Positions 1-64,000 of a stretch of 64,000 nucleotides of DNA are shown here, piece by piece. Under the pieces are notes generated by a model. That model had not been told where the DNA came from. It saw nothing but the letters and a program-made list of their open reading frames with translations, and ran no database searches. The stretch's first letter is position 1; each line of letters starts with the position of its first letter. The DNA comes from Bacteroidota bacterium (GTDB lineage: Bacteria; Bacteroidota; Ignavibacteria; Kapaibacteriales; DASPKH01). The position numbers and the translations under genes are program-made. The stretch lies in contig JAZKFS010000001.1 in assembly GCA_040386315.1 (NCBI GenBank), forward strand, positions 24,099 to 88,098, given 5' to 3'.

Positions 1-2
1 CA

Positions 3-1322
3 AGCATTACTGCTGCGAAGGAAGCCGGTGCGACACTTCTGATCACGGTTGACTGCGGCATTACGTCCGTAGATGCAGTTGCGCTTGCCAATTCAATGGG
101 CTTTGACTGCATTATCGTTGACCATCATAAACCCGGCGAGGCGCTCCCTGACGCGCTTGCAATCCTTGACCCGATCAAACCCGGCTGTAATTATCCTTTT
201 AAATTCCTCGCAGCGTGCGGCGTTGTTTTTAAACTTTGCCAGGCGCTTGCCATTTCACGCGGTGAACCCGAACGCGCCTTCCTCTACCTCGACTTTGTTG
301 CAATCGCTTCCGCCGCCGATATCGTTCCAATTCTCGACGAAAACCGCATTTTAATGCACTTTGGGCTGGAGCTTTTAAATACTTTTCCGCGCCCGGGTTT
401 TAAAGGTTTGTTTGAATGCGCGGGAATTGAGATCGGTACGGTAAATACAGCAAGTATCGTCTATGGTTTAGCTCCGCGTATCAATGCTGCCGGACGTGTT
501 GGCAGTGCGCGCCGTGCTGTGGAAATGATGATCCAGAGCGATGAATTAGCCGCTTTCAGAATTGCACAGGAATTAGAACAGGAAAACCGCCGCCGCCGTG
601 CTTTTGACGAAGTTGCTTTCGACGATGCTTCACGCCGCGCCGATGAGTTTTTAAAAGATAGCGCCAAACGCTCGCTTGTACTGTATTCTGAGGACTGGCA
701 TGCTGGCGTCATCGGCATTGTGGCATCGCGTCTTGTAGAGCGCTTTAATATGCCGTCGGTGATGCTTACCAAATTTGACGATTACGCAAAAGGTTCAGCT
801 CGCAGCGTTCGCAGTTTTGATATTTTTTCGGCTTTAAAAAACTGTGAATCGCATTTGCAGGAATTCGGCGGACATAAGCACGCAGCCGGCGTTTCGCTTA
901 AAATCGACAATATTGACGCTTTCCGAGAAGCGTTTGATGAGCAGGCGCGCGGCGGAATTTCACAGGAAATGCTCCTGCCGGAAATAGTTATTGACACAGA
1001 ACTCCGCCTGAATGAGCTTTCTCCGGACTTTTTCCAGGTAATAAAAAAATTCGCTCCGTTCGGTCAACAAAATTTTAAACCTGTCTTCCATGCGAAAAAT
1101 GTGACCTCCGCAAACGGCGTTCGCATCGTGGGGAATAATCATTTAAAATTCCGCGCGCTCCAGTCAAACTTTGCTATTGATGCCATTGGCTTTAATCTGG
1201 GCGATAAGATTGAACATTGCACCGATGGAAAAATGTTCTCGCTCGCCTTCACGCTTGAAGAAAATACGTTCAACGGGCAGACTGCTCCACAATTACGGCT
1301 GAGGGATGTTCGTCCTGAGTGA
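3..1322 (+). CDS. recJ: Single-stranded-DNA-specific exonuclease RecJ (C-terminal part; the gene starts upstream of the window)
   Basis: The frame is open from base 3 and reads SITAAKEAGATLLITVDCGITSVDAVALANSMGFDCIIVDHHKPGE. This contains the DHH-family phosphoesterase motif (IIVDHH). It is followed by a DHHA1-like region, and the overall similarity to RecJ is clear. Confidence 0.9.
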   Translation, partial: SITAAKEAGATLLITVDCGITSVDAVALANSMGFDCIIVDHHKPGEALPDALAILDPIKPGCNYPFKFLAACGVVFKLCQALAISRGEPERAFLYLDFVAIASAADIVPILDENRILMHFGLELLNTFPRPGFKGLFECAGIEIGTVNTASIVYGLAPRINAAGRVGSARRAVEMMIQSDELAAFRIAQELEQENRRRRAFDEVAFDDASRRADEFLKDSAKRSLVLYSEDWHAGVIGIVASRLVERFNMPSVMLTKFDDYAKGSARSVRSFDIFSALKNCESHLQEFGGHKHAAGVSLKIDNIDAFREAFDEQARGGISQEMLLPEIVIDTELRLNELSPDFFQVIKKFAPFGQQNFKPVFHAKNVTSANGVRIVGNNHLKFRALQSNFAIDAIGFNLGDKIEHCTDGKMFSLAFTLEENTFNGQTAPQLRLRDVRPE

Positions 1323-1395
1323 CATTTTTAAAAGCTTTTAAAAAAATCTAACTCTTTTAAAAGCATAAAATAAGCACCACTCACTCCTGAAAAAT

Positions 1396-4300
1396 ATGCT
1401 CTCAACCGAAACGGCATCCGGCTACTACGAAGAACTCTCCGATATTATGACATCGGACGACGTGCCCGCGCGCGAAAAAATTCTCCGTTTTAAAAGCGTT
1501 CTGGGCGAACTCTATTCAGAGGTTCTTTCGGAGGAATTCCAGTTCTTCTCCAGCGTGTATGCGCAGTCGGTGTATATTTTTGATAAATTTGCTGTTCCGG
1601 AATCGCTCGTTCAGCAACTCCATGCGCTTCGCATTTATTCCAACAAGATCTACCACAGCACCTCGGTTTTCCCAACGGAAGATGACGTTTGTGCCGCATT
1701 ACAGGCGCTTTGCCTTGCAATCTCTCACTTCTCCGGGCTTGATATTCCTGCCTCGCTTTTAAAACATTACGCCGGGCGTGCGCTTTTAAAACACACGGCA
1801 TTTCGCAAAAGCGCCGAAAAGGAAACTGTCGGCTTTCTTGAAAGCGTCGTTTTAAAAGTTGGAAAGCTCGATGAAACGACCGCTATTCCCCGCTGCCCTG
1901 TGCGGCTGATGACGGAAGAATTCGGGCCGATCACTCTTGTTTTAAAAGATAAGCTCGCAGCTCTCGGACGCGCTTTATGGAAAGGCGCAGCGGTGAATTT
2001 ATTTGATATTGAGGCAATTCCGGACCGCGAGAATATTTTTGCAACGAACTCCTCCACGCTTGTCGTCATTGAGCCGGACGTGCTGATTGACGTAACGGAA
2101 ATAGCAGAATGTTTCCAGGGGAACGGCTCAAATCCTAAGCTCTACTTTTTAAAAAAGTTTTTTCCTGCCGAGCCAAGCGAAAGTATGGTGGTGGGAAATC
2201 TCGTGAACGCCTACTTTGACGCGCTTTTAAAAGACCCTGACGCCGATTTTGATTCCATTTTTGAGGAAGCTATACGCTATAAGCCGCTCTCTGCGCTTTT
2301 TCTTATGTACAAAGAGCCAGGCTGCATTGAGAAGATCAAGCAAGAGGTGCTTAAACATTTTTTTGCTTTAAAAGAAATCCTGCCGCAATTCCACTATGAT
2401 TCCATTAATGTCGAGCCGTCGTTCATTTCAGCGAAATATGGCTTACAAGGGCGCCTGGATGCGATGTTTGAATATAGCGATGATGAATTTCGTAAAACGA
2501 TTATAGAATTAAAATCCGGCAAGCCGCCCGCCTTGGATTATAATATTCAACCTGTTTCAGGTGGTACGTCAGCGCGGGGACTGTGGGTGAATCATTACGC
2601 GCAGACAACGTGCTATAACCTGCTTTTAGATTCGACGTTTGAACATCGCACGGGAAGTAGCCAGATTTTGTACTCGCAGGCACACCAGCACCCGGTTCGC
2701 AACGCTCCGAATATAGCTCAGCACAAGCAGGAAGTAATGATCTTGCGGAACTGGATCGTTGCTATTGAGCGCACGATTATGAATAATTACTGTGCGATTT
2801 TGGAATCATTTACTATTCCACGATTTGGCCTGGCGCCGTCATTCACACAGGAAAAGATCCATATTTTTGCCACCGTTTACGAAAATCTGAGTGAGCTGGA
2901 GCGCGAGTATTTCCATGCATTCCTGTCCTTCATCATACGTGAGCAAAATTCTTCGCGCATCGGCTCAGGCAGAAATAACGGTTTTTCCTCGCTCTGGAAG
3001 AATTCTCTGGAAGATAAACTTGCGCAAATGAGCATTCTGGCGCATCTGGAATTAGATATAGAGCAGTCTGACTTTGCCAACCTGCACCTCTGTTTTAAAA
3101 GAACGGAAGTTTCATCGCCTGTTTCGACAATTCGAAAAGGCGATATTGCCATTTTATATCCACTGTCCGATGACGGCGCGGCGCGGCCTCTGTCACATCA
3201 GATCATCAAGTGTTCCGTAAAAGACATCACGCCGTCGCATATTAGCGTCAGCCTGCGCAATAAACAAATTGATGAAGAATACTTTTTAAAAAGCGCGAGC
3301 TGGATTATCGAACCCGATGTAATGGAAAGCGGTTACGGCAGCATTATCCAATCGCTTTTTGCATTTCTGCGAACTGACACCCGGAAAAAAGAAATCATTT
3401 TAGGACTGCGCGAACCCCAATTTGGCGAGCAGCCAAACATCTCGGAAGAAGCTTTAAGTGGAGAACAAAACATTCTTTTAAATCAGGCACTTAGCACAAA
3501 CGACTATTTTTTACTTCAGGGGCCTCCGGGAACAGGAAAAACATCAGTGATGATGAAATCTATTGTTGAGTATTTGTATTTCAATACCGATGAAAACATC
3601 CTGCTCCTTGCCTTTACAAATCGCGCTGTAGATGAGATTTGCACTGCTGTTTCAAAGATTTCCGAAGATATTGAGTTTATCAGGATCGGCGGGAAAGATT
3701 CAACTTCTTTTAAAAATAAAACACTTAACGAGATTTCCAATCAATTTACTTTAAATGAGTTAAATCAAAATTTAAAGTCAAAACGTATTTTTATCGGGAC
3801 CGTTTCTTCGCTTCATTCCCATTCCGAGCTTTTAAAACTAAAAGATTTTCATACGACGATAGTTGACGAGGCATCGCAGCTTTTAGAACCGCATTTATTA
3901 TCAATTCTGGCAGCTTCCGGCAGATTTATTCTTATTGGTGATGAAAAGCAGCTGCCTGCAGTTGTTACTCAAAGGGAATTCACACAGGTGCATGACTCGC
4001 CTCTGCTTCAGTCAATAGGTCTGGAGCGCCTCAGCACTTCGCTTTTCGAGCGTCTCCTCCGCTGCTGTGCTGCGAACGGCTGGCATAATGCGTATGGAAT
4101 GCTTTCGCGTCAGGGCAGGATGCACCGCGATATTCAGTCATTTGTCAATACATTTTTCTACGATGGAAAACTTGAGACGATCAGCGACTGGCAGGAAGAT
4201 CCGGCGCAAAAATTCAGCGCTGATTCCGACAGTTCGATGGAGCGAACTATGTCCCAGTCGCGGCTTATTTTCATGCCCTCGCAGGCGGAAAAGCTTTTAA

Positions 4301-4740
4301 AAATAAATCATAGTGAAGCGGCTCAGGTAGCTGAACTCGTGCAATGTATCTATGATGTATACGGCGATCATTTTACAGAAAAGACCATTGGTATCATTAC
4401 ACCGTTCCGAAGCCAGAGCGCCGAGATATACCGCGCGCTTGATGAAAATATACGGAACAGTATCAGTATTGACACGGTAGAACGCTTTCAGGGCAGCGAG
4501 CGGGATATTATTATTCTCTCCTACGCTGTCAATAAAAAATCTCATCTGGCAATGGTAGAATCGCCTGTTATTATCAATGAAAAAGTAATTGACAGGAAAT
4601 TAAACGTAGCATTGACGCGGGCTAAACATCATTTAATTATTATTGGCGTTCCGGGAGTTTTTAAAGAATCAGAGACTTTCAGCAATCTTTTAAAGTATTG
4701 CTTTATACCCGAAGATTTAACTTTAACTGATTTAAAGTAG
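1396..4740 (+). CDS. Dna2/NAM7-like nuclease-helicase: N-terminal PD-(D/E)xK (RecB/Cas4-like) nuclease plus C-terminal SF1 helicase (AAA_11/AAA_12)
   Basis: Nuclease motifs are present: D...IIELK (ExK) and QTTCY (QxxxY) near aa 355-400. The helicase part has Walker A LLQGPPGTGKT, Walker B IVDEASQLLE, and C-terminal helicase motifs (VERFQGSERDIIILS, ALTRAKHHLIIIG). Confidence 0.75.
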   Translation: MLSTETASGYYEELSDIMTSDDVPAREKILRFKSVLGELYSEVLSEEFQFFSSVYAQSVYIFDKFAVPESLVQQLHALRIYSNKIYHSTSVFPTEDDVCAALQALCLAISHFSGLDIPASLLKHYAGRALLKHTAFRKSAEKETVGFLESVVLKVGKLDETTAIPRCPVRLMTEEFGPITLVLKDKLAALGRALWKGAAVNLFDIEAIPDRENIFATNSSTLVVIEPDVLIDVTEIAECFQGNGSNPKLYFLKKFFPAEPSESMVVGNLVNAYFDALLKDPDADFDSIFEEAIRYKPLSALFLMYKEPGCIEKIKQEVLKHFFALKEILPQFHYDSINVEPSFISAKYGLQGRLDAMFEYSDDEFRKTIIELKSGKPPALDYNIQPVSGGTSARGLWVNHYAQTTCYNLLLDSTFEHRTGSSQILYSQAHQHPVRNAPNIAQHKQEVMILRNWIVAIERTIMNNYCAILESFTIPRFGLAPSFTQEKIHIFATVYENLSELEREYFHAFLSFIIREQNSSRIGSGRNNGFSSLWKNSLEDKLAQMSILAHLELDIEQSDFANLHLCFKRTEVSSPVSTIRKGDIAILYPLSDDGAARPLSHQIIKCSVKDITPSHISVSLRNKQIDEEYFLKSASWIIEPDVMESGYGSIIQSLFAFLRTDTRKKEIILGLREPQFGEQPNISEEALSGEQNILLNQALSTNDYFLLQGPPGTGKTSVMMKSIVEYLYFNTDENILLLAFTNRAVDEICTAVSKISEDIEFIRIGGKDSTSFKNKTLNEISNQFTLNELNQNLKSKRIFIGTVSSLHSHSELLKLKDFHTTIVDEASQLLEPHLLSILAASGRFILIGDEKQLPAVVTQREFTQVHDSPLLQSIGLERLSTSLFERLLRCCAANGWHNAYGMLSRQGRMHRDIQSFVNTFFYDGKLETISDWQEDPAQKFSADSDSSMERTMSQSRLIFMPSQAEKLLKINHSEAAQVAELVQCIYDVYGDHFTEKTIGIITPFRSQSAEIYRALDENIRNSISIDTVERFQGSERDIIILSYAVNKKSHLAMVESPVIINEKVIDRKLNVALTRAKHHLIIIGVPGVFKESETFSNLLKYCFIPEDLTLTDLK

Positions 4741-4749
4741 CATATTTAT

Positions 4750-5502
4750 ATGGCCGGACATAGTAAATGGGCGAATATTAAGCACAAAAAAGCTGTAACG
4801 GATTTCCGTCGGGGCAAGATATTCACGCGCCTTGTAAAAGAGATCATCGTAGCTGCGCGGGAAGGTGGCGGCAATCCTGATAGTAATTCCCGCCTTCGTC
4901 TTGCAATCCAGAATGCACGCTCACAAAATGTACCATCGGAGAACATCAAACGCGGCATACAGCGCGGCACCGGCGAGATCGAAGGCCTGACGTATGAAGA
5001 GAACGTGTATGAAGGATTCGGGCCATCAGGAGTTTCTGTCCTCGTGCAGACGCTTACTGACAATCGCAACCGCACGGTAGCTGAGTTGCGTGCGCTTTTT
5101 AATAAACATGGCGGTACACTTGGCGAGGCCGGCTCTGTTGCATGGAATTTTCATCGTAAAGGGATTGTGCAAATTGACAGTAACGGCAGCACAGATGATG
5201 ATATCCTTATGCATGTTTTGGAATGTGGAGCAGATGACGCGGAATTTACTGATGAAAAGACTGCGCGTATTATATGCCCGCCCGAGCAATTAGCACAATG
5301 CCACAGGTATTTTGAAGATCAGAAATTTACCGTTTCAGAAGTAAAATTCGAATATCTGCCGAATACTTTTGTAAAGATTTTCACTCCCAATGATGCGCAG
5401 GTTTTCATGAAATTTCTCGATGCAGTTGAAGATTATGACGATACACAGGATGTTTTCACCAACGTTATTATTGACGATACAGCGATCAGCGACACCGAAT
5501 AA
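4750..5502 (+). CDS. yebC: YebC/PmpR family DNA-binding transcriptional regulator
   Basis: The N-terminus MAGHSKWANIKHKKAVTDFRRGKIFTRLVKEIIVAAREGGGNPDSNSRLRLAIQNA is diagnostic of the YebC (DUF28) family. The gene is adjacent to ruvC, as in many bacteria. Confidence 0.95.
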   Translation: MAGHSKWANIKHKKAVTDFRRGKIFTRLVKEIIVAAREGGGNPDSNSRLRLAIQNARSQNVPSENIKRGIQRGTGEIEGLTYEENVYEGFGPSGVSVLVQTLTDNRNRTVAELRALFNKHGGTLGEAGSVAWNFHRKGIVQIDSNGSTDDDILMHVLECGADDAEFTDEKTARIICPPEQLAQCHRYFEDQKFTVSEVKFEYLPNTFVKIFTPNDAQVFMKFLDAVEDYDDTQDVFTNVIIDDTAISDTE

Positions 5503-5609
5503 TTACCCTGTTTTTAAAATCTTTTGTAAATCTTTCCTTCTCATCGTATATTTAGCATAATTATCAGCAGCAGCATTGCCGGTAAAAGTTTTTAAAAGAG
5601 GAAATCATC

Positions 5610-6158
5610 ATGCGTGTATTGGGAATTGACCCCGGAAGCGTCGTCTGCGGCTACGGCGTCATAGAAAAAATCGGAGCAAAGATCACGCTCGTCGAGTACG
5701 GTGTGATCGAAGCAAAAAAAATACATCCTTCCCTGCAACTTCGCCTCGAAGCGATCTTCACGCGCCTGCAAAAAGTCGTTGAGCGTTCGCTGCCGGATGA
5801 GGCATCGCTGGAATCCCTTTTCTACGCAAAAAACCCGCAGTCGCTCATGAAACTCTCTCATGCGCGTGGCGTTGCAATGCTTGTGCCCACTCTAAAGCAA
5901 ATTCCCGTGACGGAATATTCCGCCCGCGAAGTAAAGCGCGCTGTGACAGGTAATGGAAATTCCAGTAAGGAACAAGTGCAGTTCATGGTGCGAACTCTGC
6001 TTAATATCGAGGAAACCCCGGAATTTTTCGACGCGACCGATGCGCTCGCTATTGCCATCTGTCACGCTTTTAAAGCAGCCAATCCTCAGTCCCGCGCCCG
6101 CTCGTGGAAGGATTTCATTGCGCAGAATCCGCAGCGTGTAGCGGCTGGTGCGAAGTAG
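5610..6158 (+). CDS. ruvC: Crossover junction endodeoxyribonuclease RuvC
   Basis: MRVLGIDPGSVVCGYGVIE with the catalytic Asp in LGIDPG, and a C-terminal ATDALAIAICHA motif. A Shine-Dalgarno-like AGAGGAAA precedes the ATG. Confidence 0.95.
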   Translation: MRVLGIDPGSVVCGYGVIEKIGAKITLVEYGVIEAKKIHPSLQLRLEAIFTRLQKVVERSLPDEASLESLFYAKNPQSLMKLSHARGVAMLVPTLKQIPVTEYSAREVKRAVTGNGNSSKEQVQFMVRTLLNIEETPEFFDATDALAIAICHAFKAANPQSRARSWKDFIAQNPQRVAAGAK

Positions 6159-6200
6159 TTTTTAAAAAGTATATTTCTCGACGTACTTTTTCTATTTATT

Positions 6201-6310
6201 ACCTTCCCAAAATCATTTTTTGCCTTCCCAAAATCATTTTTTGCCTTCCCAAAATCGTTTTTTGCCTTCCCAGAATCATTCCGGGACTTCCCAAAATCAT
6301 TCCGGGAAAG
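6201..6310. repeat. Five tandem copies of a 21-bp direct repeat (consensus CCTTCCCAAAATCATTTTTTG), the last two diverging to ...ATCATTCCGGGA
   Basis: Read directly from the sequence. The repeat lies just downstream of the ruvC stop and generates the spurious 76-aa ORF 6104..6334. Confidence 0.9.
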
Positions 6311-6430
6311 TCTTTTAAAAAGATCGGAGCATAAAAAAGGGTAGAATATTCCCGCCTTTTTAAAATCCTGCCCTTTCCGCCTGTGTAATGATAAATCTTT
6401 GGTTTTTAATGGAGTTTTTAAAAAATAGGA

Positions 6431-6519
6431 TTGTCATTCTGAGCATAGCGAAGAATCTAGGCCGGAATGGATAAACGCGAACTGCTGACGTAGATCCTTC
6501 GCTATGCTCAGGATGACAG
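6431..6519. repeat. Palindromic MITE-like element, copy 1 (TGTCATTCTGAGC...GCTCAGGATGACA hairpin family)
   Basis: A near-perfect inverted repeat: tgtcattctgagcatagcgaag...cttcgctatgctcaggatgaca. It has a conserved central core, AACGCGAACTGCTGACG. A partial copy (ccggacaagccggaatgacag) sits at 6556-6580. Confidence 0.85.
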
Positions 6520-6668
6520 ATATGGAATTTAATGCTTTGCCCTGTTTAAAAGAAAGATTCCGGACAAGCCGGAATGACAGAGTTTTGGAATGATTTTTAA
6601 AATCCCCCGCACTTTGGTAAATTGCCACCGCTACGACTTACACACCATACAAATAATTATAAAAGAAA

Positions 6669-9425
6669 ATGGCACTCAGCTGGAATGAAATAAAAGACCG
6701 CGCCCTCCATTTTTCAAAGGAATGGGCGAATACCTCAAATGAAGAAGCCGATGCAAAACCTTTTCTCGTTGAATTTTTTAATGTGTTCGGTATTTCCAGC
6801 CGGAAGGTGTCCACATTTGAGCATCGGGTAAAGAAACTCGACGATAAGGACGGCTATATAGACCTGCTGTGGAAGGGTACGATCCTTATTGAAATGAAAA
6901 GCCGGGGCAAGAACCTCGATAAAGCGTTCCAGCAGGCGAAGGACTATCTGCACGGCTTGAAACAGCATGAATTGCCCAAGTATATCCTTGTGTCGGACTT
7001 TGAAAAATTCCGGCTCACCGACCTTGAGGAGGAGAAAACCGTAGAATTTACGCTCGCGGAGCTGGTACATAATGTGCAGCACTTCGGCTACCTGCTGGGC
7101 TATCAGAAAAAAGTGTACAAGGAGCAGGATCCCGCGAATATCAAGGCCGCCGAGCTGATGGGAAAACTCCACGATAGTTTAAAAAGTATCGGCTACGACG
7201 GGCATCCGCTGGAAGTATATCTGGTGCGGATACTTTTTTGCCTTTTTGCCGAAGATACCACGATTTTTAATAAGCAGCAGTTCCAGGACTATATCGAGCA
7301 GCGGACGGGCGAGGACGGCAGCGACCTCGCGGCGCGTTTGCAGGAACTCTTCCAGGTGCTGAATACGGAAAAGGAGCGCCGTTTTAAAAACCTGGACGAG
7401 CAGCTGGCGGACTTTCCCTATGTGAACGGGAAATTATTCGAGGAAATACTGCCCACGGCGAGTTTTGACGCGCAGATGAGGCAGGCGCTGCTGAATTGCT
7501 GCTATATAGACTGGAGCAAAATCTCCCCCGCTATTTTCGGCTCCATGTTCCAGAGCGTGATGAACCCCGTCGAGCGGCGCAATCTCGGCGCGCACTACAC
7601 CAGCGAGACCAATATTTTAAAACTGATAAAGCCGCTTTTCCTCGATGAGCTGTGGCGGGAATTTGAGCTTTTAAAAAACAACAGGAACAAGCTCCCGGAA
7701 TTCCATAAAAAGCTCTCGGAGCTGGCCTTCCTCGACCCCGCGTGCGGCTGCGGCAATTTCCTCGTCATCACCTACCGCGAGCTGCGCCTGCTGGAAATAG
7801 AAATCCTGCGCGCCATGCTCAAAAGCGACCAGATAATCGCGGACGTGAGCGCATTTATCCGCCTCGACGTGGACAGGTTTTACGGCATAGAGTACGAGGA
7901 GTTTCCGGCGCGGATAGCGGAGGTGGCGATGTGGCTGATAGACCACCAGATGAATATGCTCATCAGCAACGAATTCGGGCAGTACTTCGCGCGGCTTCCT
8001 TTAAAAAAGGCGGCAAATATCACGCACGGTAACGCCCTGCGGCTGGATTGGGAAAGTATTGTGCCGAAGGATAAATTGTCGTTTATTCTGGGTAATCCGC
8101 CGTTTATTGGTTTTAAATTGCAGAATCAACAACAAAAAATTGATTTACAATGTGCTTTTGATAATACTCTAAACGTGGGTGTGCTTGATTATGTAACTGG
8201 TTGGTATATAAAAGCTGCTAAATACATTCAAGGTACGAATATTAAAGTTGGTTTAGTCTCCACAAATTCAATTGTACAAGGTGAACAAGTTAGTATTTTG
8301 TGGAATTCTTTAATAAATAAACATAATCTAAAAATTCACTTTGCGCATCGAACCTTTAAATGGAGTAATGAGGCAAAGGGTAATGCTGCCGTGTATTGTG
8401 TAATTATTGGCTTTGCAAATTTTGATACTCAAAACAAATCAATTTTTGAATATGAAGACATTAAAGGAGAAGCACATGAATTAAAAGTAAAGAATATTAA
8501 TCCTTATTTAGTTGATGCGAAGAATTTATTTATTGAAAAGCAATCTACTCCGATATGTAAAGCTCCTAAAATGAATTTGGCAAATTTGGCTTACGATTAC
8601 GGTTATTTAACTTTTACAAAAGAAGAAAAAGAAGAATTTCTTTTAAAAGAACCAAAGTCAGATAAATATATTAAGCCTGTAGTTTCTGCATATGAGTTTT
8701 TAAATAACAAAGAAAGATGGTGTCTTTGGTTAGTAGATGCTGATCCTAATGAAATCAAAAGAATGCCCGAGATTTTAAAAAGATTAGAATTAGTAGCGCA
8801 GAATAGAATTAAAAGTACAAGACCGCAAACTTTTAAAGGAGCTACAACACCAGGACTATTCGCTGAGATAAGACAACCGAAAGGTAATTATTTAGCTTTT
8901 CCAATTACAAGTTCTGAGAATCGAAATTATATTCCTATCGGCTTTTTTACAAGTGATTATATAACAAGTGCTGGAATTCACGTAATACCAAATGCTAATT
9001 TTTATCATTTTGGTGTTTTAACTTCAGCTATGCATATGGCTTGGGTTAGAAACATTTGCGGTCGTATGAAAAGTGATTTCAGATATTCAAATACTATCGT
9101 CTACAACAACTACCCGTGGCCGGAAACCCCGAGCGAGAAGCAGAAAGAAGCCATAGAGCGAGCAGCGCAGCGGGTATTGGACGTACGGGCGGAGTTTCCG
9201 GGCAGCTCGCTGGCGGACCTGTACGACCCGCTCACCATGCCGCCCGCCCTCGTCAGGGCGCACCGCGACCTGGACCGCGCCGTTGACCTCGCCTACCGCC
9301 CCCAGCCCTTCACCTCCGAGGCCCACAGGATGGAATATTTGTTTGAACTCTACGAAAAATACACGGCGAACCTCTTCACGGAGGAAAAGAAGAAGAAGGG
9401 GCGGAAAAAGGATGTGGCGGAATGA
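6669..9425 (+). CDS. Type IIL (MmeI-family) restriction-modification enzyme: PD-ExK endonuclease + gamma-class N6-adenine methyltransferase + target recognition domain in one 918-aa polypeptide
   Basis: The N-terminus MALSWNEIKDRALHFSKEWANTSNEEADAKPFLVEFFNVFGIS is typical of MmeI-like enzymes. The nuclease motif is D...LIEMKSRGK (D-ExK). The methyltransferase motif I is FLDPACGCGNFLV and motif IV is ILGNPPFIGF (NPPF). At 918 aa the size matches MmeI (919 aa). Confidence 0.85.
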   Translation: MALSWNEIKDRALHFSKEWANTSNEEADAKPFLVEFFNVFGISSRKVSTFEHRVKKLDDKDGYIDLLWKGTILIEMKSRGKNLDKAFQQAKDYLHGLKQHELPKYILVSDFEKFRLTDLEEEKTVEFTLAELVHNVQHFGYLLGYQKKVYKEQDPANIKAAELMGKLHDSLKSIGYDGHPLEVYLVRILFCLFAEDTTIFNKQQFQDYIEQRTGEDGSDLAARLQELFQVLNTEKERRFKNLDEQLADFPYVNGKLFEEILPTASFDAQMRQALLNCCYIDWSKISPAIFGSMFQSVMNPVERRNLGAHYTSETNILKLIKPLFLDELWREFELLKNNRNKLPEFHKKLSELAFLDPACGCGNFLVITYRELRLLEIEILRAMLKSDQIIADVSAFIRLDVDRFYGIEYEEFPARIAEVAMWLIDHQMNMLISNEFGQYFARLPLKKAANITHGNALRLDWESIVPKDKLSFILGNPPFIGFKLQNQQQKIDLQCAFDNTLNVGVLDYVTGWYIKAAKYIQGTNIKVGLVSTNSIVQGEQVSILWNSLINKHNLKIHFAHRTFKWSNEAKGNAAVYCVIIGFANFDTQNKSIFEYEDIKGEAHELKVKNINPYLVDAKNLFIEKQSTPICKAPKMNLANLAYDYGYLTFTKEEKEEFLLKEPKSDKYIKPVVSAYEFLNNKERWCLWLVDADPNEIKRMPEILKRLELVAQNRIKSTRPQTFKGATTPGLFAEIRQPKGNYLAFPITSSENRNYIPIGFFTSDYITSAGIHVIPNANFYHFGVLTSAMHMAWVRNICGRMKSDFRYSNTIVYNNYPWPETPSEKQKEAIERAAQRVLDVRAEFPGSSLADLYDPLTMPPALVRAHRDLDRAVDLAYRPQPFTSEAHRMEYLFELYEKYTANLFTEEKKKKGRKKDVAE

Positions 9426-9435
9426 TAATATTTAT

Positions 9436-9579
9436 TTGTCATTCCCCTGAAAAGGGGAATCAACGTTGGTTGGACGCGTCAGGATACAATTCTCGTTTTA
9501 AAAACAGCGCTTTTAAAATGTCATAACATCATTTTTCAACTTCTTCTGACGTTGATTCCCCTTTTCAGGGGAATGACAG
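9436..9579. repeat. Palindromic MITE-like element, copy 2 (longer variant; TGTCATTCCCCTGAAAAGGGGAATC...GATTCCCCTTTTCAGGGGAATGACA)
   Basis: It has the same terminal TGTCATTC / GAATGACA inverted repeats and the internal AACTTCTTCTGACG core as the other copies. Confidence 0.8.
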
Positions 9580-9600
9580 ATGTAAAAAACAACCACTACA

Positions 9601-9689
9601 TTGTCATTCTGAGCATCGCGAAGAATCCACGTTGGAATGACTGAACGCGAACTTTTGCCGTAGATTCTTCGCTCCGCTCAGAATGACAA
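9601..9689. repeat. Palindromic MITE-like element, copy 3
   Basis: ttgtcattctgagcatcgcgaagaatc...gattcttcgctccgctcagaatgacaa, with the central GAACGCGAACTTTTGCCG core. Confidence 0.85.
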
Positions 9690-9713
9690 TGCAGGTAAGA
9701 AAGAATTAATCGA

Positions 9714-9840
9714 AAAAATCCCCTCCTCGGAGGGGTGCCCATCGGGCGGGGTGGGTTCGCGTTGGATGGTCGCGCGATTGCTGACGATTGCTACTGTGAG
9801 CCCACCCCGGCCTGCGGCCACCCCTCCGGGGAGGGGATTT
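9714..9840. repeat. GC-rich long imperfect hairpin (aatcccctcctcggaggggtg ... cacccctccggggaggggatt)
   Basis: The terminal inverted repeats are about 20 bp. The composition is strikingly GC-rich relative to the flanks. The hairpin sits in the intergenic region between the MmeI-like gene and ispH. Confidence 0.7.
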
Positions 9841-9844
9841 TAAA

Positions 9845-9885
9845 AACAAAAAAGCAGTTCCCTTTTTTAAAAAGAAACTGCTTTT
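9845..9885. terminator. Bidirectional rho-independent terminator between the convergent MmeI-like gene and ispH
   Basis: aaaagcagttccc-ttttttaaaaa-gaaactgctttt forms a GC stem flanked by T/A runs on both strands. Confidence 0.6.
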
Positions 9886-9912
9886 AAAAACTTTTAAAAT
9901 ATTTTTAAAACC

Positions 9913-10818
9913 TTACACCGCTTCGTGAGCGTAGCGCTCCTCTATCGCGCGTTTCACCTCATCCATGTGCCACTGTGGCGTGCTTGTCGCTCCACTGATA
10001 CCAACCGTTTCCGCGCCGTCAAACCACTCGTCCTGAAGCTCATCAATATCTTCGATGAAATAGGTACGCTCATTCACCGCTTTGCACACGTCGTGCAGCA
10101 CCTTGCCATTTGAAGATTTGCGCCCGGCAACGAATATTATCACGTCATTTTCCTGCGCGAATTTCGCCAGTTGCGTTTCCCGCCCGGAAACCTGTCCGCA
10201 GATGGTGTCTTTGGTGTGAAATTCCGTTGCTATATTTTCGGCAGAATCTACGATGAGCTCTTTAATACGCGCCTGAAGTGCATCACGGATCGCGTAGAAT
10301 GTCGGCCTGTCCATCGTCGTCTGTGAAAAAAGTACAGTTTTCCGGTTGAAATCCACCGCTTTTAAAGCTTCTTCTTCGCTCAGCACGACAATTGCATTAT
10401 CACGGCAAACGCCGCGGATCCCGAGAACTTCGGCATGATCGTATTTCCCGAAAATAACGATCTGGTAGCCACCATCGTAGAATTTGCGGACGCGCTCCTG
10501 GAGCTTCGTTACCACCGGGCACGTTGCGTCAATGATCTCGATCCCGTTTTTAAAAGCTTTCACGTATGTTTCCGGCGGCTCGCCGTGTGCGCGGATAATT
10601 ACACGCGCATCCTGCCCGGCGATCGTTTCAAAATCGTCAATAGTAATCGTTTTTAAACCTGCCTGCGCCAGGCGTTCGATCTCTTTTGGATTGTGAATAA
10701 TATGCCCGAGAACGTACACGGGAGTGCCGGGATATTTCGCCAGCATTTCTTCCGCTATATGGACCGTACGGACGACGCCCCAGCAAAACCCCGAGTTTTT
10801 ATCTATGGAAACCTGCAT
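9913..10818 (-). CDS. ispH: 4-hydroxy-3-methylbut-2-enyl diphosphate reductase IspH/LytB
   Basis: MQVSIDKNSGFCWGVVRTV matches the conserved N-terminal Cys motif of IspH. The protein is similar to IspH across its full length, including the ATCP and SSNGK regions. Confidence 0.95.
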   Translation of the reverse strand: MQVSIDKNSGFCWGVVRTVHIAEEMLAKYPGTPVYVLGHIIHNPKEIERLAQAGLKTITIDDFETIAGQDARVIIRAHGEPPETYVKAFKNGIEIIDATCPVVTKLQERVRKFYDGGYQIVIFGKYDHAEVLGIRGVCRDNAIVVLSEEEALKAVDFNRKTVLFSQTTMDRPTFYAIRDALQARIKELIVDSAENIATEFHTKDTICGQVSGRETQLAKFAQENDVIIFVAGRKSSNGKVLHDVCKAVNERTYFIEDIDELQDEWFDGAETVGISGATSTPQWHMDEVKRAIEERYAHEAV

Positions 10819-10864
10819 TGATTTTAAAAGTAGGTTTTAAAAAGAAGTTAGTTAAAGTAAATGT

Positions 10865-11560
10865 TTAACTGTTTTTTTCAATTTGTTCAGTATTCATCGC
10901 TTTAAAAGCAAGTTCAAGAATTGTCTCAACCTGTTCTGTAACGGAAAGCTTGGTAGTGTCAATTTCTATAGCATCCTCTGCTTTTAAAAGCGGCGCTACT
11001 ACACGCTCTGAATCCATTTTATCGCGTTCCTTCAGCTGCTGCGCCACTTCATCTTCGGAAGAAAGGATACCTTTTGCATTCATTTCACTGCTACGACGTT
11101 GTGCGCGCTTGTCTATTGAGGCGGTCATAAACACCTTCACCTCGGCATTAGGAAATACCACTGTACCAATATCGCGCCCGTCCATTACCACGCCTCCGCT
11201 CCGCCCGATCATGCGCTGCTGCTCCACCATTGCACGGCGCACGGCAACTTTTGCGCTGACCACACTGACATTTTTCGTAATGTCCGGGTGGCGGATCTCA
11301 TCGCTCACATCCTCGCCGTTTAAAAACGTCCGCTGCCCGTGAGGCGATTGCGCCAGCTCGATCAGGAGGTTTTCGACTAATTCGCTTAACGATTCTTCCG
11401 TAAATTCGATCCCTTCTCGCAGCGCAGCAAGCGTTACGGCGCGGTACATCGCCCCTGTGTCAATATATATGTAATGCAGCCGGTCAGCCAGCATTTTCGC
11501 CGTTGTGGTCTTACCCGAACCGGCAGGCCCGTCAATTGCTATGATAATATTTTTTTTCAT
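10865..11560 (-). CDS. cmk: Cytidylate kinase
   Basis: IIIAIDGPAGSGKTTTAKMLADRLHYIYIDTGAMYRA contains the P-loop and the Cmk signature (IDTGAMYR). Confidence 0.95.
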   Translation of the reverse strand: MKKNIIIAIDGPAGSGKTTTAKMLADRLHYIYIDTGAMYRAVTLAALREGIEFTEESLSELVENLLIELAQSPHGQRTFLNGEDVSDEIRHPDITKNVSVVSAKVAVRRAMVEQQRMIGRSGGVVMDGRDIGTVVFPNAEVKVFMTASIDKRAQRRSSEMNAKGILSSEDEVAQQLKERDKMDSERVVAPLLKAEDAIEIDTTKLSVTEQVETILELAFKAMNTEQIEKNS

Positions 11561-11578
11561 GAAATCTTTTTAAAAACC

Positions 11579-12298
11579 CTACTGTAACTCAGTCAATGCG
11601 CGAATTGTGCGCTCCAAATCCGAAAAATCTTTTAAAACCAGGTCCGGCTGTAATTCCTGCAGATCTTCTACTGTTGATTCTGCCGTCGCCACGCATACTA
11701 CCGGGATATTATTGGCGTGAGCGCAGTCTATATCGCGCGGCGAATCGCCGATTATCACGCTATTTGCGCTCTTAAAGACATCTGTGCCGTTTTTATCGTT
11801 GGCGCGCTGTATTGCTATCGGCGGGAGTTTGCGGCGCTCTATATTGTCGCAACCAAAGGCGCCGGTTTTAAAAAAGCCGTCCAGACCGTACGAACTTAGT
11901 TTTAAAAACGCGCATTCACGCAGGTTTCCCGTTACCAGCCCAAGCTCTACGTTTTTATTTTCCGAAAGTGTTTTTAAAAGCTGCGGGACGCCGGGCAAAA
12001 GGTCAATATGCTCCGGTGAAATATACTCCGCGCAGAGTTCAGCAAGCGTTCGCTGGAGTTCCGGCATCTTTTGCTGAAATTCGGCATCATCTATTTTTAA
12101 AACATCGGCAATTTCTTTAAAGATCAGCAGGTCGGTCTTCCCGGCAAAGCTCGTGAGCGAGCCGTCGGGCAGGTCCCTTTTAAAAACTTCCTGCGTCAGG
12201 CGGCGCGTGATCTCGGTCGAGCGCCCGCGTTTCCAGCGTATCAGCGTTCCGTCAATATCAAATAATAAAAGTTTACGCGGCATAGCAAAACAAAACAT
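11579..12298 (-). CDS. HAD-superfamily hydrolase (phosphoglycolate-phosphatase-like)
   Basis: HAD motif I LLLFDIDGTLI is present, and a C-terminal GDSPRDIDCA matches motif IV. The true start is probably Met7 (MPRKL). The gene lies in a minus-strand operon HAD-cmk-ispH. Confidence 0.8.
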   Translation of the reverse strand: MFCFAMPRKLLLFDIDGTLIRWKRGRSTEITRRLTQEVFKRDLPDGSLTSFAGKTDLLIFKEIADVLKIDDAEFQQKMPELQRTLAELCAEYISPEHIDLLPGVPQLLKTLSENKNVELGLVTGNLRECAFLKLSSYGLDGFFKTGAFGCDNIERRKLPPIAIQRANDKNGTDVFKSANSVIIGDSPRDIDCAHANNIPVVCVATAESTVEDLQELQPDLVLKDFSDLERTIRALTELQ

Positions 12299-12504
12299 TG
12301 GTAAAAAATTCCCGCTAAATTACGCCTTTTACCGTAAATATTTGTTTTAAAAAACACTTTTAAAAAGCTATTTCGGCATAGAAACCAAATATTACAACGA
12401 TTTTAAAAGCGTTTCAAAATCGGAGATAAGAAAGAAAGTGTACGGATTTTCGTAATTTGCGCAATTAAGACATCTACATATTTCACCAACTCTTTTTAAA
12501 ATTT

Positions 12505-14649
12505 ATGAAAAAACATTTTCAGACATTTCTTGCGTGCGGACTTCTTACTGCAAGTGCTCTGCCGCTCTTTGCGCAGGTACAGATCGCCCCGCCAAGCGGA
12601 AATCCGCATGGAGTAAAAGGAACAGCGACGATTTTAAAATCAAAAGTGAACACGCTGGCTGCTCCCAATGCAACGATCTACAGCCACGGCGACCCGACTG
12701 ACGAAGAGCAATATACGCTAGAACTGATCAACCGCGCCCGCGCAAACCCGACAGAAGAAGGAATCCGCCTTGCCAATACAACAGACCCGGATGTAACTTC
12801 TTCCTATCAGTATTTCAATATCAATACAAATACGGTAAAAACGCAGTTCGCCGGGTATCCATCACGTCCGCCACTTGCTTTTAATGAAAAGCTGATCTCA
12901 GCCGCGCGCAAGCATTCGCAATGGATGAAGGACAATAATACACAAAGCCACACCGGCGCTAACGGCACGTCTCCTTTTCAAAGAATGAATAACGAAGGAT
13001 ACACCGGCTGGTCAAATGCAGGCGAAAATGTGGCTGCATACGCGCGCAGCCTCTGGCATGGGCATGCGGGATTTAACGTGGACTGGGGCACACAAAACCA
13101 GATCGATCTCGGCCACCGCGAAAATATCATGAATTTTAAAAACTTCACCTACACAGAGATCGGTGTTGGGATTATTCATGCCAGCGGCGGCGGCAATCAG
13201 GTCGGGCCAATGATCATCACGCATGACTTTGGCAGACGCGCAGATTATTTCCTGACAGGAGTAGTTTTTAAAGACAATAATAATAACGGTTTCTATGATG
13301 TCGGCGAAGGCGTTTCGGGCGTGACTGTTACACCATCGAAAGGTACATTTTACGCCATTACATCAAGCTCCGGCGGCTACGCAATTCCTATGACAAATGT
13401 CAGCGGTCCTGTCAGCGTAACGGCATCCGGCACGGGAATTGGCGGAAGCGCAACCAAAAACGTATCATTTTCCGGTGAAAATGTAAAACTGGATTTCACT
13501 TCTGCCCTGCCGGGAAATGTTTCGCTCATCTCTCCTGCAAATGAAGAGCTTTTAAAAGCGGATTCGGTAAAATTCTCGTGGATGAAAAGCGCGAATGTAT
13601 CAAAATACTGGTTTGAGCTTTCCGAAAAACCGGATTTCACAACAGTTGTAAAACGTGATTCGACACTCAGCGACACAACATTTCCTTTTAAAAACCTCAC
13701 TAACGGCAAAACATATTTTTGGCGAGTAAAAGCTAAGACTACAGCCGGCTGGGGCGATTTCTCCGAAGCTAATTCATTCACGGTTGAGATCATTCCTGAT
13801 ATGGTTGAATTATCATATCCTGCTAACTTCATCGATGTCGGCACGCAAACCCGCATTGGCTGGTACAAACAGGCAGGCGCTACAAAATACTGGTATGAAT
13901 ATTCCACCGATGAATTCTTTTTGGAAAATGTCACGAGCGATACAAATACGAGCGACACGACAGCGCTTTTAAAAGCGTTAGAGCCCGGCATAAGTTACTT
14001 CTGGCACGTCAAAGCATCGAACGGCACATATTGGGGTGAGTTCTCTGAAACACGTTCGTTTATTACGCAGTTGACGCTTCCGGCGCAGGTGGAGTTGATT
14101 TCACCTGAGGATGGAACTCTAGATTTATTAGATTTAAGGTTTAAATGGATAGCAATTCCAGACGCAAACTTTTATGAACTAGAAGTTTCTGAAGATTCTA
14201 CTTTTACAAATATAGTTTTTCGGGATAGTACAATAACTCAGAATGAAATTGGTGAATCTACTTTTGGTACAGGAACCGGAGCAAGGTATTTTTGGCATGT
14301 CCGTGCAAAAAATCTTGATGGTTGGGGTGAATATAGCCCAACATGGCAATTTACGGTACATGGACTATCAGTATACGAAAACGCAGCATCCAAATTCAAA
14401 CTCGAAAATTCCCCAAATCCTTTTGAAAAAGCAACAGCAATCAAATTCACGCTTTTAAAAGACCAGAATGTGACACTCCGCATTTACAATGCAGCCGGGC
14501 AGGAAGTTTTTAAAAGCGTTTTAAAAGACGCTCACGAAGGCGAAAATTCCTTCACATGGCATGCCTCCGGCTTTGAGAACGGCGTCTATTATTACGAAAT
14601 TGAAGCGGACAATATGAAGGGAATTCGCCCTATGGTCCTGGTGAAATAA
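12505..14649 (+). CDS. Secreted CAP/SCP (PR-1-like) domain protein with four fibronectin-III-like repeats and a T9SS C-terminal sorting domain
   Basis: A signal peptide is present. The CAP-like region contains EEQYTLELINRARANP. There are four repeats of about 90 aa with a W..S.....YFW(R/H)VKA..GWG(D/E)FSE pattern. The C-terminus (NSPNPFEKATAIKFTLLKDQNVTLRIYNAAGQEV) is a Por-secretion tail. Confidence 0.75.
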   Translation: MKKHFQTFLACGLLTASALPLFAQVQIAPPSGNPHGVKGTATILKSKVNTLAAPNATIYSHGDPTDEEQYTLELINRARANPTEEGIRLANTTDPDVTSSYQYFNINTNTVKTQFAGYPSRPPLAFNEKLISAARKHSQWMKDNNTQSHTGANGTSPFQRMNNEGYTGWSNAGENVAAYARSLWHGHAGFNVDWGTQNQIDLGHRENIMNFKNFTYTEIGVGIIHASGGGNQVGPMIITHDFGRRADYFLTGVVFKDNNNNGFYDVGEGVSGVTVTPSKGTFYAITSSSGGYAIPMTNVSGPVSVTASGTGIGGSATKNVSFSGENVKLDFTSALPGNVSLISPANEELLKADSVKFSWMKSANVSKYWFELSEKPDFTTVVKRDSTLSDTTFPFKNLTNGKTYFWRVKAKTTAGWGDFSEANSFTVEIIPDMVELSYPANFIDVGTQTRIGWYKQAGATKYWYEYSTDEFFLENVTSDTNTSDTTALLKALEPGISYFWHVKASNGTYWGEFSETRSFITQLTLPAQVELISPEDGTLDLLDLRFKWIAIPDANFYELEVSEDSTFTNIVFRDSTITQNEIGESTFGTGTGARYFWHVRAKNLDGWGEYSPTWQFTVHGLSVYENAASKFKLENSPNPFEKATAIKFTLLKDQNVTLRIYNAAGQEVFKSVLKDAHEGENSFTWHASGFENGVYYYEIEADNMKGIRPMVLVK

Positions 14650-14762
14650 TCCCTTTTAAAAACAGGTTTTAAAAACAGGTTTTAAAAACAAAAGGCAGTT
14701 CTTTTTAAAAAGAGCTGCCTTTCCTGTTTTTTAAAGTTTTTTTTACAAAACACTTCGCAAAC

Positions 14763-14862
14763 TGTCATTCCGGCTTGCCCGGAACCTTCTTCTACATCGT
14801 TTGGAGGAACCAACGCGAACTTCTGACGATTGCAGAAGATTCCGGGCAAGCCGGAATGACAA
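14763..14862. repeat. Palindromic MITE-like element, copy 4 (TGTCATTCCGGCTTGCCCGGAA...TTCCGGGCAAGCCGGAATGACA)
   Basis: It has the same terminal inverted repeat and the CAACGCGAACTTCTGACG core as copies 1-3. Confidence 0.85.
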
Positions 14863-14913
14863 TCCTAAGTAAATGTCTCTCTCCCGGGAGATGTCCGAAG
14901 GACAGAGGGATTC

Positions 14914-16593
14914 TCAATTCTTTTTATTAAAAATCCGCTTCATGATCGGCACAATATCAAGCTGCGACGGCTGCTGCCCGGCAACTTCATTCACCAGCGC
15001 CTGGAGTTCCTGCCCGCTGCTCCCTTTTTTTGCAATGATAATCGGGATATGGCTGTCCTGCTTCGTCGGGCTGCCATGCCACGAATGATACGGCGCTGAA
15101 AAATAATACCGTTCCTCCACCGGCTGCTCAAAACCGGATTTACTCAGCAGCAGAATATCACCCGCACGATGTCCGTACGGCCCCGCAGCCAGCCCGCGCA
15201 TACGCTCTTCCAGGTTTAAAAGGTCAGGACGCGGATGCTTTGTTAAATATTCGCCAATTGCCAATAAACTATTCCCGTCAAAGATTTTAAAAGGAAGCGC
15301 ATCCTGCCCGATCGGACGAGGTTCGCGGGCAAAAATGAGGTCAAGCGTTCCCTTTAATTCCGGCACGCCTTCACCTGTTTCATTCGCTTTATAAAATGCA
15401 CGGACAAGCGGCATTACGTCTTCTTCCAGCCGCGGGCCACGTTTCCAGTCGCACTTCTGCCCTTTGTCCGGACACGTGGAGCGGTCAGCAAGATATACGT
15501 ATGCAATCGCGCCCTGGTACGCCACTGTCGCCTGATAATCTTCTTCTTTAGGTTCTAATTCAAACGGGCGAACACGCCAGCCAAGCTTTTTTAAAAGGTC
15601 AGGCGGTTCATGTCCGCCTTCACTGGAAAGCGCGTGCCTGTCGTCGTTTAAAACCGGTGTGTGGCCGTGATCGGCAATGAACATAATATATGTTTCATCA
15701 AGTATTCCCGCTTTTTCATATACGTCAAGAATACTTCCCATTGCGCTGTCGAGAACTCTCTGCAAATACTCTTCCTGCTTTTCCAGCGGATAATTTGCAA
15801 TATGGCTGTACAGGTCAATTCCCGGGAAATATACGACCTGCATATCAGCCGGGCCATTCCTTTTAATAGTTTCCAGCAGCTTTGAGACTGATTCGTAATC
15901 CACTTCCTTATATACTTCCTGGCTGACAGTTTCCTCGCCTACCATTCCCTTTGCTACAGCCACAGCAACTTCTGCCAGCGTCGTCGGCTTTGGTGTGGTA
16001 AAAATATCGGCGCCACGATAGATTGGTGAAAGTGACACATACGAACGCACATCGAGCATTTCAAAGATAGTCGGCACTTTTAAAGCATTTCCCACCAGCC
16101 CGTCATTCAGCATTTGCAATGTGTGCTTATTTTCCGTCACGGAAACCGGCGCAGGGGCATAGAATTTCATTTCCTCGCGAACAAACCACTCATTTCCGGG
16201 AACACCTGTTTCAGCGGGCGGCTTGCCGGTGTAAATTGAGCTCCATGCGGCCATTGTTGTTGATGGCAGGATACTCATCGCATTTTGAACGGAGTACCCG
16301 TTTTTAAAAAGCCCATTCCCTTCATCTTCGCCGAGCAACTGTGCAATACGCGAGGTTTTCCGCGATCTGATAGCTTTTTCAAGCTCGTCCGCTCCCACAC
16401 CGTCAAATGCAAATACCAGTAATCGTGTGCCGCCTTTTGCAGGGCGTAATTCATCCCGGAGCTGGTGATCTCCATCTTCGGCAGCTAATTCGCCAAGCTC
16501 GCCAAGCGGAGTATTGGATTTCCAAAGGTAAAAAGCGCCGCCTGCCAGCAGTAAAATTATGAGAACAAACCACCATTTTTTAAAAATTTTCAT
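14914..16593 (-). CDS. Alkaline-phosphatase-superfamily protein (nucleotide pyrophosphatase/phosphodiesterase-like), membrane-anchored
   Basis: An N-terminal TM segment is present (WWFVLIILLLAGGAFYLW). The motifs YFPGIDLYSHI and MFIADHGHTP are typical of metal-binding residues in the AP/ENPP/PhnA family. Confidence 0.6.
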   Translation of the reverse strand: MKIFKKWWFVLIILLLAGGAFYLWKSNTPLGELGELAAEDGDHQLRDELRPAKGGTRLLVFAFDGVGADELEKAIRSRKTSRIAQLLGEDEGNGLFKNGYSVQNAMSILPSTTMAAWSSIYTGKPPAETGVPGNEWFVREEMKFYAPAPVSVTENKHTLQMLNDGLVGNALKVPTIFEMLDVRSYVSLSPIYRGADIFTTPKPTTLAEVAVAVAKGMVGEETVSQEVYKEVDYESVSKLLETIKRNGPADMQVVYFPGIDLYSHIANYPLEKQEEYLQRVLDSAMGSILDVYEKAGILDETYIMFIADHGHTPVLNDDRHALSSEGGHEPPDLLKKLGWRVRPFELEPKEEDYQATVAYQGAIAYVYLADRSTCPDKGQKCDWKRGPRLEEDVMPLVRAFYKANETGEGVPELKGTLDLIFAREPRPIGQDALPFKIFDGNSLLAIGEYLTKHPRPDLLNLEERMRGLAAGPYGHRAGDILLLSKSGFEQPVEERYYFSAPYHSWHGSPTKQDSHIPIIIAKKGSSGQELQALVNEVAGQQPSQLDIVPIMKRIFNKKN

Positions 16594-16760
16594 CAGTTTT
16601 AAAGAATTAAAAAAGAATATGTAGTGTTATAACCACTTTTCATCATTATTAGTGCGGTAATTTTCACCAAAAAAAGAATGACTTTTTTAAAATTCCCGCT
16701 AAATATTTGTAATTTCACACAATTAGTTTTTTTACTCATTTTTTATGTAACTAAAAACCT

Positions 16761-17639
16761 ATGCGCAATATTTATATTTGCCTCGTTTTTGCGATCTTCA
16801 GTTCGGTTTCTTTAAAAGCACAGCACTCATGCTGCGCACCCGCTTCTGCTGCCAGTTCAACGCAGAAATTCGCGGCATTTGCCTCTGATGTAAAATTTGG
16901 CGCAGCGCATGAAACGCCGAAGCCGTTAGCTCTCGACAGCCTGCGCGGCGAGATGGTCACATTTGCAACTGTCAGCGGCGAAGGACGTGCGTACTTTTTA
17001 AAAACACCTAAAGCAAGCAGCAAGGTTGTATTTGTTTTTCATGAATACTGGGGACTAAATGATTATATAAAACGCGAAGCACAACGCATTCAGAAAGACC
17101 TTGGCGATGTAACGGTGTATGCAATTGACCTGTATGATGGGAAAATTGCGACAACAGCAGAAGATGCAGGAAAATTCATGCAGGCCGTAAAGGAAGACCG
17201 CGCTCGTGCAATTATCGAAGGTGCAATAGCGAAAGCCGGAAGTGAAGCAAAGATCGCAACGATCGGCTGGTGTTTTGGCGGTGGCTGGGCGCTTCAGGCG
17301 GCGATCATGGCGGGTTCGCAAACGCAGGGCTGCATAATTTACTACGGAATGCCGGAAACTGATGTAGCAGTTTTAAAAACACTGCAAGCGCCTGTTGTAG
17401 GACATTTTGCTTCAAAAGATGCGTGGATCACACCGGCCATTGTAGCAGATTTTAAAAAGAATATGAAAGCCGCCGGGAAGAAATTAACGGTACACATGTA
17501 TAATGCAGATCATGCTTTCGCTAATCCGAGCAATCCAAAATATAACAAGTCGCTCTCAGCACAGGCGTATAAAAAATCTATCGCGTTTTTTAAAGAAGTT
17601 TTTAAAAGAAAGCGCCCGGTACCTGCAAAAAAGAAATAA
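16761..17639 (+). CDS. Dienelactone hydrolase family protein (secreted)
   Basis: A signal peptide is present. The nucleophile elbow is IGWCFGGGWAL, and a His sits in HAFAN, giving the DLH fold pattern. Confidence 0.8.
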   Translation: MRNIYICLVFAIFSSVSLKAQHSCCAPASAASSTQKFAAFASDVKFGAAHETPKPLALDSLRGEMVTFATVSGEGRAYFLKTPKASSKVVFVFHEYWGLNDYIKREAQRIQKDLGDVTVYAIDLYDGKIATTAEDAGKFMQAVKEDRARAIIEGAIAKAGSEAKIATIGWCFGGGWALQAAIMAGSQTQGCIIYYGMPETDVAVLKTLQAPVVGHFASKDAWITPAIVADFKKNMKAAGKKLTVHMYNADHAFANPSNPKYNKSLSAQAYKKSIAFFKEVFKRKRPVPAKKK

Positions 17640-18117
17640 TGTGCAGAAGTAATTTAAAACAAAAAATCTCTTTAAAGATCATTTTCTTTAAAGAGATTTT
17701 TGCATTTCAGGCCAAAGTGACAACTGCATGCACTTCAAAAATAATTTCCGTTTTTAATATTCGCCTTCGATAGTTGTATATCGCTTGGCGGCTTTACTGC
17801 TAAAGTGCAGTCTGCACATAGATATTGCGCCAAATACGCTGACTGATAGTATTGTCCATGCAAGCAAGACTAGTAAAATAGTTTCTATCATGGCTAACTC
17901 CGGCAGAAAAAATGCAAAAATAATTACATTATATTTCTATAACTTTCTGCGCACTTTGAATAGTTCCCTTAAAGCTATGCTTTTAAAGGAATTATCTCAG
18001 AATAGCCGCTTCCCGCTCTAGCTTTTAAAAGTTTTTTTGAGCTTTCAGGTATAATTCATAAAAAAACCTTGCTTTGGAATATACCAATGCAAGGTTTTAA
18101 ATCATTTCATAATCGTG

Positions 18118-18200
18118 TGCGAGGAGCGGGAATTGAACCCGCACGGGATTGCTCCCACAGGATTTTAAGTCCTGTGCGTCTACCGATTTCGCCATCCTCG
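18118..18200 (-). tRNA. tRNA-Leu(TAA)
   Basis: The reverse complement reads GCGAGGA-TG-GCG..AAATCGGTAGAC..CAGGA-CTTAAAA-TCCTG-long variable arm-GCGGGTTCAATTCCCGC-TCCTCGC-A. This is a class II cloverleaf with anticodon TAA. Confidence 0.9.
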
Positions 18201-18461
18201 CGGCTCTTTTAAAAGAATGCTCTTTTAAAAAGAGAGGCAAAAATACACATTTTATCCTGTAAGAAAAAAGTTTTTTTTATTCTTTTAAAAATCTTTGTAA
18301 ACATTAAACCTTTTTAAAACCCAGTCGTCTATTTTGCAAATTGTTTGTTTTAGAAAGTGTATCGGATTTTTATTCGCATTGTTATTACCACTAAGACCGA
18401 CAAAATTCGCTTTTTAAAAGAATATCACATATACCGTATTCTACACAGAGGATCACTTCCT

Positions 18462-19280
18462 ATGAAACTTTTACAAAAAAATCTGCTGGCCGGAGCTGCA
18501 TTTGCACTGCTTGGAATTATCGGCTGCGCTTCTCCGCAAGGCACGCGTGAAGATTATTTCGGCTATAATAATAAACCTGTGATCGAAGAGGAAAAACCTG
18601 AGGCAACACAACCGCAGGCAGAAACCGCTCCCCAGGAAAAAAAATGGCGCAATCCCCTTTCGGATAACTCCCGGACGGCCCATGTATATTATGAACCCGT
18701 TTTTGTTCCGGTAACGGCTCCGTGGTGGGATAGATATTATGGATGGGAAGACTATCATCACAGCCGTGTTGTGGTAATGTATCCTCATCATCGTGTACGC
18801 TATTATGACTGGGATTATGCGAATTACCCGTACTATGGAGGATACCCGTATTACGACCGCTATCCGAACTATGACCGGTTTCCATATAATAATTACCCGG
18901 ATTCACGTGAAGTCGAGCCGGTAGCTGCGAAAAAAACCTCACGCGGATTTGGCTCATCACGCGGTACGATCAACCGTGATTCAGAGAAAGACACTCGCGG
19001 ATCTAATAATTCCGGCTGGAAGGTGCGAGGACGCGACGGAAATGTAACAACACCAACACCTGAAAAGCCAAATGAATCAACCTCATCAAGTTCATCCTCA
19101 CGTTCACGCGGCTCCGTAGGCGTGACTCCACGCGGCGGCAGCTCAACAGAAAAGAAAGAAACTACAACAACGCAAACCAATACATCAAAGAAATCTGATT
19201 CAGGCGCGAAAAAATCAGAACCGGCAAAATCAGAAACGAAAAAAGAAACAACTAATAAAGTCAGAGGACGTGGCGAATAA
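18462..19280 (+). CDS. Lipoprotein of unknown function, Tyr/Pro/Arg-rich with a low-complexity Ser/Thr/Lys tail
   Basis: The likely start is MKLLQKNLLAGAAFALLGIIGCAS, which has a lipobox. The body is repetitive (YYDWDYANYPYYGGYPYYDRYPNYDRFPYNNYP) and then low-complexity. Its stop overlaps the start of the next gene. Confidence 0.45.
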   Translation: MKLLQKNLLAGAAFALLGIIGCASPQGTREDYFGYNNKPVIEEEKPEATQPQAETAPQEKKWRNPLSDNSRTAHVYYEPVFVPVTAPWWDRYYGWEDYHHSRVVVMYPHHRVRYYDWDYANYPYYGGYPYYDRYPNYDRFPYNNYPDSREVEPVAAKKTSRGFGSSRGTINRDSEKDTRGSNNSGWKVRGRDGNVTTPTPEKPNESTSSSSSSRSRGSVGVTPRGGSSTEKKETTTTQTNTSKKSDSGAKKSEPAKSETKKETTNKVRGRGE

Positions 19281-20722
19281 TGAAAAACCTTTTAAAAACA
19301 TCACTTTTAAAACATACGCTGATCTACGGCATCGCACTTTTCGCAGCCAGTTCGGCACAGGCACAGTTTATTGAGGACGGATTGCGGCTTTCACAATCAA
19401 ACGGCTATATCACGCCGCGCGCAGGCGGTCTTGGCGTAGCATATCATGGTGTATCAGATGATTTTGCTGCATTATATTACAACCCCGCAGGGCTTTCGCT
19501 TTTAGGAAAAAATGAGGTTACTGTTGGTTTGGGATTTATGCGTAATGCGACTGAAACGAACTTTTTACAAAACGAGACACCTTTTCAGGTTAATTCCACG
19601 ATCGTTTCGCATGCAGGATTTTCAGCGCCTTTTAAAATCAATGGCAAAAATGCTGCGATATCTATTGGTTACGCACTTGAAAATAATTATGATAATATCG
19701 TTAAGATTGACGGTTTTAATAGAACTTCTTCTATTATTCCGGGTTTGCCAAGCCCTACACTACCAGAAGCTGACTTGAGAACCGCCGGGTTGGGAGGATT
19801 TGTAAATGAGAAATTTGTCACTCCCCTGCGAGATAGCTTGCAGCAGACTGCCACCATTCAGGAATCAGGTGGGCTTCACACAGTAACAGGTGGAGCAGGA
19901 TTTGACCTGACGGATTGGGTTTCAGCGGGATTTGCTCTAACGGCAAAAGGCGGCCAATACAATTATTCCCGCCGCTATACTGAGACTGATATCTATAACA
20001 AATATAAAACATTGGACGATGTAAATTATACTGATATAGATTTCAGATCTTTGGATATCCGCAATGAACTTACACAGGATATCGAAGGAGTTTCAGCTAC
20101 GCTTGGCGTGCAGGGGAAGATCGATAAGTTTATGCGCATTGGCGTTACAGTCAAAACACCAACATTTTACCAGATCAAGGAAACATTCAGTACTGACCTC
20201 ACAGCCACATTTGATAATGACGCAACAGGCAATATCACGACCGGTGAGGAAACGACTGCCTACAATTTCACGACGCCGTTTATCTTTGGCGCAGGGCTTT
20301 CTTTCAATGCGCTTGGTATGACATTTACAGCAGGTGCGGAATATAATGACGTGACGCAAATGCAATTCAGCGACGCGACTCCGGAAGTAACCGATTTAAA
20401 TCTCAAAGCAAAAGAAGAACTCAACGGTCAAACTACTTGGGGCGTAGGTGTAGAATACGAAGTTCCCCTAGCGCCGATCATTGTCCGTGCCAGCTATACA
20501 GCGATCACATCACCATACAAGGAAGATATTGCAGGAGCTGATGCGCGTATCGTGGCGCTTGGCGGCGGTATCTACCTCGCTCCGAATGTACGTCTTGACG
20601 GGCTTTTCCGCTGGACTGATGTTTCGCAGCTTCGTGCTAATTATGGCAATGGCTCCGGCTCGCAGTTTATCATGCAGCAGCGCCCGCTCAATATCGCGCT
20701 TCAGCTGACCTATCGCTATTAA
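19280..20722 (+). CDS. Putative outer-membrane beta-barrel protein (FadL/PorV-like)
   Basis: A signal peptide is present. The protein shows alternating-hydrophobic beta-strand character throughout. The C-terminal ...NIALQLTYRY is an aromatic OMP terminus. Confidence 0.45.
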   Translation: MKNLLKTSLLKHTLIYGIALFAASSAQAQFIEDGLRLSQSNGYITPRAGGLGVAYHGVSDDFAALYYNPAGLSLLGKNEVTVGLGFMRNATETNFLQNETPFQVNSTIVSHAGFSAPFKINGKNAAISIGYALENNYDNIVKIDGFNRTSSIIPGLPSPTLPEADLRTAGLGGFVNEKFVTPLRDSLQQTATIQESGGLHTVTGGAGFDLTDWVSAGFALTAKGGQYNYSRRYTETDIYNKYKTLDDVNYTDIDFRSLDIRNELTQDIEGVSATLGVQGKIDKFMRIGVTVKTPTFYQIKETFSTDLTATFDNDATGNITTGEETTAYNFTTPFIFGAGLSFNALGMTFTAGAEYNDVTQMQFSDATPEVTDLNLKAKEELNGQTTWGVGVEYEVPLAPIIVRASYTAITSPYKEDIAGADARIVALGGGIYLAPNVRLDGLFRWTDVSQLRANYGNGSGSQFIMQQRPLNIALQLTYRY

Positions 20723-20788
20723 TTCTTTTAAAAAGATTTTTAAAAACAAAGAAACCTCATCAATTATAACTGATGAGGTTTTCTTTTT

Positions 20789-21313
20789 TCACTGTAATTC
20801 TTTTAAAAACTCTTTCGCCTGCGCCGGATTTTTAAATTCCACAATTTTTAAATGAGAATTTTCCGGCCTTTTTAAAAGCTCCGGCGTATCACGCCGCCTC
20901 CGGTAATACGTTTGTAGTACCCAGAGTAAAATTGAATCGCGGCTCATAAAACTCCTTTTAAAAGTCTCAACATTTCCGTTACAGATCACTTCCTTTACGA
21001 AAACACGGCGAAAAGTTCTTTTAAAAGCGCGGTACAGTACGGTTGTAAAAGAGTAATTCAGCCAGATGATCGTATCAGCGCGAGGCCAGATAATATCACG
21101 CACAGCACCATAATTCCCCACAACGATCCAGCTTTCTTTTTCAACTTCTTTTAAAACCAGATCGCGCATTTCCTCATTTGGGATTTCCACCCAGTTCGGA
21201 CGCCAGTGAATATCATCCAGCTCAATGTGCGGCGCTTTTAAAAGAACTGACAGCTCCCGCCCAAACGTGGTTTTGCCCGAACAGCTCGTGCCAATGACGA
21301 CGATTCGCTTCAT
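20789..21313 (-). CDS. P-loop NTPase, topology-modulation protein (FlaR)-like adenylate-kinase-related family
   Basis: MKRIVVIGTSCSGKTTFGRELSVLLKAPHIELDDIHWRPNW shows the Walker A motif and the HLD..HW pattern of the FlaR/AAA_18 family. Confidence 0.65.
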   Translation of the reverse strand: MKRIVVIGTSCSGKTTFGRELSVLLKAPHIELDDIHWRPNWVEIPNEEMRDLVLKEVEKESWIVVGNYGAVRDIIWPRADTIIWLNYSFTTVLYRAFKRTFRRVFVKEVICNGNVETFKRSFMSRDSILLWVLQTYYRRRRDTPELLKRPENSHLKIVEFKNPAQAKEFLKELQ

Positions 21314-21346
21314 TTTTAAAAGCTTTTAATACGTTTTAAAAAGAAC

Positions 21347-21577
21347 CTACAAAGGCCAGATCTTCACGCCATTTTCATAAATTTCAATCGCGCCTGTCGG
21401 GCAACTTTGCGCTGCCAGGAGAATATTTTCCTCAGTATCTGTGCCGCCTGCGAAATCCACTGAGTTCTTATGCTGAAGCGTAAAAACTTCCGGCGAAACA
21501 GAAGTGCATGCAGCAGCCGAAATGCAATTATCTTCCAGCAGTTTTATCGTATAATTTCCAATGATTTTTTCTGACAT
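21347..21577 (-). CDS. Small ferredoxin-like Fe-S protein
   Basis: It has the Cys motifs C-ISAAA-C and SCPTGAIE (single-cluster ferredoxin-like). It lies adjacent to an FNR-type reductase. Confidence 0.5.
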   Translation of the reverse strand: MSEKIIGNYTIKLLEDNCISAAACTSVSPEVFTLQHKNSVDFAGGTDTEENILLAAQSCPTGAIEIYENGVKIWPL

Positions 21578-21610
21578 TTTTCTCTTTTTTAAAGCTTTAA
21601 AAATTCTGTT

Positions 21611-22333
21611 TTAAAAAAATTGCTCTTCATGAAGATTTTCGGCCGCCATTCCTTTTTCTTTTAAAAGTTTTTTCACATCGGCGATCATTTCATGGCTGCC
21701 GCACACATATGCTTCATGTTCTTGTAAAGACTCAAAGTGTGTGTCAATCCATTTTGTTACGCGCCCTTCGAGATAATCTGCTGTTTCGCCTGGTTTTGAA
21801 AGACAAAGATGAAAATGAAAGTTTTTAAAAGAATTTTTTAAAAGGTTGAATTCTTCCAGCCAGAAAATATCAGCGCGATTCCTCAAACCCCAATAGAGTG
21901 TAATTTCACGTGCATCCTGCTTTTTTAAAAGCAGGTCGTCAATCATCGCTTTCAGCGGCACAATTCCCGAACCCGTCGCCACGAAAAGCAGTTTCATCTG
22001 ACGGTGACTTTCATCAATAACAAATCTGCCGAGTGGCCCCAGCACTTCAGTTTCCTGACCGATCTGTAAACTTTTTAAAAACTCCGATCCCGCGCCTTCC
22101 GGTGAAATATCCACCGCTATTTCAAATTCATCACCGACTGTTGCCGCTACAGAATACGAACGTCTTTCCCCTTTCTCATTAATTTTAAAAGAAAAATATT
22201 GCCCGGCGAGAAATTCAAAAGCAACAACACTTTTAAAACGAATACGCAGAAATTTTTCCGAATTATCGAGGAAGTCTTTTAAAAGAACTGTTGAGGTAAA
22301 TTTTTGCGGGCGCGGAAATATCATAAATATCAA
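21611..22333 (-). CDS. Ferredoxin-NAD(P) reductase-type FAD/NAD(P)-binding oxidoreductase
   Basis: The FAD motif RSYSVAA (RxYS) and the NAD(P) motif VATGSGIVPLKAM (GTG) are present, along with the C-terminal CG...M pattern. Confidence 0.75.
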   Translation of the reverse strand: MIFMIFPRPQKFTSTVLLKDFLDNSEKFLRIRFKSVVAFEFLAGQYFSFKINEKGERRSYSVAATVGDEFEIAVDISPEGAGSEFLKSLQIGQETEVLGPLGRFVIDESHRQMKLLFVATGSGIVPLKAMIDDLLLKKQDAREITLYWGLRNRADIFWLEEFNLLKNSFKNFHFHLCLSKPGETADYLEGRVTKWIDTHFESLQEHEAYVCGSHEMIADVKKLLKEKGMAAENLHEEQFF

Positions 22334-22356
22334 TGTGAATTCTTTTAAAAATCTTT

Positions 22357-23790
22357 TTAAAGCAGCGTGCCGCGCAGGATGGAAATTGCCACAAGGAAGT
22401 AAATGACAAGCCCCACCACATCAGCAACCGTAGCGACAAATGGCGCAGACGCGGTTGCCGGATCGAATTTCAGCTTTTTTAAAATAAATGGCATCATAGA
22501 TCCGCAAATACTTCCCCACATAACCACGCCGACAAGCGAGATCCCAACGGTAAGGGCAATAAGAAATGAATGAATTCCATAAATATCAGAAAAAAGCGAC
22601 CACGCCTCAATACGAAGAAATCCGATCACGCCTAATATTAAACCCAGGACAAGGCTTACAAGGATTTCCTTGCGAAGGATGCGCCACCAGTCGCGCAGGC
22701 GTATTTCTCCGAGTGCAAGCGCACGAATAATAAGCGTTGTGGCCTGCGAACCGGAATTACCACCACTGGAAATGATGAGTGGTAAGAACAACGAAAGAAT
22801 AACTGCTTTATCTAATTCATGTTCAAAAAAACCAAGCGCTGTTGTGGTAAGCATTTCACCAAAAAGCAGCACAATCAGCCATCCGGCACGCTTCTGAATA
22901 AGTTTTAAAAACGGCGTGGACATATAGGGTTCGTCAAGCGCCTCCACACCACCGATCCTCTGGATATCTTCGGTAGCTTCTTCCTGCGCCACGTCCATCA
23001 CGTCATCAAAGGTTACAATCCCGATCAGATATCCTTCCGAGTCCACCACCGGGATAGCGGGAATATCGTATTTTTCAAGTGTGCGTACAGCTTCTTCCTG
23101 CTCATCAAATGCTGAAAGGCTCACCACATTAAAGTCCATCAGCGACTCAACTGTATCATCTTCCTCAGCCAGGATAATATTGCGCAGCATAATATCGTCC
23201 ACGAGCTTCCCGGAGATATCCCGCACGTAGATCCGGTTAATCGTTTCGCTGTTTTTGCCAAATTTACGAATGTGGGCAAGTGCGCGCTTGATAGTCCAGT
23301 CCGGGCGCACCATCACGAAGTCCGGCGTCATCATCCGCCCGATACTTCCCTCAGGATAGCCGAGCAGCTGACGGGCTTCCTTTAAATCGTCAGGATTAAG
23401 CAGATTTAAAAGCCGTTGGGTAATTTCAGCAGGTAATTCTTCAAGCAGTGATGTACGGTCATCAGGACTGAGACTGGCCAGGATTTCACGCGTTTCAGCG
23501 TCCGTCAGCTCTTCTAAAAGCGCGTCCTGCTGATCCGGCTCCAAGTACGAAAATACTTCCGTAGAAAGCGCGCGTGGCAGCGAGCGGAACATCAGCACGC
23601 GGTCATGCTTTTCATTGTCCAGCAGCAGATCAGCGATCTCCGGCGCAGGCCACGTAGCCAGGACTTCGCGCAGCTCACTCCATTGACGCGATTCAATGAG
23701 TTCCTGTATTTCCGGTTTTAAAAGTTCCTTTAGCATTTCGGGCGATTTCCGGTTCGATAATTTTTTTTGGAGAGCTATGTGCGATCGCAC
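22357..23790 (-). CDS. mgtE: Magnesium transporter MgtE
   Basis: The architecture is an MgtE N-domain, tandem CBS domains and a C-terminal 5-TM MgtE domain (GEMLTTTALGFFE, PFVATVADVVGLVIYF). The true start is probably the internal Met (MLKELLKPE) near 23736. Confidence 0.9.
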   Translation of the reverse strand: MRSHIALQKKLSNRKSPEMLKELLKPEIQELIESRQWSELREVLATWPAPEIADLLLDNEKHDRVLMFRSLPRALSTEVFSYLEPDQQDALLEELTDAETREILASLSPDDRTSLLEELPAEITQRLLNLLNPDDLKEARQLLGYPEGSIGRMMTPDFVMVRPDWTIKRALAHIRKFGKNSETINRIYVRDISGKLVDDIMLRNIILAEEDDTVESLMDFNVVSLSAFDEQEEAVRTLEKYDIPAIPVVDSEGYLIGIVTFDDVMDVAQEEATEDIQRIGGVEALDEPYMSTPFLKLIQKRAGWLIVLLFGEMLTTTALGFFEHELDKAVILSLFLPLIISSGGNSGSQATTLIIRALALGEIRLRDWWRILRKEILVSLVLGLILGVIGFLRIEAWSLFSDIYGIHSFLIALTVGISLVGVVMWGSICGSMMPFILKKLKFDPATASAPFVATVADVVGLVIYFLVAISILRGTLL

Positions 23791-24002
23791 AGGAAGTGCA
23801 GTACAAAAATAACACAGTAATTCGTGAATTGGTGCAAGAGAATTGGAAATTCTAAAATTTTATCGTATTTTTAGAATCTTCTCCTCACAGAAGCCAGGTA
23901 AAAATATTTATTTTTAAAAAGAATAATTTTTCTTGACTTATACAGGAAAAAGCAGTATTTTTGCAGTCTAAATTTTTCAATAGCGCATTACTAACAGCAC
24001 AC

Positions 24003-24263
24003 ATGGCACATCATAAGTCGGCTTTAAAAAGAATTCGTCAGGACAAAAAAAGAAAATCATATAACCGCTTCAACAAAAAGCAAATGCGCGAGGCTTTAAA
24101 AGCAGTTCGCACAGCTACTACATTTGAAGACGGACAAGAGAAACTTCGCCTTGCAGGCAAAATTCTCGATAAAGTTTCTGCTCGTGGCATCATCCACAAA
24201 AACAACGCAGCAAACAAAAAATCTTCTCTTGCAAGGCTGATCAACAAGCTGAAAACTGCATAA
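24003..24263 (+). CDS. rpsT: 30S ribosomal protein S20
   Basis: MAHHKSALKRIRQDKKRKSYNRFNKKQMREALKAVR is the classic S20 N-terminus. Confidence 0.9.
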   Translation: MAHHKSALKRIRQDKKRKSYNRFNKKQMREALKAVRTATTFEDGQEKLRLAGKILDKVSARGIIHKNNAANKKSSLARLINKLKTA

Positions 24264-24309
24264 AATATTTTTAAAAGAATTTTTTCAAAAGAAATCTTTT
24301 AAAAACCGC

Positions 24310-24383
24310 GCACCCGTAGCTCAACTGGATAGAGCATCTGACTACGAATCAGAAGGTTGTAAGTTCGAATCTCGCCGGGTGCA
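24310..24383 (+). tRNA. tRNA-Arg(ACG). It serves as the integration site (attL side) for the downstream insertion.
   Basis: GCACCCG-TA-GCTC-AACTGGATA-GAGC-A-TCTGA-CTACGAA-TCAGA-AGGTT-GTAAG-TTCGAAT-CTCGC-CGGGTGC-A gives a cloverleaf with anticodon ACG (there is one A.C pair in the T-stem). A terminator hairpin (aaatccttataag...cttataaggattttt) follows. Confidence 0.9.
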
Positions 24384-24781
24384 CTCTAAATCCTTATAGG
24401 TCAATGACTTATAAGGATTTTTGCTTTTAACGCGTAACAAATACATAACAAAAATATCGCGTTTTTTAGTTGACTTCTTAACATTTAGCCCACTTTTGCT
24501 CAAGTTTCTTAGTTAAGTTTGGAATTTTTCCAGTAACACCACCCACCTAGGAGTTATTAGTGGTATGCAATAAACCAAATTATCTAAGCCAAAGAGAACT
24601 CCTGTAAAACTGACACGATCTTCCGAAGTCTTCAGACTTCGACCGGGCCTCAGTATGAAATAGATTCCAGAAAAAAGCTTAACAACTTCATGGTTAACCT
24701 TTATGTCTCCCGTACACCTAAGACTAACCTATTTTGTTTTATACCTGCATTTTTTGTTCGTACTCGATACAGTAGTATCTT

Positions 24782-25432
24782 ATGCAAATTGATTTCGGCT
24801 TTACAGATAAAAATATTGCTCAATATTTCACTCCTAACTTTGTTACGAGTGAGGTATTGACCAGCAAAGAAAAACTTTATGCTAAGGGTTTTTCGCATAA
24901 AAGATTATGTCATTTTAGTACAGGCAGACATTGTGCTAAAAAAGTCATTGAAAACTTAAATGTAGCTGATAATGAAATTTTAATTGGATCGGATAATGTA
25001 CCGGTCTGGCCGAAAGGTATTGTTGGCTCGATTAGCCATACTAATGGTATGGTTGGAGCAGTTGCTGCAAAGTCTTCTGAACTACTTTCAATAGGAATGG
25101 ATATTGAGGAAATCGGGCGTGTCAAAGGCAATATGTGGGATATGCTATATACCCCAGCAGAACAAAAATATCTTTATCAACTACCGGAAAAAGAAAAGGC
25201 TCTTTACACTACTTTACTCTTTAGTATGAAGGAAAGTTTTTATAAACTTCAATATCCTCTTACACAAAATAAATTATGGTTTACCGATGTACAGATTAGT
25301 AAAAAAGATGAAAACTTCAGTCTGCAGGTCTTGATCGATTTTGAAGGCAAAGAATTGCTGAAAAATTCAACCAAGCTTCATTTTGCAGTCTTTAATAACT
25401 ATGTCATCAGTCTTTGTTTTATAGAAAGTTAG
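24782..25432 (+). CDS. 4'-phosphopantetheinyl transferase (Sfp/PfaE-type)
   Basis: The PPTase motifs are GSISHTNG, IGMDIEEI (the (V/I)G(I/V)D motif) and LLFSMKESFYK (the (F/W)(S/C/T)xKE(S/A)xxK motif). It lies next to a multi-ACP PKS. Confidence 0.75.
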   Translation: MQIDFGFTDKNIAQYFTPNFVTSEVLTSKEKLYAKGFSHKRLCHFSTGRHCAKKVIENLNVADNEILIGSDNVPVWPKGIVGSISHTNGMVGAVAAKSSELLSIGMDIEEIGRVKGNMWDMLYTPAEQKYLYQLPEKEKALYTTLLFSMKESFYKLQYPLTQNKLWFTDVQISKKDENFSLQVLIDFEGKELLKNSTKLHFAVFNNYVISLCFIES

Positions 25433-25709
25433 TCAACTAATTTCTCTTATCTTTCAGAGCTTCTTCCGTAAAAAAACATTAATATGTTTCAACAGTAAGT
25501 ACCTTCATAAAACGAGGACATTCAGTAGCTCCGACACTAACCATGATGGATGTGAAAATGTGGGCTAGGAAAGATTTTTAATCTGGATATCATAGGTGAA
25601 CTGGATATGATAACAACAGGGCTCATTGGAAGGAGAAATATATTGATTCGCAATATATTCCTGCGTTTTAGCCAGTCGGATAATATGTTGTAGCTTCTAT
25701 TCTTTTGAT

Positions 25710-28145
25710 TTAAATATCATCAAATTGTTCTCTTCTTTCTGTTCCTTTTTTACTGTAATACAACTCTTGACTGACAATTATTTCAGCACCTTCAGATCTT
25801 AGGCACACTTTTGAGTCCATATCATAAGTGGTTACATTAGCCACCAACTTAGTTGGTGAGTGTGTTACCATTTCAAAGAAAACATTGTAATCCTTATCAA
25901 ACTCAAGGGGCTGATATACCAAAACCTTATTACACTTTACTGGAAGACTCCCAGCATCGTAAATATACTTGGCCCAGATTAACAGACCCTGATACTGAAC
26001 ATCGGAAATAAAAGTATTTATTTGATTGATAGGAAATTGCCCTTGCATCTCATCCTCAACTGATTTTACATTGCATTGAAAACGCATGTAATTCTCGCCA
26101 TATATCTCCACCTCCTTAATCCCTTGAAAAGATTTTCCATGAAATAAGGTACCGTTTGTATAATAATTATCTCCGTTTTTCTTCAAATTACATTCAGGTA
26201 AAGTGGGTAAAGAAAATGATGGAATTTCTTCTTTACGTTTTGTCAAAATCACCTCACTTCTGTAATGGAAAACTTTATTTCCATAATCATTTTGACTGTA
26301 AATACTTCCTTCACATTTAATTGTATCCTGGGATTTTTCCAGTTCTTTAATTTCAAGATGATAATCTTTGATTAAATCATCATTTAAAACTATACCTTTA
26401 AACATTTTACTGTTTTCAATTGCAGAAATGTATAAGCCTGGGTAGAGGTTGGCTGTAGATTCTGCAATCCAGGCTATCGAACTTACAACCGGAAGTACCG
26501 GATTCCCTCCTATTTCATGGTCATGAAGAAAAGGATTTAATTTTAACTTCAGCTGGCGATTGATCAAATATGTTTTCAGAGTCGAATCTGCACTATAATT
26601 TGGTACAGGTTTCGTTGCATAAACGACCTCAATATGTGTGTCAGCGATATTTAATTCATTTATAAAAAATTGAACAGCCTTGTCTTTTTCGATAGAAATG
26701 ACACCATTTTCCGCAAATAAATTTCTAAGCTGAGGGCTTGTATTTTCATCATTCCAGGGTGCCCAGTTAAATGCTTTTACTATACATCCGGGATTTTGGT
26801 CATGTATTTGATAACATACATGATTAAGGATTTCATCGGTCATAGCTACTTCAACCTGGCCAAAAGATCCAAATTTTCCACCGGCAGAAGAAAACACTAT
26901 TAAATACTTTAACTCATTTAGGTTGATGGCTTTAAATACATTGTAAAAGTTCTCAATTCTAGCAAAAAAAATCTTTTCAAATTCCTCAATTGTCTTTCGT
27001 TCTATTTGTTTATAGGTCGTTTTGATGGATCCAAAAATTACTCCGGAGATTGATCCTAATTGTAATTTTTTTTTCTCCATTTGTTCTTTGAAAACCGTTT
27101 CCTGATAGAAAGTGACCTTAGATCCTACCTCCTGCAAGGTTTGGACAATCTTTTGAATCGTTCTTTTATAAATGATTGAATCATAGAGTTTTTGCACCTC
27201 AATTGGTAGTGGGTTCAAATTCTGCGATTTAAGATAATTTACAATAATCTCCTTTAAGTTCTTTTCTTCTATAATGCCTCTAGACCAATCATCTTCAGGT
27301 ATACTAATATCAGCTTTACCCACTACTAATAGTTCCGGCTTGTACCTTTTAGCCAATTCTAAAACTAAAGAACTGGTTGGCTCATTTTCAATATTGTCAA
27401 CAGCAAAAACTTCTGCTTTGGAAACAGGATTATAAGAGGTAATTGTCGGAACCAAGGGCTTAAGTTCTAATGCATATCTGCCTCTTTTGTGCCATATAAT
27501 TTCTTTAAAGTTTAAATTCGGGTCAAAAAGCTCAGAAAGTAAAAGCTCTGCTTTTTCTTCATGAGTATATGAAGTTGAAAACTTTATATGTCGGCTATTA
27601 CAATCTGGCCATTCAAGACTTAAACTATTTGCTAAACCGGTGTAAGCTCCATTCAGAGCCGATCCACAGGCAATATTCGGATGACCGTAAAAATTTGAAA
27701 CAAAAAAGATCTGAAACATCTCCGATTTTTCATAAAAAAGATCTTTAAGACGCTTCGATAATAAAAATGCCGTTCTGATAGAAAAGACTTCTGCCTTGAG
27801 ATTTGGTGAAAAAATATCATTCCCTAAACAAGAAAAGAAAAGCAAACCGGATAAAGATCGCCTAATAATGTGTTCAGCGTCCTTTAAAGCGTTTTTAATC
27901 GATTCATCATTAATATTATCCAATTTTACAGATTTTATTTCCTCTGAAATACTTGATTGTGTTTTAGAATTACAAATCACGACAATTTCAATCTGGTTCT
28001 TTTTTAAAATTTTTACGAGGGGATTAAAGAATTCAATGTCATCGGAAAAAATCACATAAGCATTTCTATAAGGCAATACAGACACAAGTCTGTCAGGATA
28101 AGGAAGTTGTTTTAAGGTAGGGATGCGGCGAAAAATGGATTCCAT
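25710..28145 (-). CDS. Degenerate ketoreductase-dehydratase (KR-DH) paralog of the 702-aa KR-DH protein; probably non-catalytic
   Basis: It is homologous to ORF 36984..39092: LIVFSSAGGKFGSFGQVEVAMTDE aligns with ICCFSSVAARMGNIGQVDYAMANE, and KAFNWAPWNDENTSPQLRNLF aligns with KSINWGPWEGGMVSPQLKKHF. The catalytic Tyr of the YxxxN motif is replaced (VAMTD), and there is no Gly-rich NADPH motif. Confidence 0.6.
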   Translation of the reverse strand: MESIFRRIPTLKQLPYPDRLVSVLPYRNAYVIFSDDIEFFNPLVKILKKNQIEIVVICNSKTQSSISEEIKSVKLDNINDESIKNALKDAEHIIRRSLSGLLFFSCLGNDIFSPNLKAEVFSIRTAFLLSKRLKDLFYEKSEMFQIFFVSNFYGHPNIACGSALNGAYTGLANSLSLEWPDCNSRHIKFSTSYTHEEKAELLLSELFDPNLNFKEIIWHKRGRYALELKPLVPTITSYNPVSKAEVFAVDNIENEPTSSLVLELAKRYKPELLVVGKADISIPEDDWSRGIIEEKNLKEIIVNYLKSQNLNPLPIEVQKLYDSIIYKRTIQKIVQTLQEVGSKVTFYQETVFKEQMEKKKLQLGSISGVIFGSIKTTYKQIERKTIEEFEKIFFARIENFYNVFKAINLNELKYLIVFSSAGGKFGSFGQVEVAMTDEILNHVCYQIHDQNPGCIVKAFNWAPWNDENTSPQLRNLFAENGVISIEKDKAVQFFINELNIADTHIEVVYATKPVPNYSADSTLKTYLINRQLKLKLNPFLHDHEIGGNPVLPVVSSIAWIAESTANLYPGLYISAIENSKMFKGIVLNDDLIKDYHLEIKELEKSQDTIKCEGSIYSQNDYGNKVFHYRSEVILTKRKEEIPSFSLPTLPECNLKKNGDNYYTNGTLFHGKSFQGIKEVEIYGENYMRFQCNVKSVEDEMQGQFPINQINTFISDVQYQGLLIWAKYIYDAGSLPVKCNKVLVYQPLEFDKDYNVFFEMVTHSPTKLVANVTTYDMDSKVCLRSEGAEIIVSQELYYSKKGTERREQFDDI

Positions 28146-28357
28146 GTTTAATAAATTTGTTATGTAATTTATGTCATCCGTCTAATCTGCAAAGTTCATA
28201 ATTGAAGGGTAGACTTTTTTTAGCTTTACCAAAGATATCATCTCAGAAGAAGTGTGTATCAACCTGGGATTTCTACACAAATGATAATCACTTCTTATTT
28301 TACTGCAAGTCCTTTACCCTCCTGACTATTCTTGGAGCATGGTAAACTTTCAATCCA

Positions 28358-28579
28358 TCAAAGTCTTGCTTTACCTAAAACAATTACTCCTTTTGCATTT
28401 CTAACGATTTCATTTACATCAAAATCAACTAAATCAACTTTGTTATCAGGTATTACCTGCCCTCTATAATGCCATTCAGATTCTTCCTTAATTGCTACAG
28501 GTTTAAAGATCGGTTTGGTTATCCCAAGGTGAAGTCCCTGTTGAATAATAAAAAAACTGTACACCAAATCGCACTCCAT
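28358..28579 (-). pseudogene. Remnant of a FabA-like dehydratase domain C-terminus (fragment duplicated from the large pfa protein)
   Basis: The 73-aa ORF KPVAIKEESEWHYRGQVIPDNKVDLVDFDVNEIV...VLGKARL matches EPIAIMEETEWHYRGQVTPDKKLISIDFEVREVL...VMGESRL in ORF 29886..36971. There is no N-terminal domain and no proper start. Confidence 0.6.
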
Positions 28580-28752
28580 GATTTTTTAAAACACCATCGG
28601 GTTCTAATTTTCAAACACTACGCTAATGAAACTTCCTATTTTTCTATCATGAGAAAAGAAATTTTTTAATATATAATAGAGTTTGCGCCAGATCCGAAAC
28701 AAACTTTAGGTTACTTTCCATTATATGTATTATTTATTTTAAAAGACCCCTT

Positions 28753-29856
28753 TTATACATTAGTTATTTCTTTGTGATTATTAGTTTGCTCTCTTATTAT
28801 ACCCAATTCCTTTTTATAAAGATTAGCACTAACCAGGTTCGCCTTGCCCCAAAGTGTTGTTAATTTTTTGTCGGACCAGTTATAAACTGGCTCATTATTT
28901 CTTTCTTTTGCCGGATTAAGAAAGCCGGTATATAATAAGGTTAAATACAGTGCCAAAACACGATTTTCAATAAATTCTGTAGGCTTATTATGATAATTTG
29001 CTACCTGAGGAATAATAAGTTTCGGTAACAGATACAAAAATGAGGGATATTGGGAAACAAAAGCCATATTCCAAGTTTGATACAGATTGGCCCACTCTTT
29101 GGGTAGTGACATTCTGATACGAATAGTTTTCTTATCTTCTGACCATATGGAAGGCCCAGCACCTGTCAACGGATCTTCTTTCGCAGCCCCAGCACGATTA
29201 ACTACAAGAGGCAGGCAGGCCTTAGCATTATCTTTATTGCCCTTTAGAAAATCAAAAAGGTAAGCCTCCAGAATATTAAGAGGCAGCAACCAGCGAAAGG
29301 CTCCTGGAGGAACAACCCCTGTTTTATGCATTTCTAATTTTTTCAGGAGACCAGCTTCTATACTTAATAATTTTACTTTATGAAAAAAACTAGGATGCCG
29401 AAATACCTGTGCTTTATTTTTTCTTTCCCGGAAAATATTTGTTAAAAGAATAATGAATTCTGGGTCTTGGGCCATCTGTATAGATAATCGCTCTAGTACA
29501 ATGGCAAAGGCTAATAAATCGGGAATTACATAAGTCCCCTCCTCTTTAAACTTTTCCGTTAGGGTTTCAAATCTCTCGCTCCCAACCTGCTCCAGAAAGT
29601 TTACTAAATATTCATTTTTCTGGGCAAGTTCAGTCATTTCCCAAACAAAAGACTTCGTGCGGTTTTCCGTCCAATTTTTGCCTAAAAGTTCATCAGACTT
29701 TTTTTGTAACTGGGGGTGTACCCAATTCATTTGGTTATCTAATAGCTGGAAAATTTGGTAATGCTTTACCATTAATTGAAACATACTTTCACTATCAATG
29801 CCATTAAGGCACTCGTTAATCTTATCGGCTATTTTGTTTAATACCATTATTTGCAC
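28753..29856 (-). CDS. Hypothetical protein (367 aa) within the pfa-like operon
   Basis: The ORF is long and uninterrupted, co-oriented with the flanking PKS genes and tightly spaced to them. No motif was recognised. Confidence 0.4.
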   Translation of the reverse strand: MQIMVLNKIADKINECLNGIDSESMFQLMVKHYQIFQLLDNQMNWVHPQLQKKSDELLGKNWTENRTKSFVWEMTELAQKNEYLVNFLEQVGSERFETLTEKFKEEGTYVIPDLLAFAIVLERLSIQMAQDPEFIILLTNIFRERKNKAQVFRHPSFFHKVKLLSIEAGLLKKLEMHKTGVVPPGAFRWLLPLNILEAYLFDFLKGNKDNAKACLPLVVNRAGAAKEDPLTGAGPSIWSEDKKTIRIRMSLPKEWANLYQTWNMAFVSQYPSFLYLLPKLIIPQVANYHNKPTEFIENRVLALYLTLLYTGFLNPAKERNNEPVYNWSDKKLTTLWGKANLVSANLYKKELGIIREQTNNHKEITNV

Positions 29857-29885
29857 CTATTGCTACTCTTACGTTTAATTTAGTT

Positions 29886-32800
29886 TCATTCAATAATTTG
29901 AAAAAGCGGATTCATTTTTCCTAGAATAGGATTAATAAATGGCTTATGATAACTCTTAAAGCCCATAAACTGGTACAAAGGCAATAATTCATCCCTACAA
30001 AACATTAGAAGCAATCCTGGTCCCATTTTTAAAATGTGATCATAAACACCTACACACAAAGTTCGTAAGTCTGTAAAATCCCGGTAATCAGAATGAAATA
30101 TCAACTTATCGGTAAAATAAAAATCGTCGAATTTTTCCTGAAAAGCAGATAATTGATAGTTTTCAAAGAATTCCGAGCTAGCATTTGCCATTTTTAACAT
30201 GTTTAGCCGGCAAACACCAATTATTCTTTTATCCTTTTGAAGATAAAAATTTACACCTGTGGCATCGAGTTCATCAGTTATTATTTTTTCATTTTTATTG
30301 GGAAAATCATATCCCATATTTTCCGCATAAACTGTATACCGAAGCCGGTAGATTTCATCCAATTCTTCTTGAGTAGAGGCAATTTTTACTTTTCCCAAAC
30401 CCTTATCCACTACCCGCATTCCAATATTTGGGGCATGGTAAATTTTTAATCCATCAACCCACAAACGAGACTCTCCCATTACTGTAATGGCCTGTTCTTC
30501 TATGAGCACTTCCCTAACTTCAAAATCAATAGAAATCAACTTTTTATCGGGGGTAACTTGTCCTCTATAATGCCATTCTGTTTCTTCCATTATAGCAATC
30601 GGCTCAAAAACAGGATTATTCAGATGAGCGTGAAATCCTTGATCTAGCATATAAAACTGCATGAGTTGCACCATTGCTTCAATTCCCAGGGAGCCGGGTT
30701 GTACCGGATCCTGGAAAAAATGCACTTTAAAAAACCATTCGCTTTTTTCTACATCTTTTTCTGACTTGATATAACCTTTTCCATGTTTTCCACCTTCCGG
30801 ATAGAAAGCTACTATTCTGTCAATCATAAGCAATTTCGATGACGGAAGGCAGGCTGAACTTGCGCTGAAATATTTCTCAGGGAAGGAAGTTAAATCTACT
30901 TGGACATTGCTGGCCAGAGACACATTTACTTTTTCTTCTGAGGTAATGGCTAATCCCTTCTGGGTTTTCATCGACCCGGTATCAAAAAAGCCGAAAACCG
31001 TGTTCATAGTAAAAACAGGCTCATCGTTAATAGTAGAAACTACATCAAATTTTACAATGATGATTTCTCCCATTATCGATACACCAGTTAGGTCTGTACG
31101 GGTAATAATGGTTTTATCTGCGGGAGTAATTGGCCTATGTTGAATAGCTTTGCCATCGAGATTGCGGAACACCAAATCTTTATCCTTAATGTCATGCTGG
31201 CAAATAAAGGTACTAAACCAACCACAAGGCTGTAATGCTACCTCCATTAATACCCCGTATGGCATGGTTTTATAACCATTTTCCCTGAAATACCAAACAT
31301 CCTCCGAAATATCGTACTCTGCCACCGCAAATGACTTAGCCTTGTAATTTCCGGGTTCTAGCTGGTAATCGGCAATGCGAGTCATAAAATGATATGGAGG
31401 ACCTGGTAATCGTGGGCTTCTGTCCGATCCATCGTAATGATTAAAATCAGGTCCGAAGGCATCTGCTGGCCGACCCAAAGCACAATTAATCAAGGATTCG
31501 TACCCAAATTTAAATCCTTTATAATTGGCGATAGGCTTTCCAACTACATCCTCCTCAATTAAATGCCGCATAGTAGCCAAAGGCCAATCAGGAACAAGTC
31601 TTAAGCCAAGGCCTTCACAAAGAAATGCTTTATTGCCATCTACTGTAGTTAAAACGTGGGCATAAATTGTAGGATATTCGCCATCAATGATTTCCGAAAC
31701 AAAAATTTCATAAGTAACTTTTTCAGATTCCGGGGTAACCTGTCCGCGACAAACAAACTTGTATTTATCGTTAGTAACGGGTTCAAAACGCCAACCGTCT
31801 TTGTTAACCGTTAACCCGGCTCCTACCATATAAAAAGCCATCATCTGCATGCAGGCATCAGCCATTAAGGTACCGGGCATGCAAGGATCATTTTTAAAAT
31901 GGCCTTTGAAGTACCAGTCATTCGGATTTACAGTTGTCTCTGATTTCAGATATCCTCTTTTTGCAGGTCCTCCAAGCAGATCGAAAGTGGTTATATTTTC
32001 TATAAAATTCTGATATCCGGCTTGTGACCGGGGAGTTCTGGTATGAGTTGTAGTCCAGTTTAATTCTTCTCCGAAACAAGTAACCATATCTCCTAACGTA
32101 TAAGCAACAACCTCTTCAGAACTAAAGGATTGTTTCTTAGTTGGGCTTTTTAGATGTGGAAGAGCGGAAGAACTATATGCTGCTTTTTCAGGATCCCATA
32201 TAATTCCTTTAGACTCTTTTAGCTCTTCCTTTGTAAAGAATCCAGCCTGCCCATTTCTTACTGATATTCTAAGGTTGCCATCAATATGGCAGTCATAATG
32301 GAAAAAGAATAATGTTGTTTCTCCTGTTTTCGCATAGCCGTCAACATGAATTTCATATTTTAGCGTATCACCGGGCTTTGGTAACTCACCAAAGAATTCC
32401 AATTCGCAGCCTAGTAAACGGTATGCCCTTTCACCTTTATTCTGAAAATCAATTCCCAGATACGATATAAGCAGTAAGTCTGCCTGACCTGCTTCTATAA
32501 AGATCCCGGGAGGCATACGGTTATTATGCAAATACCAGCTCTGCTCTGTTACATCAGTTTCTGTCCAAATAGTACCCAGCTTTAGCGAACCAGGTTCTCC
32601 TTTGATACCCGTTACTCTGTCACACAGCAATAAGGGAGGCTCAGGCATTCTCACTTGAATGTCATATTGATCCTGCTTTTCAAATAAAGATCCAAAGACA
32701 GAAGATATTTTTCCAGATGCAAGAATCTCTAACTGCTCTCTGCTAAATTTTGGGCCCGGCAGTCCCTTAACATCTTCAAGCAAAGCAGTGGAAACCTTCA

Positions 32801-35800
32801 ACTCTTCACCTTGTAGAATAGAAGAAGAAGCAGGTAATTGCAAATCTCTATTTTCTTTATTGACTATAAACTGACTATTCGATGAGATACCTTCATCAAA
32901 TGGATATTGCTCTAATGGGACTACATTTCTCTGGCCTTCATTTATCAATTGGCTAGCCATGTTTTGCAAAAGATTTGTAAAATCTCTCTGGGCTTTTAAC
33001 TGTACTTTAAGGAAATTATCATATACTTCAGTCATTATGTTATGTTGATCTAATATCATGTCTGTTATAAAGCCTGAGCTTTCCATTACCTGGTCATTAT
33101 TTACAAACTGCACGGTTTGATCAGAAACTTGGAATGTTTGAGTTGCTGCCATATTTTCTTCTTTATTCTCAGCTGAAATAATCGAAGGTATATTTCGCAT
33201 CACTCTTTTTGTCACTGCTATCTGAGGTGCTCTTTCCAATATATGTGGCGAATTCATAGGTTTTTCAGATGCTGAAGTATGAAACATTTTATTTTGGGAT
33301 ACCATCTTATTATGTATTTGCTCAATGTGCATGGGAAATTTAATTTCCATCACTGGCTGTTCTGTTTTACTCATGGCAGCCAAAACTTCCAGATTTACCG
33401 GAACACCAGCACACCACAATTCTGTGCTGGCTCTAAAAGCTTCCAAGAGGTCAGATTGTCCGAATTTATCTAAAGCTACACTTACAAAATCTCGTCCTTG
33501 TAGAATTTCATGGATCGCTAAGGTTAAGCTGTTACGTGGACCGTGTTCTACAAATACGCGGACACCATCTTTATATGCTTTTTCTACAATTCTGGTAAAA
33601 TCAATAGGCTGCAAAGCCTGGCCGGTTAAGGCGTCAGCGACTGTCTCTGAAGTGGGTGAATAAATGCCATCCAGGTAATTAGAATAGAATCTAACATCTT
33701 CAACTTTATTTACCTTTCTGGTATGTAGCTTCCGCCATTTATTTTCATATGGAATTGCAGGAGCACAATGAACAGCAATATCGTGATGTAATGGCATTGC
33801 TTTTTCAGCACCAATATGGTGTAGTATTCTTGCGCAGGCTTCTTTATCACCGCCAATTACACAATCACTTTTTGTATTTACTATGGTCAGATATACGCGC
33901 TCTTCATTAACCAGGAGCTCTCTGACCTCCTCTACAGGTGCTAAGATTCTCCAATTTTCCCAATCCACTTTTTCATGAGTCTTCAATCCCCAGTATTCTT
34001 TTACCGAATTGAAATCTACTGCTAATGATGAACGGTACAGTTCACTTTCGTAAATATCCTCTAACAGGGTGTCCATATCTTCCCAAACACCAAAAGCAAA
34101 CATAGAATTGGTTTCTCCTGATGAAAGTCCGATAGAGGCATCAGCCTTTAATCCCAGTACCTTCCGAGTAAACGTAGAATGCACCTGGCACATCAAAGAA
34201 GAGCCAGTTAATTGGTAAAATGGCAGCTTTCCTTTCGGGCTATTTGTTTCATATATCCAGTCTCCTGCAAAAGCCGGGTTTTTGCAGAAATGTTCTACTC
34301 CTTCCACCAATCCCGGAAACTCCTGTAAAAGATCCCTTCCCATTTGAGGATAGGCTGATGCCGCACCTGTAAATACAAAGGCTACCTCTCCATTTATCTT
34401 TTGAGATCTATAATGTATAAAAGGGGTGATCCAACCATTGATCTTTTTTTCCTGTTGCAATAATTGTAAAGACTGTTCTTTATGCTTTTGCAAATCCTCT
34501 ATTGAAGAAATAATTCCCAGGCGATGTGTACCATCCTGAGAATAAACATTTTCTTTTATTGAATTAATAAGCGATACTTTATCATTACCGGAGTAACAAT
34601 GAATCAACAAGGATTCCGTACTACGGATTTTTATATCGTTCAATGGTTGAGAATGAACAAAGACATCACTTTTAGCTCCGAATAATGAATAACATGTGAT
34701 TTTATAAGAATAGTCGTTGCTATTTTCCAGCAAAGGTTTTAAAGATGTAGCTTCATGTATCTGTAAACGATGGCGGGTCAATAACACAGCGGTCGCGACT
34801 TCCAACAAACCGCTACTCGCATGAGAATAGCCGGTTTTGGACCTCATATAACCATTATCGAACGGGTAAACATTTTCACGCTTTTCATCTGAACCAATTG
34901 TTGCATAAATTGAATCGCCATCTGAAATCGCTTTATTATAGTCCTTTAAAACCAAAACAACTGCCGTGTTGCCTGAAGGAAGATTTATATCCAATACATT
35001 TGACAATGCTGCACGATTCACCAGCTCATCCGACATATCAACCGCTCCTACAATAGCGGCACTAAGTTCTCCATTTTGTATTGCGTCTATAGCCACCTCA
35101 AGGGCTTTTACGCCCGAAAGCTCTTCACATGAAACTGTAAAACCCGTTCCCGTTAAATCAAAATGATAGTTAATTCTATTTGCCGGAATATTTGGCATAG
35201 TACCCAAAGCACCTGCTGCATTTAGTACGGGGCTTATAGATTCTTCAAGTTGCTCCAATTCATTTCTTTCATATGCGATATTGCCTTTCTGTAGTAATTC
35301 CTTAAGTCTTATCCGGAATATATACCTGTTAATTTCGGCATCCGCCCCGATTCCAACAAATACCCCGGTACTTTCCTTATCCAGCTTAGCACCCTTTGCC
35401 AGCAATTGCTGAGTGGTTTGAAGCATTAATAACTGCTGGCCCAAAGCATACTTCAAATCAATTGGAGGAGAGCTTAGTTTATTAAGTTCAAATGTTATAT
35501 TTTCATTTGTATACTTGCTGGCATCTTCATTCAATAAGCACTTCACATAGTCGTTTGCGCTTTTGAATTTATCAGACTGTACTTCCACACCGACAACTGC
35601 AACTTTTCGCTTCTTTGGATTACTTTTATTTGTAGGATACTCGGTAAGAGGGTTCCATTCTTCCAATATCACATGCGCATTATTTCCACCAAAACCGAAG
35701 TTGCTTATTCCAGCTATCCTGTTTCCTTTGCTCTTCCAATTCGCAGGATCGTTGGAAACTGAGAAGCCGCTGTGTGCTAAACCTTCATTAAGTGGGAACG

Positions 35801-36971
35801 TATTCGGTGTGGGTGGCAACGTATTGTATTGAAATGCGCCTAATACTTTTATTATACTTCCAATGCCTGAAACAGTAATAGTATGCCCTATATTTCCTTT
35901 AAGTGAGCTTAGATGTATAGATGATGAATGACCGTACACCTCCTGCATGCTACCGATCTCAATAAGATCACCTGTAGTAGTACCTGTAGCATGACATTCA
36001 ATATAACTTACTTCCTTTGGATCAATTCCTGATGATGCCAAAGCATTTTTCATAGATCTTGCTTGCCCTTTTTGCGAAGGCGACAGGAATCCACCCTGTT
36101 TTCCATCATTGGAAAGCCCAATACCTCTGATAACACCCAGGATTTTATCATTGCTGGCAATGGCATCCTTTAATCTCTTTATCACAACAAATCCTGCGCC
36201 TTCTGCAGGTATTAATCCATTAGCATTCTTATTGAATGGGAGCGAATGACCTGATGGACTTAAGGCATTTAGGGCAGTAAATCCAACATGGAGGAATAAC
36301 TGATCGGACGCACAAACGCCACCTATCAGCATCATATCTTCTGTGCCATTTTGTAATTTATCACACCCTAATTTTAAGGCATATAATGAAGAAGCACATG
36401 CAGCATCTATGGCAAATGCATCACCTGCTAATCCTATTGCCTTGGCAGTAAGTATTGCAGGTAAACCCGACATAAAACGATTTACTGCTTCAACAGGTTG
36501 AGCCGGATTCTGCCACTCAGGAAATAAGGACAATAAACACTGCTCTTCATAGTATTGGCTAAAGGAACGTGTTGGATAAGAAAGATTACCCATTATCAAA
36601 CCAGTTCTTTCTGTCACTTCATGACCAAAATACCCTGCATCTTTTAGCGCAGCCAATGCAGAATGAAAGCTCCACTTAAAAAGCGGGTCTAAACCCTTTA
36701 CAATACTCGCATCAAGCAAATAAGCATTAGCATCAAAAACCTCTTCAAAACCTTTGATGTAACCACCAAAGCTATGCCAAGCTTTGTTTTTTAATGATAT
36801 CTCACCTCCTTCAGCAAGCACTTCATTTATCTGTACTCTCCAGTCATCAGAAGTTCCAGCTGTGATATTTACTTCATTATTCGACACCATTTGCCACAGT
36901 TCCTCAGGTGTAAAACATCCTGGAAGAACACATCCCTGCCCGATAATTGCTACTGGTTCAAAATTTTTCAA
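29886..36971 (-). CDS. PfaB/PfaC-like multidomain PUFA/polyketide synthase subunit: KS - KS-like (chain-length-factor-type) - AT - two FabA-like DH domains - C-terminal putative acyltransferase domain
   Basis: The KS domain has DAACASSLYALKLGCDKL (active Cys), ECHATGT and GHTITVSG. The second KS-like domain spans about aa 450-780. The AT domain has VAFVFTGAASAYPQMG and GLSSGE (GxSxG). The two hot-dog DH domains contain FFKGHFKNDPCMPGTLMADACMQ and WFFKVHFFQDPVQPGSLGIEAMVQ (FabA-type active-site His). The C-terminal roughly 190 aa (30464-29886) contain an HSDYRD (HxxxxD) motif. Confidence 0.85.
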   Translation of the reverse strand: MKNFEPVAIIGQGCVLPGCFTPEELWQMVSNNEVNITAGTSDDWRVQINEVLAEGGEISLKNKAWHSFGGYIKGFEEVFDANAYLLDASIVKGLDPLFKWSFHSALAALKDAGYFGHEVTERTGLIMGNLSYPTRSFSQYYEEQCLLSLFPEWQNPAQPVEAVNRFMSGLPAILTAKAIGLAGDAFAIDAACASSLYALKLGCDKLQNGTEDMMLIGGVCASDQLFLHVGFTALNALSPSGHSLPFNKNANGLIPAEGAGFVVIKRLKDAIASNDKILGVIRGIGLSNDGKQGGFLSPSQKGQARSMKNALASSGIDPKEVSYIECHATGTTTGDLIEIGSMQEVYGHSSSIHLSSLKGNIGHTITVSGIGSIIKVLGAFQYNTLPPTPNTFPLNEGLAHSGFSVSNDPANWKSKGNRIAGISNFGFGGNNAHVILEEWNPLTEYPTNKSNPKKRKVAVVGVEVQSDKFKSANDYVKCLLNEDASKYTNENITFELNKLSSPPIDLKYALGQQLLMLQTTQQLLAKGAKLDKESTGVFVGIGADAEINRYIFRIRLKELLQKGNIAYERNELEQLEESISPVLNAAGALGTMPNIPANRINYHFDLTGTGFTVSCEELSGVKALEVAIDAIQNGELSAAIVGAVDMSDELVNRAALSNVLDINLPSGNTAVVLVLKDYNKAISDGDSIYATIGSDEKRENVYPFDNGYMRSKTGYSHASSGLLEVATAVLLTRHRLQIHEATSLKPLLENSNDYSYKITCYSLFGAKSDVFVHSQPLNDIKIRSTESLLIHCYSGNDKVSLINSIKENVYSQDGTHRLGIISSIEDLQKHKEQSLQLLQQEKKINGWITPFIHYRSQKINGEVAFVFTGAASAYPQMGRDLLQEFPGLVEGVEHFCKNPAFAGDWIYETNSPKGKLPFYQLTGSSLMCQVHSTFTRKVLGLKADASIGLSSGETNSMFAFGVWEDMDTLLEDIYESELYRSSLAVDFNSVKEYWGLKTHEKVDWENWRILAPVEEVRELLVNEERVYLTIVNTKSDCVIGGDKEACARILHHIGAEKAMPLHHDIAVHCAPAIPYENKWRKLHTRKVNKVEDVRFYSNYLDGIYSPTSETVADALTGQALQPIDFTRIVEKAYKDGVRVFVEHGPRNSLTLAIHEILQGRDFVSVALDKFGQSDLLEAFRASTELWCAGVPVNLEVLAAMSKTEQPVMEIKFPMHIEQIHNKMVSQNKMFHTSASEKPMNSPHILERAPQIAVTKRVMRNIPSIISAENKEENMAATQTFQVSDQTVQFVNNDQVMESSGFITDMILDQHNIMTEVYDNFLKVQLKAQRDFTNLLQNMASQLINEGQRNVVPLEQYPFDEGISSNSQFIVNKENRDLQLPASSSILQGEELKVSTALLEDVKGLPGPKFSREQLEILASGKISSVFGSLFEKQDQYDIQVRMPEPPLLLCDRVTGIKGEPGSLKLGTIWTETDVTEQSWYLHNNRMPPGIFIEAGQADLLLISYLGIDFQNKGERAYRLLGCELEFFGELPKPGDTLKYEIHVDGYAKTGETTLFFFHYDCHIDGNLRISVRNGQAGFFTKEELKESKGIIWDPEKAAYSSSALPHLKSPTKKQSFSSEEVVAYTLGDMVTCFGEELNWTTTHTRTPRSQAGYQNFIENITTFDLLGGPAKRGYLKSETTVNPNDWYFKGHFKNDPCMPGTLMADACMQMMAFYMVGAGLTVNKDGWRFEPVTNDKYKFVCRGQVTPESEKVTYEIFVSEIIDGEYPTIYAHVLTTVDGNKAFLCEGLGLRLVPDWPLATMRHLIEEDVVGKPIANYKGFKFGYESLINCALGRPADAFGPDFNHYDGSDRSPRLPGPPYHFMTRIADYQLEPGNYKAKSFAVAEYDISEDVWYFRENGYKTMPYGVLMEVALQPCGWFSTFICQHDIKDKDLVFRNLDGKAIQHRPITPADKTIITRTDLTGVSIMGEIIIVKFDVVSTINDEPVFTMNTVFGFFDTGSMKTQKGLAITSEEKVNVSLASNVQVDLTSFPEKYFSASSACLPSSKLLMIDRIVAFYPEGGKHGKGYIKSEKDVEKSEWFFKVHFFQDPVQPGSLGIEAMVQLMQFYMLDQGFHAHLNNPVFEPIAIMEETEWHYRGQVTPDKKLISIDFEVREVLIEEQAITVMGESRLWVDGLKIYHAPNIGMRVVDKGLGKVKIASTQEELDEIYRLRYTVYAENMGYDFPNKNEKIITDELDATGVNFYLQKDKRIIGVCRLNMLKMANASSEFFENYQLSAFQEKFDDFYFTDKLIFHSDYRDFTDLRTLCVGVYDHILKMGPGLLLMFCRDELLPLYQFMGFKSYHKPFINPILGKMNPLFQIIE

Positions 36972-36983
36972 ATTTCTGCTTTA

Positions 36984-39092
36984 TTAATTCTTGTACATGT
37001 AAATTCTTAAACCAGTCATTTCTGCAAGTAGCTGCTGATCTTTATCCTTGAAGTGAATATCCCATTCAGAATCCTTATCTCCCTTCTTTCTCAGTGCCAG
37101 CTCGCAATGCATTTGAGAAGCAGGATAAGATTGTGTATATAACTTCAGGGAATCATAACCTAAGGGAAGTGATGAGTTATTACCAGTCCATTTATCCATT
37201 GCCAGCAACGCTAGTTGTATGCCGCCGTCAAAAAGAAACATATCTGATAACCACCTCATTTTACTAATATGGTTAGAATCAGAGATTTTTACAATACCCT
37301 TGCAACCATCTTCATTAATTCCTTCCAGCTTTTCAACTACCTGAAAATCGGGTCCATGAAAAAGGTGGCCATTATAAATGTCGTTTTTCTTCCAAGTCCA
37401 TGATTGTAGATTTTTTAGTTCTATACCTGAATCAGGAGCATTAGATATTGCATTAGATAAGTTTACTGTGACAGCATAATATGGCTGATTGCCTTCATCT
37501 TCAATTTTAATCTTGACTACTGCAGTGTTATTTTTTCTTTCCACACTATAATTAAAGAGAAGGATGTCTCCATTATTTTCAAAATTTTCAAGATGAATGC
37601 CTTTATAAACTTTCAGGTTGTTTACTTCAACTATCCTAAGATCCGGGCAAAGACTTTGGGCGAGGCGCATGCTCCATTCATTGGCCATCATCATTGGTAC
37701 AATGACCTTTCCCTCTATTCTATGACTTTCCAGAAAAGCATTGTTTGATTTGTGAATCCACATATTGCGGTAATTCTGTGATATGGGTCCCACTTTTTTA
37801 CCCCATCCATCAAATGCACCACCGACTACAACTTCTACATTGTCAATAGAGGCATCTTCCATTTCATCAGCAAACATTTCTACTCCTGTTCGCAATGGGA
37901 TCAGATCTACATCCATAGATTCAAAATGTTTCTTCAATTGCGGAGATACCATTCCGCCCTCCCAAGGTCCCCAATTGATTGATTTTACCACGCAGGTGTT
38001 TTTGCGTTTCTTCTGTTCTGCCTGGCAAACTTTGTTTAGTACTTCATTGGCCATAGCATAATCCACCTGACCTATATTCCCCATACGGGCAGCCACAGAA
38101 GAGAAACAACAGATATGTGTAAGTTTATCTTTTGCTGTTGCTTCTAGCAAATTGATAAATCCTGTAATCTTGGTATTGAAAACTTTATTAAACTGATCAG
38201 TTGTTTTTTCGTGTATATATTTATCAGCCAGTACTCCTGCTGCATGAACTATTCCGTGTATAGCACCAAACTCCTTTCTTATTTCATCCACAGCAGCTTT
38301 CACAGCATCTGCATTGGAGATATCTACAGAAAAATACTTTACAACTGAACCATCATTGGTTAGCACATTAATATTTTCCAGGACTTCCCTGTTGCCGAGA
38401 GTTTTTGAAACAGTCGCATTCACATCCATTGGAGAAACTTTCTGACCTTCTTTTATAGCCTGTTGAAATACTGCGTTTTTTAGTTCCGCGTCAGTTTTAT
38501 AACTGGCTAAATATGCTGGCTCTTCTTCCAATTTTGTTCTTCCCAAAATGCCGATATTCAGCTTTTTACGTTCTGATAAGGCAATAAGACATGCTGCAGT
38601 AACACCTTTGGCGCCACCGCTCACTATTATTGTATCACCATTATTAAGACTTTTCGAGTGATCGTTAATATCTACAACAGTAGAAATTAATTGATATCTG
38701 TTTCCAGATGCATCAATTTCTATTTCTGTAACAGATCCGCCAGAGGTAATAGCATCAAAGAGTTCGTTTGCAATTTTTACAGCAGCCTTTCCGCTACAAT
38801 CAATATTAATAGATTGAACGTCAGCATTAGGCCATTCCAATTTAGCCGTTTTAGCCAGGGCACTTATCCCACCTGACCAGGCTCTGTTGTTATTTTTTTT
38901 ACTTGCTAATCCATTATCGAAAGGGAGTATTAAACAACCGCTTCCCGTAAACAACGTTTTGGCACAGGTCTGAGCTATCTCAAAAGTATCTGTATTGACA
39001 GCAAGAATCTGCTCAATGGTATTATTAGCATATATATTGAGTCCTCTCAAATTAATGACGTAAGCAGCACTTTCCGGTAAACTGCTTACCAC
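36984..39092 (-). CDS. Ketoreductase + PKS-type dehydratase (KR-DH) protein, equivalent to the C-terminal third of a canonical PfaA
   Basis: The Rossmann motif is IIVSGGAKGVTAACLIAL and the KR catalytic motif is GQVDYAMANE (YxxxN). The C-terminal hot-dog fold contains LFHGPDFQVV. The gene starts 13 bp after the stop of the preceding large pfa gene. Confidence 0.8.
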   Translation of the reverse strand: MVSSLPESAAYVINLRGLNIYANNTIEQILAVNTDTFEIAQTCAKTLFTGSGCLILPFDNGLASKKNNNRAWSGGISALAKTAKLEWPNADVQSINIDCSGKAAVKIANELFDAITSGGSVTEIEIDASGNRYQLISTVVDINDHSKSLNNGDTIIVSGGAKGVTAACLIALSERKKLNIGILGRTKLEEEPAYLASYKTDAELKNAVFQQAIKEGQKVSPMDVNATVSKTLGNREVLENINVLTNDGSVVKYFSVDISNADAVKAAVDEIRKEFGAIHGIVHAAGVLADKYIHEKTTDQFNKVFNTKITGFINLLEATAKDKLTHICCFSSVAARMGNIGQVDYAMANEVLNKVCQAEQKKRKNTCVVKSINWGPWEGGMVSPQLKKHFESMDVDLIPLRTGVEMFADEMEDASIDNVEVVVGGAFDGWGKKVGPISQNYRNMWIHKSNNAFLESHRIEGKVIVPMMMANEWSMRLAQSLCPDLRIVEVNNLKVYKGIHLENFENNGDILLFNYSVERKNNTAVVKIKIEDEGNQPYYAVTVNLSNAISNAPDSGIELKNLQSWTWKKNDIYNGHLFHGPDFQVVEKLEGINEDGCKGIVKISDSNHISKMRWLSDMFLFDGGIQLALLAMDKWTGNNSSLPLGYDSLKLYTQSYPASQMHCELALRKKGDKDSEWDIHFKDKDQQLLAEMTGLRIYMYKN

Positions 39093-39232
39093 CTTAGTGG
39101 TTGTACCAACTGTGTGAAATAACCTTTCCAGCTGTTTGGCTATACCTTGATCATCTTCTACTATGTATAAGATATCCGCTTTTTTCCAGCTGGTATATCC
39201 AAATCCATTATCAGCTATCGGCGCACGGGAAA

Positions 39233-42200
39233 CTATATATCTAAATATGTTGCCGTGCGCAGGGACTTTTTTCCCTGTGAAAAAACGCCTCCTGCGCCAG
39301 TTAAATCTGTGTTACTAGAAAATGCAAGTATTTCTCCAAGCGTATTCATTGCCGCTAATTTGGCTTTGTCTACATTTTTCAATTCAGGGAAGACTTCCTG
39401 TAAAGCAGAAAGAATCTCTACCCGTTTGATAGAGTCTATTCCCAATCCCGACTCAAGATCGGTCTCTAGATCCAGTATTTCTTTAGGATACCCAGTTTTT
39501 TCTGCAACTATCTCCAGCATAGTATCTTTCAAATCACCATGCGAAACAGTATTATCAGTCGCAACTGGAGCCCCACCCTGACTTGCCGGAGCATTACCTC
39601 TGGAGAATCTAAGTATTTCTCCAAGTGTATTCATGGCAGCTAATTTCGCTTTATCTACATTTTTTAAGTCAGGAAACACATCTTGCAAAGCAGAGAGAAT
39701 TTCCACTCTTTTTATAGAATCAATTCCTAAGCCGGATTCCAGATCGGTAGTTAGATCAAGAATTTCTTTTGGATAACCTGTTTTTTCCGCAACAATCTGC
39801 AACATGGTATCCTGGAAGTTCTCTGAAACTGCTTGTGTTGTAACCGGTGCGGGAACAGCCCGCTGACCTACTGAGTTTGTAGGTTGTGGTGAACTGCTTT
39901 TAGAGAAAGCAAGAATCTCAGCCAAAGTATTCATTGCTGCTAATTTAGCCTTATCAACACTTTTCAAAGCTGGAAACACATCTTGCAAAGCAGAGAGAAT
40001 TTCCACTCTTTTTATAGAATCTATCCCTAAGCCAGATTCCAGATCCATATTTAGATCAAGAATTTCTTTTGGGTAGCCTGTTTTATCAGCAACAATAGTT
40101 AATAAACTATCTTCGAAAACAATACCAGCGACAACAGCAGGTGCTTGTACTTGTGGTCCAACAACGTGAGGAGCAACAATAACTTCTTGTACAATTTGCG
40201 GTTTGGCTACCATTCTTTCTACTACTGGCTGTGGTTGAGATACAACTTGTTTCTCAGGAGCAGCTGGTAAATATTGGGGTGCTGACTGTTGGATTGTTGC
40301 ACCATTACCTGACAAGTTTCCTAAATGGTGAAACGCTACCTGAGATGTTTCTAAAAACATCCGGTGACTTTCTGCTAAAGTTTCCTGAAAACTTTTTTGT
40401 GCACTCAGTGTATTTTTCTGAATTTCCTGAAATGCACTTAACCATTGATTGTTTATTCCGCTCATTGTGCTTTTTTGTGATGTTGTTTGGATTAAATTTG
40501 TTCTGATCTCTGTTTTTTGAGGAGCAGATTCTTGGCTGGTTACTACTTGTTGTTGTTTCTGTTGCACCGGCACCGCGCTGTTTTGATTGTTAACAGTATT
40601 GACTATTTGCATTTCCGGCTGTGGGACTTCAACAACTTCTGGATTCGGTTTTGGAAGACTATTAAATCCTCCTACAGGTGGATAAGGTTTTCCGTAATTA
40701 GATCCGTTAATCTTTACTGTGGCAACAGATGGTTTCTTTTGTGCGATAACTTTTTTATTGTCATCGATACTTTTCCAGATTTCTTCGAAAGCAACAGGAA
40801 TACCTGTCACAGCAAGATGACCAATAGCTCCCCAGAAAGCATCTTTACTGTTCAACTTTTTACCACCATCCATAGAAATGGCCGTGTGTGGTTTATCTTT
40901 TAAAATATCTTTAACAAAGTTTCCTAATACTTTACCAGGACCAACTTCTAAAAATACTCTCACACCTTCTGCATACATTGCCTCAACCTGTTTCTCAAAC
41001 TGCACAGGTGCTGCCAGTTGATTGGCTAACACCTTGGCGTACTCTGCACTATTCCTAGGATAATGTGAGGCAGTGGTATTGGAGTACACTGGCATGCTCG
41101 CTGTACCAAAATTTATCTTTTTCAGGTAGGTTTCAAAGTCTACTGCACTACCTGCAACAAGGTCAGAATGAAATGCAGTTGACACATTCAAACGCATAAA
41201 GCGTATTCCGGCCTGTTCAATTTCTTTCTCAATTTCTACTATAGCATCAAAAGTTCCTGTAATAACGGTTTGAAGAGGGCTATTCAAATTTGCGATCACC
41301 ACTCTGGTTTTTGCTTTCTTTAAAAATTCTGCAACCACTTTAGAAGAAGCAAGTACGGCTGTCATGGCACCCTTTTCTTTCGAAGCAGCTGCCATTAATT
41401 CACCTCTTTTTCTGGAAATATTTATCAAATCTTCTTCATTGGTAATTATACCTGCAGCATAAAGTGCAGCCACTTCACCATAGCTATGACCTCCTACTAC
41501 ACTTGGCACAACATGTAATTTATTCAATAAATTTAGATGCGACATCGCCAATGCTCCAATAGCAGGCTGGGCCCATTTCGTATCAACCAGTAAATCGGTT
41601 TGGGCTTGTATTTCTTCTTCCGAGAAAACAGGAATAGGATATACAACGTTATTCAACCGTTTGCTTGGATCGAGTTTCATAGACGAAACTTTATTCCATG
41701 GACTTAAGGCTGCGTCATATTGCATCAATAGATCAGCACCCATATTTACATATTGACTTCCTTGTCCGGAGAAAAGGAAAGCTACATTTCCATCAGGTTT
41801 CTCTTCAGAATAAAAAACAGTGTTATTGATTTCTACTTTAGAAACTTTTTTTGCAAGTTCAGAAATGACATGTTCGCTCCATTTTAATATTTCAGCCATA
41901 TTTTCACCATAAATGGCAAGCCTTACAGTGTCCTGTGAATTAAATGCAGCTTGTGTAGATTTAGCTAATTGCACTAAATCCTGGGTCGTTCCGCCACTTT
42001 TTAAATGCGTAAGTGCACTAATTATTTCTGCCTGATTTTTTCCTGAGTATAAAAGTAATTCGCGGCTAACATTGTAAACTTTATCTGGTCGATTCGCTTT
42101 TTTATCATACTCTTCCATTACGACATGGAAGTTAGTTCCACCAAAACCCATGGAGCTAACTCCTGCTTTACGTGAAGTAGTTTCATCATGGATCCATGGC

Positions 42201-43501
42201 CTGGCTTTAGTATTCAGGTAAAAAGGACTGTCTTCTATATGTAGTTTTGGATTGGGTTTTTCAACTTTTATGGTTGGAGGTAAAATTGAATTGTTAAGAG
42301 CCATGGCCACTTTCAAAATACTGACAGCCCCAGCAGCAGATTTGGTATGTCCAATCATAGACTTAACAGAACCTAAGGCACAATACTGATTTCTTTCAGT
42401 AGCACCATATCCTAATTTCAATCCACTGAACTCTGCATAATCCCCGGCCATTGTTCCGGTTCCATGTCCTTCTACCAAATCAATCTGATTAGGAGTAAAA
42501 CCTGCATCTTCATATGCTCTTTTTATCGCTATTGATTGACCGTTAGAATCCGGGGCATAAATACTTCCTGATTTTCCATCAGAAGAACTTCCGATAGAAG
42601 CAATCACAGCATAAATTCTGTCGCCATCTCTTTCAGCATCTTCCAATCTTTTCATTGTCATCATGGCTATAGCTTCACCGAGGACAGTTCCATCTCCGGT
42701 ATCAGAAAAAGGTCTGCAATCTTCTGTTGGAGAAAGCGCCGTTGTTTTGCTGAAACACATATACATGAAGATATCATTCAAGGCATCCGATCCACCGGTA
42801 ATTACCATGTCTGTTGTTTCAAGTTGCAACTCTTGTACAGCCATTTTAACGGCTGCTAAACTACTAGCACATGCTGCATCAAGTACACAATTGGTTCCTT
42901 TTAAATCGAACCTGTTTGCTATTCTTCCGGATACTACGTTTCCTAATAATCCAGGAAAAGTATTTTCATTCCATTTCGTATAGCTGGTATCTAAATCTTC
43001 TGTAATGGCTTTTATTTTACTTTCCGGGAGGCCCTGTTTACGCATAGCAGAAACCCATTCAGGCTTATGTATCTTGGCAGACATCTGGCCAATTAACTCG
43101 GTGCCCCCTGCTACTCCAAGAATAACACTGATCTTGTTTTTATCAACTTTACCATCTTGATAACTAACTGTATCTGCCAGAGTATCTCTTGCAACCACTA
43201 GAGATAGTAATTGTACTGTATCAGTAGTACTTAAAAGATTTGGAGGCATGCCGTATTCTACGGGATCAAAAGAAACATCATCCAAAAAAGCTCCCTTCTT
43301 ACAATATACTTTATCCCCGGTTTTATTATTCGGATCATAATAATCCTCTGTGAGCCAGTGGGTATCCGGAACATCTTTTACCTGATCTTTCTCTGCAAGA
43401 ATATTTAACCAGAAATCCTTCGTATTAACTGCACCGGGAACTAATGTGCCGGTACCTACGATAGCAATTTTATGCTGTCCTTTTTGGTTTTTATGTTCCA
43501 T
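39233..43501 (-). CDS. PfaA-like PKS subunit: KS - AT - Pro/Gln-rich linker - three tandem ACP domains
   Basis: The KS domain has VLDAACASSL, EGHGTGT and GHTKSAAG. The AT domain has FLFSGQGSQY and GHSYGE. There are three ACP repeats, each with the phosphopantetheine site LESGLGIDSIKRVEIL. Confidence 0.9.
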   Translation of the reverse strand: MEHKNQKGQHKIAIVGTGTLVPGAVNTKDFWLNILAEKDQVKDVPDTHWLTEDYYDPNNKTGDKVYCKKGAFLDDVSFDPVEYGMPPNLLSTTDTVQLLSLVVARDTLADTVSYQDGKVDKNKISVILGVAGGTELIGQMSAKIHKPEWVSAMRKQGLPESKIKAITEDLDTSYTKWNENTFPGLLGNVVSGRIANRFDLKGTNCVLDAACASSLAAVKMAVQELQLETTDMVITGGSDALNDIFMYMCFSKTTALSPTEDCRPFSDTGDGTVLGEAIAMMTMKRLEDAERDGDRIYAVIASIGSSSDGKSGSIYAPDSNGQSIAIKRAYEDAGFTPNQIDLVEGHGTGTMAGDYAEFSGLKLGYGATERNQYCALGSVKSMIGHTKSAAGAVSILKVAMALNNSILPPTIKVEKPNPKLHIEDSPFYLNTKARPWIHDETTSRKAGVSSMGFGGTNFHVVMEEYDKKANRPDKVYNVSRELLLYSGKNQAEIISALTHLKSGGTTQDLVQLAKSTQAAFNSQDTVRLAIYGENMAEILKWSEHVISELAKKVSKVEINNTVFYSEEKPDGNVAFLFSGQGSQYVNMGADLLMQYDAALSPWNKVSSMKLDPSKRLNNVVYPIPVFSEEEIQAQTDLLVDTKWAQPAIGALAMSHLNLLNKLHVVPSVVGGHSYGEVAALYAAGIITNEEDLINISRKRGELMAAASKEKGAMTAVLASSKVVAEFLKKAKTRVVIANLNSPLQTVITGTFDAIVEIEKEIEQAGIRFMRLNVSTAFHSDLVAGSAVDFETYLKKINFGTASMPVYSNTTASHYPRNSAEYAKVLANQLAAPVQFEKQVEAMYAEGVRVFLEVGPGKVLGNFVKDILKDKPHTAISMDGGKKLNSKDAFWGAIGHLAVTGIPVAFEEIWKSIDDNKKVIAQKKPSVATVKINGSNYGKPYPPVGGFNSLPKPNPEVVEVPQPEMQIVNTVNNQNSAVPVQQKQQQVVTSQESAPQKTEIRTNLIQTTSQKSTMSGINNQWLSAFQEIQKNTLSAQKSFQETLAESHRMFLETSQVAFHHLGNLSGNGATIQQSAPQYLPAAPEKQVVSQPQPVVERMVAKPQIVQEVIVAPHVVGPQVQAPAVVAGIVFEDSLLTIVADKTGYPKEILDLNMDLESGLGIDSIKRVEILSALQDVFPALKSVDKAKLAAMNTLAEILAFSKSSSPQPTNSVGQRAVPAPVTTQAVSENFQDTMLQIVAEKTGYPKEILDLTTDLESGLGIDSIKRVEILSALQDVFPDLKNVDKAKLAAMNTLGEILRFSRGNAPASQGGAPVATDNTVSHGDLKDTMLEIVAEKTGYPKEILDLETDLESGLGIDSIKRVEILSALQEVFPELKNVDKAKLAAMNTLGEILAFSSNTDLTGAGGVFSQGKKSLRTATYLDI

Positions 43502-43502
43502 A

Positions 43503-45119
43503 TTAATTAAGTTTTAATTCAGTTGGTATATAAAAAAATGCTTCTTCCCCAATTGATACCCCATAGGTTTTTAACTGGTATGCTTTCGTTATAATTGCAG
43601 CCCCTTCTAATAGATTTAACGCTACTTGTTGCACTCTGCGGTTTTCAACTGATTCCAAGAATGTTCCTTTCACCCATTGATTGAACGCTCCCATTGCAGG
43701 ACCGCACCAGATCTGATAATCGAGTTGGCGTTCCTTGACTTCCTGCATTGGCCACTGACTTGACTTCCCTATGTACCATCTGAAAAGCAAGGCCATTTTA
43801 TGACGCGGATCCGTTGCCGCACGTTCTATTTGTGAAGGTTCTACTTCTCTGAAAAAGGCTTCAGTGTCTTCCCAAATTCTATTTATCGGAGATTTAAATA
43901 TTTCCCTTTCCAGTTTTACCTTTTCTTTTTCCGGCAGCTCTTCAATGGATTTATAATTGATATATAGATTATACAGGTAATTTCCTCGCTGAGGCATCAG
44001 TGTGCCGCGTTTCAATACCTGAACTTTTACGCCTTGCTCAAACATGTCTGCACAGGCTGTTAATGCAACATCTGCAAGCCCTGCTTCTCCCAGCATCTTC
44101 TTTCCGGCTTTCGACATGCCTGATTCAATACAGGATTGATGTACGGAACCTATGCAAACATAAGCAGCACCTAATGCATACGCAGAGGCCACTGCTGATG
44201 GTGTTCCAAGTCCTCCTGCAGCACCTACCCTTGGCCATGTTTCATATCCGAATTTTTCGCACAGGTTATTTCTTAATTGTAAGATCTCTGAAAATAAAGG
44301 CCCCAAGGGTCTTCCATCGGTATGTCCGCCTGAATCGGATTCTACTGTGATGTCTTCTGCTATGGGAAGATTTTTCGCTAAGGCGGCTTCTATGACAGAA
44401 AGTTTTCCTTCAGATACCAGACTTTCTAAGATCTCATAAGGAACAGGTGTTAAAAAGTGCATTGCAACTTCAGATCGTGAAATTTTTGCAAAGACATGGT
44501 TCATGCGGATCATACTTCCGTTAGTATCCTGTCTGAGGCCTTTAAAAGCGAAATGAACAATAGCAGGAGATAACCCCTTGAAAGCAGCTGTTTCTATTTT
44601 ATTTACTCCATTTCTTAGATAAAGATCAACGATAGCTTCTTCAAGTGCAGGCTCATTGGGTGTATGAATCAAGTTCATTCCCCATGATAGACCTTGAGGA
44701 TGCAACCGGTCTTTGAGAGTATTGATTTCTTTTTGTAAGCGTTCGAGCGATAATCCTGCTGATCCAAAAAATCCTAACATACCGCTTTCTGCCAATGCAA
44801 TTACCAGATCTGATGAACCTATTCCTCTGGCCAAAGCACCACCTACGTAAGAATAACGTACCCCATGCACCTGCTGAAAAGAACGGTCTCCAAGCCATTC
44901 GGGATAGATGGCAGGTAGAATGCCTATAAGCTGATAATCTGTAAGATGATTTTTGATTTCAGTACTTAACTCCCCATCAAAGCCTAAACCGTATTGTTGG
45001 GTGGCTTTGTTGAAAATAACGATATGTGCTTTTCTGATAATTCTTGCATGATGAACCATGCCGGAATAGTCAAAAATAGGCTCAGTTTCTTTGTTTCTCC
45101 AATAGCCAATAATTTGCAT
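43503..45119 (-). CDS. PfaD-family trans-acting enoyl reductase (NMO/FMN-dependent)
   Basis: It has the size (538 aa) and motifs of PfaD-type ERs (GMLGFFGSAG, GGHTDGRP, TIM-barrel FMN region). It lies immediately upstream of, and adjacent to, the PfaA-like gene. Confidence 0.8.
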   Translation of the reverse strand: MQIIGYWRNKETEPIFDYSGMVHHARIIRKAHIVIFNKATQQYGLGFDGELSTEIKNHLTDYQLIGILPAIYPEWLGDRSFQQVHGVRYSYVGGALARGIGSSDLVIALAESGMLGFFGSAGLSLERLQKEINTLKDRLHPQGLSWGMNLIHTPNEPALEEAIVDLYLRNGVNKIETAAFKGLSPAIVHFAFKGLRQDTNGSMIRMNHVFAKISRSEVAMHFLTPVPYEILESLVSEGKLSVIEAALAKNLPIAEDITVESDSGGHTDGRPLGPLFSEILQLRNNLCEKFGYETWPRVGAAGGLGTPSAVASAYALGAAYVCIGSVHQSCIESGMSKAGKKMLGEAGLADVALTACADMFEQGVKVQVLKRGTLMPQRGNYLYNLYINYKSIEELPEKEKVKLEREIFKSPINRIWEDTEAFFREVEPSQIERAATDPRHKMALLFRWYIGKSSQWPMQEVKERQLDYQIWCGPAMGAFNQWVKGTFLESVENRRVQQVALNLLEGAAIITKAYQLKTYGVSIGEEAFFYIPTELKLN

Positions 45120-45904
45120 AAAATATTATGTAATTAAGTATTCAGACTAAATTATTGTGAAAATTGTCGGCAATATGCTAGCAGACATCTGCAAGTGATA
45201 ATTTTACATGTGTAATACAACACGTTACGTGTAAAGCACTTGCAATTCTGATACGGGTACAAAAATATAGGAAGAATGAAAACTATAACTACTAAATAAC
45301 TACCAATAATTTTGCATCTAATTAGATACCAACGAGTTACGAAGATTTTAAAGCTATACAAGAAACTTTAAAATGTATTAGGGTAGAATGCTATATTCTT
45401 AGGTAATGTAGTTGATTCAACGAGTTACAACAACAAAAAACCTGTAAGCCGTTGATTTACGAGAGTTTAACTGGTGGGATTAGAGGGACATCTCGAACCG
45501 CATGTAAGACCGCACTGTAGCTTGCTTCAATTTTATAATTTTATTTTTGCCGTTCGTTTGCAGAATACCCAATTGAATCTACTACTTTAAATAATATTCC
45601 ATAACCATTCTTAAAAAAGTGAGGAATTTGCGCTGCTCTTTAGCCGGATTCCAGCCCTGGGAGAGATCCCTCCTCGCCCACTTTTTTATTCTTGCAAGAC
45701 AACTACTTGCAACGAAATTTTTCTCCATAAAAAAACTACAACATTAATTATTTTTGCAAAAACAACTGTGCCTGTTTATCATTTCTTTTATATAAAAATG
45801 AAGAAGTAAAAACTTTTAAAAACAGACATATTTTCTCGTATGGTAATTTGTTGTAGTTTTATAATCCAACTGTATATTGGTACATCCTTTATCACTTTTT
45901 TACG

Positions 45905-47614
45905 ATGGTTATGGCGCAATCTTCTCACGATAAAAAAGCTCAACAGGCGCGTTTACAATATATCAATAATTTTGCTGATACAAATCATTCGAGTGACCCG
46001 GCGGAGTGTATTCACCTGATGGCGGAAGCTGCTGAAATATATCGTGAGGAAGGGGAGTTCCATCTTCAAGCCCGGAGCTTGTGGCGGCAGGCATTCAGTA
46101 TGCGTGAGCTGCTACAGTTTGAGGAGATCGTGCCTGTCCTGGAATCCGCGTTTGAGATTTGCATTAAGCATGGTTTTAAAAGGGAATGTGCGAAGATCTG
46201 TGGTGAACTTGGCAGCATGTACCAGATCTTAGGAAATTTTACAAAGTCTAGAGAGAATATTCAGCGTTCACTTGATGGATATCGTGAATTAAACGATGTG
46301 GAGCGTCAAGTAATTACACTTTCTGATTTTGCAAACCTGAACGTCGCAGAGGGTAAATTCACCGAAGCATTACAGCATTGCAATGCTGCTTTCCTGATCT
46401 GTGAGGAAAATAGCATTGATCTACCCGGGCTCCTATGGGTCATTAAAGGTGTTATTTTTTCCAGCATTGGCGATGGACAAAGAGCGCTTGACGCTTATGT
46501 ACAATCATTGGAAATTACGCGGCAGGATCCTCTTTCAGAAATTACCGGCATGACGCTCTCCGCAATGGGCGAGCTCTACTGGCATAAAGGCGAGCCGGAA
46601 ATTGCGCTTGAATACATGAAGGAAGGCATTAAGGAGTATCGGCGAACAAAATGTCCCGATGAGGAAATGTGGCTGCTGTGTAATGTGGCGGGAGTGCTCA
46701 CGGAACTGAATCGAGTAGATGAAGCTGAGGAATATATAGCTAAGGCATCAAATATTTTAAAAGGCCGCGAAATTCCTGCTGCAATGCTGCCGGTGCTTAC
46801 TGCAAGCGCTAAGCTTCAACAGGCGAAGGGAAATCCCGATGAAGCACTCAGGATTTTACACGAAGCGCTCATGCTTTCGGAACAACTGAATGAGTTCAAC
46901 GCGCGTACCCGGATATTTCTGGAGAAGGGACGCCTTCACACAGGAAGTGAACAAGAGGGGTTTTTAAAAAATGCGCTTGCTATGAGCCAGATAAGCGGTC
47001 AGAAACAAATGAATTATAACATTCATTTTGCATTATACGAATATTATCAGAATCAGGGCGACAGCTTTCAGGCGTTAGAGCATTTTAAAACATATCAGCT
47101 TTTAAAAGATGAAATGCTTGCCGAGAAAACGCGCCTCCAGATGGATATTTTGAAAGTAGAAAATGAGATGCAGAAGATTATAAAAGAAGCCGAAGACAGT
47201 AAGATCAAACTAAAAGAACTCACATCTGACCTAATACAGCGAAATGAGGTATTGTCCGAGATCAGGAAACTAGCCCAACACGGACTTCAGCAAAAAGGCA
47301 TTATTCAAAAGAAAAGCTTGTCCTCAATAGTGCGAACTACTGAGGCCGGGGCCACTTCATTCTGGAAACAACTCGAAGAGCGTTCGGAGCTAATCGACAA
47401 ATCGTTGTCAGAAAAGGTTCTTGATCTGTGCCCGGATTTTACCTCTATCCAACTTCGCATCCTCACGCTTTTAAAAGCCCGTCTCTCCAATAAAGAAATT
47501 GCACAATTACTTTTCATAACAGAAAGAGCCGTCGAATACCACCGCACGGTGATCCGGAAGAAACTTCACCTGAGCACCACGACAAATATATCGGCATATC
47601 TCAGTACACTATAA
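45905..47614 (+). CDS. TPR-repeat + LuxR-type HTH transcriptional regulator
   Basis: It has an N-terminal TPR-like helical repeat region and a C-terminal GerE/LuxR HTH (LSNKEIAQLLFITERAVEYHRTVIRKKL). It is divergent from the pfa operon across a 780-bp AT-rich region. Confidence 0.75.
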   Translation: MVMAQSSHDKKAQQARLQYINNFADTNHSSDPAECIHLMAEAAEIYREEGEFHLQARSLWRQAFSMRELLQFEEIVPVLESAFEICIKHGFKRECAKICGELGSMYQILGNFTKSRENIQRSLDGYRELNDVERQVITLSDFANLNVAEGKFTEALQHCNAAFLICEENSIDLPGLLWVIKGVIFSSIGDGQRALDAYVQSLEITRQDPLSEITGMTLSAMGELYWHKGEPEIALEYMKEGIKEYRRTKCPDEEMWLLCNVAGVLTELNRVDEAEEYIAKASNILKGREIPAAMLPVLTASAKLQQAKGNPDEALRILHEALMLSEQLNEFNARTRIFLEKGRLHTGSEQEGFLKNALAMSQISGQKQMNYNIHFALYEYYQNQGDSFQALEHFKTYQLLKDEMLAEKTRLQMDILKVENEMQKIIKEAEDSKIKLKELTSDLIQRNEVLSEIRKLAQHGLQQKGIIQKKSLSSIVRTTEAGATSFWKQLEERSELIDKSLSEKVLDLCPDFTSIQLRILTLLKARLSNKEIAQLLFITERAVEYHRTVIRKKLHLSTTTNISAYLSTL

Positions 47615-48200
47615 ATATTTTTACGTAGTTTTTAAGATTGTTTTAAAATCTCACGAAACCATTGCTACTAAAGGACAGACCAATTTCTTGCTGGTCATTT
47701 AGTAGTGACATCTATTATCTTGCACCCATAAGAATTGCATGAGTATTATTCACACTGCGATTCACATCTTTATTAATTACGTAGAGGGTGTCGTAATGCA
47801 ACACACAAAAGGAATCGCCGAAACAACTCGTTTAAATTTTTCATATGTCCACGGTTCGTGAAAAATGCAAAAAAGTGAACACTTATAAAATTGACAACGC
47901 TTTATTATGTTATAACAGAACAGGGTAGATTAAACCGGATAAACAGAAAATAGATATTGTAATAATAAAATTGATAAAAGCCGTATGTATTCAGCGGTTA
48001 AAGGTAGCAAAAGACTGGTAAGTTAAAATTAACTGTTATAAGGGAACTTTCCAGTCGGTTCGAGCGCACATCTAGGCAACCTACTGAGTTAGAAATACCA
48101 AAAGCATTAATGAAAAAAAGTAATTTAATTCAAAATTTCCTTGGTCTAATTTTGGTCTAATAACTTTAAAAACCTATCAAATTTTCCAAATTTCGAGGCT

Positions 48201-48253
48201 TACCTTACTCCTACGAATCAGAAGGTTGTAAGTTCGAATCTCGCCGGGTGCAC
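48201..48253 (+). mobile_element. Direct repeat of the 3' 43 nt of tRNA-Arg(ACG) (att core; right boundary of the pfa insertion), preceded by TGGTCTAAT arm-type direct repeats
   Basis: ctacgaatcagaaggttgtaagttcgaatctcgccgggtgcac is identical to tRNA-Arg positions 32-74. Upstream are tggtctaattttggtctaata repeats (48138-48160). Downstream is a terminator hairpin (aaagcccttgaac..gttcaagggcttttt). Confidence 0.75.
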
Positions 48254-48510
48254 ACATCAAAAGCCCTTGAACACTAAAGTTCAAGGGCTTTTTACGTTTT
48301 AAAAATCTCCTTTTAGTTTTGTTTTAAAAACATTTGAAATTGGCAGGAATCGTATGCGTTTGGTGATTGCGCACTTCTTTTTTAACTTCGCTACACTAAA
48401 CGTATACTCTCTTATCAATACCTATTGTATCTAGCAATCCCCCTATTCACTTTAGTTTACGCTTTTAGTTTCAAAAATTACTTTCGCTATTTTATATCTG
48501 ACATGTCCCT

Positions 48511-51500
48511 ATGAAACAACTTTTACTTAGCCTCATACTTTTGCTTAGCGCAAATATTTTGCCTATACCAGCACAGCCAAACATGAAACTGGTCAGCACC
48601 AACCCAACCACCGGTGATGCGGACTCTCTATATTATGCTAAAACAAAGTATCGCCTGGTCGGACCCTTTCGTGGTGGCAGGAGTGCGGCAGTAACGGGAA
48701 GCTTTAAAAACAAAAACACTTTCTACTTTGGTGCTACCGGCGGCGGTGTTTGGAAGACAACCGACGGCGGTAGCAACTGGAAAAATATTTCTGATAAATA
48801 CTTTGGGGGTTCTATTGGTGCGGTAGCGGTAGCACCAAGCGATGAAGGAACCATATATGTAGGAGAAGGCGAGAACACACTTCGTGGAAATGTAGCCGAA
48901 GGCTTCGGCATCTGGCGCAGCGACGATGGTGGAAGAACCTGGCGGAATCTCGGTTTGAACGATACCCGGCACATCACACGCATTGTTATTCATCCACGGA
49001 ATCCGGACATTGTGTGGGTATCTGCTTTAGGTCATCTTTTTGGTCCTAATCGTGAAAGAGGTATTTATAAAACCATCGATGGCGGTAAGACATGGAAGAA
49101 TGTCTTGTTTGCAAATGATAAGGCCGGTGGTTTTGATCTTGTTATGGAGCCGGGTAATGTCTCTACATTTTATGCTACTACGTGGAATGTAAAAAGAACT
49201 GGTTATAGTTTAGAAAGCGGCGGCGAAGGCAGCGCATTATGGAAAAGCATAGATGGCGGCGAAACATGGAAGAACCTGATGGATAAGAAAGGGCTTCCAA
49301 AAAATGAAACGATCGGTATCATTGGTGTTACTGTTAGCGCTGTTAGTCCTGATCGTGTCTTTGCAATTATCGAAGCAAAAAATGGTGGACTGTTCCGAAG
49401 CGATGACGGCGGCGAAACATGGACGAAGACAAGTGAAGACGCAAACATCAGGCAGAGAGCATGGTACTTCAGCCGCATTTTTGCTGACCCTAAAAAAGAG
49501 AATACTGTTTATGCATTAAACGTAGGCATGTACAGGAGCAGCGATGGTGGTAAAACATTTCAGCCGATTGCTACACCACATGGCGATCACCATGATCTAT
49601 GGATTGATCCCGAAGATCCAAACAGGATGATTGTTGGTGATGATGGCGGAGCACAGGTAAGCTTTGATGCCGGTGCAAACTGGAGCACCATGGACAACCA
49701 ACCTACGGCACAATTCTATCGTGTGTCCGCCGATAATCATTTTCCTTATCGCATACTTGCTGCACAGCAGGACAATACAACCGTTCGAATCCTGAGCCGT
49801 TCCAACGGCCGCGGCATTACCGAAAGCGACTGGTCACCTACTGCAGGATTTGAAAGCGGCTATGTTGTGGCTGATCCAACTAATCCTGACATTGTCTATG
49901 GTGGTAATTATGGCGGCTATATCTCACGAATGGATCACCGGACCGGCGAAAACCGTTCCGTAAGCGTTTGGCCTGAAAGTCCTATTGGTTCGGGCGCCGA
50001 TGTTTTAAAATATCGTTTTCAATGGAATTTCCCCCTCTTCTTCTCGCCCCACAATCCAAAGCGCCTGTATGCGGCAGGTAATCATCTTTTCGTAACGGAA
50101 AACGAAGGGCAGAGCTGGCAGGAGATTAGTCCCGATCTTACTACGAATGATAAGAGCAAGCAGGGGCCGAGCGGTGGGCCAATTACGAATGACAATACAA
50201 GTGTAGAATATTACTGCACCATTTTTACTGCGGCGGAGTCTGCTTTGGAAAAAGACCTTCTCTGGGCAGGTAGTGATGATGGGTTGATACATGTAAGCCG
50301 GTATGCAGGCAAGAATTGGCAAAATGTAACTCCACCGGCCGCAGGCAAATTTATGATGTGGAACTGTGTGGAAACGGATCCTTTTAAAAAAGGAAGCGCG
50401 TACGTTGTCGGGACAAAGTACAAAAGCGATGATTTTACGCCATATATCTACAAGACAGAAGACTACGGAAAATCATGGCGCTTAATTACCAGCGGTATCA
50501 ATAGTATGCACTTTGCAAGGGCTATCAGGGCAGACAAAAAAGTGCCGGGCGTGTTATATGCAGGAACTGAATTTGGCATGTACATTAGCTATGACGACGG
50601 TGCCAACTGGAAGAGATTCCAGCTAAACCTTCCTGTTGTTTCTATTACTGATTTGTTGGTTAAAGAAAATGATCTTATCGTAGGTACACAGGGAAGATCA
50701 ATTTGGATACTTGACGACCTGACTTTTGTGCAACAAAGAAAACAGGCAACCACAGAAAAGAGAATGCAGATATTTCCCGTTAATGATGTGTATAGAACTG
50801 AAGGTATGCAGGACCTGAATGTAAAGAATGCCGGCTTCAATCCGATCAATGGAGTCGTTTTCAATTACTTTCTAAAAGATACTGTTAATGCGCCAAAGCA
50901 TTCGATTACCATTCTTGATAAAAAGGGGGCTGAAATAAGGACTTTCAGCAAAGATGCAAAAGACACGAGTAACAGGTTAGATTTTAATGAAGGTATGAAC
51001 CAGTTCATATGGGACATGACGTATGCTCGTGCCGATAAAATAGAAGGAATGATACTGTGGAACGGGTCTGTAGGTGCACCTAAAGCAGCACCGGGAATGT
51101 ATACCGCCCGTTTCCGGTATGCAAAAGATTCTATCGATATGCCATTTGTGATAAAGGCGGATCCTAACTATAAAATGACTGAAGCCGAATATGATGAACA
51201 GGTTGCTTTCCTACTAAAAATAAGAGACAAGTTCTCAGAAGTTCAAAAAGCAATCAAAAACATCCGGCTTATACGAACGCAATTAAACGACTTCATATCA
51301 AGAGCAGATAGTTCAGGTAAAGAACTAAAACCGCTTGCTGACAGCATCAACAAGAAGATGACAGCAGTCGAAGAGGCTTTATACCAGACAAAAGCAAAGA
51401 GCGGCCAGGACTTACTTAATTATCCAATCCGCCTCAATGATAAGATCTCCGGCATTTTCGATTATGCGTCAAGCGGTAATAATGCACCTAACCAGCAGGC

Positions 51501-51636
51501 AATAGAAAGCTTCAACTATCTAAGCGGCGAAGCTGACAAGCACCTCAATGTCCTGAAGCAGGTCATGGAGAACGAAATAAAACAGTTCAACCAGCTCATT
51601 TACCAAAAGCAGCTACCTGTCATCGGGGTGCAATGA
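48511..51636 (+). CDS. Secreted BNR/Asp-box repeat (sortilin/VPS10-like) protein
   Basis: A signal peptide is present. There are many SxDxGxTW Asp-box repeats (TTDGGSNW, SDDGGRTW, TIDGGKTW, SIDGGETW, SDDGGETW, SSDGGKTF, ...). Confidence 0.7.
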   Translation: MKQLLLSLILLLSANILPIPAQPNMKLVSTNPTTGDADSLYYAKTKYRLVGPFRGGRSAAVTGSFKNKNTFYFGATGGGVWKTTDGGSNWKNISDKYFGGSIGAVAVAPSDEGTIYVGEGENTLRGNVAEGFGIWRSDDGGRTWRNLGLNDTRHITRIVIHPRNPDIVWVSALGHLFGPNRERGIYKTIDGGKTWKNVLFANDKAGGFDLVMEPGNVSTFYATTWNVKRTGYSLESGGEGSALWKSIDGGETWKNLMDKKGLPKNETIGIIGVTVSAVSPDRVFAIIEAKNGGLFRSDDGGETWTKTSEDANIRQRAWYFSRIFADPKKENTVYALNVGMYRSSDGGKTFQPIATPHGDHHDLWIDPEDPNRMIVGDDGGAQVSFDAGANWSTMDNQPTAQFYRVSADNHFPYRILAAQQDNTTVRILSRSNGRGITESDWSPTAGFESGYVVADPTNPDIVYGGNYGGYISRMDHRTGENRSVSVWPESPIGSGADVLKYRFQWNFPLFFSPHNPKRLYAAGNHLFVTENEGQSWQEISPDLTTNDKSKQGPSGGPITNDNTSVEYYCTIFTAAESALEKDLLWAGSDDGLIHVSRYAGKNWQNVTPPAAGKFMMWNCVETDPFKKGSAYVVGTKYKSDDFTPYIYKTEDYGKSWRLITSGINSMHFARAIRADKKVPGVLYAGTEFGMYISYDDGANWKRFQLNLPVVSITDLLVKENDLIVGTQGRSIWILDDLTFVQQRKQATTEKRMQIFPVNDVYRTEGMQDLNVKNAGFNPINGVVFNYFLKDTVNAPKHSITILDKKGAEIRTFSKDAKDTSNRLDFNEGMNQFIWDMTYARADKIEGMILWNGSVGAPKAAPGMYTARFRYAKDSIDMPFVIKADPNYKMTEAEYDEQVAFLLKIRDKFSEVQKAIKNIRLIRTQLNDFISRADSSGKELKPLADSINKKMTAVEEALYQTKAKSGQDLLNYPIRLNDKISGIFDYASSGNNAPNQQAIESFNYLSGEADKHLNVLKQVMENEIKQFNQLIYQKQLPVIGVQ

Positions 51637-51773
51637 TGAAGATGCTAAAATACTGCGGCGCAATACTTCTTTGAGCGTTTCTGAAAATGAAATCAAACTG
51701 AATGTACAAGAGATATATAATTCCGGTGATGCCTTAGCTTCGAGTATTTACTAAACCAAATTATGCAGACCAA

Positions 51774-51806
51774 AGAGAACTCCTGGTTTTACAGGAGTTC
51801 TTTTCT
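51774..51806. terminator. Bidirectional terminator hairpin between the convergent BNR gene and pnkp
   Basis: aagagaactcctg-gttttac-caggagttctttt. Confidence 0.6.
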
Positions 51807-51815
51807 AATCTTCTG

Positions 51816-54368
51816 TTAGAGCCGCGGATCCACTGGCTCACTCTCTAATGCAAGTACTCCAAAGACACACTCATGGACTCGCCGTAATGGTTCTTTTAAA
51901 ACAAATCTTTCCATTGCCTCCACACCCAACGCAAATTCCCGCAAAGCAAGCGAGCACTTACCAGAAAGGCCTCGAGAGCGCAACCGTTCGAGATTTTTAG
52001 GGAAATCATATTCAGGCCCATAAATAATCCTCAAATACTCTCTCCCGCGACACTTTACAGCTGGCTGAATTAGGCCTCGTTTTCCTCGTGCTATAAAATC
52101 CAGAGGTTTGACGACAGCTCCCTCGCCTCCTGCATTCGTCATAGATTCCCACCACATGATTGCATCAGCAACGGTTTCTTCTTTTTCAAAATCCACAATT
52201 TTAAAAGCAGTTTTAAAAAAGAATTCCGCGTCTGTTGAGCACAATTGCGCGATAGTCTCCATGTGCCAGAGGTGGTTTTTGTCCGTGTGAACAGTGCCTT
52301 CCGTTGCCAGAATGTGAAATGGCGCAAGTCTTATCCCTTTTAAAGAATCCACAGGCCAGCAGTAATTGCGATAGGATTTTGTGTAATCCTCCACAGCTTC
52401 CTGTCTGTTTTTAAAATGTGCTGAAAGCTCGCCAACGTCCAGCCCGTTTTCCAACGCCGTTTTTAAAACGCTGTTTGCAGCTTCGAGCGAATGTTTTGCG
52501 GCAGCACCGACGGTGGCATACTGCGTTTTTAAAAGCTCCTGCGCTTTGGCTGACCACGGCAGAAGCTCGCAGTCGAGGCAAATCCAGTCTGTTTTTAAAA
52601 CGTCCCACAGCCCGGACGTTTCCATTCCGTCAGTAACCTTTTTTAAAAACTCCTTTTCAAGATTTTTCTCGGTAAAAAACGGCCTTCCAGTCCGAGTATA
52701 GCATACTCCAATTTCATCTCCATTAATACCAAATCGTTTTTTAGCGGAGGCATTATCACGACATACGATCACAACAGCACGAGAACCCATATGTTTTTCC
52801 TCGCATATCACTGAAGGTACTCCCTCTTTCCGATAATAGGCAAGTGCTTCCTCAATATGCTCAAGATAATCCTCTCGCTTACTGGTTTCACTCGGTGACA
52901 TTGTTGGTGGAAGATACATGAGCCATTTGGGATTCACTGCAAAACGACTCATAAGCTCAAGAGCTGCAATAGAATTTTCTTCCCTGATCGTAACTGTATG
53001 ATGCAGTTTCGTGGGAATAATTCGTTTTCCTGAGATGTCGGACAAATCCAGAATGTCGTCTGCCTCAAAGGGAGTCGTTCCTGCTTGCAGCTGGTCATAC
53101 CCAATCGGTTTTGATGGTATGGCATATTGATTTTTAGCCTGAACATGAACAATTTCACGCTCAGGGTACCGAAGCGCGGAAAGCTTTCCGCCGAACACAC
53201 ATCCAGTATCAATATTCATCGTATTGTTGAGCCACACAGCTTCAGGGACTGGAGTATGTCCATAGACTACCATCGACTTTCCACGATATTCCGCTGCCCA
53301 GTTCAACCGTACTGGAAGCCCAAATTCATCCGTTTCTCCTGTCGTTTCGCCAAAAAGAGCAAAATCACGAACCTTCGCTGAGCCTCTTCCCTGCAATTCC
53401 TCTTTTATTCCTGCATGAGCTACAACGAGTTTTTCATTATCGAGGACATAATGACTAATAAGCCCATCAATGAACTTTGCAACCCTCTCAGAAAATTCTT
53501 TTGGCCGTTGCTCAAGCTGCTCCAAAGATTCAGCCAGTCCATGGGCAATCTTGACATTCCGCCCTGTTAGTTTTTTCATGAGCTTAATATCATGGTTACC
53601 TGGCACGCACAAAGCTATGCCAGACGAGACTGAGTTCATAACCAGTTCCAGGACTTCCGGTGTTTTCGGTCCACGATCTACAAGGTCACCCAGGAAGATG
53701 ATTTTCCTGCCGTGTGTCGCTGTAATATCCGGTCCGTTATCAGTATCTATGACCTTGTAATCAAGCTTCGTCAGTAATTCCACCAATTCATCATAGCAGC
53801 CATGAATATCACCGATAATATCAAACGGGCCATGTTCGTGTGAACGATTATTCCATAGAGGTTTTCGGGTGATTTGCACTTTTTCTACGGCTTCCTGTGA
53901 ATCCAGAACATACGTAAAGCGAAAACCCTCCCGCTTTAAAGCTTTAAGTGAACGTCTCAGTTGATGGCGCTGCTGCGGTATAACATGAGAGCCAAAATTC
54001 CTGTCAGAACGCATCGCGTTTCTATCTAGACATACTCTTTCCGGCATATCAAGCACAATTGCTACCAGATGGCAATGATATTGCTGAGCAAGCATAAGCC
54101 ATGATTTTCTGGCTTCCGGCTGCACATTTGTTGCATCAATGACCGTCAGGCGTTTAGCAGAAAGACGCTTTGCAGTTATATACTGCAATACATCAAAAGC
54201 GTCCTTTGTAGCCGCCTGATTATTTTCATCATCCGACACCAGCCCCCGGCAATAGTCCGATGACAGGATTTCAGTCGGTAAGAAATGCTTCCTTGCAAAT
54301 GTTGATTTTCCTGACCCTGAAGCTCCCATAAGCACCACAAGGCAAAATTCCGGTAATTCTATGTTCAT
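51816..54368 (-). CDS. pnkp: Polynucleotide kinase-phosphatase Pnkp (RNA repair): 5'-kinase - metallophosphoesterase - C-terminal adenylyltransferase/ligase-like domain
   Basis: The P-loop is VVLMGASGSGKST. The calcineurin-type phosphatase motifs are GDIHGC, GDLVDRG and GNHD. The C-terminal nucleotidyltransferase motif is I-like (EEKHMGSR, KxxGxR). The protein is 850 aa, and its start overlaps the hen1 stop by 1 nt. Confidence 0.85.
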   Translation of the reverse strand: MNIELPEFCLVVLMGASGSGKSTFARKHFLPTEILSSDYCRGLVSDDENNQAATKDAFDVLQYITAKRLSAKRLTVIDATNVQPEARKSWLMLAQQYHCHLVAIVLDMPERVCLDRNAMRSDRNFGSHVIPQQRHQLRRSLKALKREGFRFTYVLDSQEAVEKVQITRKPLWNNRSHEHGPFDIIGDIHGCYDELVELLTKLDYKVIDTDNGPDITATHGRKIIFLGDLVDRGPKTPEVLELVMNSVSSGIALCVPGNHDIKLMKKLTGRNVKIAHGLAESLEQLEQRPKEFSERVAKFIDGLISHYVLDNEKLVVAHAGIKEELQGRGSAKVRDFALFGETTGETDEFGLPVRLNWAAEYRGKSMVVYGHTPVPEAVWLNNTMNIDTGCVFGGKLSALRYPEREIVHVQAKNQYAIPSKPIGYDQLQAGTTPFEADDILDLSDISGKRIIPTKLHHTVTIREENSIAALELMSRFAVNPKWLMYLPPTMSPSETSKREDYLEHIEEALAYYRKEGVPSVICEEKHMGSRAVVIVCRDNASAKKRFGINGDEIGVCYTRTGRPFFTEKNLEKEFLKKVTDGMETSGLWDVLKTDWICLDCELLPWSAKAQELLKTQYATVGAAAKHSLEAANSVLKTALENGLDVGELSAHFKNRQEAVEDYTKSYRNYCWPVDSLKGIRLAPFHILATEGTVHTDKNHLWHMETIAQLCSTDAEFFFKTAFKIVDFEKEETVADAIMWWESMTNAGGEGAVVKPLDFIARGKRGLIQPAVKCRGREYLRIIYGPEYDFPKNLERLRSRGLSGKCSLALREFALGVEAMERFVLKEPLRRVHECVFGVLALESEPVDPRL

Positions 54369-55765
54369 TAATGTATTCTCCTTTTAAAAACAGCCATTTG
54401 TGTCGGCGAGCCCAAATCCTCATTCACTTCACCAACCGTGAAAAAGTCTGCTTCGTAGCCGTATTTCGCTCCAACCTGATGAGCCCACGCCTGAAACTGC
54501 TGACGCGTCCATTCAAACCGGTGATCCTTATGCCTGAATTTTCCTGCCGGCAACGTTTCAAAAAGTGCATTATACTCTGCATTTGGAGTCGTAACAATCA
54601 CTATTCCAGGTTTTGAAAATCCGAATACATTGCGCTCAAGAGCCGTTAATCTATCTTCATCTAAATGTTCAATTACTTCAATGATTGTCGCAACATCATA
54701 GCCCTCAAGACGCTTGTCACGATAGACAAGAGACGAGTGCAGAAGCTGTATGCGCTGTCGCTGTTTCTCCGGCAGCATATCTAATCTCAAGCGTTTTGTA
54801 GCAATCTCCAGCGTCCGGTAGGAAACGTCCATTCCTACGATCTCAGTAAATTGTTTATCACCTAGAAGCATTTTTAAAAGATTGCCTTCTCCACAGCCAA
54901 GATCCAAGACTCGAGATGCTCCGGTGCCTTTTACTTGTTCAAATACACTCTGCATCCGTATATCATTGAGCCGTAGCTTTTTCTCTACCTGTTCTTCTTC
55001 CTGTGCATGCTCTTCTTCCTTTTCAGCAATCACCGATTCATCAGGTATTAATCTTTGTAGTGCCTCATTTGCCAGAGCTGCCCTATGTTTCAGATAACGT
55101 TTTGTGATGAGTTCCTTTTCAGGATGTGACGCTAGCCAGCCATCTCCTTTGCGGAGGAGTTTTTCCAACTCACCCGTATCTACCCAGTAATGCTTTTCAT
55201 CATCCAGTACTGGGATAAGTACATAAAGATGATTAAGCATATCCTGAACTCTACACACGCCCCAAATTTGAACATCGAAATACCGGCTGTCACCCCACTC
55301 GGGAAATTTCTCATCCAGGGTGAGGCGTTGAGCCTTTACAGTATAACCAAGTGGTTCAAAGAGATTTTTCAGTACAGTCTCGCCACCCCTGCATGGTAGA
55401 ACCGGTATAGCTACAGTAAGTGGAATCGCTGTTTCAGCAAGCTCCTGCCTGTCCTTGCTTCTGCCGCCCATCGCCGTTCCGAAAACCTGCGCCAGCGCCA
55501 CGCTTAAAAACGACGATGCTGCATACGGCCTGTCATTCACATATTGTTGGAGTGCAAATGCCTGCTCGGATTTTTTCCGCACAAGCCCCACCGGGTCAAC
55601 ATCTATGAGTAACGCCGCTGTGCACCTCTTCTCCGTAGCTTCAGGATAGAAAATATGCGCCTGACCAAAGCTCAAATTTGTTGTTTGAACCCGTGCGGGA
55701 TTTTTATGAAGCAAAAAACCCAGGTCTGTTGCGGGCTGATGCGTTGTTGTTATTGTAAGAAGCAT
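54368..55765 (-). CDS. hen1: 3'-terminal RNA ribose 2'-O-methyltransferase Hen1 (bacterial)
   Basis: The protein is 465 aa with the N-terminus MLLTITTTHQPATDLGFLLHKNP. The C-terminal SAM-MTase motif is VLDLGCGEGNLLKML. It is translationally coupled to pnkp. Confidence 0.8.
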   Translation of the reverse strand: MLLTITTTHQPATDLGFLLHKNPARVQTTNLSFGQAHIFYPEATEKRCTAALLIDVDPVGLVRKKSEQAFALQQYVNDRPYAASSFLSVALAQVFGTAMGGRSKDRQELAETAIPLTVAIPVLPCRGGETVLKNLFEPLGYTVKAQRLTLDEKFPEWGDSRYFDVQIWGVCRVQDMLNHLYVLIPVLDDEKHYWVDTGELEKLLRKGDGWLASHPEKELITKRYLKHRAALANEALQRLIPDESVIAEKEEEHAQEEEQVEKKLRLNDIRMQSVFEQVKGTGASRVLDLGCGEGNLLKMLLGDKQFTEIVGMDVSYRTLEIATKRLRLDMLPEKQRQRIQLLHSSLVYRDKRLEGYDVATIIEVIEHLDEDRLTALERNVFGFSKPGIVIVTTPNAEYNALFETLPAGKFRHKDHRFEWTRQQFQAWAHQVGAKYGYEADFFTVGEVNEDLGSPTQMAVFKRRIH

Positions 55766-55809
55766 ATGTGATTCAGCTTTTAAAAAGCGTTTTTATGTTT
55801 TTAAAAAAT

Positions 55810-57186
<1,377 letters not shown>

Positions 57187-57198
57187 TTAAAAGTAATT

Positions 57199-58143
57199 TT
57201 ACAAATCCAGCACTTGAAATTCCGAAATCCTAAATTCCTTTCTTTTTACAAGTTTTGGTTCTTTTAAAAGAAATTCCGGCTTTTCCTTCGTGCTTTTAAA
57301 ACAAAACCTGCGCGGCAAATCTGTATAAATTGAGCGAGGCGGCTTTTTATAACTAATGTCTTTTAAACGATTCCCGCTTTCATATTCATGGTAAAAAATC
57401 CTGCGGATTCCCATTTCCTCGCGGATAAACCACAGCGCAGCGGCCAGCATCGCCTCATCCCAAATCTTCACATGCGGTTTTAAAACGTCTTCTACATACG
57501 TGTGCAGATTTCCCGAATTTACACGATTGCGATGTGTCAGCTGACGCACACGAACACGATTATCGTCGAGTGATTCCACCACTTCCACCGTTGTGCTTCT
57601 ACGCAGTGCCACACGAATCCAGTCATTTTGGATTTCCTCTATCAACGCCTCGCCCGTCGTCAGGTCGAGGTCAATCCGTGCCCACGCCATCGTGCGCCGT
57701 TCACCACCTGCAATCGGATGGCATGAATATTCAAACGGATGGTAATCTTTCGGCTTTATCATCGAAGTATAAGCGCGATTGTGTCCGGCATTGAAATTCA
57801 TTTGCAGAACGATATTCAATCCCGCGCGCGTTTTTTGAGCACCCCATTGTAAGCCGCGTCCCCATTGACCAACTGTCAACGTGTACGATTCAAAGCTCTC
57901 CGGCCACTTCATTTCAAAAAGCTCTGGATAAAGCATTCCGTCCGGTGCCAAAGCAATCAGCTCCCGAACGTCTTTCTTCTCCAGCAAACCTTTAAAAGGC
58001 GTGGCCTTAATATCGCGCACATGTTTGCGCTCTTTCGTCAGATATTGCAAAATCTGGCGCGCGTATTTATCCCGAAAATAATAGAATACCGTCCGCCCCG
58101 GCGTCAGGCACTCGATAATTTCCCTGTATTCTTTTTCTGTCAT
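57199..58143 (-). CDS. Hypothetical protein (314 aa) embedded in the RNA-repair cluster
   Basis: The ORF is uninterrupted and co-oriented with the cluster, 25 bp upstream of the rtcB-like gene. No motif was recognised. Confidence 0.4.
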   Translation of the reverse strand: MTEKEYREIIECLTPGRTVFYYFRDKYARQILQYLTKERKHVRDIKATPFKGLLEKKDVRELIALAPDGMLYPELFEMKWPESFESYTLTVGQWGRGLQWGAQKTRAGLNIVLQMNFNAGHNRAYTSMIKPKDYHPFEYSCHPIAGGERRTMAWARIDLDLTTGEALIEEIQNDWIRVALRRSTTVEVVESLDDNRVRVRQLTHRNRVNSGNLHTYVEDVLKPHVKIWDEAMLAAALWFIREEMGIRRIFYHEYESGNRLKDISYKKPPRSIYTDLPRRFCFKSTKEKPEFLLKEPKLVKRKEFRISEFQVLDL

Positions 58144-58542
58144 AAAAATAGATTATTCTGTCGTTTTTAAAAGTTATTTTTTTCACATTTCCGCAGCTAA
58201 TCCGCGGTTTTAAAAGTTTGTTTGTCCCGCTACCGGGCAGATAATTTTGTCTTAGAATTGTCATTGGATGTTTCCTCCGTTTTGGATTTTTAAAAGAAAA
58301 ACCCGCTCCTGCACGAAGCAAAAGCGGGTTTTAAAAGTTGAAAATTTTAAAAACACTACCTTCGCTTCAGACACAATACACCACGCCCATCCCGCTTTTG
58401 CAGCAGATTTATCGCGTGGCTATATTGTTCAATAAAGGAGCGCATTGTTTTTAAAAGTAATTGCTTATAAAAAAAGTAATAATTCATTGTACCTGCCGAA
58501 AACAGGTTTCCCGCAGGTACAATTTTTAAAAGCCTAGCGAAC

Positions 58543-59976
58543 TCAGTTTTTAAAAGAAACCGAGCTAATTTTCTCAATCATCGAAGCTTTATCTGTTTCC
58601 ATCAGCTTCATGATGTCGAAAATTTTATCTGAAAATCCGGCCGTGCAGAATACTTTGTTTTGAGGCAATTGCAGTGTTCCATAGCCTTGCAGATCAAATG
58701 AATAGACAAACGGGTCAGCGCCAGTACGGCGTTTGTACGCTGTGAATTCGTTTGCCGGAGTGTCATTGCCAATCCAGCCCTGCATGTCTGACAAGATGAT
58801 GATGCGGTCGTATTTTCTTTTCGCCTTTTGAAAGATCGCGTGGAAGTTTGTACCTCCCATCGCAAATTTTATCGAACGCGCAATCGTTATTGTGCTGTCG
58901 CCAATATTCACGTTTTTGTAGGCCGCATCATCGGAAAATGTCATAAAATCAGCATTGTTGGATTTCACCAGGATTGCCGAAAACAGCGAACCGATTTCAG
59001 CCGGTTTTCCCGCCATCGAACCCGAAACATCCAGTACAACAAGCGTTTCGCCATCGAACTTCGGAACGTTATTCAGTGAAATGTCAACCGCCGTATTCAG
59101 CGCTTGCAGCACCTCGCGAACAACTTTCCCGCTGTCCATTTTTAAAACTTCCTCGTACGCCGTTGTAAAGCGGAACGGCAGAACAAGTGATTTTTTAATC
59201 AGGCGCTCGTTCGTCAGCATTTCCAGAGCTTCGCCGATGACGTCAGGTGCCTGCGTAATGATATTGCGCAAGTTTCGCAAAAGTGCAAAGTAGCCGATTT
59301 TTCGCGAGCGAATCAGCTCCGTCCACGCTTCGTTTTTAAAAACGGCTTTTTGCTCGTCGTTTTCAGCTGTTTGTCCGGTTTTTGTCAGCGCGGATTCCCA
59401 TGTACCTGTTGAGCGAAGTTCATCTTTAATCAATGCCGAAATTGCTTCAGCATTTTTCTCAACCGGCACCGGGTGAACCAGATTCACAACATCTACAAGT
59501 TTAAAATCTTTAGATGCCGCACGGTATTTACCCAGCTGGTAGCTATCGAAACGTTCGAATGCTTTTGCAAAACCTTTTTTCATTGAGTTCGGCACTTTAC
59601 CGTTCGTCGCTGTGTGGTATGCCAGGATTTCCATCATGTCATCCGGACGGAATACAACCGCGCTGTAAAAATCCTTCGCCCACACCTGTCCGCCGATGTG
59701 CTTTGCCAGCTCTGAAGCGACCACATGCGAAATCGTACGCATACCAAATTCCGTTCGCGCAAAAATGGCTGCCTTCGCGACGAACTCCTTGTCGCAGAGT
59801 GCGATGAGATTTTTCAATCGCTCTAAGCCGTCATGCTGGCTTCTGTAAAACTGGTCTTTCACGAACGACGTGACCAGCATCGAAACCAGTTCGAGTTCAG
59901 GCGACTGCTTGTACGCATCACCGCCCGCGAAGTTTTTGACTTTTGCCAAAGCTGTTGAAAAATTAAATCGTGCCAT
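58543..59976 (-). CDS. rsr: Ro60-related protein Rsr (TROVE domain + C-terminal vWA domain)
   Basis: It has a TROVE-like N-terminal region and a C-terminal vWA domain with the MIDAS motif LVVLDVSGSM. It sits immediately downstream of the tRNA-like ncRNA array. Two terminator hairpins follow the gene (58488-58525, 58290-58330). Confidence 0.65.
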   Translation of the reverse strand: MARFNFSTALAKVKNFAGGDAYKQSPELELVSMLVTSFVKDQFYRSQHDGLERLKNLIALCDKEFVAKAAIFARTEFGMRTISHVVASELAKHIGGQVWAKDFYSAVVFRPDDMMEILAYHTATNGKVPNSMKKGFAKAFERFDSYQLGKYRAASKDFKLVDVVNLVHPVPVEKNAEAISALIKDELRSTGTWESALTKTGQTAENDEQKAVFKNEAWTELIRSRKIGYFALLRNLRNIITQAPDVIGEALEMLTNERLIKKSLVLPFRFTTAYEEVLKMDSGKVVREVLQALNTAVDISLNNVPKFDGETLVVLDVSGSMAGKPAEIGSLFSAILVKSNNADFMTFSDDAAYKNVNIGDSTITIARSIKFAMGGTNFHAIFQKAKRKYDRIIILSDMQGWIGNDTPANEFTAYKRRTGADPFVYSFDLQGYGTLQLPQNKVFCTAGFSDKIFDIMKLMETDKASMIEKISSVSFKN

Positions 59977-60037
59977 TATGCACCTCCTCTAAAAAATATG
60001 GAAACATGGCTTTTTAAAAAGCCGGGGAATCAAAAAA

Positions 60038-60112
60038 ACGGCAGAGAAAACTGCGGGAGTTCTACTGGGCGATTTAGCAAATCGAAGTAACTCAAAGCCG
60101 CATCACTACTGC
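60038..60112 (-). ncRNA. Y-RNA-like repeat unit A (short form, lacks a tRNA-like module)
   Basis: It shares the unit ends (GGCAGAGAAAA ... CACTACTGC) and the internal CGAAGTAACTC motif with units C-F. Confidence 0.35.
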
Positions 60113-60138
60113 TTTTAAAAAGACAATTTTAAAAATAA

Positions 60139-60222
60139 GAGGCAGAGAAAATTCGCGTGGAATTTAGGGCGAATTAAAAGTTCGCTGCTTTAAAGCGATG
60201 TATTCCGCGTGTCGCTACTGCC
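60139..60222 (-). ncRNA. Y-RNA-like repeat unit B (short form)
   Basis: It has the same terminal motifs (GAGGCAGAGAAA ... CGCTACTGCC) with complementary ends. Confidence 0.35.
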
Positions 60223-60235
60223 TTTTTAAAATAAA

Positions 60236-60362
60236 TGACGGAGAAAATGGGGTAAGGCTGTGCTTTACCAATTTAGCTACCAACGGAGTTTTAAAACCCC
60301 GATGGACTGGACTCGAACCAGCAATGACTTACGTCGAAGTAACTCACCTTTCACTACCGTCA
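60236..60362 (-). ncRNA. Y-RNA-like (YrlA-type, tRNA-mimic) unit C
   Basis: The minus strand reads GACGGTAG..GAGTTACTTCG..CTGGTTCGAGTCCAG-TCCATCGG..CCGTTGG-TA-GCTAAATTGGTAAAGC..CTCCGTCA. That is T-arm, then 3' acceptor strand, then a short linker, then 5' acceptor strand plus D-arm. The acceptor strands are complementary (6/7), and the unit ends pair (GACGG/CCGTC). Confidence 0.45.
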
Positions 60363-60392
60363 AACTTTTAAAAATGAAAGAACAAAAAATAA

Positions 60393-60532
60393 AGAGGCAG
60401 AGAAAGTTTATGTAGGACTTTTTCGTTGCTCTACCAACTGAGCTATATTCAGAATTTTAAAATCTGAACAGCCGGACTCGAACCGGCGACCCACGGCACC
60501 CTAAGCGAAGTAACCCACATATCGCTACTGCC
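60393..60532 (-). ncRNA. Y-RNA-like (tRNA-mimic) unit D
   Basis: The T-arm is GCCGGTTCGAGTCCGGC. The 3' acceptor strand TGTTCAG pairs with the downstream CTGAATA, which is followed by TA-GCTCAGTTGGTAGAGC (D-arm). Confidence 0.45.
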
Positions 60533-60547
60533 TTTAAAAAAACAAAA

Positions 60548-60692
60548 TGACGGAGAAAATCTGAGTGAGTAAGCTGCTCTACCAACTGAGCTACATCCCC
60601 ATTTTTAAAAACTTAAATCAGAGGAGATGGCGGGACTCGAACCCGCGACAGGCCGCGTGATAAGCGAAGTAACCCACTCGTCGCTACCGTCA
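60548..60692 (-). ncRNA. Y-RNA-like (tRNA-mimic) unit E
   Basis: The T-arm is GCGGGTTCGAGTCCCGC. The 3' acceptor strand CATCTCC pairs (with one G.U) with the downstream GGGGATG, which is followed by TA-GCTCAGTTGGTAGAGC. The unit ends are TGACGG/CCGTCA. Confidence 0.45.
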
Positions 60693-60703
60693 AAAAAATA
60701 CGT

Positions 60704-60833
60704 GATGGAGAAAGTTTACAGGAGTTGTTAGGCGAAACGCTCTAACCTTTGAGCTATATTCCGTTAGCTGGAACAGCCGGACTTGAACCGGCAACGTTTT
60801 CGTACGAAGTAACTCGCCGTATCACTACCATCA
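60704..60833 (-). ncRNA. Y-RNA-like (tRNA-mimic) unit F
   Basis: The T-arm is GCCGGTTCAAGTCCGGC. The 3' acceptor strand TGTTCC pairs with GGAATA, which is followed by TA-GCTCAAAGGTTAGAGC. The unit ends are GTGATGG/CCATCAC. Confidence 0.45.
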
Positions 60834-61252
60834 CATTTTCCAAAGAACATTTTTAAAAGCAAAAAACCCACCTTCGCGAATCTTGCAAAGGTGGGTTTTC
60901 AAAAAGATGAAACCGCTCTATATGTATTGCTACACTACCTCTGCTTTAGACAAAACCCTTCCTGACTGCCAAGCATATGCTTGCGGTCTATCACGGGATT
61001 ATATGTTGCTAAAGTGAGGCGCATTGTTTTTAAAAGTAATTATCGTCGTGTTTGTAAAATTGAGTTGCAAACCTACAAAGGTTTTTTACAAAGTCAAATT
61101 AATTTTTTGTCATAATGCAAATAATTATAAGACTTCACATCGGTAAGTTTTACATTGTGATGCTAAAGAAGTATTTAAATTTGATATTTCTCTGGTCTAA
61201 TACAGGTCTACTGGTTCAAGAAATCCCTTAAATTTACCAGATTTCACCACAT

Positions 61253-61303
61253 ACCTTACTCCTACGAATCAGAAGGTTGTAAGTTCGAACTCGCCGGGTG
61301 CAC
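61253..61303 (+). mobile_element. Second direct repeat of the tRNA-Arg 3' half (att core with a 1-nt deletion) with upstream arm-type repeats
   Basis: ctacgaatcagaaggttgtaagttcgaa-ctcgccgggtgcac. It has the same 10-nt upstream context (taccttactc) as the 48.2-kb copy. TGGTCTAAT / AGGTCTACT repeats lie at 61190-61215. A terminator hairpin follows. Confidence 0.7.
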
Positions 61304-61376
61304 ATAAGAAAAGCCGATCAGATAAATTTCTGACCGGCTTTCCTGTTTTTTAGACTTCTCTTTAAAAAAGCTCAAT

Positions 61377-61913
61377 CTACTTCGTCACCAGCGGCAAATT
61401 TGATGTATGCTCGGCTACCAGTTGCCAGACACCGTTATTCCGTATCCACGTTTGGGTGAATCTTGTACTGGATTTGCTAGAACCGCTTTCGGCTGTCATT
61501 GTTAGATTTGCTTTTCCCGTAATAACTGCAGCGTCAGCATACGTGTGAACTTTCACATCCTGCGTTTCAATCGCTCCAATATGGAACATCGGATTCGTCA
61601 GCGATGCGATATTATCCTGCTTTGTCAGCATCGTCCCGTCAAATCCGGTAAAGAAGTGTTCATCCGCAGCAAGGCGGTTCAACGCCTCTGCATCCTGCTG
61701 GGTAATTGCCGTCGTCCATTCGTTTAAAAGATTCTTGATCTCCTGCTCCTGCTGCGAAGCATTTTGCGAACTTCCTTCTGAGGTAGTATTATACGTTTTC
61801 TGTTCGCAGGAAGTAAGCAGTAAGACCATCACACAGAAAAATGCGGAAAGAATTTTCATTACAATAGATATAATTGGTTTAACAAGATCGTCTCGTGTAG
61901 AATAACAAAGCAA
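61377..61913 (-). CDS. Lipoprotein with a SnoaL/NTF2-like (DUF4440-type) fold
   Basis: The probable start is MKILSAFFCVMVLLLTSCEQ, which has a lipobox. Its length and hydrophobic pattern fit ketosteroid-isomerase-like proteins. This call is weak. Confidence 0.4.
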   Translation of the reverse strand: MLCYSTRDDLVKPIISIVMKILSAFFCVMVLLLTSCEQKTYNTTSEGSSQNASQQEQEIKNLLNEWTTAITQQDAEALNRLAADEHFFTGFDGTMLTKQDNIASLTNPMFHIGAIETQDVKVHTYADAAVITGKANLTMTAESGSSKSSTRFTQTWIRNNGVWQLVAEHTSNLPLVTK

Positions 61914-62094
61914 ATGTTAATTTTGTGCTGGTTTTTAAAAGAAAATTTTAAAAACTATTATTTTAAAACAATTACCTTCCCATTTGTTTTTATATCTCGT
62001 AGCCGTACATTTTTATATGAAACCCTAAAAAAAGTAATTCCACGTGTTTTTAAAACATGGAATTACTCATTTTTCTAAAACAATTTACAACTTT

Positions 62095-62808
62095 TTAAAA
62101 ATTCATCGGAACATCAATCACCAAAACTTCAGAATCTTTTAAAAACTTCATTTCAACATTTTTAAAATCCTCAATTCCAATCGCGTCACGTTCTTTTAAA
62201 ACATTTTCGTCAATTTCCGCTTCACCTTTTAAAAGAAAAATAAACGCGCCATTTCCTTCCTTTTTAAAAGAATATTCCGCCGTTTTTCCTTCATCAAAAT
62301 TCCCCATCGAAAACCACGTATCCTGGTTTATCCAAACTGCATCGCTCTCTTTTTGGGGCGAAACAACCGTTTTAAAACTATTTTTAAAACCATCTTTTTC
62401 AAAGCTTTTCTGCTCGTAGCGCGGCTGAATATCCTTTTCTTTCGGGTAAATCCAGATTTGCAGAAAATGCACTTCCTCTTCAGGCGAATAATTATATTCC
62501 GAATGCGTGATACCGCTTCCAGCTGACATGATCTGCACATCGCCCGTTTTAATTTCCTTCGCCACTCCGGTTGAATCCTTGTGCGCCAGCGTTCCTTTAA
62601 GCGGAATGGAAACAATTTCCATATTCTCGTGCGGATGCGCGCCAAAACCCTTTCCCGGTGCAACAATATCGTCATTCAGCACGCGCATCAGGCCAAAATT
62701 CATCCTGTTCCTATCCTGATAACCCGCAAAGCTAAACGTGTGGCGCGATTTCAGCCAGCCGTGATCTGCATTTCCCCGTGATTCACTTGTAAAAATTGTC
62801 GTTTTCAT
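62095..62808 (-). CDS. Pirin-family (bicupin) protein
   Basis: GFGAHPHENMEIVSIPLKG and SAGSGITHSEYN match the pirin HPHxG and cupin His motifs. Confidence 0.85.
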   Translation of the reverse strand: MKTTIFTSESRGNADHGWLKSRHTFSFAGYQDRNRMNFGLMRVLNDDIVAPGKGFGAHPHENMEIVSIPLKGTLAHKDSTGVAKEIKTGDVQIMSAGSGITHSEYNYSPEEEVHFLQIWIYPKEKDIQPRYEQKSFEKDGFKNSFKTVVSPQKESDAVWINQDTWFSMGNFDEGKTAEYSFKKEGNGAFIFLLKGEAEIDENVLKERDAIGIEDFKNVEMKFLKDSEVLVIDVPMNF

Positions 62809-62907
62809 TTCAAACCTTTTTTTAAAGAATAATTTTTTGCCCCTCGAATGTATTGAGAGCTTATACAGACATTAACGATTAAAAATAAAGTTGCGTGTTT
62901 AAACACA

Positions 62908-64000
62908 CTAATTCTCATTCAGAAAGTATGTCTGCATAATTCCTTTGCCCTTAATGTCAATTGGCTCTCTTTTTTCAAAAGAAAAATTACCATTTAACCT
63001 TTTAAAAACTTCTTCGCTTACATGAATTCTGTCAGTTTCACCGGTGGCTTCCATGCGGGCGGCTGTATTGACAGTATCGCCCCACAGGTCGTACGCATAT
63101 TTTTTCATGCCGATCACGCCGCCGATCGCTTCGCCGCAATGCAGGCCGATCCGAACCCGGATTTCGCCAATCGTCGTCATCCAGGTTCGGTCGCCTTCAA
63201 TCTCCTTGGGAATTTTGACCACAAGGTTTTTTAAAACTTTTAAAAGCTCGACAGCTGTTCGTGCTGCTTTTTGCACATGCTGTTCGTCATATTCAGGAAT
63301 TCCGGATGCCGCCATATACGCATCGCCTATTGTCTTGATCTTTTCAAGGCCAAATTTGTCAATAACGCTGTCACAGGCATCGAAAATCGAATTTAAAAGA
63401 TAGAGCAGCTGACGGGAAGAAACGATAGCCGATAAGTGGGTAAAATTAACAATATCGAGGAAAAGCACGCTGATATCAGGATAATAATCCGCAAGCGGAG
63501 ACTCACCGTCACGAAGCCGGTCAACAACCGAACTTGGAAAAATATTATTTAAAATCGTGTATGTGGCTTTCTGCTCGCGCCGCTCTATTTCACGCTCTTT
63601 TTCAATTTCAGCAAATTTCTTTTGAGCTTCAAGATCAGCCATTTTCTTGGCAACTTCCTCACTGAAGACTTCCTTTTCAAGCTCATGAAATTTCGTAAAA
63701 TACTCCGCATAGCTCTGCCAGTCTTCAATTTCTTTATACAATTGTGCAAGCGATTCATACAATTTCACTTTAATATCTCGCTCACCTGTTTCCTCGTTTA
63801 AACCAAGCGCCCTCTTTAAAAAGTCAGTGGCTTTTAAAACATCATACTCTGCAAAATTTTTGTTGCCATAGAGCATGCCGATGTTTTGCAACGCCTGCAT
63901 TACGCCATTTTTATCACCAATTTTTTCCTTTATTTCCAGCGATCTTTTAAAGCACTGAAGCGCTTTTAAAAAGTCCCCCATTTCGACATAGATCGGGCCA
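62908..64000 (-). CDS. TPR-repeat class III adenylate/guanylate cyclase (N-terminus beyond the window end)
   Basis: The catalytic domain has ILFLDIVNFTHLS, KTIGDAYMAASGIP and GLHCGEAIGGVIG. The N-terminal part present in the window is TPR-like. The ORF is open to position 64000. Confidence 0.8.
   Translation of the reverse strand, partial: GPIYVEMGDFLKALQCFKRSLEIKEKIGDKNGVMQALQNIGMLYGNKNFAEYDVLKATDFLKRALGLNEETGERDIKVKLYESLAQLYKEIEDWQSYAEYFTKFHELEKEVFSEEVAKKMADLEAQKKFAEIEKEREIERREQKATYTILNNIFPSSVVDRLRDGESPLADYYPDISVLFLDIVNFTHLSAIVSSRQLLYLLNSIFDACDSVIDKFGLEKIKTIGDAYMAASGIPEYDEQHVQKAARTAVELLKVLKNLVVKIPKEIEGDRTWMTTIGEIRVRIGLHCGEAIGGVIGMKKYAYDLWGDTVNTAARMEATGETDRIHVSEEVFKRLNGNFSFEKREPIDIKGKGIMQTYFLNEN

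Follow-up and report, generated by a model that had tools for sequence, protein, structure and literature searches.

A saturating A/T-only palindrome in one shallow Kapabacteria clade, best read as a HIP1-type element with a new sequence in a new phylum

Why should a bacterial chromosome carry one short palindrome about once every 230 bases, inside genes as well as between them? The question is raised by the DNA analysed here (the window, a stretch of 64 kb), in which the octamer TTTTAAAA, its own reverse complement, was counted 177 times, compared with 10.0 ± 3.1 (maximum 21) in dinucleotide-preserving shuffles. In the native DNA its density was ~4.3/kb (4.2–4.4/kb), an observed/expected ratio (O/E) of ~130 by base composition, and it was hyper-abundant in both compartments, at 9.3/kb in non-coding and 2.8/kb in coding DNA, with genes holding 100 of the 171 sites (58%) outside the pfa block. 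An earlier, sequence-only reading had reported extreme over-representation, put at tens of times the expectation, and about 17 copies in the first 5 kb; the enrichment stood, its size proved to be more than 100 times the base-composition expectation, and 16 copies were counted in that interval.

Specificity and phylogenetic range of TTTTAAAA

The enrichment is highly specific for the exact word. The same-composition control palindrome AAAATTTT was not enriched in the window (10 copies), host DNA contained 158 TTTTAAAA versus 7 AAAATTTT, T8/A8 runs were not enriched in host DNA, and against the 158 perfect sites the one-off words numbered only 28 at position 1 and 30 at position 8. Outside the 8 bp the information dropped sharply, beyond which Y (at −1) and R (at +1) are each preferred in 73% of sites, a soft extension to YTTTTAAAAR. 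This is the actual flank bias; the claim that the word often occurs as CTTTTAAAAG was overstated (19 of 177). TTTTAAAA does not belong to a longer palindrome, and its flanks are unrelated, with a flank complementarity of 23–31%, the chance level, and a 16-bp palindrome at only 2 of 339 sites.

The hyper-abundance is confined to one shallow, roughly genus-level clade of Kapabacteria (Bacteroidota/FCB group), and not to the window, so that the refuting condition of a window-only enrichment set in the earlier reading did not apply. A sister species carried 162 copies across 38.5 kb, a stretch that takes in suf, sod and polysaccharide genes not represented in the window; densities of 2.2–4.3/kb were reached in two more relatives, and four independent assemblies of the lineage were motif-rich, including the sister, L002, L084 and the flank of L208. 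The remaining 78 Kapabacteria/Ignavibacteria loci, in which IspH was at most 74% identical, had 0–3 copies each, and GC-matched outgroups yielded one copy in 282 kb (O/E 0.16), with TTTAAA avoided as well (O/E 0.34); the host itself is Kapabacteria-like by its IspH, MgtE and T9SS proteins. The genome-wide process suspected earlier is thus supported as a lineage-wide, DNA-level one, 'genome-wide' being an extrapolation from a lineage sample of ~140 kb. The word provides a strong binning signal for metagenomes of the group. Several contigs of the motif-rich lineage carry unlikely deposited names (Patescibacteria, Hyphomicrobiales, Chloroflexota).

Codon pairs, orthologous sites and imported islands

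Within genes TTTTAAAA encoded Leu-Lys or Phe-Lys, in agreement with the earlier reading, and never occupied its TAA frame: coding sites fell into frame 1 (66) and frame 2 (38), while frame 0 was empty because the TAA stop in the word rules it out. TTA-AAA made up 78 of 110 Leu-Lys pairs (71%; 15 expected; 7% in relatives) and TTT-AAA 59 of 63 Phe-Lys pairs (94%; 31 expected; 10% in relatives), and near-cognate synonymous pairs were strongly depleted (TTT-AAG and TTC-AAA, each 2 versus 13 expected). This log-odds shift of ~3–5 in codon-pair choice is well above typical codon-usage selection. Protein composition was shifted too, the dipeptide O/E being 1.54–1.93 for LK (0.84–1.06 in outgroups) and 1.56–1.90 for FK (0.60–0.64 in outgroups), with both dipeptides 1.5–3 times commoner than in relatives. 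The force acts on DNA, overriding codon and amino-acid preference.

Compared with the sister species, positions were shared beyond background, 16 of 29 coding sites (55%) being found at the same position versus 13% for control 8-mers in the same frame and 22% for AT-rich ones, which may reflect parallel gain rather than retention. Gene-wise densities were correlated between the two species (rho 0.64, p = 0.01), and a weak trend to lower density in conserved proteins (rho −0.3 to −0.4) was not significant.

The pfa islands behave differently from their flanks, with 0.29/kb inside the island of the window and 0.8/kb inside that of the sister versus 4.3–4.8/kb outside (island O/E 3 in the window and, as an estimate, ~10 in the sister). 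In the window the word is scarce there though the block is AT-richer (GC 0.38 versus 0.45), and the block has no TTA-AAA or TTT-AAA codon-pair preference. It had been flagged as foreign from about 5 copies between 25.4 and 45.2 kb; 6 were counted, and its foreign origin was independently supported by its start at a tRNA-Arg, at which synteny with the sister breaks, the 43-nt repeats at 48211 and 61262, the lower GC, and the sister's island, which is likewise motif-poor and adjoins an integrase. The closest named relatives of PfaD are in Bacteroidia. Foreign DNA that is motif-poor but partly enriched fits accumulation after acquisition, as for uptake sequences (PMC2817400), and TTTTAAAA can serve as an internal residence-time marker for imported DNA, delimiting the pfa islands in two genomes. 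The features of the window are collected in Table 1.

Table 1. Features of the 64-kb window and their TTTTAAAA content
Feature	Coordinates	Strand	Remarks
Native chromosome segment, TTTTAAAA-saturated	1..24384	.	106 sites, 4.35/kb, O/E ~129; synteny with sister species
MmeI-family DNA methyltransferase	6669-9425		Sole DNA methyltransferase in the window
Intergenic cluster, four sites	9865..9910	.	10-17 bp apart, downstream of ispH; first site is a hairpin loop (9850-9885)
Intergenic cluster, four sites	14654..14710	.	Three at 13-bp spacing (14654/14667/14680); fourth is a hairpin loop
Hairpin, 14-bp stem	14691-14722		TTTTAAAA in loop
Motif-dense example gene, ferredoxin reductase-like	21611..22333	-	8 sites, 11/kb; sister ortholog 8.4/kb
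tRNA-Arg(ACG)	24310..24384	+	Left edge of motif-poor pfa block; sister synteny stops here
pfa (PUFA synthase) block and PPTase gene	24385..45200	.	GC 0.38; 6 sites, 0.29/kb, O/E 3
Segment right of pfa block	45201-48253		8 sites
Direct repeat, tRNA-Arg 3' half, 43 nt	48211..48253	+	att-like remnant
Inter-repeat block: BNR protein, Pnkp/Hen1, RtcB, Ro60, Y-RNA-like array	48254..61303	.	40 sites, 3.1/kb
Second direct repeat, tRNA-Arg 3' half	61262..61303	+	att-like remnant, one deletion
Right-hand motif-rich segment	61304..64000	.	17 sites, 6.3/kb

The block at 48.3–61.3 kb is island-like in its setting between tRNA-derived repeats yet motif-rich. The intermediate density ascribed to the BNR region applies to the BNR gene itself (0.64/kb) and not to its block, which, being motif-rich, would be an old resident or an import from a motif-rich relative.

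Candidate forces behind the hyper-abundance

What acts in this lineage, and in this lineage only, is a strong, ongoing, sequence-specific force on double-stranded DNA. It fills nearly every tolerant position, i.e. the intergenic spacers and the Leu-Lys and Phe-Lys codon pairs, it keeps or recreates sites at orthologous positions, and on imported islands it has so far had little effect. Our best reading is a HIP1-type element, new in both sequence and phylum, for which we infer the mechanism as follows. We tentatively class TTTTAAAA with HIP1 and the uptake sequences as a highly iterated palindrome, which would spread via a dimeric reader linked to methylation, uptake or recombination. The 8-bp palindrome suggests a dimeric DNA-binding protein that was acquired or retargeted by the lineage, with an orphan adenine methyltransferase, a protein of the DNA uptake and recombination machinery, or both, as the likeliest candidates. 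Site-bearing DNA would be favoured in natural transformation, homologous recombination or repair, as has recently been reported of methylated HIP1, and the word could spread through molecular drive or weak selection to saturation, becoming a self-DNA tag.

More specifically, it is possible, though we hold it with reserve, that an uncultured, non-cyanobacterial lineage has a self-DNA system not described before, with TTTTAAAA as its recognition tag, serving as a recently acquired signal for methylation-dependent uptake/recombination or for repair/strand discrimination. Since the relatives avoid the word and the imported islands lack it, TTTTAAAA looks like a new AT-only counterpart of HIP1. No candidate reader (methyltransferase, competence gene or other) was identified in the ~140 kb read. 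The MmeI-family enzyme of the window is unlikely to be the cause, because it is missing from the sister's syntenic site and because the MmeI family recognises asymmetric sites. To our knowledge, natural competence is undocumented for this lineage. Counting against the favoured reading, the near-total saturation of the permissive codon pairs goes beyond what has been described for uptake sequences, and uptake sequences are not known to be palindromic.

The spacing of the sites bears on a role in chromosome structure. Measured at short range, in contiguous stretches of 24 kb and 38 kb at the longest, the counts per 2 kb were even (variance/mean 0.47 in the sister and 0.93 in the left part of the window), each orthologous spacer retained at least one site in both species (12 of 12) although positions turn over, and spacings of 9–17 bp between neighbouring sites were in excess, all of which would suit the binding site of an abundant nucleoid-associated or chromosome-organising protein, with selection holding the density high and even for compaction or domains. 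Such a protein would read the T-tract/A-tract junction, with its flexible TpA step and narrow minor grooves on either side, and the ~40-fold enrichment of the 7-mers TTTAAAA and TTTTAAA and the soft fall-off outside the core would point to a structural element and not to a base-rich code; a role in chromosome structure was argued for HIP1 by Xu et al. (PMC5861425). Below 1 kb, however, the sites were clumped and not regular (variance/mean 1.4–1.8), proteins of this sort are usually conserved across wide clades, so that, with the nearest relatives avoiding the word, a global architectural protein would have to have changed very recently, and selection alone hardly fixes thousands of individually weak sites. 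We regard the binding site as an unlikely explanation, and reading of the tract junction as equally unlikely.

The depletion of near-cognate synonymous pairs would fit a repair-linked site, at which a lineage-specific methyltransferase and a nicking or mismatch endonuclease would use the word to discriminate strands or to bias repair, in a MutH/Dam-like or Vsr-like manner, the sites being either selected for dense coverage or made by repair biased to the cognate word. Palindromy and the 8-bp length suit recognition of the restriction-modification type, the sharp gain in one shallow lineage suits horizontal acquisition of an enzyme, and a role in methyl-directed repair was proposed for HIP1 by Elhai (PMC4390886). 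On the other hand, an enzyme pair of this kind was not seen in the ~140 kb examined, the one-off 8-mers were mildly enriched rather than depleted (O/E 3–17 at the outer positions), and Vsr-type repair needs 5mC deamination and so is inapplicable to an A/T-only word. Both the repair signal and either route to its density appear doubtful to us.

Crowding of the sites within 10–20 nt of start and stop codons counts against the favoured reading as well and could instead indicate a role in gene expression, with UUUUAAAA in transcripts or TTTTAAAA in DNA acting as an AU-rich leader, a TAAAA-type ribosome-loading element, a backup TAA stop or a terminator T-tract, and the genic copies as by-products. 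A site lay ≤10 nt upstream of the start in 28% of genes and ≤10 nt after the stop in 35%, 7 stop codons lay inside a site, non-coding DNA is the denser compartment, a few sites form hairpin loops or tails, and a palindrome is present in the mRNA whichever strand codes. But the genic majority of sites, overriding codon and amino-acid choice, is not explained by a boundary signal, frame 1 gives a U_UUA_AAA slippery heptamer that is presumably harmful, palindromy is purposeless for an RNA signal, and the word is avoided in relatives that share the expression machinery. Terminator-like sites were also at chance (29 versus 27 in shuffles). A threefold tandem reported at 14652–14692 was recovered as the 13-bp-spaced triple, and the loop position claimed for the word in several terminators was confirmed for only two clear hairpins within the first 20 kb. 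Gene expression is a poor candidate for the main force.

A neutral by-product of mutation or composition (context-dependent mutation bias, polymerase slippage, codon usage) or an assembly artefact is most improbable and already largely refuted, for although the host shows a mild excess of AAAATTTT and A/T runs (O/E ~5) and TTA, AAA and TTT are common codons in the genome, the enrichment recurs in six separate assemblies from five data sets with the extreme specificity described above, codon-pair use is far above the product of codon frequencies, conservation is four times that of control 8-mers, coding DNA does not tolerate slippage indels, and resident AT-rich islands are still motif-poor.

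Comparison with known iterated words

Like REP/MITE repeats, TTTTAAAA has many dispersed copies, some in hairpin loops, but those elements are 20–300 nt long, intergenic and spread by transposition, whereas only 8 bp recur here and most copies outside the pfa block lie in-frame in genes; a REP/MITE origin was rejected on this mostly genic placement, the chance-level flank complementarity and the two extended palindromes. Chi, KOPS, matS, NBS and SBS are also over-represented short words, more so in core than in foreign DNA, and are read by DNA-processing proteins. Chi and KOPS are asymmetric, strand-skewed, G-rich and 10–100 times rarer, and a Chi-like hotspot was rejected since the palindrome carries no orientation and no orientation skew; matS, NBS and SBS, though palindromic, are present in only tens of copies per genome; none of the five reshapes codon-pair or dipeptide usage, unlike TTTTAAAA.

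Uptake sequences come closer. USS (Pasteurellaceae) and DUS (Neisseriaceae) are likewise lineage-specific short words, present in hundreds to thousands of copies, that raise the encoded peptides, are frame-biased and are missing from recent imports; they serve as a self-DNA tag, the role proposed for TTTTAAAA. They roughly double the frequency of the encoded peptides, accumulate in imports later and tend to be sparser in the most conserved proteins, and with 1,471 and 1,892 copies per genome (PMC2817400) they are exceeded by the 4.2–4.4/kb of TTTTAAAA, as the sequence-only reading had held. USS and DUS are, however, non-palindromic words of 9–12 nt at ~1/kb or less and often form inverted terminator pairs, whereas terminator-like sites of the 8-bp palindrome are at chance; both natural competence and a cognate receptor for uptake have been demonstrated for them. 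No competence genes were seen in the loci read of the TTTTAAAA-rich lineage (~140 kb).

The nearest counterpart is HIP1 (Highly Iterated Palindrome 1) of cyanobacteria, along with its HIP variants, a 30-year puzzle in cyanobacterial genomics, in which a near phylum-wide spread hampers comparative inference. TTTTAAAA is a second, independent case, with another word in another phylum, denser and with visible codon-pair and dipeptide distortion, and because it was gained within a shallow clade while the nearest relatives avoid the same word, its cause is directly testable by comparative genomics. If the self-DNA-system reading is true, highly iterated palindromes would be a general, repeatedly evolved feature and not a cyanobacterial curiosity, and the clean presence/absence contrast would let comparative genomics find the responsible gene(s). 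HIP1 is a palindromic octamer at 0.3–2.7/kb (O/E 55–228), tied to methyltransferases (PMC4390886), and is conserved between related genomes beyond codon conservation and control octamers (PMC5861425); a periodic distribution at kilobase scale (10–90 kb) also counts among the marks of the HIP1 type. Its function was long obscure, and it is now linked to methylation-dependent transformation (bioRxiv 10.1101/2024.09.10.611283, 10.64898/2026.06.24.733823), which it boosts when methylated (bioRxiv 10.1101/2024.09.10.611283). Both words are hyper-abundant to a similar order, in coding and non-coding DNA, with a soft palindromic extension of one base per side, are conserved above controls and are lacking in some related lineages. 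Unlike HIP1 (GCGATCGC), TTTTAAAA differs at every position, is A/T only and has no GATC or CGATCG core, so that the HIP1 methyltransferases DmtA and DmtC cannot read it. HIP1 extends over most of the cyanobacterial phylum, whereas TTTTAAAA marks a shallow clade of Kapabacteria amid relatives that avoid it, and there, with one reading frame barred by its TAA stop, it is denser than any quoted HIP1 value.

Abundance, form and coding context of the octamer

The palindromic octamer TTTTAAAA occurred 177 times in the 64-kb window, compared with 10.0 ± 3.1 copies (maximum 21) in 100 dinucleotide-preserving shuffles, and was the top-ranking 8-mer, with the next-ranked ones all overlapping it; the control palindrome of the same composition, AAAATTTT, had 10 copies, and T8/A8 were without enrichment. 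Its spread along the window was very uneven (table), and as the pfa block, which holds the PUFA synthase genes and a PPTase, is AT-richer, more copies would be expected there by chance, not fewer. About half of the TTAA tetramers in native DNA lay inside TTTTAAAA. Perfect copies numbered 158, one-off copies 28 at position 1 and 30 at position 8, and positions 2 and 7 very rarely deviated; in essence the octamer is the whole motif, with a soft flank preference for Y at −1 (73%) and R at +1 (73%). Complementarity of the flanks was at chance level (23–31%), and a model in which TTTTAAAA sits at the centre of a more extended palindrome or hairpin was therefore rejected. The sequence-only reading had described the word as often taking the form CTTTTAAAAG and as lying in terminator loops. 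The form is present, but in only 19 of the 177 copies; two clear loop hairpins were found in the first 20 kb, but terminator-like sites did not exceed shuffle expectation, and termination was rejected as a general explanation.

Coordinates and octamer content of the features discussed (window positions unless a contig is named; O/E from base composition)
Feature	Position	Strand	Copies	Per kb	GC	O/E	Remarks
Left segment	1–24384		106	4.35	0.448	129	
MmeI-family (type IIL) restriction-modification gene	6669–9425						between ruvC and ispH
GC-rich inverted-repeat hairpins	9430–9840						after MmeI-family gene, before ispH
tRNA-Arg(ACG)	24310–24384						pfa block starts directly after; last native site at 24297
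pfa block	24385–45200		6	0.29	0.379	3	
Segment	45201–48253		8	2.62	0.392	37	
Direct repeats of tRNA-Arg 3′ 43 nt	48211–48253; 61262–61303						24 kb and 37 kb downstream
Segment	48254–61303		40	3.07	0.443	84	
RNA-repair block, Pnkp	51816–54368						
RNA-repair block, Hen1	54368–55765						
RNA-repair block, RtcB	55810–57174						
YrlA-like (Y RNA-like, RF02553) tandem array	60232–60831	−					at least 4 units, period about 150–165 nt
Right segment	61304–64000		17	6.30	0.403	102	
Sister-sample pfa island (PfaD 85%)	L208 5800–21617						other locus, beside tyrosine integrase (6616–7467) and TPR-LuxR regulator

Below 1 kb the sites were clumped (variance/mean 1.4–1.8), with an excess of mostly intergenic 9–17-bp neighbour spacings, and at 2 kb they were even, with variance/mean of 0.47 in the sister (a related species, JGI 3300043546, contig Ga0485821_000017) and 0.93 in the left part of the window. 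Outside the pfa block, site density was 9.3/kb in non-coding versus 2.8/kb in coding DNA. Sites crowded at gene borders, lying ≤10 nt upstream of the start in 18 of 65 genes and within 10 nt after the stop in 23 of 65, with seven stop codons inside a site.

Among the 104 ORF sites of the whole window, 66 lay in frame 1 (xTT TTA AAA), 38 in frame 2 (xxT TTT AAA A) and none in frame 0, where TAA would arise. In native genes, 78 of 110 Leu-Lys pairs were written TTA-AAA, compared with 15 expected from codon frequencies, and in 63 of these 78 an NTT codon preceded, completing the octamer; Phe-Lys was TTT-AAA in 59 of 63 cases (31 expected), and the near-cognate pairs TTT-AAG and TTC-AAA were depleted (2 each versus ~13 expected). 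This codon-pair bias was absent from the pfa genes. In long ORFs of matched-GC relatives, TTA-AAA made up 7% of Leu-Lys and TTT-AAA 10% of Phe-Lys versus 37% expected, the latter indicating that the relatives avoid TTTAAA. The implied log-odds shift in codon-pair use, about 3–5, would be well above ordinary codon-usage selection. The encoded proteins were changed as well: O/E of Leu-Lys was 1.54 in the window and 1.93 in the sister versus 1.06 and 0.84 in outgroups (motif-poor Kapabacteria/Ignavibacteria loci), and that of Phe-Lys 1.56 and 1.90 versus 0.60 and 0.64, while KL and KF, with the residues in reverse order, were unchanged. The force is thus exerted at the DNA level and overrides coding preferences. 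Each of the 66 frame-1 sites (e.g. at 1488, 1757 and 11866) also fits the slippery-heptamer pattern X_XXY_YYZ perfectly, as U_UUA_AAA, and gives TAA immediately in the −1 frame; judged from the heptamer itself, the motif may carry a translational-fidelity cost that is curtailed by this immediate termination.

Lineages carrying the octamer and turnover of its sites

The host is Kapabacteria-like, encoding a T9SS-sorted protein and having its best IspH and MgtE matches in Candidatus Kapaibacterium/Kapabacteria MAGs. Counting TTTTAAAA in 80 IspH loci, one genome per species, yielded a single rich locus, L002 (IspH 92% identical, 2.2/kb), while the other 78 (IspH ≤74%, GC 0.31–0.61) had 0–3 copies in up to 21 kb. 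In 18 pooled outgroup loci of GC 0.42–0.50 (282 kb), one copy was found versus 6.4 expected (O/E 0.16), a roughly 1,000-fold per-kb contrast with the window, and O/E was 0.34 for TTTAAA and 0.43 for TTAA; CTTAAG was avoided as well in outgroup loci L003–L081 (O/E 0.29). Such avoidance, together with the low TTT-AAA use of the relatives, indicates that an ancestral avoidance of the word is reversed in the rich clade. High densities were also determined in the relative L084 (GCA_020063865, IspH 93%; 4.3/kb), in the sister (IspH 92%, MgtE 87%; 162 copies in 38,480 contiguous bases, 4.2/kb, O/E 130–150) and in the native flank (1–5.8 kb) of L208, a second contig of the sister's sample (Ga0485821_000060; 4.8/kb). 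The sister stretch was joined from two overlapping fetches and includes suf, sod, rpsT and polysaccharide genes absent from the window; contiguous sampling beyond the window rests on it, look-ups with window-end proteins having given only 2–5 kb Logan contigs. Thus, as the sequence-only reading had supposed, the enrichment is not confined to the window. In a collection of 5.8 billion proteins, lineages of intermediate identity were absent, with IspH stepping from 93% and 92% to 74% and MgtE from 100% and 87% to 70%. The enrichment is a trait of a shallow, roughly genus-level clade.

IMG/VR viral contigs with three TTTTAAAA separated by gaps of up to 20 nt were, among the matches listed, almost all AT-rich (GC 0.17–0.33) with chance-like O/E, along with a few short stretches of GC 0.37–0.40 and O/E 17–26. 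GC-flanked TTTTAAAA patterns from the window and sister were rare among true positives and frequent by chance, and so of no use as a metagenome probe. Several contigs that are clearly Kapabacteria-like by IspH and gene neighbourhood (L002, L007, L022, L027, L032, L044, L047, L048 and L071) carry unrelated names in their records (Patescibacteria, Chloroflexota, Hyphomicrobiales, Bradyrhizobiaceae, Chitinophaga pinensis, Didemnitutus), probably because the MAGs were mislabelled or mis-binned.

When nine orthologous genes of the window and the sister were aligned by codon, codon identity among identical residues was about 0.55, showing that synonymous sites are near saturation. In these alignments, 16 of the 29 window and 27 sister sites were at the same position (55%), compared with 13% for other same-frame 8-mers and 22% for AT-rich 8-mers, and amino-acid replacements accompanied some lineage-specific sites. 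Gene-wise site densities of the two species were correlated (Spearman 0.64, p = 0.01), and density showed only a weak, non-significant negative trend with protein conservation (−0.3 to −0.4). None of the 12 orthologous intergenic spacers lacked a site in either species (totals 30 versus 28), and only ~7 of these sites align, indicating that site number is maintained while position turns over.

Islands and insertions

About 30 further upstream bases are common to the tRNA-derived repeats at 48211 and 61262, a layout that suggests tandem island accretion at the tRNA gene, with two putative integrative islands; neither showed an evident integrase ORF of 120 aa or more. Gene order is shared with the sister from RecJ through rpsT and tRNA-Arg, and the synteny ends exactly at the tRNA, which in the sister is followed by unrelated sod/suf genes. 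The nearest named relatives of PfaD are Bacteroidia (Adhaeribacter 75%, Mucilaginibacter 62%). Over a few hundred bases at the edge of the L208 island, TTTTAAAA declines from 4.8/kb to 0.8/kb, with GC going from ~0.45 to 0.38, and a third PfaD contig (90% identical) had no copies in 5.1 kb. The tRNA start and repeats, the synteny break, the Bacteroidia-type PfaD and the motif-poor island of the sister's sample thus bear out the earlier proposal that scarcity of the octamer marks the pfa DNA as foreign, and the island seems mobile within the clade. Relative to what their own base composition predicts, the pfa islands still had a 3- to 10-fold excess, in keeping with a slow accumulation after arrival. 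The block at 48.3–61.3 kb lies between tRNA-derived repeats yet has 3.1/kb, so is either old or from a motif-rich relative. Positions 45480–45510 (− strand), on the distal border of the pfa genes, read TGGTGGGATTAGAGGGACATCTCGAACC, resembling on the opposite strand a tRNA 3′ end (T-arm plus CCACCA); ARAGORN called no tRNA there, and the stretch may be left over from the attachment site that the island originally used.

Since ruvC and ispH are adjacent in the sister, the MmeI-family gene and the hairpins that follow represent inserted DNA in comparison with that species; the segment at 6160–9900 is motif-rich (4.3/kb) though an insertion. The MmeI-family enzyme was rejected as the cause, since the sister, which is just as motif-rich, lacks it at the syntenic position. 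The YrlA-like array lies directly beside a Ro60/TROVE gene (58543–59976), its units having E-values of 9e-9 to 2e-3 and all scoring below the Rfam gathering score (best 46 versus 69 bits); TTTTAAAA occurs in three of the units, flanked in at least one by a short inverted repeat.

The force on the octamer and comparison with known palindromes

A strong, specific and continuing directional force acts in one lineage on an 8-bp, double-strand-symmetric word; its effects extend to spacers and the retention of sites as well as to codon pairs and dipeptides, and it lags in imported DNA. Because the signatures match those of uptake sequences and HIP1, the cyanobacterial highly iterated palindrome, we tentatively favour a self-DNA tag of that kind, whose spread would be due to weak selection or to bias in uptake, recombination or repair. 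Its palindromy would imply that the reader binds DNA as a dimer, and its sudden appearance in the phylogeny would point to a gene that the clade gained or retargeted. A binding site of a nucleoid or architectural protein, with which the even 2-kb density and the conserved presence per orthologous spacer agree, is unlikely given the very recent onset. Similarly doubtful is a site for methyl-directed repair or strand discrimination; a Vsr-like signature, with one-off variants depleted, was not seen. That the word is a gene-expression signal would suit the crowding at gene borders but is improbable in view of its palindromy and its saturation of coding sequence. That the enrichment is neutral and compositional in origin, or artefactual, is very improbable considering the specificity (158 copies versus 7 of AAAATTTT), the occurrence in six independent assemblies, the codon-pair excess beyond codon frequencies and the persistence of AT-rich islands as motif-poor.

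For uptake sequences, encoded peptides are roughly doubled, newly acquired genes lack them and they accumulate after transfer (PMC2817400). HIP1, a palindromic octamer of 0.3–2.7/kb and O/E 55–228, is tied to methyltransferases (PMC4390886), is conserved beyond codon conservation (PMC5861425), and according to recent reports gives a methylation-dependent rise in natural transformation (bioRxiv 10.1101/2024.09.10.611283) and co-varies with DNA-transfer genes (bioRxiv 10.64898/2026.06.24.733823). Neither over-representation of TTTTAAAA in any bacterium nor iterated palindromes in Kapabacteria or Bacteroidetes were found reported in the full-text literature, whose coverage leaves out most subscription journals. 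Descriptively, TTTTAAAA belongs with the highly iterated palindromes, as a hyper-abundant, conserved palindromic octamer, but differs from HIP1 in sequence and taxon; with uptake sequences it shares the evolutionary signatures, though it lacks the asymmetry, and its density exceeds every value given for HIP1 or uptake sequences in these papers. It is an independent case, in which presence and absence contrast cleanly, for the long-standing question of what highly iterated palindromes are for.

What the first reader, a model, noticed from the sequence alone, without database searches (positions are those of the whole stretch)
8050..9095. Compositional mosaic inside the MmeI-family RM gene: AT-rich C-terminal methyltransferase/TRD segment embedded between GC-rich flanks
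Codon and base composition changes abruptly around 8050 (from GC-rich, e.g. ccgcgtgcggctgcggcaatttcctcgtc, to AT-rich, e.g. ggttttaaattgcagaatcaacaacaaaaaattgatttacaa). It reverts around 9095 (ctacaacaactacccgtggccggaaaccccgagcg). The AT-rich block corresponds to the region that in MmeI-family enzymes determines target specificity. The pattern is what recombinational swapping of a specificity module from a lower-GC donor would leave, implying a recent change of recognition sequence.
Basis: seen in the sequence. Interest (0 to 1): 0.55.

Follow-up and report, generated by a model that had tools for sequence, protein, structure and literature searches.

The report
Mosaic MmeI-family restriction enzyme gene
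An intact single-protein restriction-modification gene carries an AT-rich, roughly 1-kb DNA-recognition cassette inside a GC-rich backbone, an extreme example of a known way these enzymes exchange target specificity by recombination.

Summary
ORF 6669-9425 (+) is a complete MmeI-family (Type IIL) RM gene. Third-codon-position GC is 0.69 (aa 1-460), 0.20 (aa 461-809) and 0.82 (aa 810-918), while GC2 stays flat. The lowest-GC 1046-nt stretch and the highest-GC 330-nt stretch of the 64-kb window lie side by side in this gene.

The AT-rich block (about nt 8106-9095) runs from MTase motif IV (NPPF) to just after the last TRD contact residue. It contains every position that contacts bases in the MmeI-DNA structure. 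Both junctions sit in highly conserved motifs.

Across about 120 homologues, backbone (N+C) and block are phylogenetically uncoupled. Near-identical backbones carry replaced blocks with the same breakpoints. The window's block type sits on three unrelated backbones. An identical independent Logan contig argues against assembly chimerism, as does the same pattern in an isolate genome.

"Recent change of specificity" is not shown: no relative exceeds 87% (backbone) or 79% (block), and synonymous sites are saturated. Block AT-richness is family-wide, so it is weak evidence for a low-GC donor. Natural TRD exchange in this family was proposed in 2009, so this is a striking new member of a known kind.

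The parts
6669..9425 (+). Complete MmeI-family (Type IIL) restriction-modification gene, 918 aa
   Evidence: Pfam MmeI_N, MmeI_hel, MmeI_Mtase, MmeI_TRD and MmeI_C all hit, E 1e-26 to 8e-95. Colinear with MmeI structure 5HR4 over residues 1-914, 1151 bits, 57% identity. Nuclease D65/E75/K77, motif I and NPPF are intact.
6669..8042 (+). GC-rich backbone, N part: PD-(D/E)XK nuclease, helical spacer and the AdoMet-binding half of the MTase domain (aa 1-458)
   Evidence: GC 0.51, GC3 0.69. About 85% aa identity to more than 100 homologues, in a flat distribution. Its distances co-vary with the C part, Mantel r 0.29-0.38, p=0.002.
8043..8105 (+). 5' junction zone, inside the conserved LDWE...LSFILGNPPF (motif IV) stretch
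   Evidence: Codon-by-codon GC3 is mixed over aa 459-478, and the last GC-type codons are CCG CCG of NPPF. The ML breakpoint is codon 472. Recombination breakpoints of near-identical family pairs fall at aa 452-478.
8106..9095 (+). AT-rich recognition cassette: post-motif-IV minor-groove loop, MTase motifs V-VIII and the whole TRD (aa 480-809)
   Evidence: GC 0.304, GC3 about 0.19. Equivalents of all MmeI base-contact residues map to nt 8112-9083. Closest relatives are L002/P0002 (79%) and L006/P0003 (76%), z=3.6-4.2 above the family mean.
9096..9425 (+). GC-rich backbone, C part: the conserved IVYNNYPWP motif (last residues of the TRD) and the C-terminal helical bundle (aa 810-918). The 3' junction lies at nt 9095/9096.
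   Evidence: The switch ...AAT ACT | ATC GTC TAC AAC AAC TAC CCG TGG CCG is sharp. GC 0.606, GC3 0.82. This is the highest-GC 330-nt stretch of the window.
6430..6518 (+). 89-nt palindromic element upstream of the gene. It may mark one limit of the inserted gene; whether it belongs to the feature is uncertain.
   Evidence: Direct-repeat family D2 and inverted repeat I5. Together with its downstream partner it is the only copy in the 64-kb window, with 0 expected by chance.
9600..9688 (+). Second copy of the 89-nt palindromic element downstream of the gene, 83% identical and in the same orientation. Whether it belongs to the feature is uncertain.

Best explanation
The gene encodes an apparently functional single-chain MmeI-type enzyme whose coding sequence is a recombinant of two lineages. 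The GC-rich backbone comprises the nuclease, the helical spacer, the AdoMet-binding half of the methyltransferase and the C-terminal helical bundle. The AT-rich cassette of about 1.0 kb runs from just after the NPPF catalytic motif to just after the last DNA-contacting TRD residue.

The cassette carries every residue that reads the target bases, including the methyltransferase minor-groove loop. Replacing it changes the specificity of cleavage and methylation together, without breaking co-adapted contacts. The exchange is a double crossover whose ends lie in two of the most conserved motifs of the family: LGNPPFIG, and RYSxxIVYNN(Y/F)PWP.

The whole gene is itself foreign to its present host, sitting alone between ruvC and ispH.

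Shown: the composition step, the junction positions, the content of the cassette, the backbone/cassette uncoupling and the swaps in related genes.

Inferred: that this particular gene acquired its cassette by such a swap, the direction of the swap, and its timing.

Predicted from published rules: the recognition site differs from MmeI's TCCRAC. It has G at position 6 (K..D at MmeI 806/808) and a purine at position 4 (R at 810 with G at 774). It matches the site of the L002 and L006 enzymes except at position 6.
For: - Composition: GC3 0.69 / 0.20 / 0.82 with flat GC2. LRT 241 against at most 39 in other ORFs and at most 18 in shuffles.
- The difference is regional. GC3 is equal at conserved and variable sites within each segment, and aa 501-620 are conserved yet AT-rich. 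It survives control for amino-acid class.
- The junctions lie inside conserved motifs.
- All MmeI base contacts (K487, S488, K489, Y642, K645, A723, F737, Y738, E751, T752, N773, A774, L805, E806, R808, R810; PMC4833311) map to query aa 482-805, inside the cassette.
- Mantel tests: N1-N2 0.34, N-C 0.29-0.38 and M1-M2 0.39, all p=0.002. N-M and M-C are about 0 and not significant.
- Family pairs with a near-identical backbone and a replaced cassette: L038/L046 have nt identity N 0.95, M 0.67, C 0.92. L026/L036 and L110/L114 behave likewise. Their breakpoints are at aa 452-478 and 788-851.
- Converse case: L098/L131 share a TRD at 97% nt identity, with N at 76% and C at 70%.
- The window, L002 and L006 are reciprocal nearest neighbours in the cassette (z 3.6-5.4). 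In N and C they rank only 7th to 75th of 119.
- The nearest cassette relative, L002, lies in a uniformly low-GC gene and contig (GC 0.35).
- Not an assembly artefact: Logan contig SRR26324626_253408 is 100% identical over 6555-9463. Isolate genome Adhaeribacter rhizoryzae DK36 (L057) shows the same step, 0.60 / 0.24 / 0.69.
- The host is compositionally different from both parts, and the neighbours are housekeeping genes.
Against: - No donor or recipient is identifiable. The best backbone relative is 86-87% identical and the best cassette relative 77-79%. Four-fold sites are saturated in all comparisons. The swap in this gene's own history is therefore inferred from pattern, not seen.
- The cassette is AT-richer than the backbone in nearly all homologues: N>M2 in 77 of 82 and 30 of 36 genes, with no clear reverse case. 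It is also AT-richer than the host in 79 of 87 loci. This one-sidedness is not expected from random swaps. It suggests that a general force, or a biased source pool, contributes to the contrast.
- N-segment distances are nearly star-like (82-87%), which limits the power of the incongruence tests for this gene.
Confidence: 0.7

Rival explanations
1. There was no swap in this gene's recent history. The contrast is kept up by a segment-specific compositional regime that acts across the family. The fast-evolving recognition module drifts to the AT-rich mutational equilibrium, for example through weaker selection on codon usage or interference from diversifying selection. Alternatively, the conserved backbone is kept GC-richer by GC-biased gene conversion between homologues.
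For: - The direction of the offset is the same almost everywhere. N>M2 holds in 77 of 82 genes for GC4 and 78 of 82 for C-ending NNY codons, and in 30 of 36 genes of a second sample.
- TRD GC3 is below host GC3 in 79 of 87 loci, while the backbone is about equal to the host at +0.03 to +0.04.
- Composition breakpoints recur at similar positions in many homologues.
- L006 shows the same strong step, although its synonymous sites are saturated relative to the window.
Against: - The step size here (0.7-0.8 to 0.2 within two codons at the 3' junction) is far beyond the family mean offset of about 0.1-0.15.
- There is no site-level link between conservation and GC3, and the conserved MTase motifs V-VIII are AT-rich too.
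- Actual cassette replacements with the same breakpoints are directly visible in the family.
- Backbone nt identity between homologues is about 70-76%. This is too low for frequent homologous gene conversion.
- The backbone here is far above host GC3, unlike the family norm.
Confidence: 0.2
2. The feature is a metagenome assembly chimera. Two different MmeI-family genes from co-occurring organisms, one GC-rich and one AT-rich, were joined at shared conserved motifs.
For: The window comes from a MAG (P0001 is named 'MAG: Bacteroidota bacterium'). The family is abundant in metagenomes (over 8000 hits). Many contigs break or genes are split near the 5' junction.
Against: - An independent k=31 Logan contig is identical across both junctions.
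- The reading frame is preserved and all catalytic motifs are intact.
- The 3' switch occurs within two codons. Any 31-mer spanning it already mixes AT-type and GC-type codons, so it must exist in reads (inference).
- The same step pattern occurs in another sample (L006) and in an isolate genome (L057).
- Genes this different in codon usage are very unlikely to share two exact seeds of 30 nt or more.
Confidence: 0.04
3. The gene is part of a programmed specificity-switching locus (a shufflon or phase-variable system), in which alternative recognition cassettes are exchanged by a site-specific recombinase. The AT-rich block would be one of several resident cassettes.
For: The breakpoints are conserved motifs that recur across the family. 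Gene disruptions cluster near the 5' junction in L089, L090 and L091.
Against: - No second MmeI-like fragment, silent cassette, invertase or integrase lies near the gene. The neighbours are ruvC, yebC, ispH and cmk.
- No long inverted repeats lie inside the gene.
- The contexts of L089, L090, L091 and L093 show no spare cassettes.
- The clustering of split ORFs is largely explained by where the next in-frame Met lies, which is a selection bias.
Confidence: 0.02

Closest known systems
MmeI (Methylophilus methylotrophus), Type IIL RM enzyme, PDB 5HR4
   Same: It has the same five-domain order and is colinear over 914 residues at 57% identity. Nuclease D/E/K, motif I and NPPF are conserved. The base-contact positions align without gaps.
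   Different: Contact residues differ at nearly all specificity positions: F-K-L for K487-S488-K489, L/L for Y642/K645, R for A723, A/E for F737/Y738, I for E751, A/G for N773/A774, and K..D for E806..R808. The target is therefore not TCCRAC. I did not examine the composition of the MmeI gene itself.
Natural TRD exchange proposed for the MmeI family (Microcystis aeruginosa PCC7806 IPF4888/IPF5080; Morgan & Luyten 2009, PMC2731914)
   Same: [quoted passage not shown] Equivalent pairs were found here: L038/L046, L026/L036, L110/L114 and L109/L112.
   Different: The window gene has no near-identical partner, so the case rests on composition and incongruence. The exchanged unit here is longer than the TRD. 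It begins at MTase motif IV and so carries the minor-groove loop along with the TRD. The 2009 paper does not mention a base-composition signature (the term 'GC content' has 0 occurrences).
Type I hsdS TRD recombination (Fuller-Pace 1984; Gubler 1992, as cited in PMC2731914) and Type IIB TRD reassortment (AloI/PpiI/TstI, Jurenaite-Urbanaviciene 2007, cited there)
   Same: New specificities arise by recombining variable recognition modules between conserved flanking sequences.
   Different: In those systems a separate S subunit or half-site TRDs are exchanged. Here a single contiguous module inside a single-chain enzyme changes restriction and modification together.
Helicobacter pylori 'domain movement' in Type I/IIG methyltransferase genes (Furuta et al. 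2014, PMC3983042)
   Same: Specificity changes by movement of TRD-coding sequence between homologous genes (title and abstract).
   Different: That is a different enzyme family studied within one species. No comparison was made here beyond the abstract.

Membership tests
MmeI family (Type IIL single-chain RM enzymes) | Five-domain architecture: N-terminal nuclease, helical spacer, gamma-class N6A MTase, TRD, C-terminal helical bundle | tested here: met
   All five Pfam MmeI_* domains hit, in order, far above cut-off. Colinear phmmer alignment to 5HR4, 1151 bits.
MmeI family (Type IIL single-chain RM enzymes) | PD-(D/E)XK nuclease catalytic residues (MmeI D70, E80, K82) | tested here: met
   Query D65, E75 and K77 align to them.
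MmeI family (Type IIL single-chain RM enzymes) | MTase motif I (F.DPACGCGNFL) and motif IV (NPPF) | tested here: met
   FLDPACGCGNFLV and GNPPFIG are present in the translation. NPPF is at aa 476-479.
MmeI family (Type IIL single-chain RM enzymes) | Stand-alone gene with no separate methyltransferase or specificity subunit | tested here: met
   The flanking genes are ruvC/yebC upstream and ispH/cmk downstream. No other RM gene lies within about 5 kb.
MmeI family (Type IIL single-chain RM enzymes) | Cleavage about 20/18 nt from an asymmetric site, with methylation of one strand only | not testable with these tools
   This needs the purified enzyme or methylome data.
Recombinant (module-exchanged) RM specificity genes | Recognition module and backbone have different closest relatives or incongruent phylogenies | tested here: met
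   Best N is L049, best M is L002 and best C is L075. The trio window/L002/L006 are nearest neighbours in M only. Mantel N-M is about 0, against N-C 0.29-0.38.
Recombinant (module-exchanged) RM specificity genes | A near-identical partner gene that differs only in the module (direct evidence of a recent swap) | tested here: not met
   For the window gene, the best backbone relative is 86-87% identical and the best module relative 77-79%. The feature is met for other family members, for example L038/L046 and L026/L036.
Recombinant (module-exchanged) RM specificity genes | Breakpoints in conserved sequence flanking the variable module | tested here: met
   The junctions lie in LSFILGNPPFIG and RYSxxIVYNNYPWP. 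These match the pairwise recombination breakpoints at aa 452-478 and 788-851.

The most novel reading that the evidence does not exclude
The AT-richness of the recognition cassette is not incidental to one swap. It is a general, directional property of MmeI-family genes across phyla. The cassette is below host GC3 in 79 of 87 loci and is never clearly GC-richer than the backbone. The window gene is the most extreme case.

This could mean that specificity cassettes circulate as a shared, AT-rich, fast-turning-over mobile pool that moves independently of the enzyme backbones. Alternatively, a segment-specific mutation or selection regime keeps recognition modules at the AT-rich mutational equilibrium. 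Either way, it would give a sequence-only marker for the 'specificity unit' of single-chain RM enzymes.
Probability: 0.3. Interest if true: 0.55.

Novelty: new member of a known kind. Interest (0 to 1): 0.36.

Why it matters
The finding maps, from sequence alone, the natural exchange unit of an MmeI-type enzyme: motif IV loop plus MTase motifs V-VIII plus TRD, about 330 codons. That unit coincides with the full set of base-contacting residues in the crystal structure. This is practical guidance for engineering new specificities by cassette swapping rather than by point mutation.

It also gives a testable specificity prediction: the same site as the L002 and L006 enzymes, but with G instead of C at position 6.

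The family-wide AT bias of the cassette, if confirmed, bears on how defence-system specificity modules move between bacterial lineages.

For genome annotation, the result is otherwise ordinary: an orphan, horizontally acquired RM gene.

Tried and rejected
1. I looked for a near-identical donor or recipient. Protein searches with the whole protein, the block alone and the N part alone found nothing above 87% (backbone) or 79% (block). 'Recent' therefore could not be shown.
2. Four-fold-site identity was tried as a clock. It is saturated and dominated by shared composition, so it is uninformative.
3. A codon-optimality (Akashi-type) explanation is rejected. GC3 is the same at conserved and variable sites within each segment.
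4. An amino-acid-composition artefact is rejected. GC4 and the C-fraction of NNY codons show the same step.
5. A conservation-driven explanation is rejected. MTase motifs V-VIII (aa 501-620) are as conserved as the backbone but are AT-rich.
6. A shufflon or phase-variation explanation found no support. There are no spare cassettes or recombinase nearby, and the neighbours are housekeeping genes. The cluster of roughly 429-aa M+C ORFs is mostly explained by the position of the next in-frame Met and by contig ends.
7. An Rfam search of the gene and its flanks found no RNA family.
8. Assembly chimerism was considered and judged unlikely.
9. I did not run a structure prediction. The 57%-identical solved structure 5HR4 already gives residue-level mapping.
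Full report
**Observation**

The ORF at 6669-9425 (+) encodes 918 aa. GC is 0.512 for 6669-8049, 0.311 for 8050-9095 and 0.606 for 9096-9425, against a window mean of 0.420.

The change is almost entirely at synonymous positions. GC3 is 0.685 / 0.198 / 0.817 for aa 1-460 / 461-809 / 810-918, while GC2 is 0.29 / 0.34 / 0.39. A two-breakpoint likelihood fit on GC3 gives codons 472 and 811 with LRT 241. Sixteen other long ORFs of the window reach at most 39, and 200 codon shuffles reach at most 18. The lowest-GC 1046-nt stretch of the window (start 8067) and the highest-GC 330-nt stretch (start 9091) are adjacent in this gene.

**What the gene is**

All five Pfam MmeI domains hit in order. The protein aligns colinearly with the MmeI crystal-structure chain 5HR4 (1151 bits, 57% identity). 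The nuclease residues (D65, E75, K77), motif I (FLDPACGCGNFLV) and motif IV (NPPF, aa 476-479) are intact.

The exact protein is recorded from an NCBI MAG named 'Bacteroidota bacterium'. The neighbours are housekeeping genes: recJ, an SF1 helicase, yebC and ruvC upstream, and ispH, cmk and a HAD hydrolase downstream. It is therefore a solitary RM gene.

Host ORFs have GC3 of 0.40 ± 0.11, and 0.44-0.57 for the eight nearest. Both the GC-rich parts and the AT-rich part are thus compositionally foreign to the host.

**Anatomy of the block**

The 3' junction is sharp: ...AAT ACT | ATC GTC TAC AAC AAC TAC CCG TGG CCG, between codons 809 and 810 (nt 9095/9096). It lies inside the conserved RYSxxIVYNNYPWP motif.

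The 5' junction is a mixed zone over aa 459-478 (nt 8043-8105), inside LDWE...LSFILGNPPF.

In the MmeI-DNA structure, bases are contacted by K487, S488 and K489 of the MTase domain, just after NPPF. They are also contacted by TRD residues Y642, K645, A723, F737, Y738, E751, T752, N773, A774, L805, E806, R808 and R810 (PMC4833311). Their equivalents are query aa 482-805, or nt 8112-9083. The AT-rich block therefore brackets the complete set of base-reading residues, with only a few codons to spare at each end. It excludes the AdoMet-binding half of the MTase domain and the C-terminal helical bundle.

**Is it an artefact?**

- A Logan contig (SRR26324626_253408, 2909 nt) is 100% identical to window 6555-9463 and spans both junctions.
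- The same strong step occurs in another sample: L006 has GC3 0.78 / 0.30 / 0.68.
- It also occurs in an isolate genome: L057, Adhaeribacter rhizoryzae DK36, has 0.60 / 0.24 / 0.69.
- Because the 3' switch occurs within two codons, any k-mer spanning it already mixes the two codon styles. This is my inference.

Assembly chimerism is therefore unlikely.

**Is it explained by constraint or amino-acid content?**

No. Within each segment, GC3 is the same at conserved and variable sites: 0.66 against 0.66 in N, and 0.20 against 0.13 in M. The conserved MTase motifs V-VIII (aa 501-620) are AT-rich. The step persists at four-fold sites and in NNY codons.

**Evidence for module exchange**

I collected 80 homologous loci from genomes, 36 distinct full-length genes from a second clade seeded with MmeI itself, and several contigs for the closest proteins.

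- Segment distance matrices. Backbone parts co-vary with each other (N1-N2 0.34, N-C 0.29-0.38, p=0.002). The two halves of the block co-vary with each other (M1-M2 0.39, p=0.002). Backbone and block do not co-vary (-0.08 to 0.13, not significant).
- Pairs with a near-identical backbone and a replaced block. L038/L046 have nt identity N 0.95, M1 0.69, M2 0.66 and C 0.92. L026/L036, L110/L114, L040/L085 and L109/L112 behave likewise.
- The converse case. L098/L131 share a TRD at 97% nt identity on backbones that are 70-76% identical.
- Breakpoints in these pairs fall into two classes. One has aa 452-478 with 788-851, which is the same unit as the window's block. The other has aa 578-635 with 779-862, which is the TRD only.
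- The window gene itself. Together with L002 and L006 it forms a reciprocal nearest-neighbour trio in the block (76-82% identity, z 3.6-5.4). In N and C the three rank only 7th to 75th of 119. L002's N is 94.6% identical to L009's, and L006's C is 93.5% identical to L026's. One block type therefore sits on three unrelated backbones.
It is not met: the best hits are L049 for N, L002 for M and L075 for C.

**What is not supported**

No donor or recipient can be named. Whole-protein, block-only and N-only searches of 5.8 billion proteins give at most 87% (backbone) and 79% (block). Four-fold sites are saturated in every comparison. A 'recent' change is therefore not demonstrated.

The block's AT-richness is also a family-wide, one-directional feature.
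- N>M2 holds in 77 of 82 genes (GC4) and in 30 of 36 genes of the second clade.
- Relative to flanking host genes, the backbone is about equal to the host (+0.03 to +0.04). M1 is -0.05 and the TRD is -0.10, with 79 of 87 loci below the host.
- No gene has a block clearly GC-richer than its backbone.

Low GC is thus weak evidence about the donor. Either the pool of circulating cassettes is AT-rich and turns over faster than backbones, or some segment-specific regime pushes cassettes towards AT. The window gene is the extreme of this distribution, with the highest LRT of 83 genes. It is unusual in that its backbone also lies far above host GC3. This suggests the whole, possibly already mosaic, gene arrived recently from a GC-richer lineage.

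**Specificity**

At every contact position the window enzyme equals the L002 and L006 enzymes: F-K-L, L/L, R, A/E, I/T, A/G and R810. The exceptions are MmeI 805/806/808, where it has M-K-D instead of L-E-R.

By the published covariation rules, K..D means G and E..R means C at position 6. R810 means a purine at position 4, with small residues at 774 giving R rather than G (PMC2731914 and PMC4833311). The site is therefore predicted to differ from that of its nearest cassette relatives only at position 6. That is a point-mutation type of change. The site also differs from TCCRAC at several positions. This is a prediction, not a result.

**Comparison with what is known**

[quoted passage not shown] They cited two Microcystis PCC7806 homologues that are 98.5% identical outside the TRD and 55% within it. 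Analogous exchange is classical for Type I hsdS and Type IIB enzymes (references).

The window gene is therefore a new and unusually clear member of a known kind. Three points are modestly new:
- The natural exchange unit can start at MTase motif IV, so that the minor-groove loop travels with the TRD.
- The composition contrast is very large.
- The cassette shows a family-wide AT bias. The 2009 family paper mentions neither GC content nor recombination. The engineering paper has no occurrence of 'GC content'.

**Verdict**

My confidence in a recombinant origin is 0.70. A segment-specific compositional regime as the main cause gets 0.20, assembly chimera 0.04 and a programmed switching locus 0.02. 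Interest is 0.36.

Noticed in passing
window 6430-6518 and 9600-9688: An 89-nt near-palindromic element (arms TGTCATTCTGAGCATAGCGAAGAATC..., 31-nt loop) occurs exactly twice in the 64-kb window. The two copies are 83% identical, in the same orientation, and bracket the MmeI gene. The 13-nt core TGTCATTCTGAGC also occurs within about 1 kb of the MmeI homologue in L009, L058, L083 and L085. It may be a REP/MITE-like element marking the insertion. There is no Rfam match.
   Followed up: partly
window 6173-6298; 9434-9581; 9715-9841: The intergenic flanks of the gene are full of repeats. There is a 21-nt tandem repeat (ATTTTTTGCCTTCCCAAAATC, about 5 copies) upstream. Downstream there are two further long hairpins: 33-nt arms, 97% complementary, 82 nt apart; and 44-nt GC-rich arms, 84% complementary. 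The independent Logan contig ends at 6555 and 9463, next to these repeats.
   Followed up: no
window 24782-45119: A low-GC region (GC 0.33-0.41, GC3 about 0.28-0.33) encodes a large PKS/PUFA-synthase-like cluster. It includes a PPTase, a KS-AT-ACP protein (1422 aa), a 2361-aa KS plus triple-FabA protein, KR/DH proteins and an enoyl-reductase-like protein. Its composition is distinct from the rest of the window.
   Followed up: partly
L089 6550-9290; L090 6625-9359; L091 20-1960: Three homologues are split into two ORFs by independent lesions, all within about 15 codons of the 5' junction. L089 has a 1-nt frameshift in FILG. L090 has a short deletion before LSYIIGNPPF. L091 has a TAA replacing the D of DWE. 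Several contigs also start or end there, for example L093. This may be partly selection bias from ORF calling, but it could reflect imprecise recombination or inactivation at the junction.
   Followed up: partly
L148-L158 (IMG/VR contigs): Eleven predicted viral contigs of 12-125 kb carry full-length homologues, up to 75% identical to the window protein. Most show the same mild dip in TRD GC3. (Pro)phages are therefore a plausible vehicle for the family.
   Followed up: partly
window 12505-14649: A T9SS-sorted secreted protein (CAP, fn3 and Por_Secre_tail domains) has an internal stretch with GC3 0.18 at codons 532-646, against 0.49 elsewhere. Its LRT of 39 is the second-highest composition step among the window's long ORFs.
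   Followed up: no
L002-L004 (P0002 loci): The closest cassette relative lies in a defence-gene neighbourhood: an HTH regulator, a BanI-like Type II REase, a C5 methyltransferase and, in L004, an HsdR_N-domain protein and a 1261-aa N6_Mtase/Eco57I-type protein. The identical MmeI gene appears in at least two different gene orders there, which suggests local rearrangement or mobility.
   Followed up: no

Follow-up and report, generated by a model that had tools for sequence, protein, structure and literature searches.

The 64,000-nucleotide stretch of Bacteroidota DNA analyzed here (the window) contains an island integrated at a tRNA-Arg(ACG) gene and carrying a PUFA-type synthase. We favor, with moderate confidence, the reading that this synthase would release its acyl chain as an N-acyl amino acid through a GNAT domain fused to the C-terminus of one of its subunits, and that the system is probably decaying. 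The features on which this reading rests are collected in Table 1.

Table 1. Features of the tRNA-Arg(ACG) island and the adjoining tandem island, in window coordinates.
Feature	Position	Strand	Basis
tRNA-Arg(ACG), intact	24310..24384	+	ARAGORN; Rfam tRNA 64.9 bits
attL, last 43 nt of tRNA-Arg(ACG)	24342-24384	+	
Terminator-like hairpin AAATCCTTATA...TATAAGGATTT and T run, directly 3' of tRNA	24388..24426 (approximate)	+	sequence reading
Sfp-type 4'-phosphopantetheinyl transferase (PPTase; PfaE role)	24782..25432	+	PF17837, PF01648
Joined remnants of condensation and FAD_binding_4 genes	25488..25702	-	tblastn/blastx
FAD_binding_4 gene remnant, last ~25 codons	25488-25562	-	
Condensation-domain gene remnant (stand-alone gene), first 47 codons	25562-25702	-	
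PfaA2-like paralog, 811 aa, dead KR and PKS-type DH	25710..28145	-	Pfam, TIGR02813, alignment
pfaBC pseudogene fragment, last ~88 codons	28309..28555	-	stop codon and frameshift
Conserved protein of pfa-associated family, 367 aa	28753..29856	-	homologs, neighborhoods, AF2
PfaBC-NAS, 2361 aa, KS-CLF-AT-DH-DH-GNAT	29886..36971	-	Pfam, NCBIfam, motifs
PfaBC-NAS, FeeM-type GNAT / N-acyl amino acid synthase-like domain	29889-30389	-	
PfaBC-NAS, two FabA-type DH/I domains	30417-32834	-	
PfaBC-NAS, AT domain with GLSSGE	33498-34403	-	
PfaBC-NAS, CLF domain	34632-35564	-	
PfaBC-NAS, KS domain	35592-36959	-	
pfaA 3' part, KR-DH, frame shifted	36984..39278	-	homology, alignment, motifs
Apparent 1-nt deletion splitting pfaA	39251..39253	-	ACGGCAAC here, ACGGGTAAC in L001
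pfaA 5' part, 1422 aa, KS-AT-ACPx3	39233..43501	-	Pfam; TIGR02813
PfaD-family enoyl reductase (ER), 538 aa	43503..45119	-	TIGR02814
TPR and LuxR(GerE) regulator	45905..47614	+	Pfam
Right end of island 1, ~97 nt and 43-nt att copy (48211-48253)	48114..48253	+	
Island 2 (tandem), closed by third att copy	48254..61303	+	

A tRNA-Arg island in a tandem array

The 23.8-kb block at 24385-48210 is a genomic island that arose by site-specific recombination into the 3' part of tRNA-Arg(ACG). It lies between the intact tRNA and a perfect 43-nt direct repeat (24342-24384 paired with 48211-48253) that spans the tRNA from the anticodon loop to the 3' end; ARAGORN, Rfam and the repeat search agree on these borders, which the sequence-only reading had also drawn. 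A third att copy, 42/43 nt with one deletion, lies at 61262-61303, and therefore two islands stand in tandem: the single island of about 24 kb described earlier holds as a block but is one of a pair. The ~97 nt that precede the repeat at the right end of island 1 match the right end of island 2 at 70%, and this common arm includes GGTCTAAT repeats and TACCTTACTC. Island 1, being tRNA-proximal, would be the latest acquired of the two. As had been claimed, island 1 has no integrase: no Phage_integrase match was found in any of its ORFs or in six-frame pieces of its end regions, where no integrase remnant was recognizable either. None was found in island 2. The integrase of island 1 may have been lost since entry, or may never have been carried.

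The biosynthetic genes of island 1 are foreign by composition. The GC content of the island is 0.381, against 0.447 and 0.436 in the flanks, and the correlation of tetranucleotide usage with the host is 0.35-0.48 within the island and 0.88-0.94 outside it. The density of TTTTAAAA falls from 4.5-5.2/kb in host CDS to 1.76/kb in island 2 and 0.21/kb in the pfa genes, and GC3 is 0.28-0.33 in the pfa genes and 0.40-0.51 in host genes. The distinct composition reported earlier does not, however, extend to the distal 2.4 kb of the island, which includes the regulator and is like the host; the exception is seen at 45.8-47.65 kb, and the regulator itself has a GC3 of 0.447 and 3.5 TTTTAAAA/kb. Since the regulator and the right arm are host-like, the repeats enclose a composite unit.

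L003 is the only relative found to be syntenic at this locus (FadL-AAA-FNR-MgtE-S20-tRNA-Arg, with MgtE 86% identical), on a contig that stops 1.3 kb past the tRNA. Directly 3' of its tRNA-Arg lies a hairpin homologous to window positions 48254-48293, and the 1.3 kb available holds a C-terminal integrase fragment but neither a PPTase nor any pfa gene. In the window the tRNA is followed by a hairpin unlike that of L003, which is island-borne sequence in the window. The att copies, the distinct composition and the L003 locus together bear out the earlier claim of horizontal acquisition, with the comparison of relatives at the tRNA-Arg locus resting on this one short contig. That the region is instead ancestral, and the repeat a product of chance or local tRNA duplication, is highly improbable. 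The absence of an integrase would fit such an origin, as would the setting of the 78%-identical L001 cluster in DNA with the same rare TTTTAAAA enrichment as the host; however, the three att copies and the conserved arms beside them, a sharp compositional break, a relative in which the tRNA runs directly into the 48254-48293 hairpin, and the position of the L001 cluster away from any tRNA all argue against it.

The synthase genes and the frameshift in pfaA

The cargo is an iterative FAS/PKS of the PUFA-synthase type, made up of a PfaD ER, a PfaA (KS-AT-ACP3-KR-DH), a PfaBC (KS-CLF-AT-DH/I-DH/I) and an Sfp-type PPTase. Domain annotation by Pfam and NCBIfam agreed with the earlier assignment of a Pfa-type cluster, with both curated cut-offs passed: TIGR02813 (PfaA) scored 1160.7 bits against 1010.1 from the 1422-aa part alone, and TIGR02814 (PfaD) 576.3 against 449.25 for the ER. 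The PPTase and the ER are 76% and 85% identical to their counterparts in L001. The 5' part of pfaA encodes the motifs DAACAS and EGHGTGT in its KS, GHSYG in its AT and GIDSI in each of three ACPs, which are mirrored in the DNA by three 230-nt repeats; the 3' part encodes GGAKG and YAMAN in its KR and HRIEGKVIVP in its DH.

PfaA had been described as split into a KS-AT-ACP3 and a separate KR-DH protein. Both ORFs are present, but relative to the intact L001 ortholog (2180 aa, 77% identical) the split reads as a 1-nt frameshift, which the sequence-only reading had not noticed. Past the deletion the conserved sequence resumes in the other frame, with homology to intact PfaA from 39278 and no canonical start codon for 62 codons; the longest ORF, of 702 aa, begins at a GTG at 39092. 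The sequence comes from a MAG, and so an assembly error could account for the indel.

The C-terminal domain of PfaBC-NAS

The 2361-aa protein is, as reported earlier, a fusion of AT, two KS-type and two FabA-like DH domains with an extra C-terminal domain. Pfam matches comprise PF00109/PF02801 and four stretches of PF07977, and the motifs DAACAS, ECHATGT, NIGH, HFKNDPCMPG and HFFQDPVQPG are those of a PfaC-type KS-CLF and of DH/I domains with their active-site His. The AT reaches 74.5 bits for TIGR02816, short of the 144.3 cut-off; it has the GLSSGE serine motif, and its sequence can be aligned with the AT regions of homologs labelled 'PfaB family protein'.

The terminal domain had been called acyltransferase-like, and an off-loading role for it is plausible; more exactly, its family matches and predicted structure identify it as a FeeM/AHL-synthase-type GNAT. 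In isolation it scores 32.1 bits for Acetyltransf_5 (PF13444; GA 22.4) and passes FeeM (PF21926) marginally, at 27.9 bits against a GA of 27, while FeeM scores of 37-55 bits are reached by the stand-alone proteins closest to it. The AF2 model (pLDDT 91.7) has the FeeM/AHL-synthase-like GNAT fold, and the family-conserved residues R28, Y29, D53, R72, R114, C142 and G154 are kept; the catalytic Glu of AHL synthases is not evident in its subfamily. The PEP-CTERM/exosortase-associated acyltransferase model TIGR03694 was rejected (35.7 bits, cut-off 111.95, over the N-terminal 85 residues only), and the OlsB and AHL-synthase models score far under their cut-offs. PfaBC-NAS has no match to the 1-acylglycerol-3-phosphate O-acyltransferase (AGPAT) family PF01553, which is present in many PfaBC homologs; at the same C-terminal position homologs have AGPAT, a condensation domain (PF00668) or nothing. 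The nearest PfaBC homologs (P0003-P0005 and P0007, 64-70% identical) lack a C-terminal domain altogether. PfaBC-GNAT fusions also occur in L001, L089 and L093, with GNAT identities of 81% for L001 and 45% for L089; the L093 domain (protein P0012) shares 45% identity with P0153, a stand-alone relative.

Enzymes of this class use acyl-ACP donors (PMC8762209). By analogy, the domain may take the ACP-bound chain, which would be long and probably unsaturated, and join it through an amide bond to an amino acid, a putative acceptor that the sequence itself does not specify; the product would be a long-chain N-acyl amino acid (lipoamino acid). The chain would not be given to lysophosphatidate, the acceptor used by AGPAT in related Pfa3 proteins.

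Accessory genes and remnants

The 811-aa paralog had been recognized as a degenerate KR-DH protein, and this is upheld: it covers TIGR02813 positions 1734-2577 (E 8e-95), its KR lacks GGxxG and has Val in place of the catalytic Tyr, and its PS-DH domain has an intact HxxxGxxxxP. Over its last 295 aa it shares 80% identity with the C-terminal extension of PfaBC in L001. It may serve as an auxiliary, DH4-like dehydratase. The 367-aa protein, listed earlier as an unknown ORF, has 32 homologs and no Pfam match among 26 members of its family; its AF2 model is all-alpha (pLDDT 93.7), with no PDB match. In L093/L094 the family's gene directly follows the PfaBC-GNAT gene, as in the window, and the protein may be an accessory component of the pathway.

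What had been noted as a DH fragment pseudogene is real. It corresponds to the tail of a PfaBC lacking the GNAT, from where the second FabA DH ends through to the C-terminus, and is 45-54% identical to PfaBC C-termini (for example, residues 2115-2200 of 2200 in P0005). The condensation and FAD_binding_4 remnants are 68% and 56% identical to L001 genes, and their junction reads as an internal deletion relative to that cluster. Together with the pfaBC fragment they record rearrangements. Given the pfaA frameshift, the deleted condensation and FAD genes and the pfaBC 3'-end relic, the pathway in this genome is probably impaired or decaying. In L001/L002 pfaBC carries a frameshift, and so two of the four known PfaBC-GNAT examples may be inactive. 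The regulator is just 31% identical to that at the equivalent position in L001. It had gone unmentioned in the sequence-only reading, as had the PPTase, the third att copy and the condensation/FAD remnants.

Comparison with known systems

The earlier reading considered the domain organization non-canonical and argued from it for a non-standard product. Both elements have in fact already been catalogued: the genes are ordered as in myxobacterial pfa1-3, and the split and fused layout is that of Type D. The Type D layout of Shulse and Allen, from Bacteroidetes, comprises pfaA1 (KS-AT-ACPn), pfaA2 (KR) and pfaBC (KS-CLF-AT-DH2), and its producer Psychroflexus torquis makes ordinary AA and EPA (PMC3098273); layout alone is therefore no argument against a PUFA chain. 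The window shares with Type D a Bacteroidetes host, a pfaA divided between KS-AT-ACPn and KR(-DH) and the pfaB-pfaC fusion, but its pfaA split appears to be a recent 1-nt frameshift, and it adds the C-terminal GNAT, the dead-KR/DH paralog and the 367-aa family gene. P. torquis is not among the top 120 homologs, and the likeness to Type D rests on layout.

In the myxobacterial layout the ER comes first and Pfa3 is fused, with AGPAT as the proposed release domain (PMC6731297). The window resembles the Pfa1-Pfa3 systems of Gemperlein et al. (PMC6731297) in its order of ER, KS-AT-ACPn-KR-DH and KS-CLF-AT-DH/I-DH/I with a C-terminal acyl-transfer domain, in the optional extra PKS-like DH ('DH4') and in the fusion of a release domain to the last subunit. 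It differs in ending in a FeeM-type GNAT (PF21926/PF13444) instead of AGPAT (PF01553), in carrying the DH4-like domain on a separate dead-KR/DH protein, and in having three ACPs and a Bacteroidota MAG as host.

FeeM, NasY and the PEP-CTERM-associated acyltransferases (TIGR03694) are stand-alone enzymes of ~180-260 aa fed by FAS II acyl-ACP, whereas in the window a Pfa megasynthase carries the domain as a covalent fusion. Pfa-like lipid chains are also passed to amide- or ester-forming release catalysts in PfaBC-condensation fusions and PUFA-synthase/NRPS hybrids, such as the Mucilaginibacter 'pfaBC', zeamine and chitinimines (bioRxiv 10.1101/2025.10.24.682833). The window has no A or PCP domains and its condensation gene is a 47-codon remnant; release there would use the GNAT. 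Three sister clusters (L001, L083 and L094) have a stand-alone condensation domain homologous to the PfaBC-fused one. Read jointly, these PfaBC-NAS fusions, usually with the 367-aa family gene and often with a stand-alone condensation domain, might represent a previously undescribed release chemistry of PUFA synthases, a proposal that we make only tentatively.

Alternative explanations

The most serious competitor to release as an N-acyl amino acid, although we judge it unlikely, is that the island is a non-functional relic, acquired by transfer and decaying, with no product in this host. The pfaA frameshift with no canonical restart, the reduction of the condensation and FAD genes to remnants, the pfaBC 3' pseudogene, the dead KR of the paralog and the frameshift in the sister cluster L001/L002 all speak for it. 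Against this, frames of 2361, 1422, 811, 764 (shifted), 538 and 367 codons are open at 38% GC and the catalytic motifs are all intact; inactivation would therefore be very recent, or the indel an assembly error of the MAG. Moreover, natural splits of pfaA occur in the same ACP-KR linker in L083 and L085, and in Type D. Less probable again is an ordinary Type D or myxobacterial-type synthase that supplies AA/EPA-like fatty acids to membrane lipids, with release in the customary way by the PfaBC AT or a thioesterase and a GNAT that is irrelevant or inactive. The layout shared with P. torquis (PMC3098273) and the nearest PfaBC homologs that end without an extra domain are consistent with this, and the PfaB-type AT has been reported as a terminal acyltransferase (PMC12895367); yet the GNAT is conserved in fused homologs, retains its family residues and a confidently predicted fold, and sits where other relatives have proven or presumed release domains. 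We give somewhat less credence still to a GNAT acting on another amine or by AHL-synthase-like chemistry (SAM/homoserine lactone, ornithine or polyamine), with a signal-like or ornithine-lipid-like product, as the best family and structure matches are to FeeM/NAS and the OlsB and AHL-synthase models score poorly.

On the more tentative reading above, in which PfaBC-NAS fusions share a previously undescribed release chemistry, the megasynthase would pass its long, possibly polyunsaturated chain straight to the FeeM-type domain fused to it, yielding N-acyl amino acids or related lipoamino acids. The pathway would gain a new component in the 367-aa protein, with its predicted fold unmatched among solved structures, and such cassettes would travel among Bacteroidota lineages on integrase-less tRNA-Arg islands. 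Like other tandem tRNA-integrated islands, those in the window adjoin an intact tRNA on one side, carry direct repeats of its 3' part and conserved arms at their ends, and show a gradient of foreign composition; what sets them apart is that neither has an integrase and that island 1 is host-like in its distal part. Island 2 carries RNA-repair genes of the Ro60/Y-RNA/RtcB/Hen1/Pnkp kind, its cargo being a BNR/sortilin protein, Pnkp, Hen1, RtcB, a 314-aa unknown protein, Ro60 and YrlA-like RNAs.

Gene content of the tRNA-Arg island

Eight genes lie within the 23.8 kb between a tRNA-Arg(ACG) gene, called intact by both ARAGORN and Rfam, and a perfect repeat of its final 43 nt (anticodon loop through 3' end). 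PfaA and PfaD exceed the curated NCBIfam cut-offs (1160.7 bits against 1010.1 and 576.3 bits against 449.25, respectively), and all of the expected catalytic motifs were found: the KS Cys/His, the AT GHSYG and GLSSGE, three ACP GIDSI serines, the KR GGAKG and YAMAN, the DH HxxxGxxxxP and two copies of the FabA HFxxxPxxPG. The KR of the 811-aa protein has neither the glycine-rich NADPH motif nor the catalytic Tyr; its DH motif is intact. An earlier sequence-only reading had described the tRNA with its repeat, the domain set, the FabA-DH pseudogene and the degenerate KR, and ARAGORN, Rfam, NCBIfam and the motifs confirm this description. With the exception of a frameshift in pfaA, the Pfa-type iterative synthase is complete; a PPTase is present, and a FeeM-type GNAT is fused where known release domains sit.

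Features of the tRNA-Arg locus (window positions)
Feature	Coordinates	Strand	Remark
tRNA-Arg(ACG)	24310-24384		att copy 1
tRNA-Arg T-arm	24358-24374		
42-nt stretch	24563-24604		near left end of island 1
Sfp-type PPTase	24782-25432	+	
Joined condensation and FAD gene remnants	25488-25702		
811-aa KR-like and PKS-type DH protein	25710-28145	-	
FabA-DH fragment	28309-28555		pseudogene
367-aa ORF	28753-29856	-	without family match
2361-aa KS-CLF-AT-DH/I-DH/I-GNAT protein	29886-36971	-	
KR-DH ORF	36984-39092	-	
KS-AT-ACP3 ORF	39233-43501	-	
PfaD-family enoyl reductase	43503-45119	-	
TPR and LuxR regulator	45905-47614	+	
43-nt tRNA repeat	48211-48253		att copy 2
Island 2	48254-61261		BNR/sortilin protein and RNA-repair set
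42-nt stretch	51744-51785		between BNR gene and Pnkp
RNA-repair genes	51816-59976	-	
Ro60/TROVE gene	58543-59976	-	
YrlA-like Y RNAs	60232-60831	-	upstream of Ro60
Third tRNA repeat	61262-61303		att copy 3

Tandem islands of mixed composition

The third att copy, which was missed by the sequence-only reading, matches at 42 of 43 nt with a 1-nt deletion and has its own terminator-like hairpin behind it. Copies 2 and 3 have a further ~97 nt upstream in common, at 70% identity and with repeated GGTCTAAT and TACCTTACTC; these stretches look like common arm sequences. Taken together, the third copy and the common upstream stretch indicate that the locus is a tandem array of two islands. Neither island contains an integrase gene, as the earlier reading had said of the first. 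Translated in six frames, 24385-24790, 45115-45910 and 47610-48215 had no match in Pfam, and tblastx of the tRNA-adjoining region of the syntenic relative against the window found nothing.

This relative, L003, was the only one found (MgtE 86% identical; FadL-AAA-FNR-MgtE-S20-tRNA-Arg conserved). Directly after its tRNA there is a hairpin homologous to window 48254-48293, followed by a 46-codon fragment (L003 1023-1163, +) ending ...LMGHEDINITLNHYTL, which matches the Phage_integrase C-terminus (E 0.0026) and lies ~130 nt from the tRNA-Arg, suggesting that in L003, too, this tRNA is a hot spot for integration. The comparison with related genomes that the sequence-only reading had named comprises this one locus, in which no PPTase or pfa gene follows the tRNA in the 1.3 kb up to the contig end. 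Between the window tRNA and that of L003, 6 of 43 positions differ in the 3' half and 1 of 32 in the 5' half. Such an imbalance fits a 3' half brought in by the element in place of the original one, although counts this small are no proof. Inspected by eye, the T-stem of the window tRNA (GTAAG/CTCGC) has an A-C mismatch, present in all three att copies, and that of the L003 ortholog (TGGAG/CTCTA) is fully paired.

The seven biosynthetic genes have a GC3 of 0.28-0.33, against 0.40-0.51 in flanking genes, and the correlation of tetranucleotide usage with the flanks is 0.35-0.48 inside the island and 0.88-0.94 outside. The 8-mer palindrome TTTTAAAA occurs at 4.5-5.2/kb of host coding sequence but at only 0.21/kb in the pfa genes. 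Host-like values are found for the regulator gene and right arm at 45.8-48.2 kb (GC3 0.447, TTTTAAAA 3.5/kb), so that the distinct composition previously attributed to the whole island holds for the biosynthetic genes and not for this part. Between the window and L001, the locus with the closest sister cluster, identity is 76-85% for the enzymes but only 31% for the regulator. What the repeats enclose is a composite, arising either from capture of foreign pfa genes by a native element or from replacement of the regulator. The density of TTTTAAAA in island 2 is intermediate (1.76/kb), which would fit insertion of the newest island at the intact tRNA and outward displacement of the older one.

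Islands have clearly accreted at one tRNA here, and by TTTTAAAA the three segments form a graded series of 'ages', which makes this 8-mer a potential molecular clock of acquisition for the lineage. Across host DNA, coding regions included, the palindrome is found at 4-5/kb, 15-50 times expectation; for example, 17 of 23 Leu-Lys dipeptides are encoded TTAAAA. Among ~90 fetched loci this lineage-specific enrichment is limited to the closest relative L003 and to L001/L002, the loci with the sister cluster. Ordered by apparent residence time, its density falls from host to regulator to island 2 to pfa genes.

Domain layout and the pfaA frameshift

The organization of the cluster had been regarded as non-canonical, and the split and fusion had been taken to argue against a standard EPA/DHA-type PUFA; the layout is, however, already known. 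A split pfaA and fused pfaBC are found in Type D of Shulse and Allen, from marine Bacteroidetes (pfaA1, KS-AT-ACP5; pfaA2, KR; pfaBC, KS-CLF-AT-DH2), of which the producer Psychroflexus torquis makes AA and EPA, and pfaBC fusions also occur in Types H, I and L (PMC3098273). The ER-first order, fused Pfa3, extra domain resembling the PKS-like 'DH4' and C-terminal acyl-transfer domain are as in myxobacterial Pfa, where the last is an AGPAT (PMC6731297). Because the same layouts are known from Type D and the myxobacteria, the split and fusion are by themselves no argument against a PUFA-like chain.

The two pfaA ORFs of the sequence-only reading are borne out, but their separation is not an organizational feature of the cluster. 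L001, on a 252-kb JGI metagenome contig, encodes an intact 2180-aa PfaA; window homology to it runs in one frame up to 39251 and in another from 39278, and the window has a 1-nt deletion (ACGGCAAC, against ACGGGTAAC in L001). A designed split is rejected on this basis for the present sequence. The first canonical start in the downstream frame is the GTG at 39092, and the 62 codons conserved ahead of it in the shifted frame imply that the frameshift, known from one MAG assembly ('Bacteroidota bacterium', protein MES2764266.1), is either a very recent event or an assembly error. Exact-sequence searches with the window's MgtE, P0001, P0121 and the 1422-aa PfaA part returned no record, and that with the 367-aa ORF only a 1.8-kb Logan contig. 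Natural pfaA splits occur at the same ACP-KR linker in the more distant relatives L083 and L085.

A FeeM-type GNAT at the release position of PfaBC

Residues ~2184-2361 of the 2361-aa protein, searched alone, pass the gathering threshold of Acetyltransf_5 (32.1 bits, GA 22.4) and, narrowly, that of FeeM (27.9 bits, GA 27), which substantiates the extra acyltransferase-like C-terminal domain seen by the earlier reading; a PEP-CTERM-associated N-acyltransferase model, OlsB and an AHL synthase are weak matches. The near-invariant family residues R28, Y29, D53, R72, R114, C142 and G154 (domain numbering) are retained. A scan of all of 1.84 billion representative proteins returned 615 relatives, of which the best 150 are all shorter than 700 aa and carry the GNAT alone or with cNMP-binding or methyltransferase domains. 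The closest stand-alone relative (P0153, 42% identical; L092 847-1829), on a short metagenome contig, has a tandem paralog of 74% identity beside it. Long-chain acyl-ACPs are the donors for this enzyme class (PMC8762209).

Among the top 120 PfaBC homologs the C-terminal position holds nothing (P0003-P0005, P0007), an AGPAT (PF01553; many) or a condensation domain (PF00668; Mucilaginibacter 'pfaBC'). The GNAT fusion is found in four lineages (the window, P0002/L001, P0006/L089 and P0012/L093). A metagenome scan with the GNAT alignment revealed no further fusions and only two distant stand-alone relatives (26-27% identity). In tblastn of a plasmid collection with DH2 plus GNAT the DH part alone matched, so no plasmid in the collection carries the fusion. 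Our literature search found no published description of a PfaBC-GNAT or PfaBC-NAS (N-acyl amino acid synthase) fusion, which is no proof of novelty. Pfa-like clusters on genomic islands, pfaBC fusions, split pfaA and terminal acyl-transfer domains are already known; what appears to be new is a terminal domain of FeeM type and its link to the 367-aa family. The exchange of this C-terminal module within the PfaBC family, now including a FeeM-type N-acyl amino acid synthase, points to a modular release chemistry in PUFA-type synthases.

For the 367-aa ORF, 32 homologs (27-54% identical) form a conserved family, the closer members of which sit in pfa-like clusters. The family gene lies directly after PfaBC-GNAT, with a condensation gene next, in L093/L094; after PfaBC, condensation and amine oxidase genes in L083; and ahead of HAD, patatin, PfaA1, PfaA2 and PfaBC-AGPAT in L085. 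A distant member in Ozemobacter (33% identity) has no pfa linkage. No Pfam match was obtained for 26 members, and the all-alpha model of the protein (pLDDT 93.7) has no meaningful match among solved structures. These gene neighborhoods indicate that the protein is probably a recurrent accessory of this pfa cluster family.

Rearrangements relative to the sister cluster

The gene order in L001 is regulator, ER, PfaA, PfaBC-GNAT-DH', condensation (430 aa), FAD_binding_4 (577 aa) and PPTase. Of the condensation and FAD genes the window retains 47 codons from the start of the former, joined to the final ~25 codons of the latter; the interior of both is deleted. The DH' extension that follows the GNAT in L001 has an 80%-identical counterpart in the last 295 residues of the 811-aa protein, which makes L001 look like the product of an in-frame deletion of the stretch that holds the 367-aa gene, DH fragment and dead KR in the window. 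DH' is distant kin of the PS-DH located between the FabA DHs and AGPAT in the long homologs P0034 and P0051, and is in this sense DH4-like. The DH fragment matches the extreme C-terminus of GNAT-less PfaBC proteins (e.g. P0005, residues 2115-2200 of 2200) and is what remains of an earlier pfaBC 3' end, suggesting that a segment comprising the DH2 end, GNAT and 367-aa gene may have arrived as a cassette via recombination within DH2. In two independent assemblies of the sister PfaBC-GNAT gene (L001 9624-10001; L002 2751-3128) the first 59 codons are in a separate frame; with this frameshift in the KS domain near the pfaBC start, the sister copy may also be impaired.

Predicted product and alternative explanations

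N-acyl amino acids are bioactive and surfactant lipids; elsewhere they derive from the acyl-ACPs of FAS II. We propose that the GNAT would hand the ACP-bound chain over to an amino acid, acylating its amine, to form a long-chain N-acyl amino acid that may be polyunsaturated; dehydration would be tuned by the DH4-like protein and, where the cluster is more complete, the product would be further modified by the condensation and FAD enzymes. Testably, expression should yield such lipids. The prediction bears on product release by PUFA-type synthases and on what the many 'secondary lipid' clusters make. The product is predicted from sequence, and the example is partly degraded and comes from a MAG.

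An ordinary PUFA destined for membranes would agree with a layout shared with Type D, and is to be set against the GNAT at the release position with its family residues retained. If the GNAT does transfer the chain, the acceptor could be an amine other than that of an amino acid; against this, the best matches of the domain are of FeeM type, and OlsB and the AHL synthase score far below their cut-offs. The cluster could also be a dead relic: with pfaA frameshifted and tailoring genes deleted, the pathway may not operate in this genome, while the catalytic motifs of the synthase are all in place. That the region is not an island, the least likely alternative, would accord with the absence of an integrase; the tRNA repeats and the composition of the biosynthetic genes speak for the island reading.

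RNA-repair genes and Y RNAs of island 2

The RNA-repair genes encode Pnkp (850 aa), Hen1 (465 aa), RtcB (454 aa), a 314-aa protein without family match, and Ro60, uniting Ro60/Y RNA, RtcB and Pnkp/Hen1 in one operon-like block on a tRNA-Arg island. The 42-nt stretches of the two islands are 83% identical to each other. Upstream of Ro60 there are 3-4 tandem Y RNAs with a tRNA-like module, comprising a GGTTCGAGTCC T-arm and an acceptor-like stem capped by TTTTAAAA; they score 28-46 bits against Rfam RF02553, under its gathering score of 69 (E 9e-9 to 2e-3), and neither ARAGORN nor the Rfam tRNA model calls them. The GGTTCGAGTCC repeats at 60.3-60.7 kb were considered as permuted tRNA genes, a reading that we reject, as they are YrlA-like Y RNAs beside Ro60.

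Follow-up and report, generated by a model that had tools for sequence, protein, structure and literature searches.

The 2361-aa protein encoded at 29886..36971 (minus strand) ends in a complete FeeM-type GNAT N-acyl amino acid synthase (NAS) domain, which is fused in frame to a Pfa3/PfaC-like subunit of a PUFA-synthase-like secondary-lipid cluster. We consider it rather likely (probability about 0.6) that this intact domain provides the synthase with built-in chain release. Since the tail is of the FeeM type and not of the PlsC type, the lipid chain of this pathway probably leaves the synthase as an amide, joined to an amino acid. All coordinates are positions in the window, i.e., the whole stretch of 64,000 nt that was analysed.

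Pfam and NCBIfam matches in one uninterrupted frame give the protein the order KS-CLF-AT-DH-DH-GNAT, and by these matches the KS-CLF-AT-DH-DH part is a PfaC/Pfa3-type subunit. The ketosynthase domain with its DAACASS active-site motif (35595..36959; PF00109, PF02801, PF16197) is followed by a second KS-like region at the chain-length-factor position (34404..35594, limits approximate), which corresponds to the second of two ketoacyl-synt stretches (PF00109/PF02801). Then come a PfaB-like acyltransferase (AT) domain (33498..34403; TIGR02816 pfaB_fam at aa 857-1158 with 74.5 bits, below the cut-off, and a weak PF00698 match) and the tandem FabA-like dehydratase region DH-DH (30411..32984, N-terminal limit approximate; PF07977, E 1.2e-94, in four stretches, the best at aa 2042-2180), all on the minus strand. 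The polypeptide contains no ACP, and the GNAT domain is its extreme C-terminus, after DH2. The Pfa-type cluster around it is complete. On the minus strand it begins with a PfaD/Pfa1-type enoyl reductase as the first gene of the operon (43503..45119; PF03060, PF21607), followed by a KS-AT-ACP(x3) protein (39233..43501; PF00109, PF00698, and PF00550 in three stretches) and a KR-DH protein (36984..39092; PF08659, E 7e-38, and PF14765), the N- and C-terminal halves of a split PfaA/Pfa2; an Sfp/PfaE-type phosphopantetheinyl transferase is encoded on the plus strand (24782..25432; PF17837, PF01648). The products of many Pfa-like cluster types are unknown (PMC3098273).

Translation of the minus strand gives the C-terminus ...LWVDGLKIYHAPNIGMRVVDKGLGKVKIASTQEELDEIY...FHSDYRDFTDL...LYQFMGFKSYHKPF...QIIE, closed by the stop codon at 29886-29888, and the plus strand of 29886-30464 carries many stop codons. 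The tail peptide quoted in the initial annotation, which had named no strand, is therefore real and part of a single 2361-aa ORF. The same annotation had placed the last ~190 aa outside the DH fold; a separate domain is indeed present, but its size is about 167 aa, and the span 29886-30464 begins at aa 2170, 18 residues within the second FabA-type dehydratase, whose best Pfam FabA stretch reaches its C-terminal limit at aa 2180. The GNAT domain itself comprises aa 2195-2361 (29889..30389, minus strand, 167 residues). The fusion junction is a 7-residue linker, VDKGLGK (30390..30410, minus strand), that joins the canonical C-terminus of the PfaC type, ...KIYHAPNIGMRV, to the GNAT domain, and the fusion point lies four residues past the conserved end ...KIYHAPNIGMR. 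The reading frame is open and unbroken across the DH2-GNAT junction, for which the window assembly is the only source, as the independent Logan contig L004 starts at ~30314, inside the GNAT domain. Structure prediction, which had been proposed as a check, models the tail as a separate, compact alpha/beta domain outside the hot-dog fold (AF2 model of the isolated domain, pLDDT 91.3, pTM 0.86).

The initial annotation had also likened the tail to GNAT and N-acyl-amino-acid-synthase domains, and this reading is borne out by profiles, homologues and fold. In the HMMER comparison with acyltransferase families the isolated domain is significant for PF13444 (31.6 bits, gathering threshold 22.4) and passes PF21926 (FeeM) marginally (27.3 bits, threshold 27); for the whole protein, PF13444 passes with 26.8 bits and PF21926 stays below the gathering threshold with 22.1 bits. 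Of the two outcomes that the initial annotation had named as refuting, neither occurred, and both checks favour a separate acyltransferase domain. Among the 50 Foldseek matches listed, those that fit best over the full length are FeeM and acyl-homoserine lactone (AHL) synthases (probability 1.00; query TM-scores of 0.77 for FeeM 2g0b, 0.76 for BjaI and 0.75 for RpaI), with a low identity of 12-14% to FeeM itself in the structural alignment. An exhaustive HMMER search with the domain yielded 614 relatives, and in all 150 of these that were listed the domain is either a protein by itself or N-terminal, in many cases before a cNMP-binding domain. All ten proteins scanned from among the nearest homologues match the FeeM and Acetyltransf_5 models, the second-closest (P0122) below threshold only, and in these ten the domain is likewise stand-alone or N-terminal to a cNMP-binding domain. 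The best identity to a stand-alone NAS protein is 42% among the matches listed, in an end-to-end alignment; residues 11-170 of the domain align with P0121 (180 aa).

In an alignment of 26 sequences G153 is invariant, and R27, Y28, D52, R71, R113, C141 and G167 are conserved in at least 90%; the domain has all of these residues (R27, D52, R71 and R113 are R2211, D2236, R2255 and R2297 of the fused protein). It also shares the block RY...D..D...RL with the AHL synthase TofI. The S-R-L motif of the family reads D-K-L here, the K being found also in P0121, P0123 and P0125, and the domain shares with its two closest homologues (P0121, P0122) the absence of the C-terminal extension that most others have. 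On inspection of the sequence, the P-loop position reads R-D-F-T-D-L, without the CoA-binding motif Q/R-x-x-G-x-G/A, and most aligned homologues also have no G-x-G/A at this place. GNATs that depend on a carrier protein, FeeM among them, are described as typically having a non-canonical P-loop (PMC11685415), a pattern with which the missing CoA P-loop of this domain agrees, and acyl-ACP is the donor for NAS enzymes (PMC8762209).

The nearest relatives of the synthase carry other release enzymes at the same junction, and none of them has a GNAT domain. The DH-DH region is 75-77% identical to P0001, P0002 and P0008, and 70-77% identical when P0003 is included (P0001, 75%; P0002, 77%; P0003, 70%), and the relatives share the C-terminal motif ...LWVDGLKIYHAPxIGMR. 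P0001, P0003 and P0004 terminate 4-8 residues past IGMR/IGMC; in P0001 (contig L001) and P0003 (L002) the stop at the motif is followed by a stand-alone gene for an NRPS-type condensation domain with an intact xHxxxDG. In P0002 the chain goes on from this point with a PlsC-like domain that gives a weak full-length match to PF01553, a family found in 10 of the 120 nearest relatives listed. A phmmer search with the GNAT domain against these 120 proteins (P0001-P0120) gave no match. Four proteins with 82-91% query coverage were excluded as GNAT-bearing relatives: the tail coverage of P0028 and P0040 proved on inspection to consist of spurious BLAST extensions, and the alignments of P0020 and P0109 reach no further than the first 66 residues of the 177-aa tail. 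The contigs of the relatives, which are uncultured Bacteroidota-like, carry PorP/SprF and BshC genes; these genes and the label of P0008 are what points to Bacteroidota.

Searches of 1.84 billion representative proteins, GTDB genomes and JGI metagenomes brought up neither a fused nor a close homologue of the domain. A word-indexed homologue search returned nothing with the domain alone and six proteins with the 26-sequence profile, all stand-alone or cNMP-fused. Domain scans of the GTDB genomes and JGI metagenomes gave no relative, and when DH2 was included in the query, the GTDB genomes gave three distant DH matches, none covering the GNAT part. The neighbourhoods of 63 metagenomic NAS loci (417 kb, many contigs being short) contained no homologue of KS, AT, ACP, KR, DH, ER, PPTase or ORF367, the small ORF behind the fused gene, at E<=1e-5, an absence that carries little weight given the short contigs. 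An exact-sequence look-up of the fused protein gave no record, and a literature search for a GNAT or NAS domain joined to a PUFA synthase found nothing relevant. A fused acyltransferase had been called uncommon in Pfa-like synthases; this is not so for PlsC/AGPAT domains, which are well known at the C-terminus in myxobacteria (PMC6731297) and recur among the listed relatives, but it is true of GNAT/NAS, for which no other case was found. Because the fusion is a single occurrence with no fused orthologue found, conservation of the fused state and purifying selection on it cannot be shown.

The locus has clearly been rearranged, as shown by a pseudogene relic 1.3 kb downstream of the fused gene (28309..28555, minus strand). 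It was detected by tblastn (E 7e-26, 45% identity, with a second HSP in another frame) and blastn (80% over 81 nt) and corresponds to the 3' end of a FabA-type DH2 that was not fused, reading ...WHYRGQV...ARL, then a frameshift, DGLKVYHAPRIVRRVKDLQ and a stop. The GNAT domain and ORF367 (367 aa; 28753..29856, minus strand), which begins 29 nt downstream of the fused gene, stand between the live DH2 end and this relic. Since a decayed, unfused DH2 3' end lies downstream, the fusion is the derived state, and the locus thus retains a rare direct trace of a domain fusion. The GC3 of the GNAT part (0.28, against 0.28-0.33 for the whole cluster genes) gives no sign of an origin different from that of the rest of the gene; the lower total GC of this part is due to its amino-acid composition.

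Family, fold and conservation tests rule out the PlsC/AGPAT identity that the initial annotation had derived from HSDYRD (aa 2293-2298; 30078..30095, minus strand), and we give practically no credence to an O-acyltransferase acylating a lysophospholipid through this motif. The H-x4-D string is literally there, and relatives as well as myxobacterial Pfa3 have a PlsC/AGPAT domain at the same position. However, PF01553 is not matched at E<=1 by either the isolated domain or the whole protein, the modelled fold is that of a GNAT, and the domain does not resemble the tail of P0002, which is PlsC-like. In the model HSDYRD follows strand E99-108 and precedes helix H115-132, in the place of the GNAT P-loop. 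Its His is kept in 6 of the 26 aligned homologues and its Asp in one, the window itself, against 24 for the Arg; an HxxxxD string appears in 21% of shuffles of the 177-aa segment. To judge from these comparisons, HSDYRD is a chance HxxxxD. A LuxI-like signal synthase, which would join a Pfa-made acyl-ACP to S-adenosylmethionine and form an unusual acyl-homoserine lactone, is very unlikely. PF00765 (Autoind_synth) remains far below threshold (11.9 bits, E 0.16, threshold 24), as does NCBIfam TraI (16 bits, cut-off 250), whereas the thresholds of PF21926 and PF13444 are reached and those nearest homologues that were scanned belong to the NAS type. AHL synthases are nevertheless the sister family, with structural scores for BjaI and RpaI nearly at the FeeM level and an N-terminal block that aligns with TofI. 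A LuxR-type HTH regulator is encoded upstream (45905-47614), yet it consists of TPR and GerE parts and has no autoinducer-binding domain.

PKS-embedded, carrier-protein-dependent GNAT domains are also known (PMC11685415), and a role in chain initiation as in the loading modules of CurA and GphF, i.e., malonyl-ACP decarboxylation or priming instead of release, was weighed on this ground. It appears highly improbable, since those domains are N-terminal in loading modules with their own adjacent ACP, and the present one occupies the extreme C-terminus, the slot of the release enzyme in relatives. Moreover, it groups by sequence and structure with enzymes of the FeeM/AHL-synthase type, and the 50 Foldseek matches listed include no structure of CurA or GphF. 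The fusion might, on the other hand, be non-functional, either because a sequencing or assembly error removed the stop of the synthase gene in front of a separate small NAS gene, or because the domain is a recently captured, inactive passenger. This we regard as unlikely. In its favour, the fusion is a singleton in a rearranged locus, the junction lies outside the independent contig L004, S-R-L is replaced by D-K-L, and release enzymes encoded by a separate gene occur in relatives. It is countered by the open frame through the junction and by a full-length domain that has kept the conserved residues, is modelled with confidence and is unlike the gene that follows in the relatives. Even as a separate gene directly behind the synthase, the NAS would imply the same role.

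For built-in release by the NAS domain we propose the following course. The finished acyl chain would stay bound as a thioester to the presumed donors, the tandem ACPs in the adjacent KS-AT-ACP3 protein, and would pass from there into the GNAT domain, where a free amino acid or amine would receive it on its amino group. The product would be an N-acyl amino acid lipid and not a free fatty acid or a phospholipid. Most likely the domain is catalytically active and draws on the synthase's own acyl-ACP, and an amide is most likely what it forms. In myxobacterial Pfa3 an AGPAT domain at this position acylates a lysophospholipid directly (PMC6731297). According to a further study, a PfaB-like AT domain could itself off-load the chain (PMC12895367), which makes the PfaB-like AT of the same protein a possible alternative off-loader. 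No recognisable acceptor-supplying or modifying enzyme was found near the fused gene.

The cluster resembles the myxobacterial Pfa3 clusters (Gemperlein et al.; PMC6731297) in its order ER, KS-AT-ACPn-KR-DH, KS-CLF-AT-DH-DH, as well as in a release acyltransferase fused after the second FabA-type DH (KS-CLF-AT-DH-DH-[DH]-AGPAT in myxobacteria), and it can be likened to the 'Type L'-like clusters of Shulse and Allen (PMC3098273). It differs from the myxobacterial clusters in that Pfa2 is split into two genes, that it additionally encodes a pseudo-KR-DH protein and has an orphan ORF, and that the terminal domain is a GNAT/NAS instead of a PlsC/AGPAT, from which an N-acyl amide would be expected in place of an O-acyl phospholipid. 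With FeeM-type NAS enzymes the domain shares Pfam families, fold, the N-terminal conserved block and the non-canonical P-loop; those enzymes, however, are stand-alone or N-terminal and are supplied with acyl-ACP by a separate carrier protein or by fatty acid synthesis, whereas the present domain forms the C-terminus of a megasynthase of 2361 aa. The LuxI-type AHL synthases (TofI, BjaI, RpaI, LasI) have in common with it the GNAT-derived fold, the N-terminal motif and an acyl thioester donor.

Little is known of the way in which PUFA-synthase-like 'secondary lipid' synthases release their products, or of what most of their non-canonical cluster types make. A terminal domain of defined chemistry offers a concrete, testable prediction of the product class. 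It would be the third type of release enzyme at the architectural position of the myxobacterial AGPAT domain. We put it at somewhat less than an even chance that all of this amounts to an undescribed release mode of PUFA synthases, with a built-in NAS, a junction serving as plug-in site for three unrelated release enzymes, and the DH2 relic as the scar of the exchange. If this were true, an NRPS-type C domain acting in trans, PlsC/AGPAT and GNAT/NAS would have been exchanged at ...KIYHAPxIGMR, and the product might be a lipoamino acid so far undescribed in bacteria, with a chain that is polyunsaturated or in some other way specific to Pfa synthases. The Pfa3/PfaC C-terminal junction may, for engineering, tolerate swaps of release modules, which could send PUFA-type chains into N-acyl amino acids. 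N-acyl amino acids include signalling lipids and surfactants.

Two further genes on the minus strand accompany the cluster. An 811-aa protein (25710..28145; weak matches to PF08659 and PF14765) is a diverged paralogue of the KR-DH protein, with which it is colinear at 24% identity (E 6e-42, against the ORF at 36984-39092); its KR part has neither the Gly-rich NADPH motif nor the catalytic Tyr, and the DH His motif is retained. The orphan ORF367 is matched by nothing in Pfam or the PDB and is unrelated to the condensation proteins of the relatives, and its single-sequence AF2 model is unusable (pLDDT 34). Its sequence recurs with 100% identity on Logan contig L004, and Logan contig L003 encodes a protein identical to the PfaD/Pfa1-type enoyl reductase.

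A single open reading frame of 2361 aa occupies window positions 29886-36971 on the minus strand, the plus strand of this span carrying many stop codons, and its translation contains the C-terminal peptide quoted in the initial annotation. Pfam and NCBIfam models recognize in this protein a KS together with a further KS-like region, a PfaB-like AT, and FabA in four stretches (E 1.2e-94). C-terminal of the last FabA stretch (aa 2042-2180), Pfam places PF13444 (Acetyltransf_5) and PF21926 (FeeM). A separate C-terminal domain had been proposed at 29886-30464; it does lie within that span, which, however, begins 18 residues inside the second FabA-type dehydratase (DH2), and the domain proper comprises aa 2195-2361 (29889-30389, minus strand), directly preceded by the seven-residue linker VDKGLGK.

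Scanned as an isolated segment, the domain scored 31.6 bits with PF13444 (threshold 22.4) and 27.3 bits with PF21926 (threshold 27), only 11.9 bits with PF00765 (LuxI), and gave no match to PF01553 (PlsC/AGPAT) even at E<=1. Searched exhaustively with HMMER, a library of 1.84 billion representative proteins yielded 614 matches at E<=1e-3. Ten homologues were scanned, in which the domain stands alone or is followed by a cyclic-nucleotide-binding domain; all ten matched the FeeM and Acetyltransf_5 models, eight above both gathering scores, P0150 above the FeeM score only and P0122 below both. The AlphaFold2 model built from a 26-sequence alignment (pLDDT 91.3, pTM 0.86) is a confident, self-contained alpha/beta domain outside the hot-dog fold of the dehydratases, as had been anticipated. 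In a Foldseek search of the PDB the matches were GNATs throughout, with FeeM (2g0b) at the top (query TM-score 0.77), followed by the AHL synthases BjaI (0.76) and RpaI (0.75); the alignment profile, over almost all of its own length, also matches AHL synthases (TofI, profile positions 24-184). Weak NCBIfam similarities to an exosortase-associated acyltransferase and OlsB are non-diagnostic for the acceptor. Taken together, Pfam scores, homologues, predicted fold and structural matches therefore identify a FeeM-type GNAT N-acyl amino acid synthase (NAS) domain, and establish its fold, intactness and position. The initial annotation, which had offered GNAT/NAS and PlsC readings side by side, was thus half right: the former holds and the latter falls.

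The hexapeptide HSDYRD (aa 2293-2298), previously taken for a catalytic HxxxxD of the PlsC/AGPAT kind, is rejected as a chance match, since in the 26-sequence alignment its His is kept in 6 sequences and its Asp in the window protein only (the intervening Arg in 24), and an HxxxxD occurs in 21% of segment shuffles. In the model it follows immediately on strand E99-108 and precedes helix H115-132. CoA-using GNATs carry a Q/R-x-x-G-x-G/A P-loop between that strand and helix. The window protein has R-D-F-T-D-L at this position, and the glycines are absent in most homologues too. A non-canonical P-loop is reported to be a hallmark of carrier-protein-dependent GNATs, FeeM included (PMC11685415), and acyl-ACP is the donor for NAS enzymes (PMC8762209).

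That the GNAT domain serves chain release is argued mainly from the same junction in related synthases. The nearest DH-DH relatives are metagenomic (P0001 75%, P0002 77%, P0003 70% and P0008 75% (labelled Bacteroidota)) and share the C-terminal motif ...LWVDGLKIYHAPxIGMR. P0001 and P0003 end 4-7 residues past this motif and are followed, after 290 and 25 nt respectively, by a stand-alone gene for an NRPS-type condensation domain (positions 3299-4555 of contig L001 and 1321-2634 of contig L002; PF00668 E 7e-54 and 6e-39) that keeps xHxxxDG as NHxIWDG. P0002 runs on past the same point into a PlsC-like domain of about 350 aa (NHQTGVE) with a weak but full-length PF01553 match, and the window protein runs on into the NAS domain. 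PF01553 was found in 10 of the top 120 synthase relatives, and similarity to the GNAT domain in none of them. Three unrelated, predicted acyl-transfer enzymes hence share one architectural slot among closely related synthases, and release enzymes are swapped at this junction. The condensation-domain gene implies that a Pfa-like pathway may release its chain as amide or ester through an NRPS-type C domain, apparently itself an uncharacterised arrangement. In the window protein, the mature acyl chain would pass from the tandem ACPs to the GNAT domain, which would attach it to an amino acid's alpha-amino group or to another amine, so that an N-acyl amino acid would be released. For the AGPAT domain at the C-terminus of myxobacterial Pfa3, the proposed role is direct acylation of 1-acylglycerol-3-phosphate (PMC6731297). 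Release acyltransferases fused to Pfa3-type subunits are already known; one of the NAS class, as proposed here, would be new and comes from a single sequence.

The fusion appears to be rare. Among the best 150 of the 614 matches, no protein is longer than 697 aa, the domain is always N-terminal, and identity does not exceed 42%, the value of the closest (P0121, 180 aa). The library is collapsed at 50% identity, and an unfused representative could therefore stand for a fused orthologue. DNA-level scans of 185,579 GTDB species genomes and of JGI metagenomes revealed no relatives of the GNAT domain, an exact-sequence look-up gave no record of the fused protein, stand-alone NAS homologues at 63 metagenomic loci had no Pfa-like gene in the flanks available, and literature searches turned up no PUFA-type synthase described as carrying a GNAT or NAS domain. 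The fusion might be an artefact, or the domain an inactive passenger. The same DNA recurs in Logan assemblies of run SRR26324626, where contig L003 carries the ER gene and L004 is 100% identical to window positions ~28477-30314; since L004 starts inside the GNAT domain, the DH2-GNAT junction lies outside it and is seen in the window sequence alone. However, the frame is open, the domain is full-length and the conserved residues are kept, and we consider such an explanation improbable.

Many relatives of the domain (P0124, P0127, P0128, P0132, P0150 and many matches of 340-450 aa) join a FeeM-type NAS to a C-terminal cyclic-nucleotide-binding domain, in one case with an added methyltransferase, an architecture that suggests cNMP-regulated N-acyl amino acid synthesis. 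The P0121 gene lies in tandem with a paralogous stand-alone NAS gene (847-1389 and 1461-1829 of the short JGI contig L008); the contig shows no synthase gene.

Downstream of the fused gene, a decayed 3' end of a FabA-type DH2 (28309-28555, minus strand; about 85 last codons) was detected by tblastn (E 7e-26, 45% identity, one frameshift) and blastn (80% over 81 nt). This pseudogene reads ...WHYRGQV...ARL/DGLKVYHAPRIVRRVKDLQ up to a stop 9 codons past YHAPRI, like the unfused relatives, and is the remnant of an unfused pfaC-like gene end. It lies between the orphan ORF367 and an 811-aa gene, so that the GNAT domain and ORF367 are flanked by the live DH2 end and the unfused relic, which argues that the fused state is derived, via rearrangement or replacement at this spot. 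Because its distance to the live copy is about the same as to the DH2 of relatives, the relic may be either the displaced original end or a piece of another copy.

The minus-strand genes form an operon-like array: PfaD-type ER (43503-45119), KS-AT-ACPx3 (39233-43501), KR-DH (36984-39092), the fused KS-CLF-AT-DH-DH-GNAT gene, ORF367 (28753-29856, 29 nt downstream) and the 811-aa gene (25710-28145), with a PPTase on the plus strand (24782-25432). The ER-first layout is that of myxobacterial Pfa1/Pfa2/Pfa3 clusters, and the cluster is also similar to the 'Type L'-like clusters described by Shulse and Allen (PMC3098273), which are uncharacterised. ORF367 (367 aa) sits where relatives have the condensation-domain gene, to which it is unrelated; searches of Pfam, NCBIfam-type models and the PDB gave no match for it, and it is predicted to be mostly helical, its single-sequence model (pLDDT 34) being unusable. 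The product of the 811-aa gene aligns colinearly with the KR-DH subunit at 24% identity (E 6e-42), has lost the Gly-rich NADPH motif (GGAKGVT to NIENEPT) and the catalytic Tyr (Y to V), retains the DH motif HxxxGxxxxP, and looks like a pseudo-KR with an extra PKS-type DH. The array (~24.4-45.1 kb) has 33-41% GC and GC3 of ~0.28-0.33, where the flanking DNA has 44-49% and 0.40-0.51, and a tRNA-Arg(ACG) gene (24310-24384, plus strand) adjoins the start of the low-GC block (24400-45120); both features are consistent with a horizontally acquired island. A candidate cluster regulator is encoded immediately upstream of the ER gene and divergently from it (45905-47614, plus strand); this protein has TPR repeats and ends in a LuxR/GerE helix-turn-helix, without an autoinducer-binding domain. 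Elsewhere in the window, 51816-54368 (minus strand) encodes an 850-aa RNA repair enzyme of the bacterial Pnkp type with kinase, phosphatase and ligase parts (PF16542, E 9e-182), the usual partner of bacterial Pnkp being Hen1.
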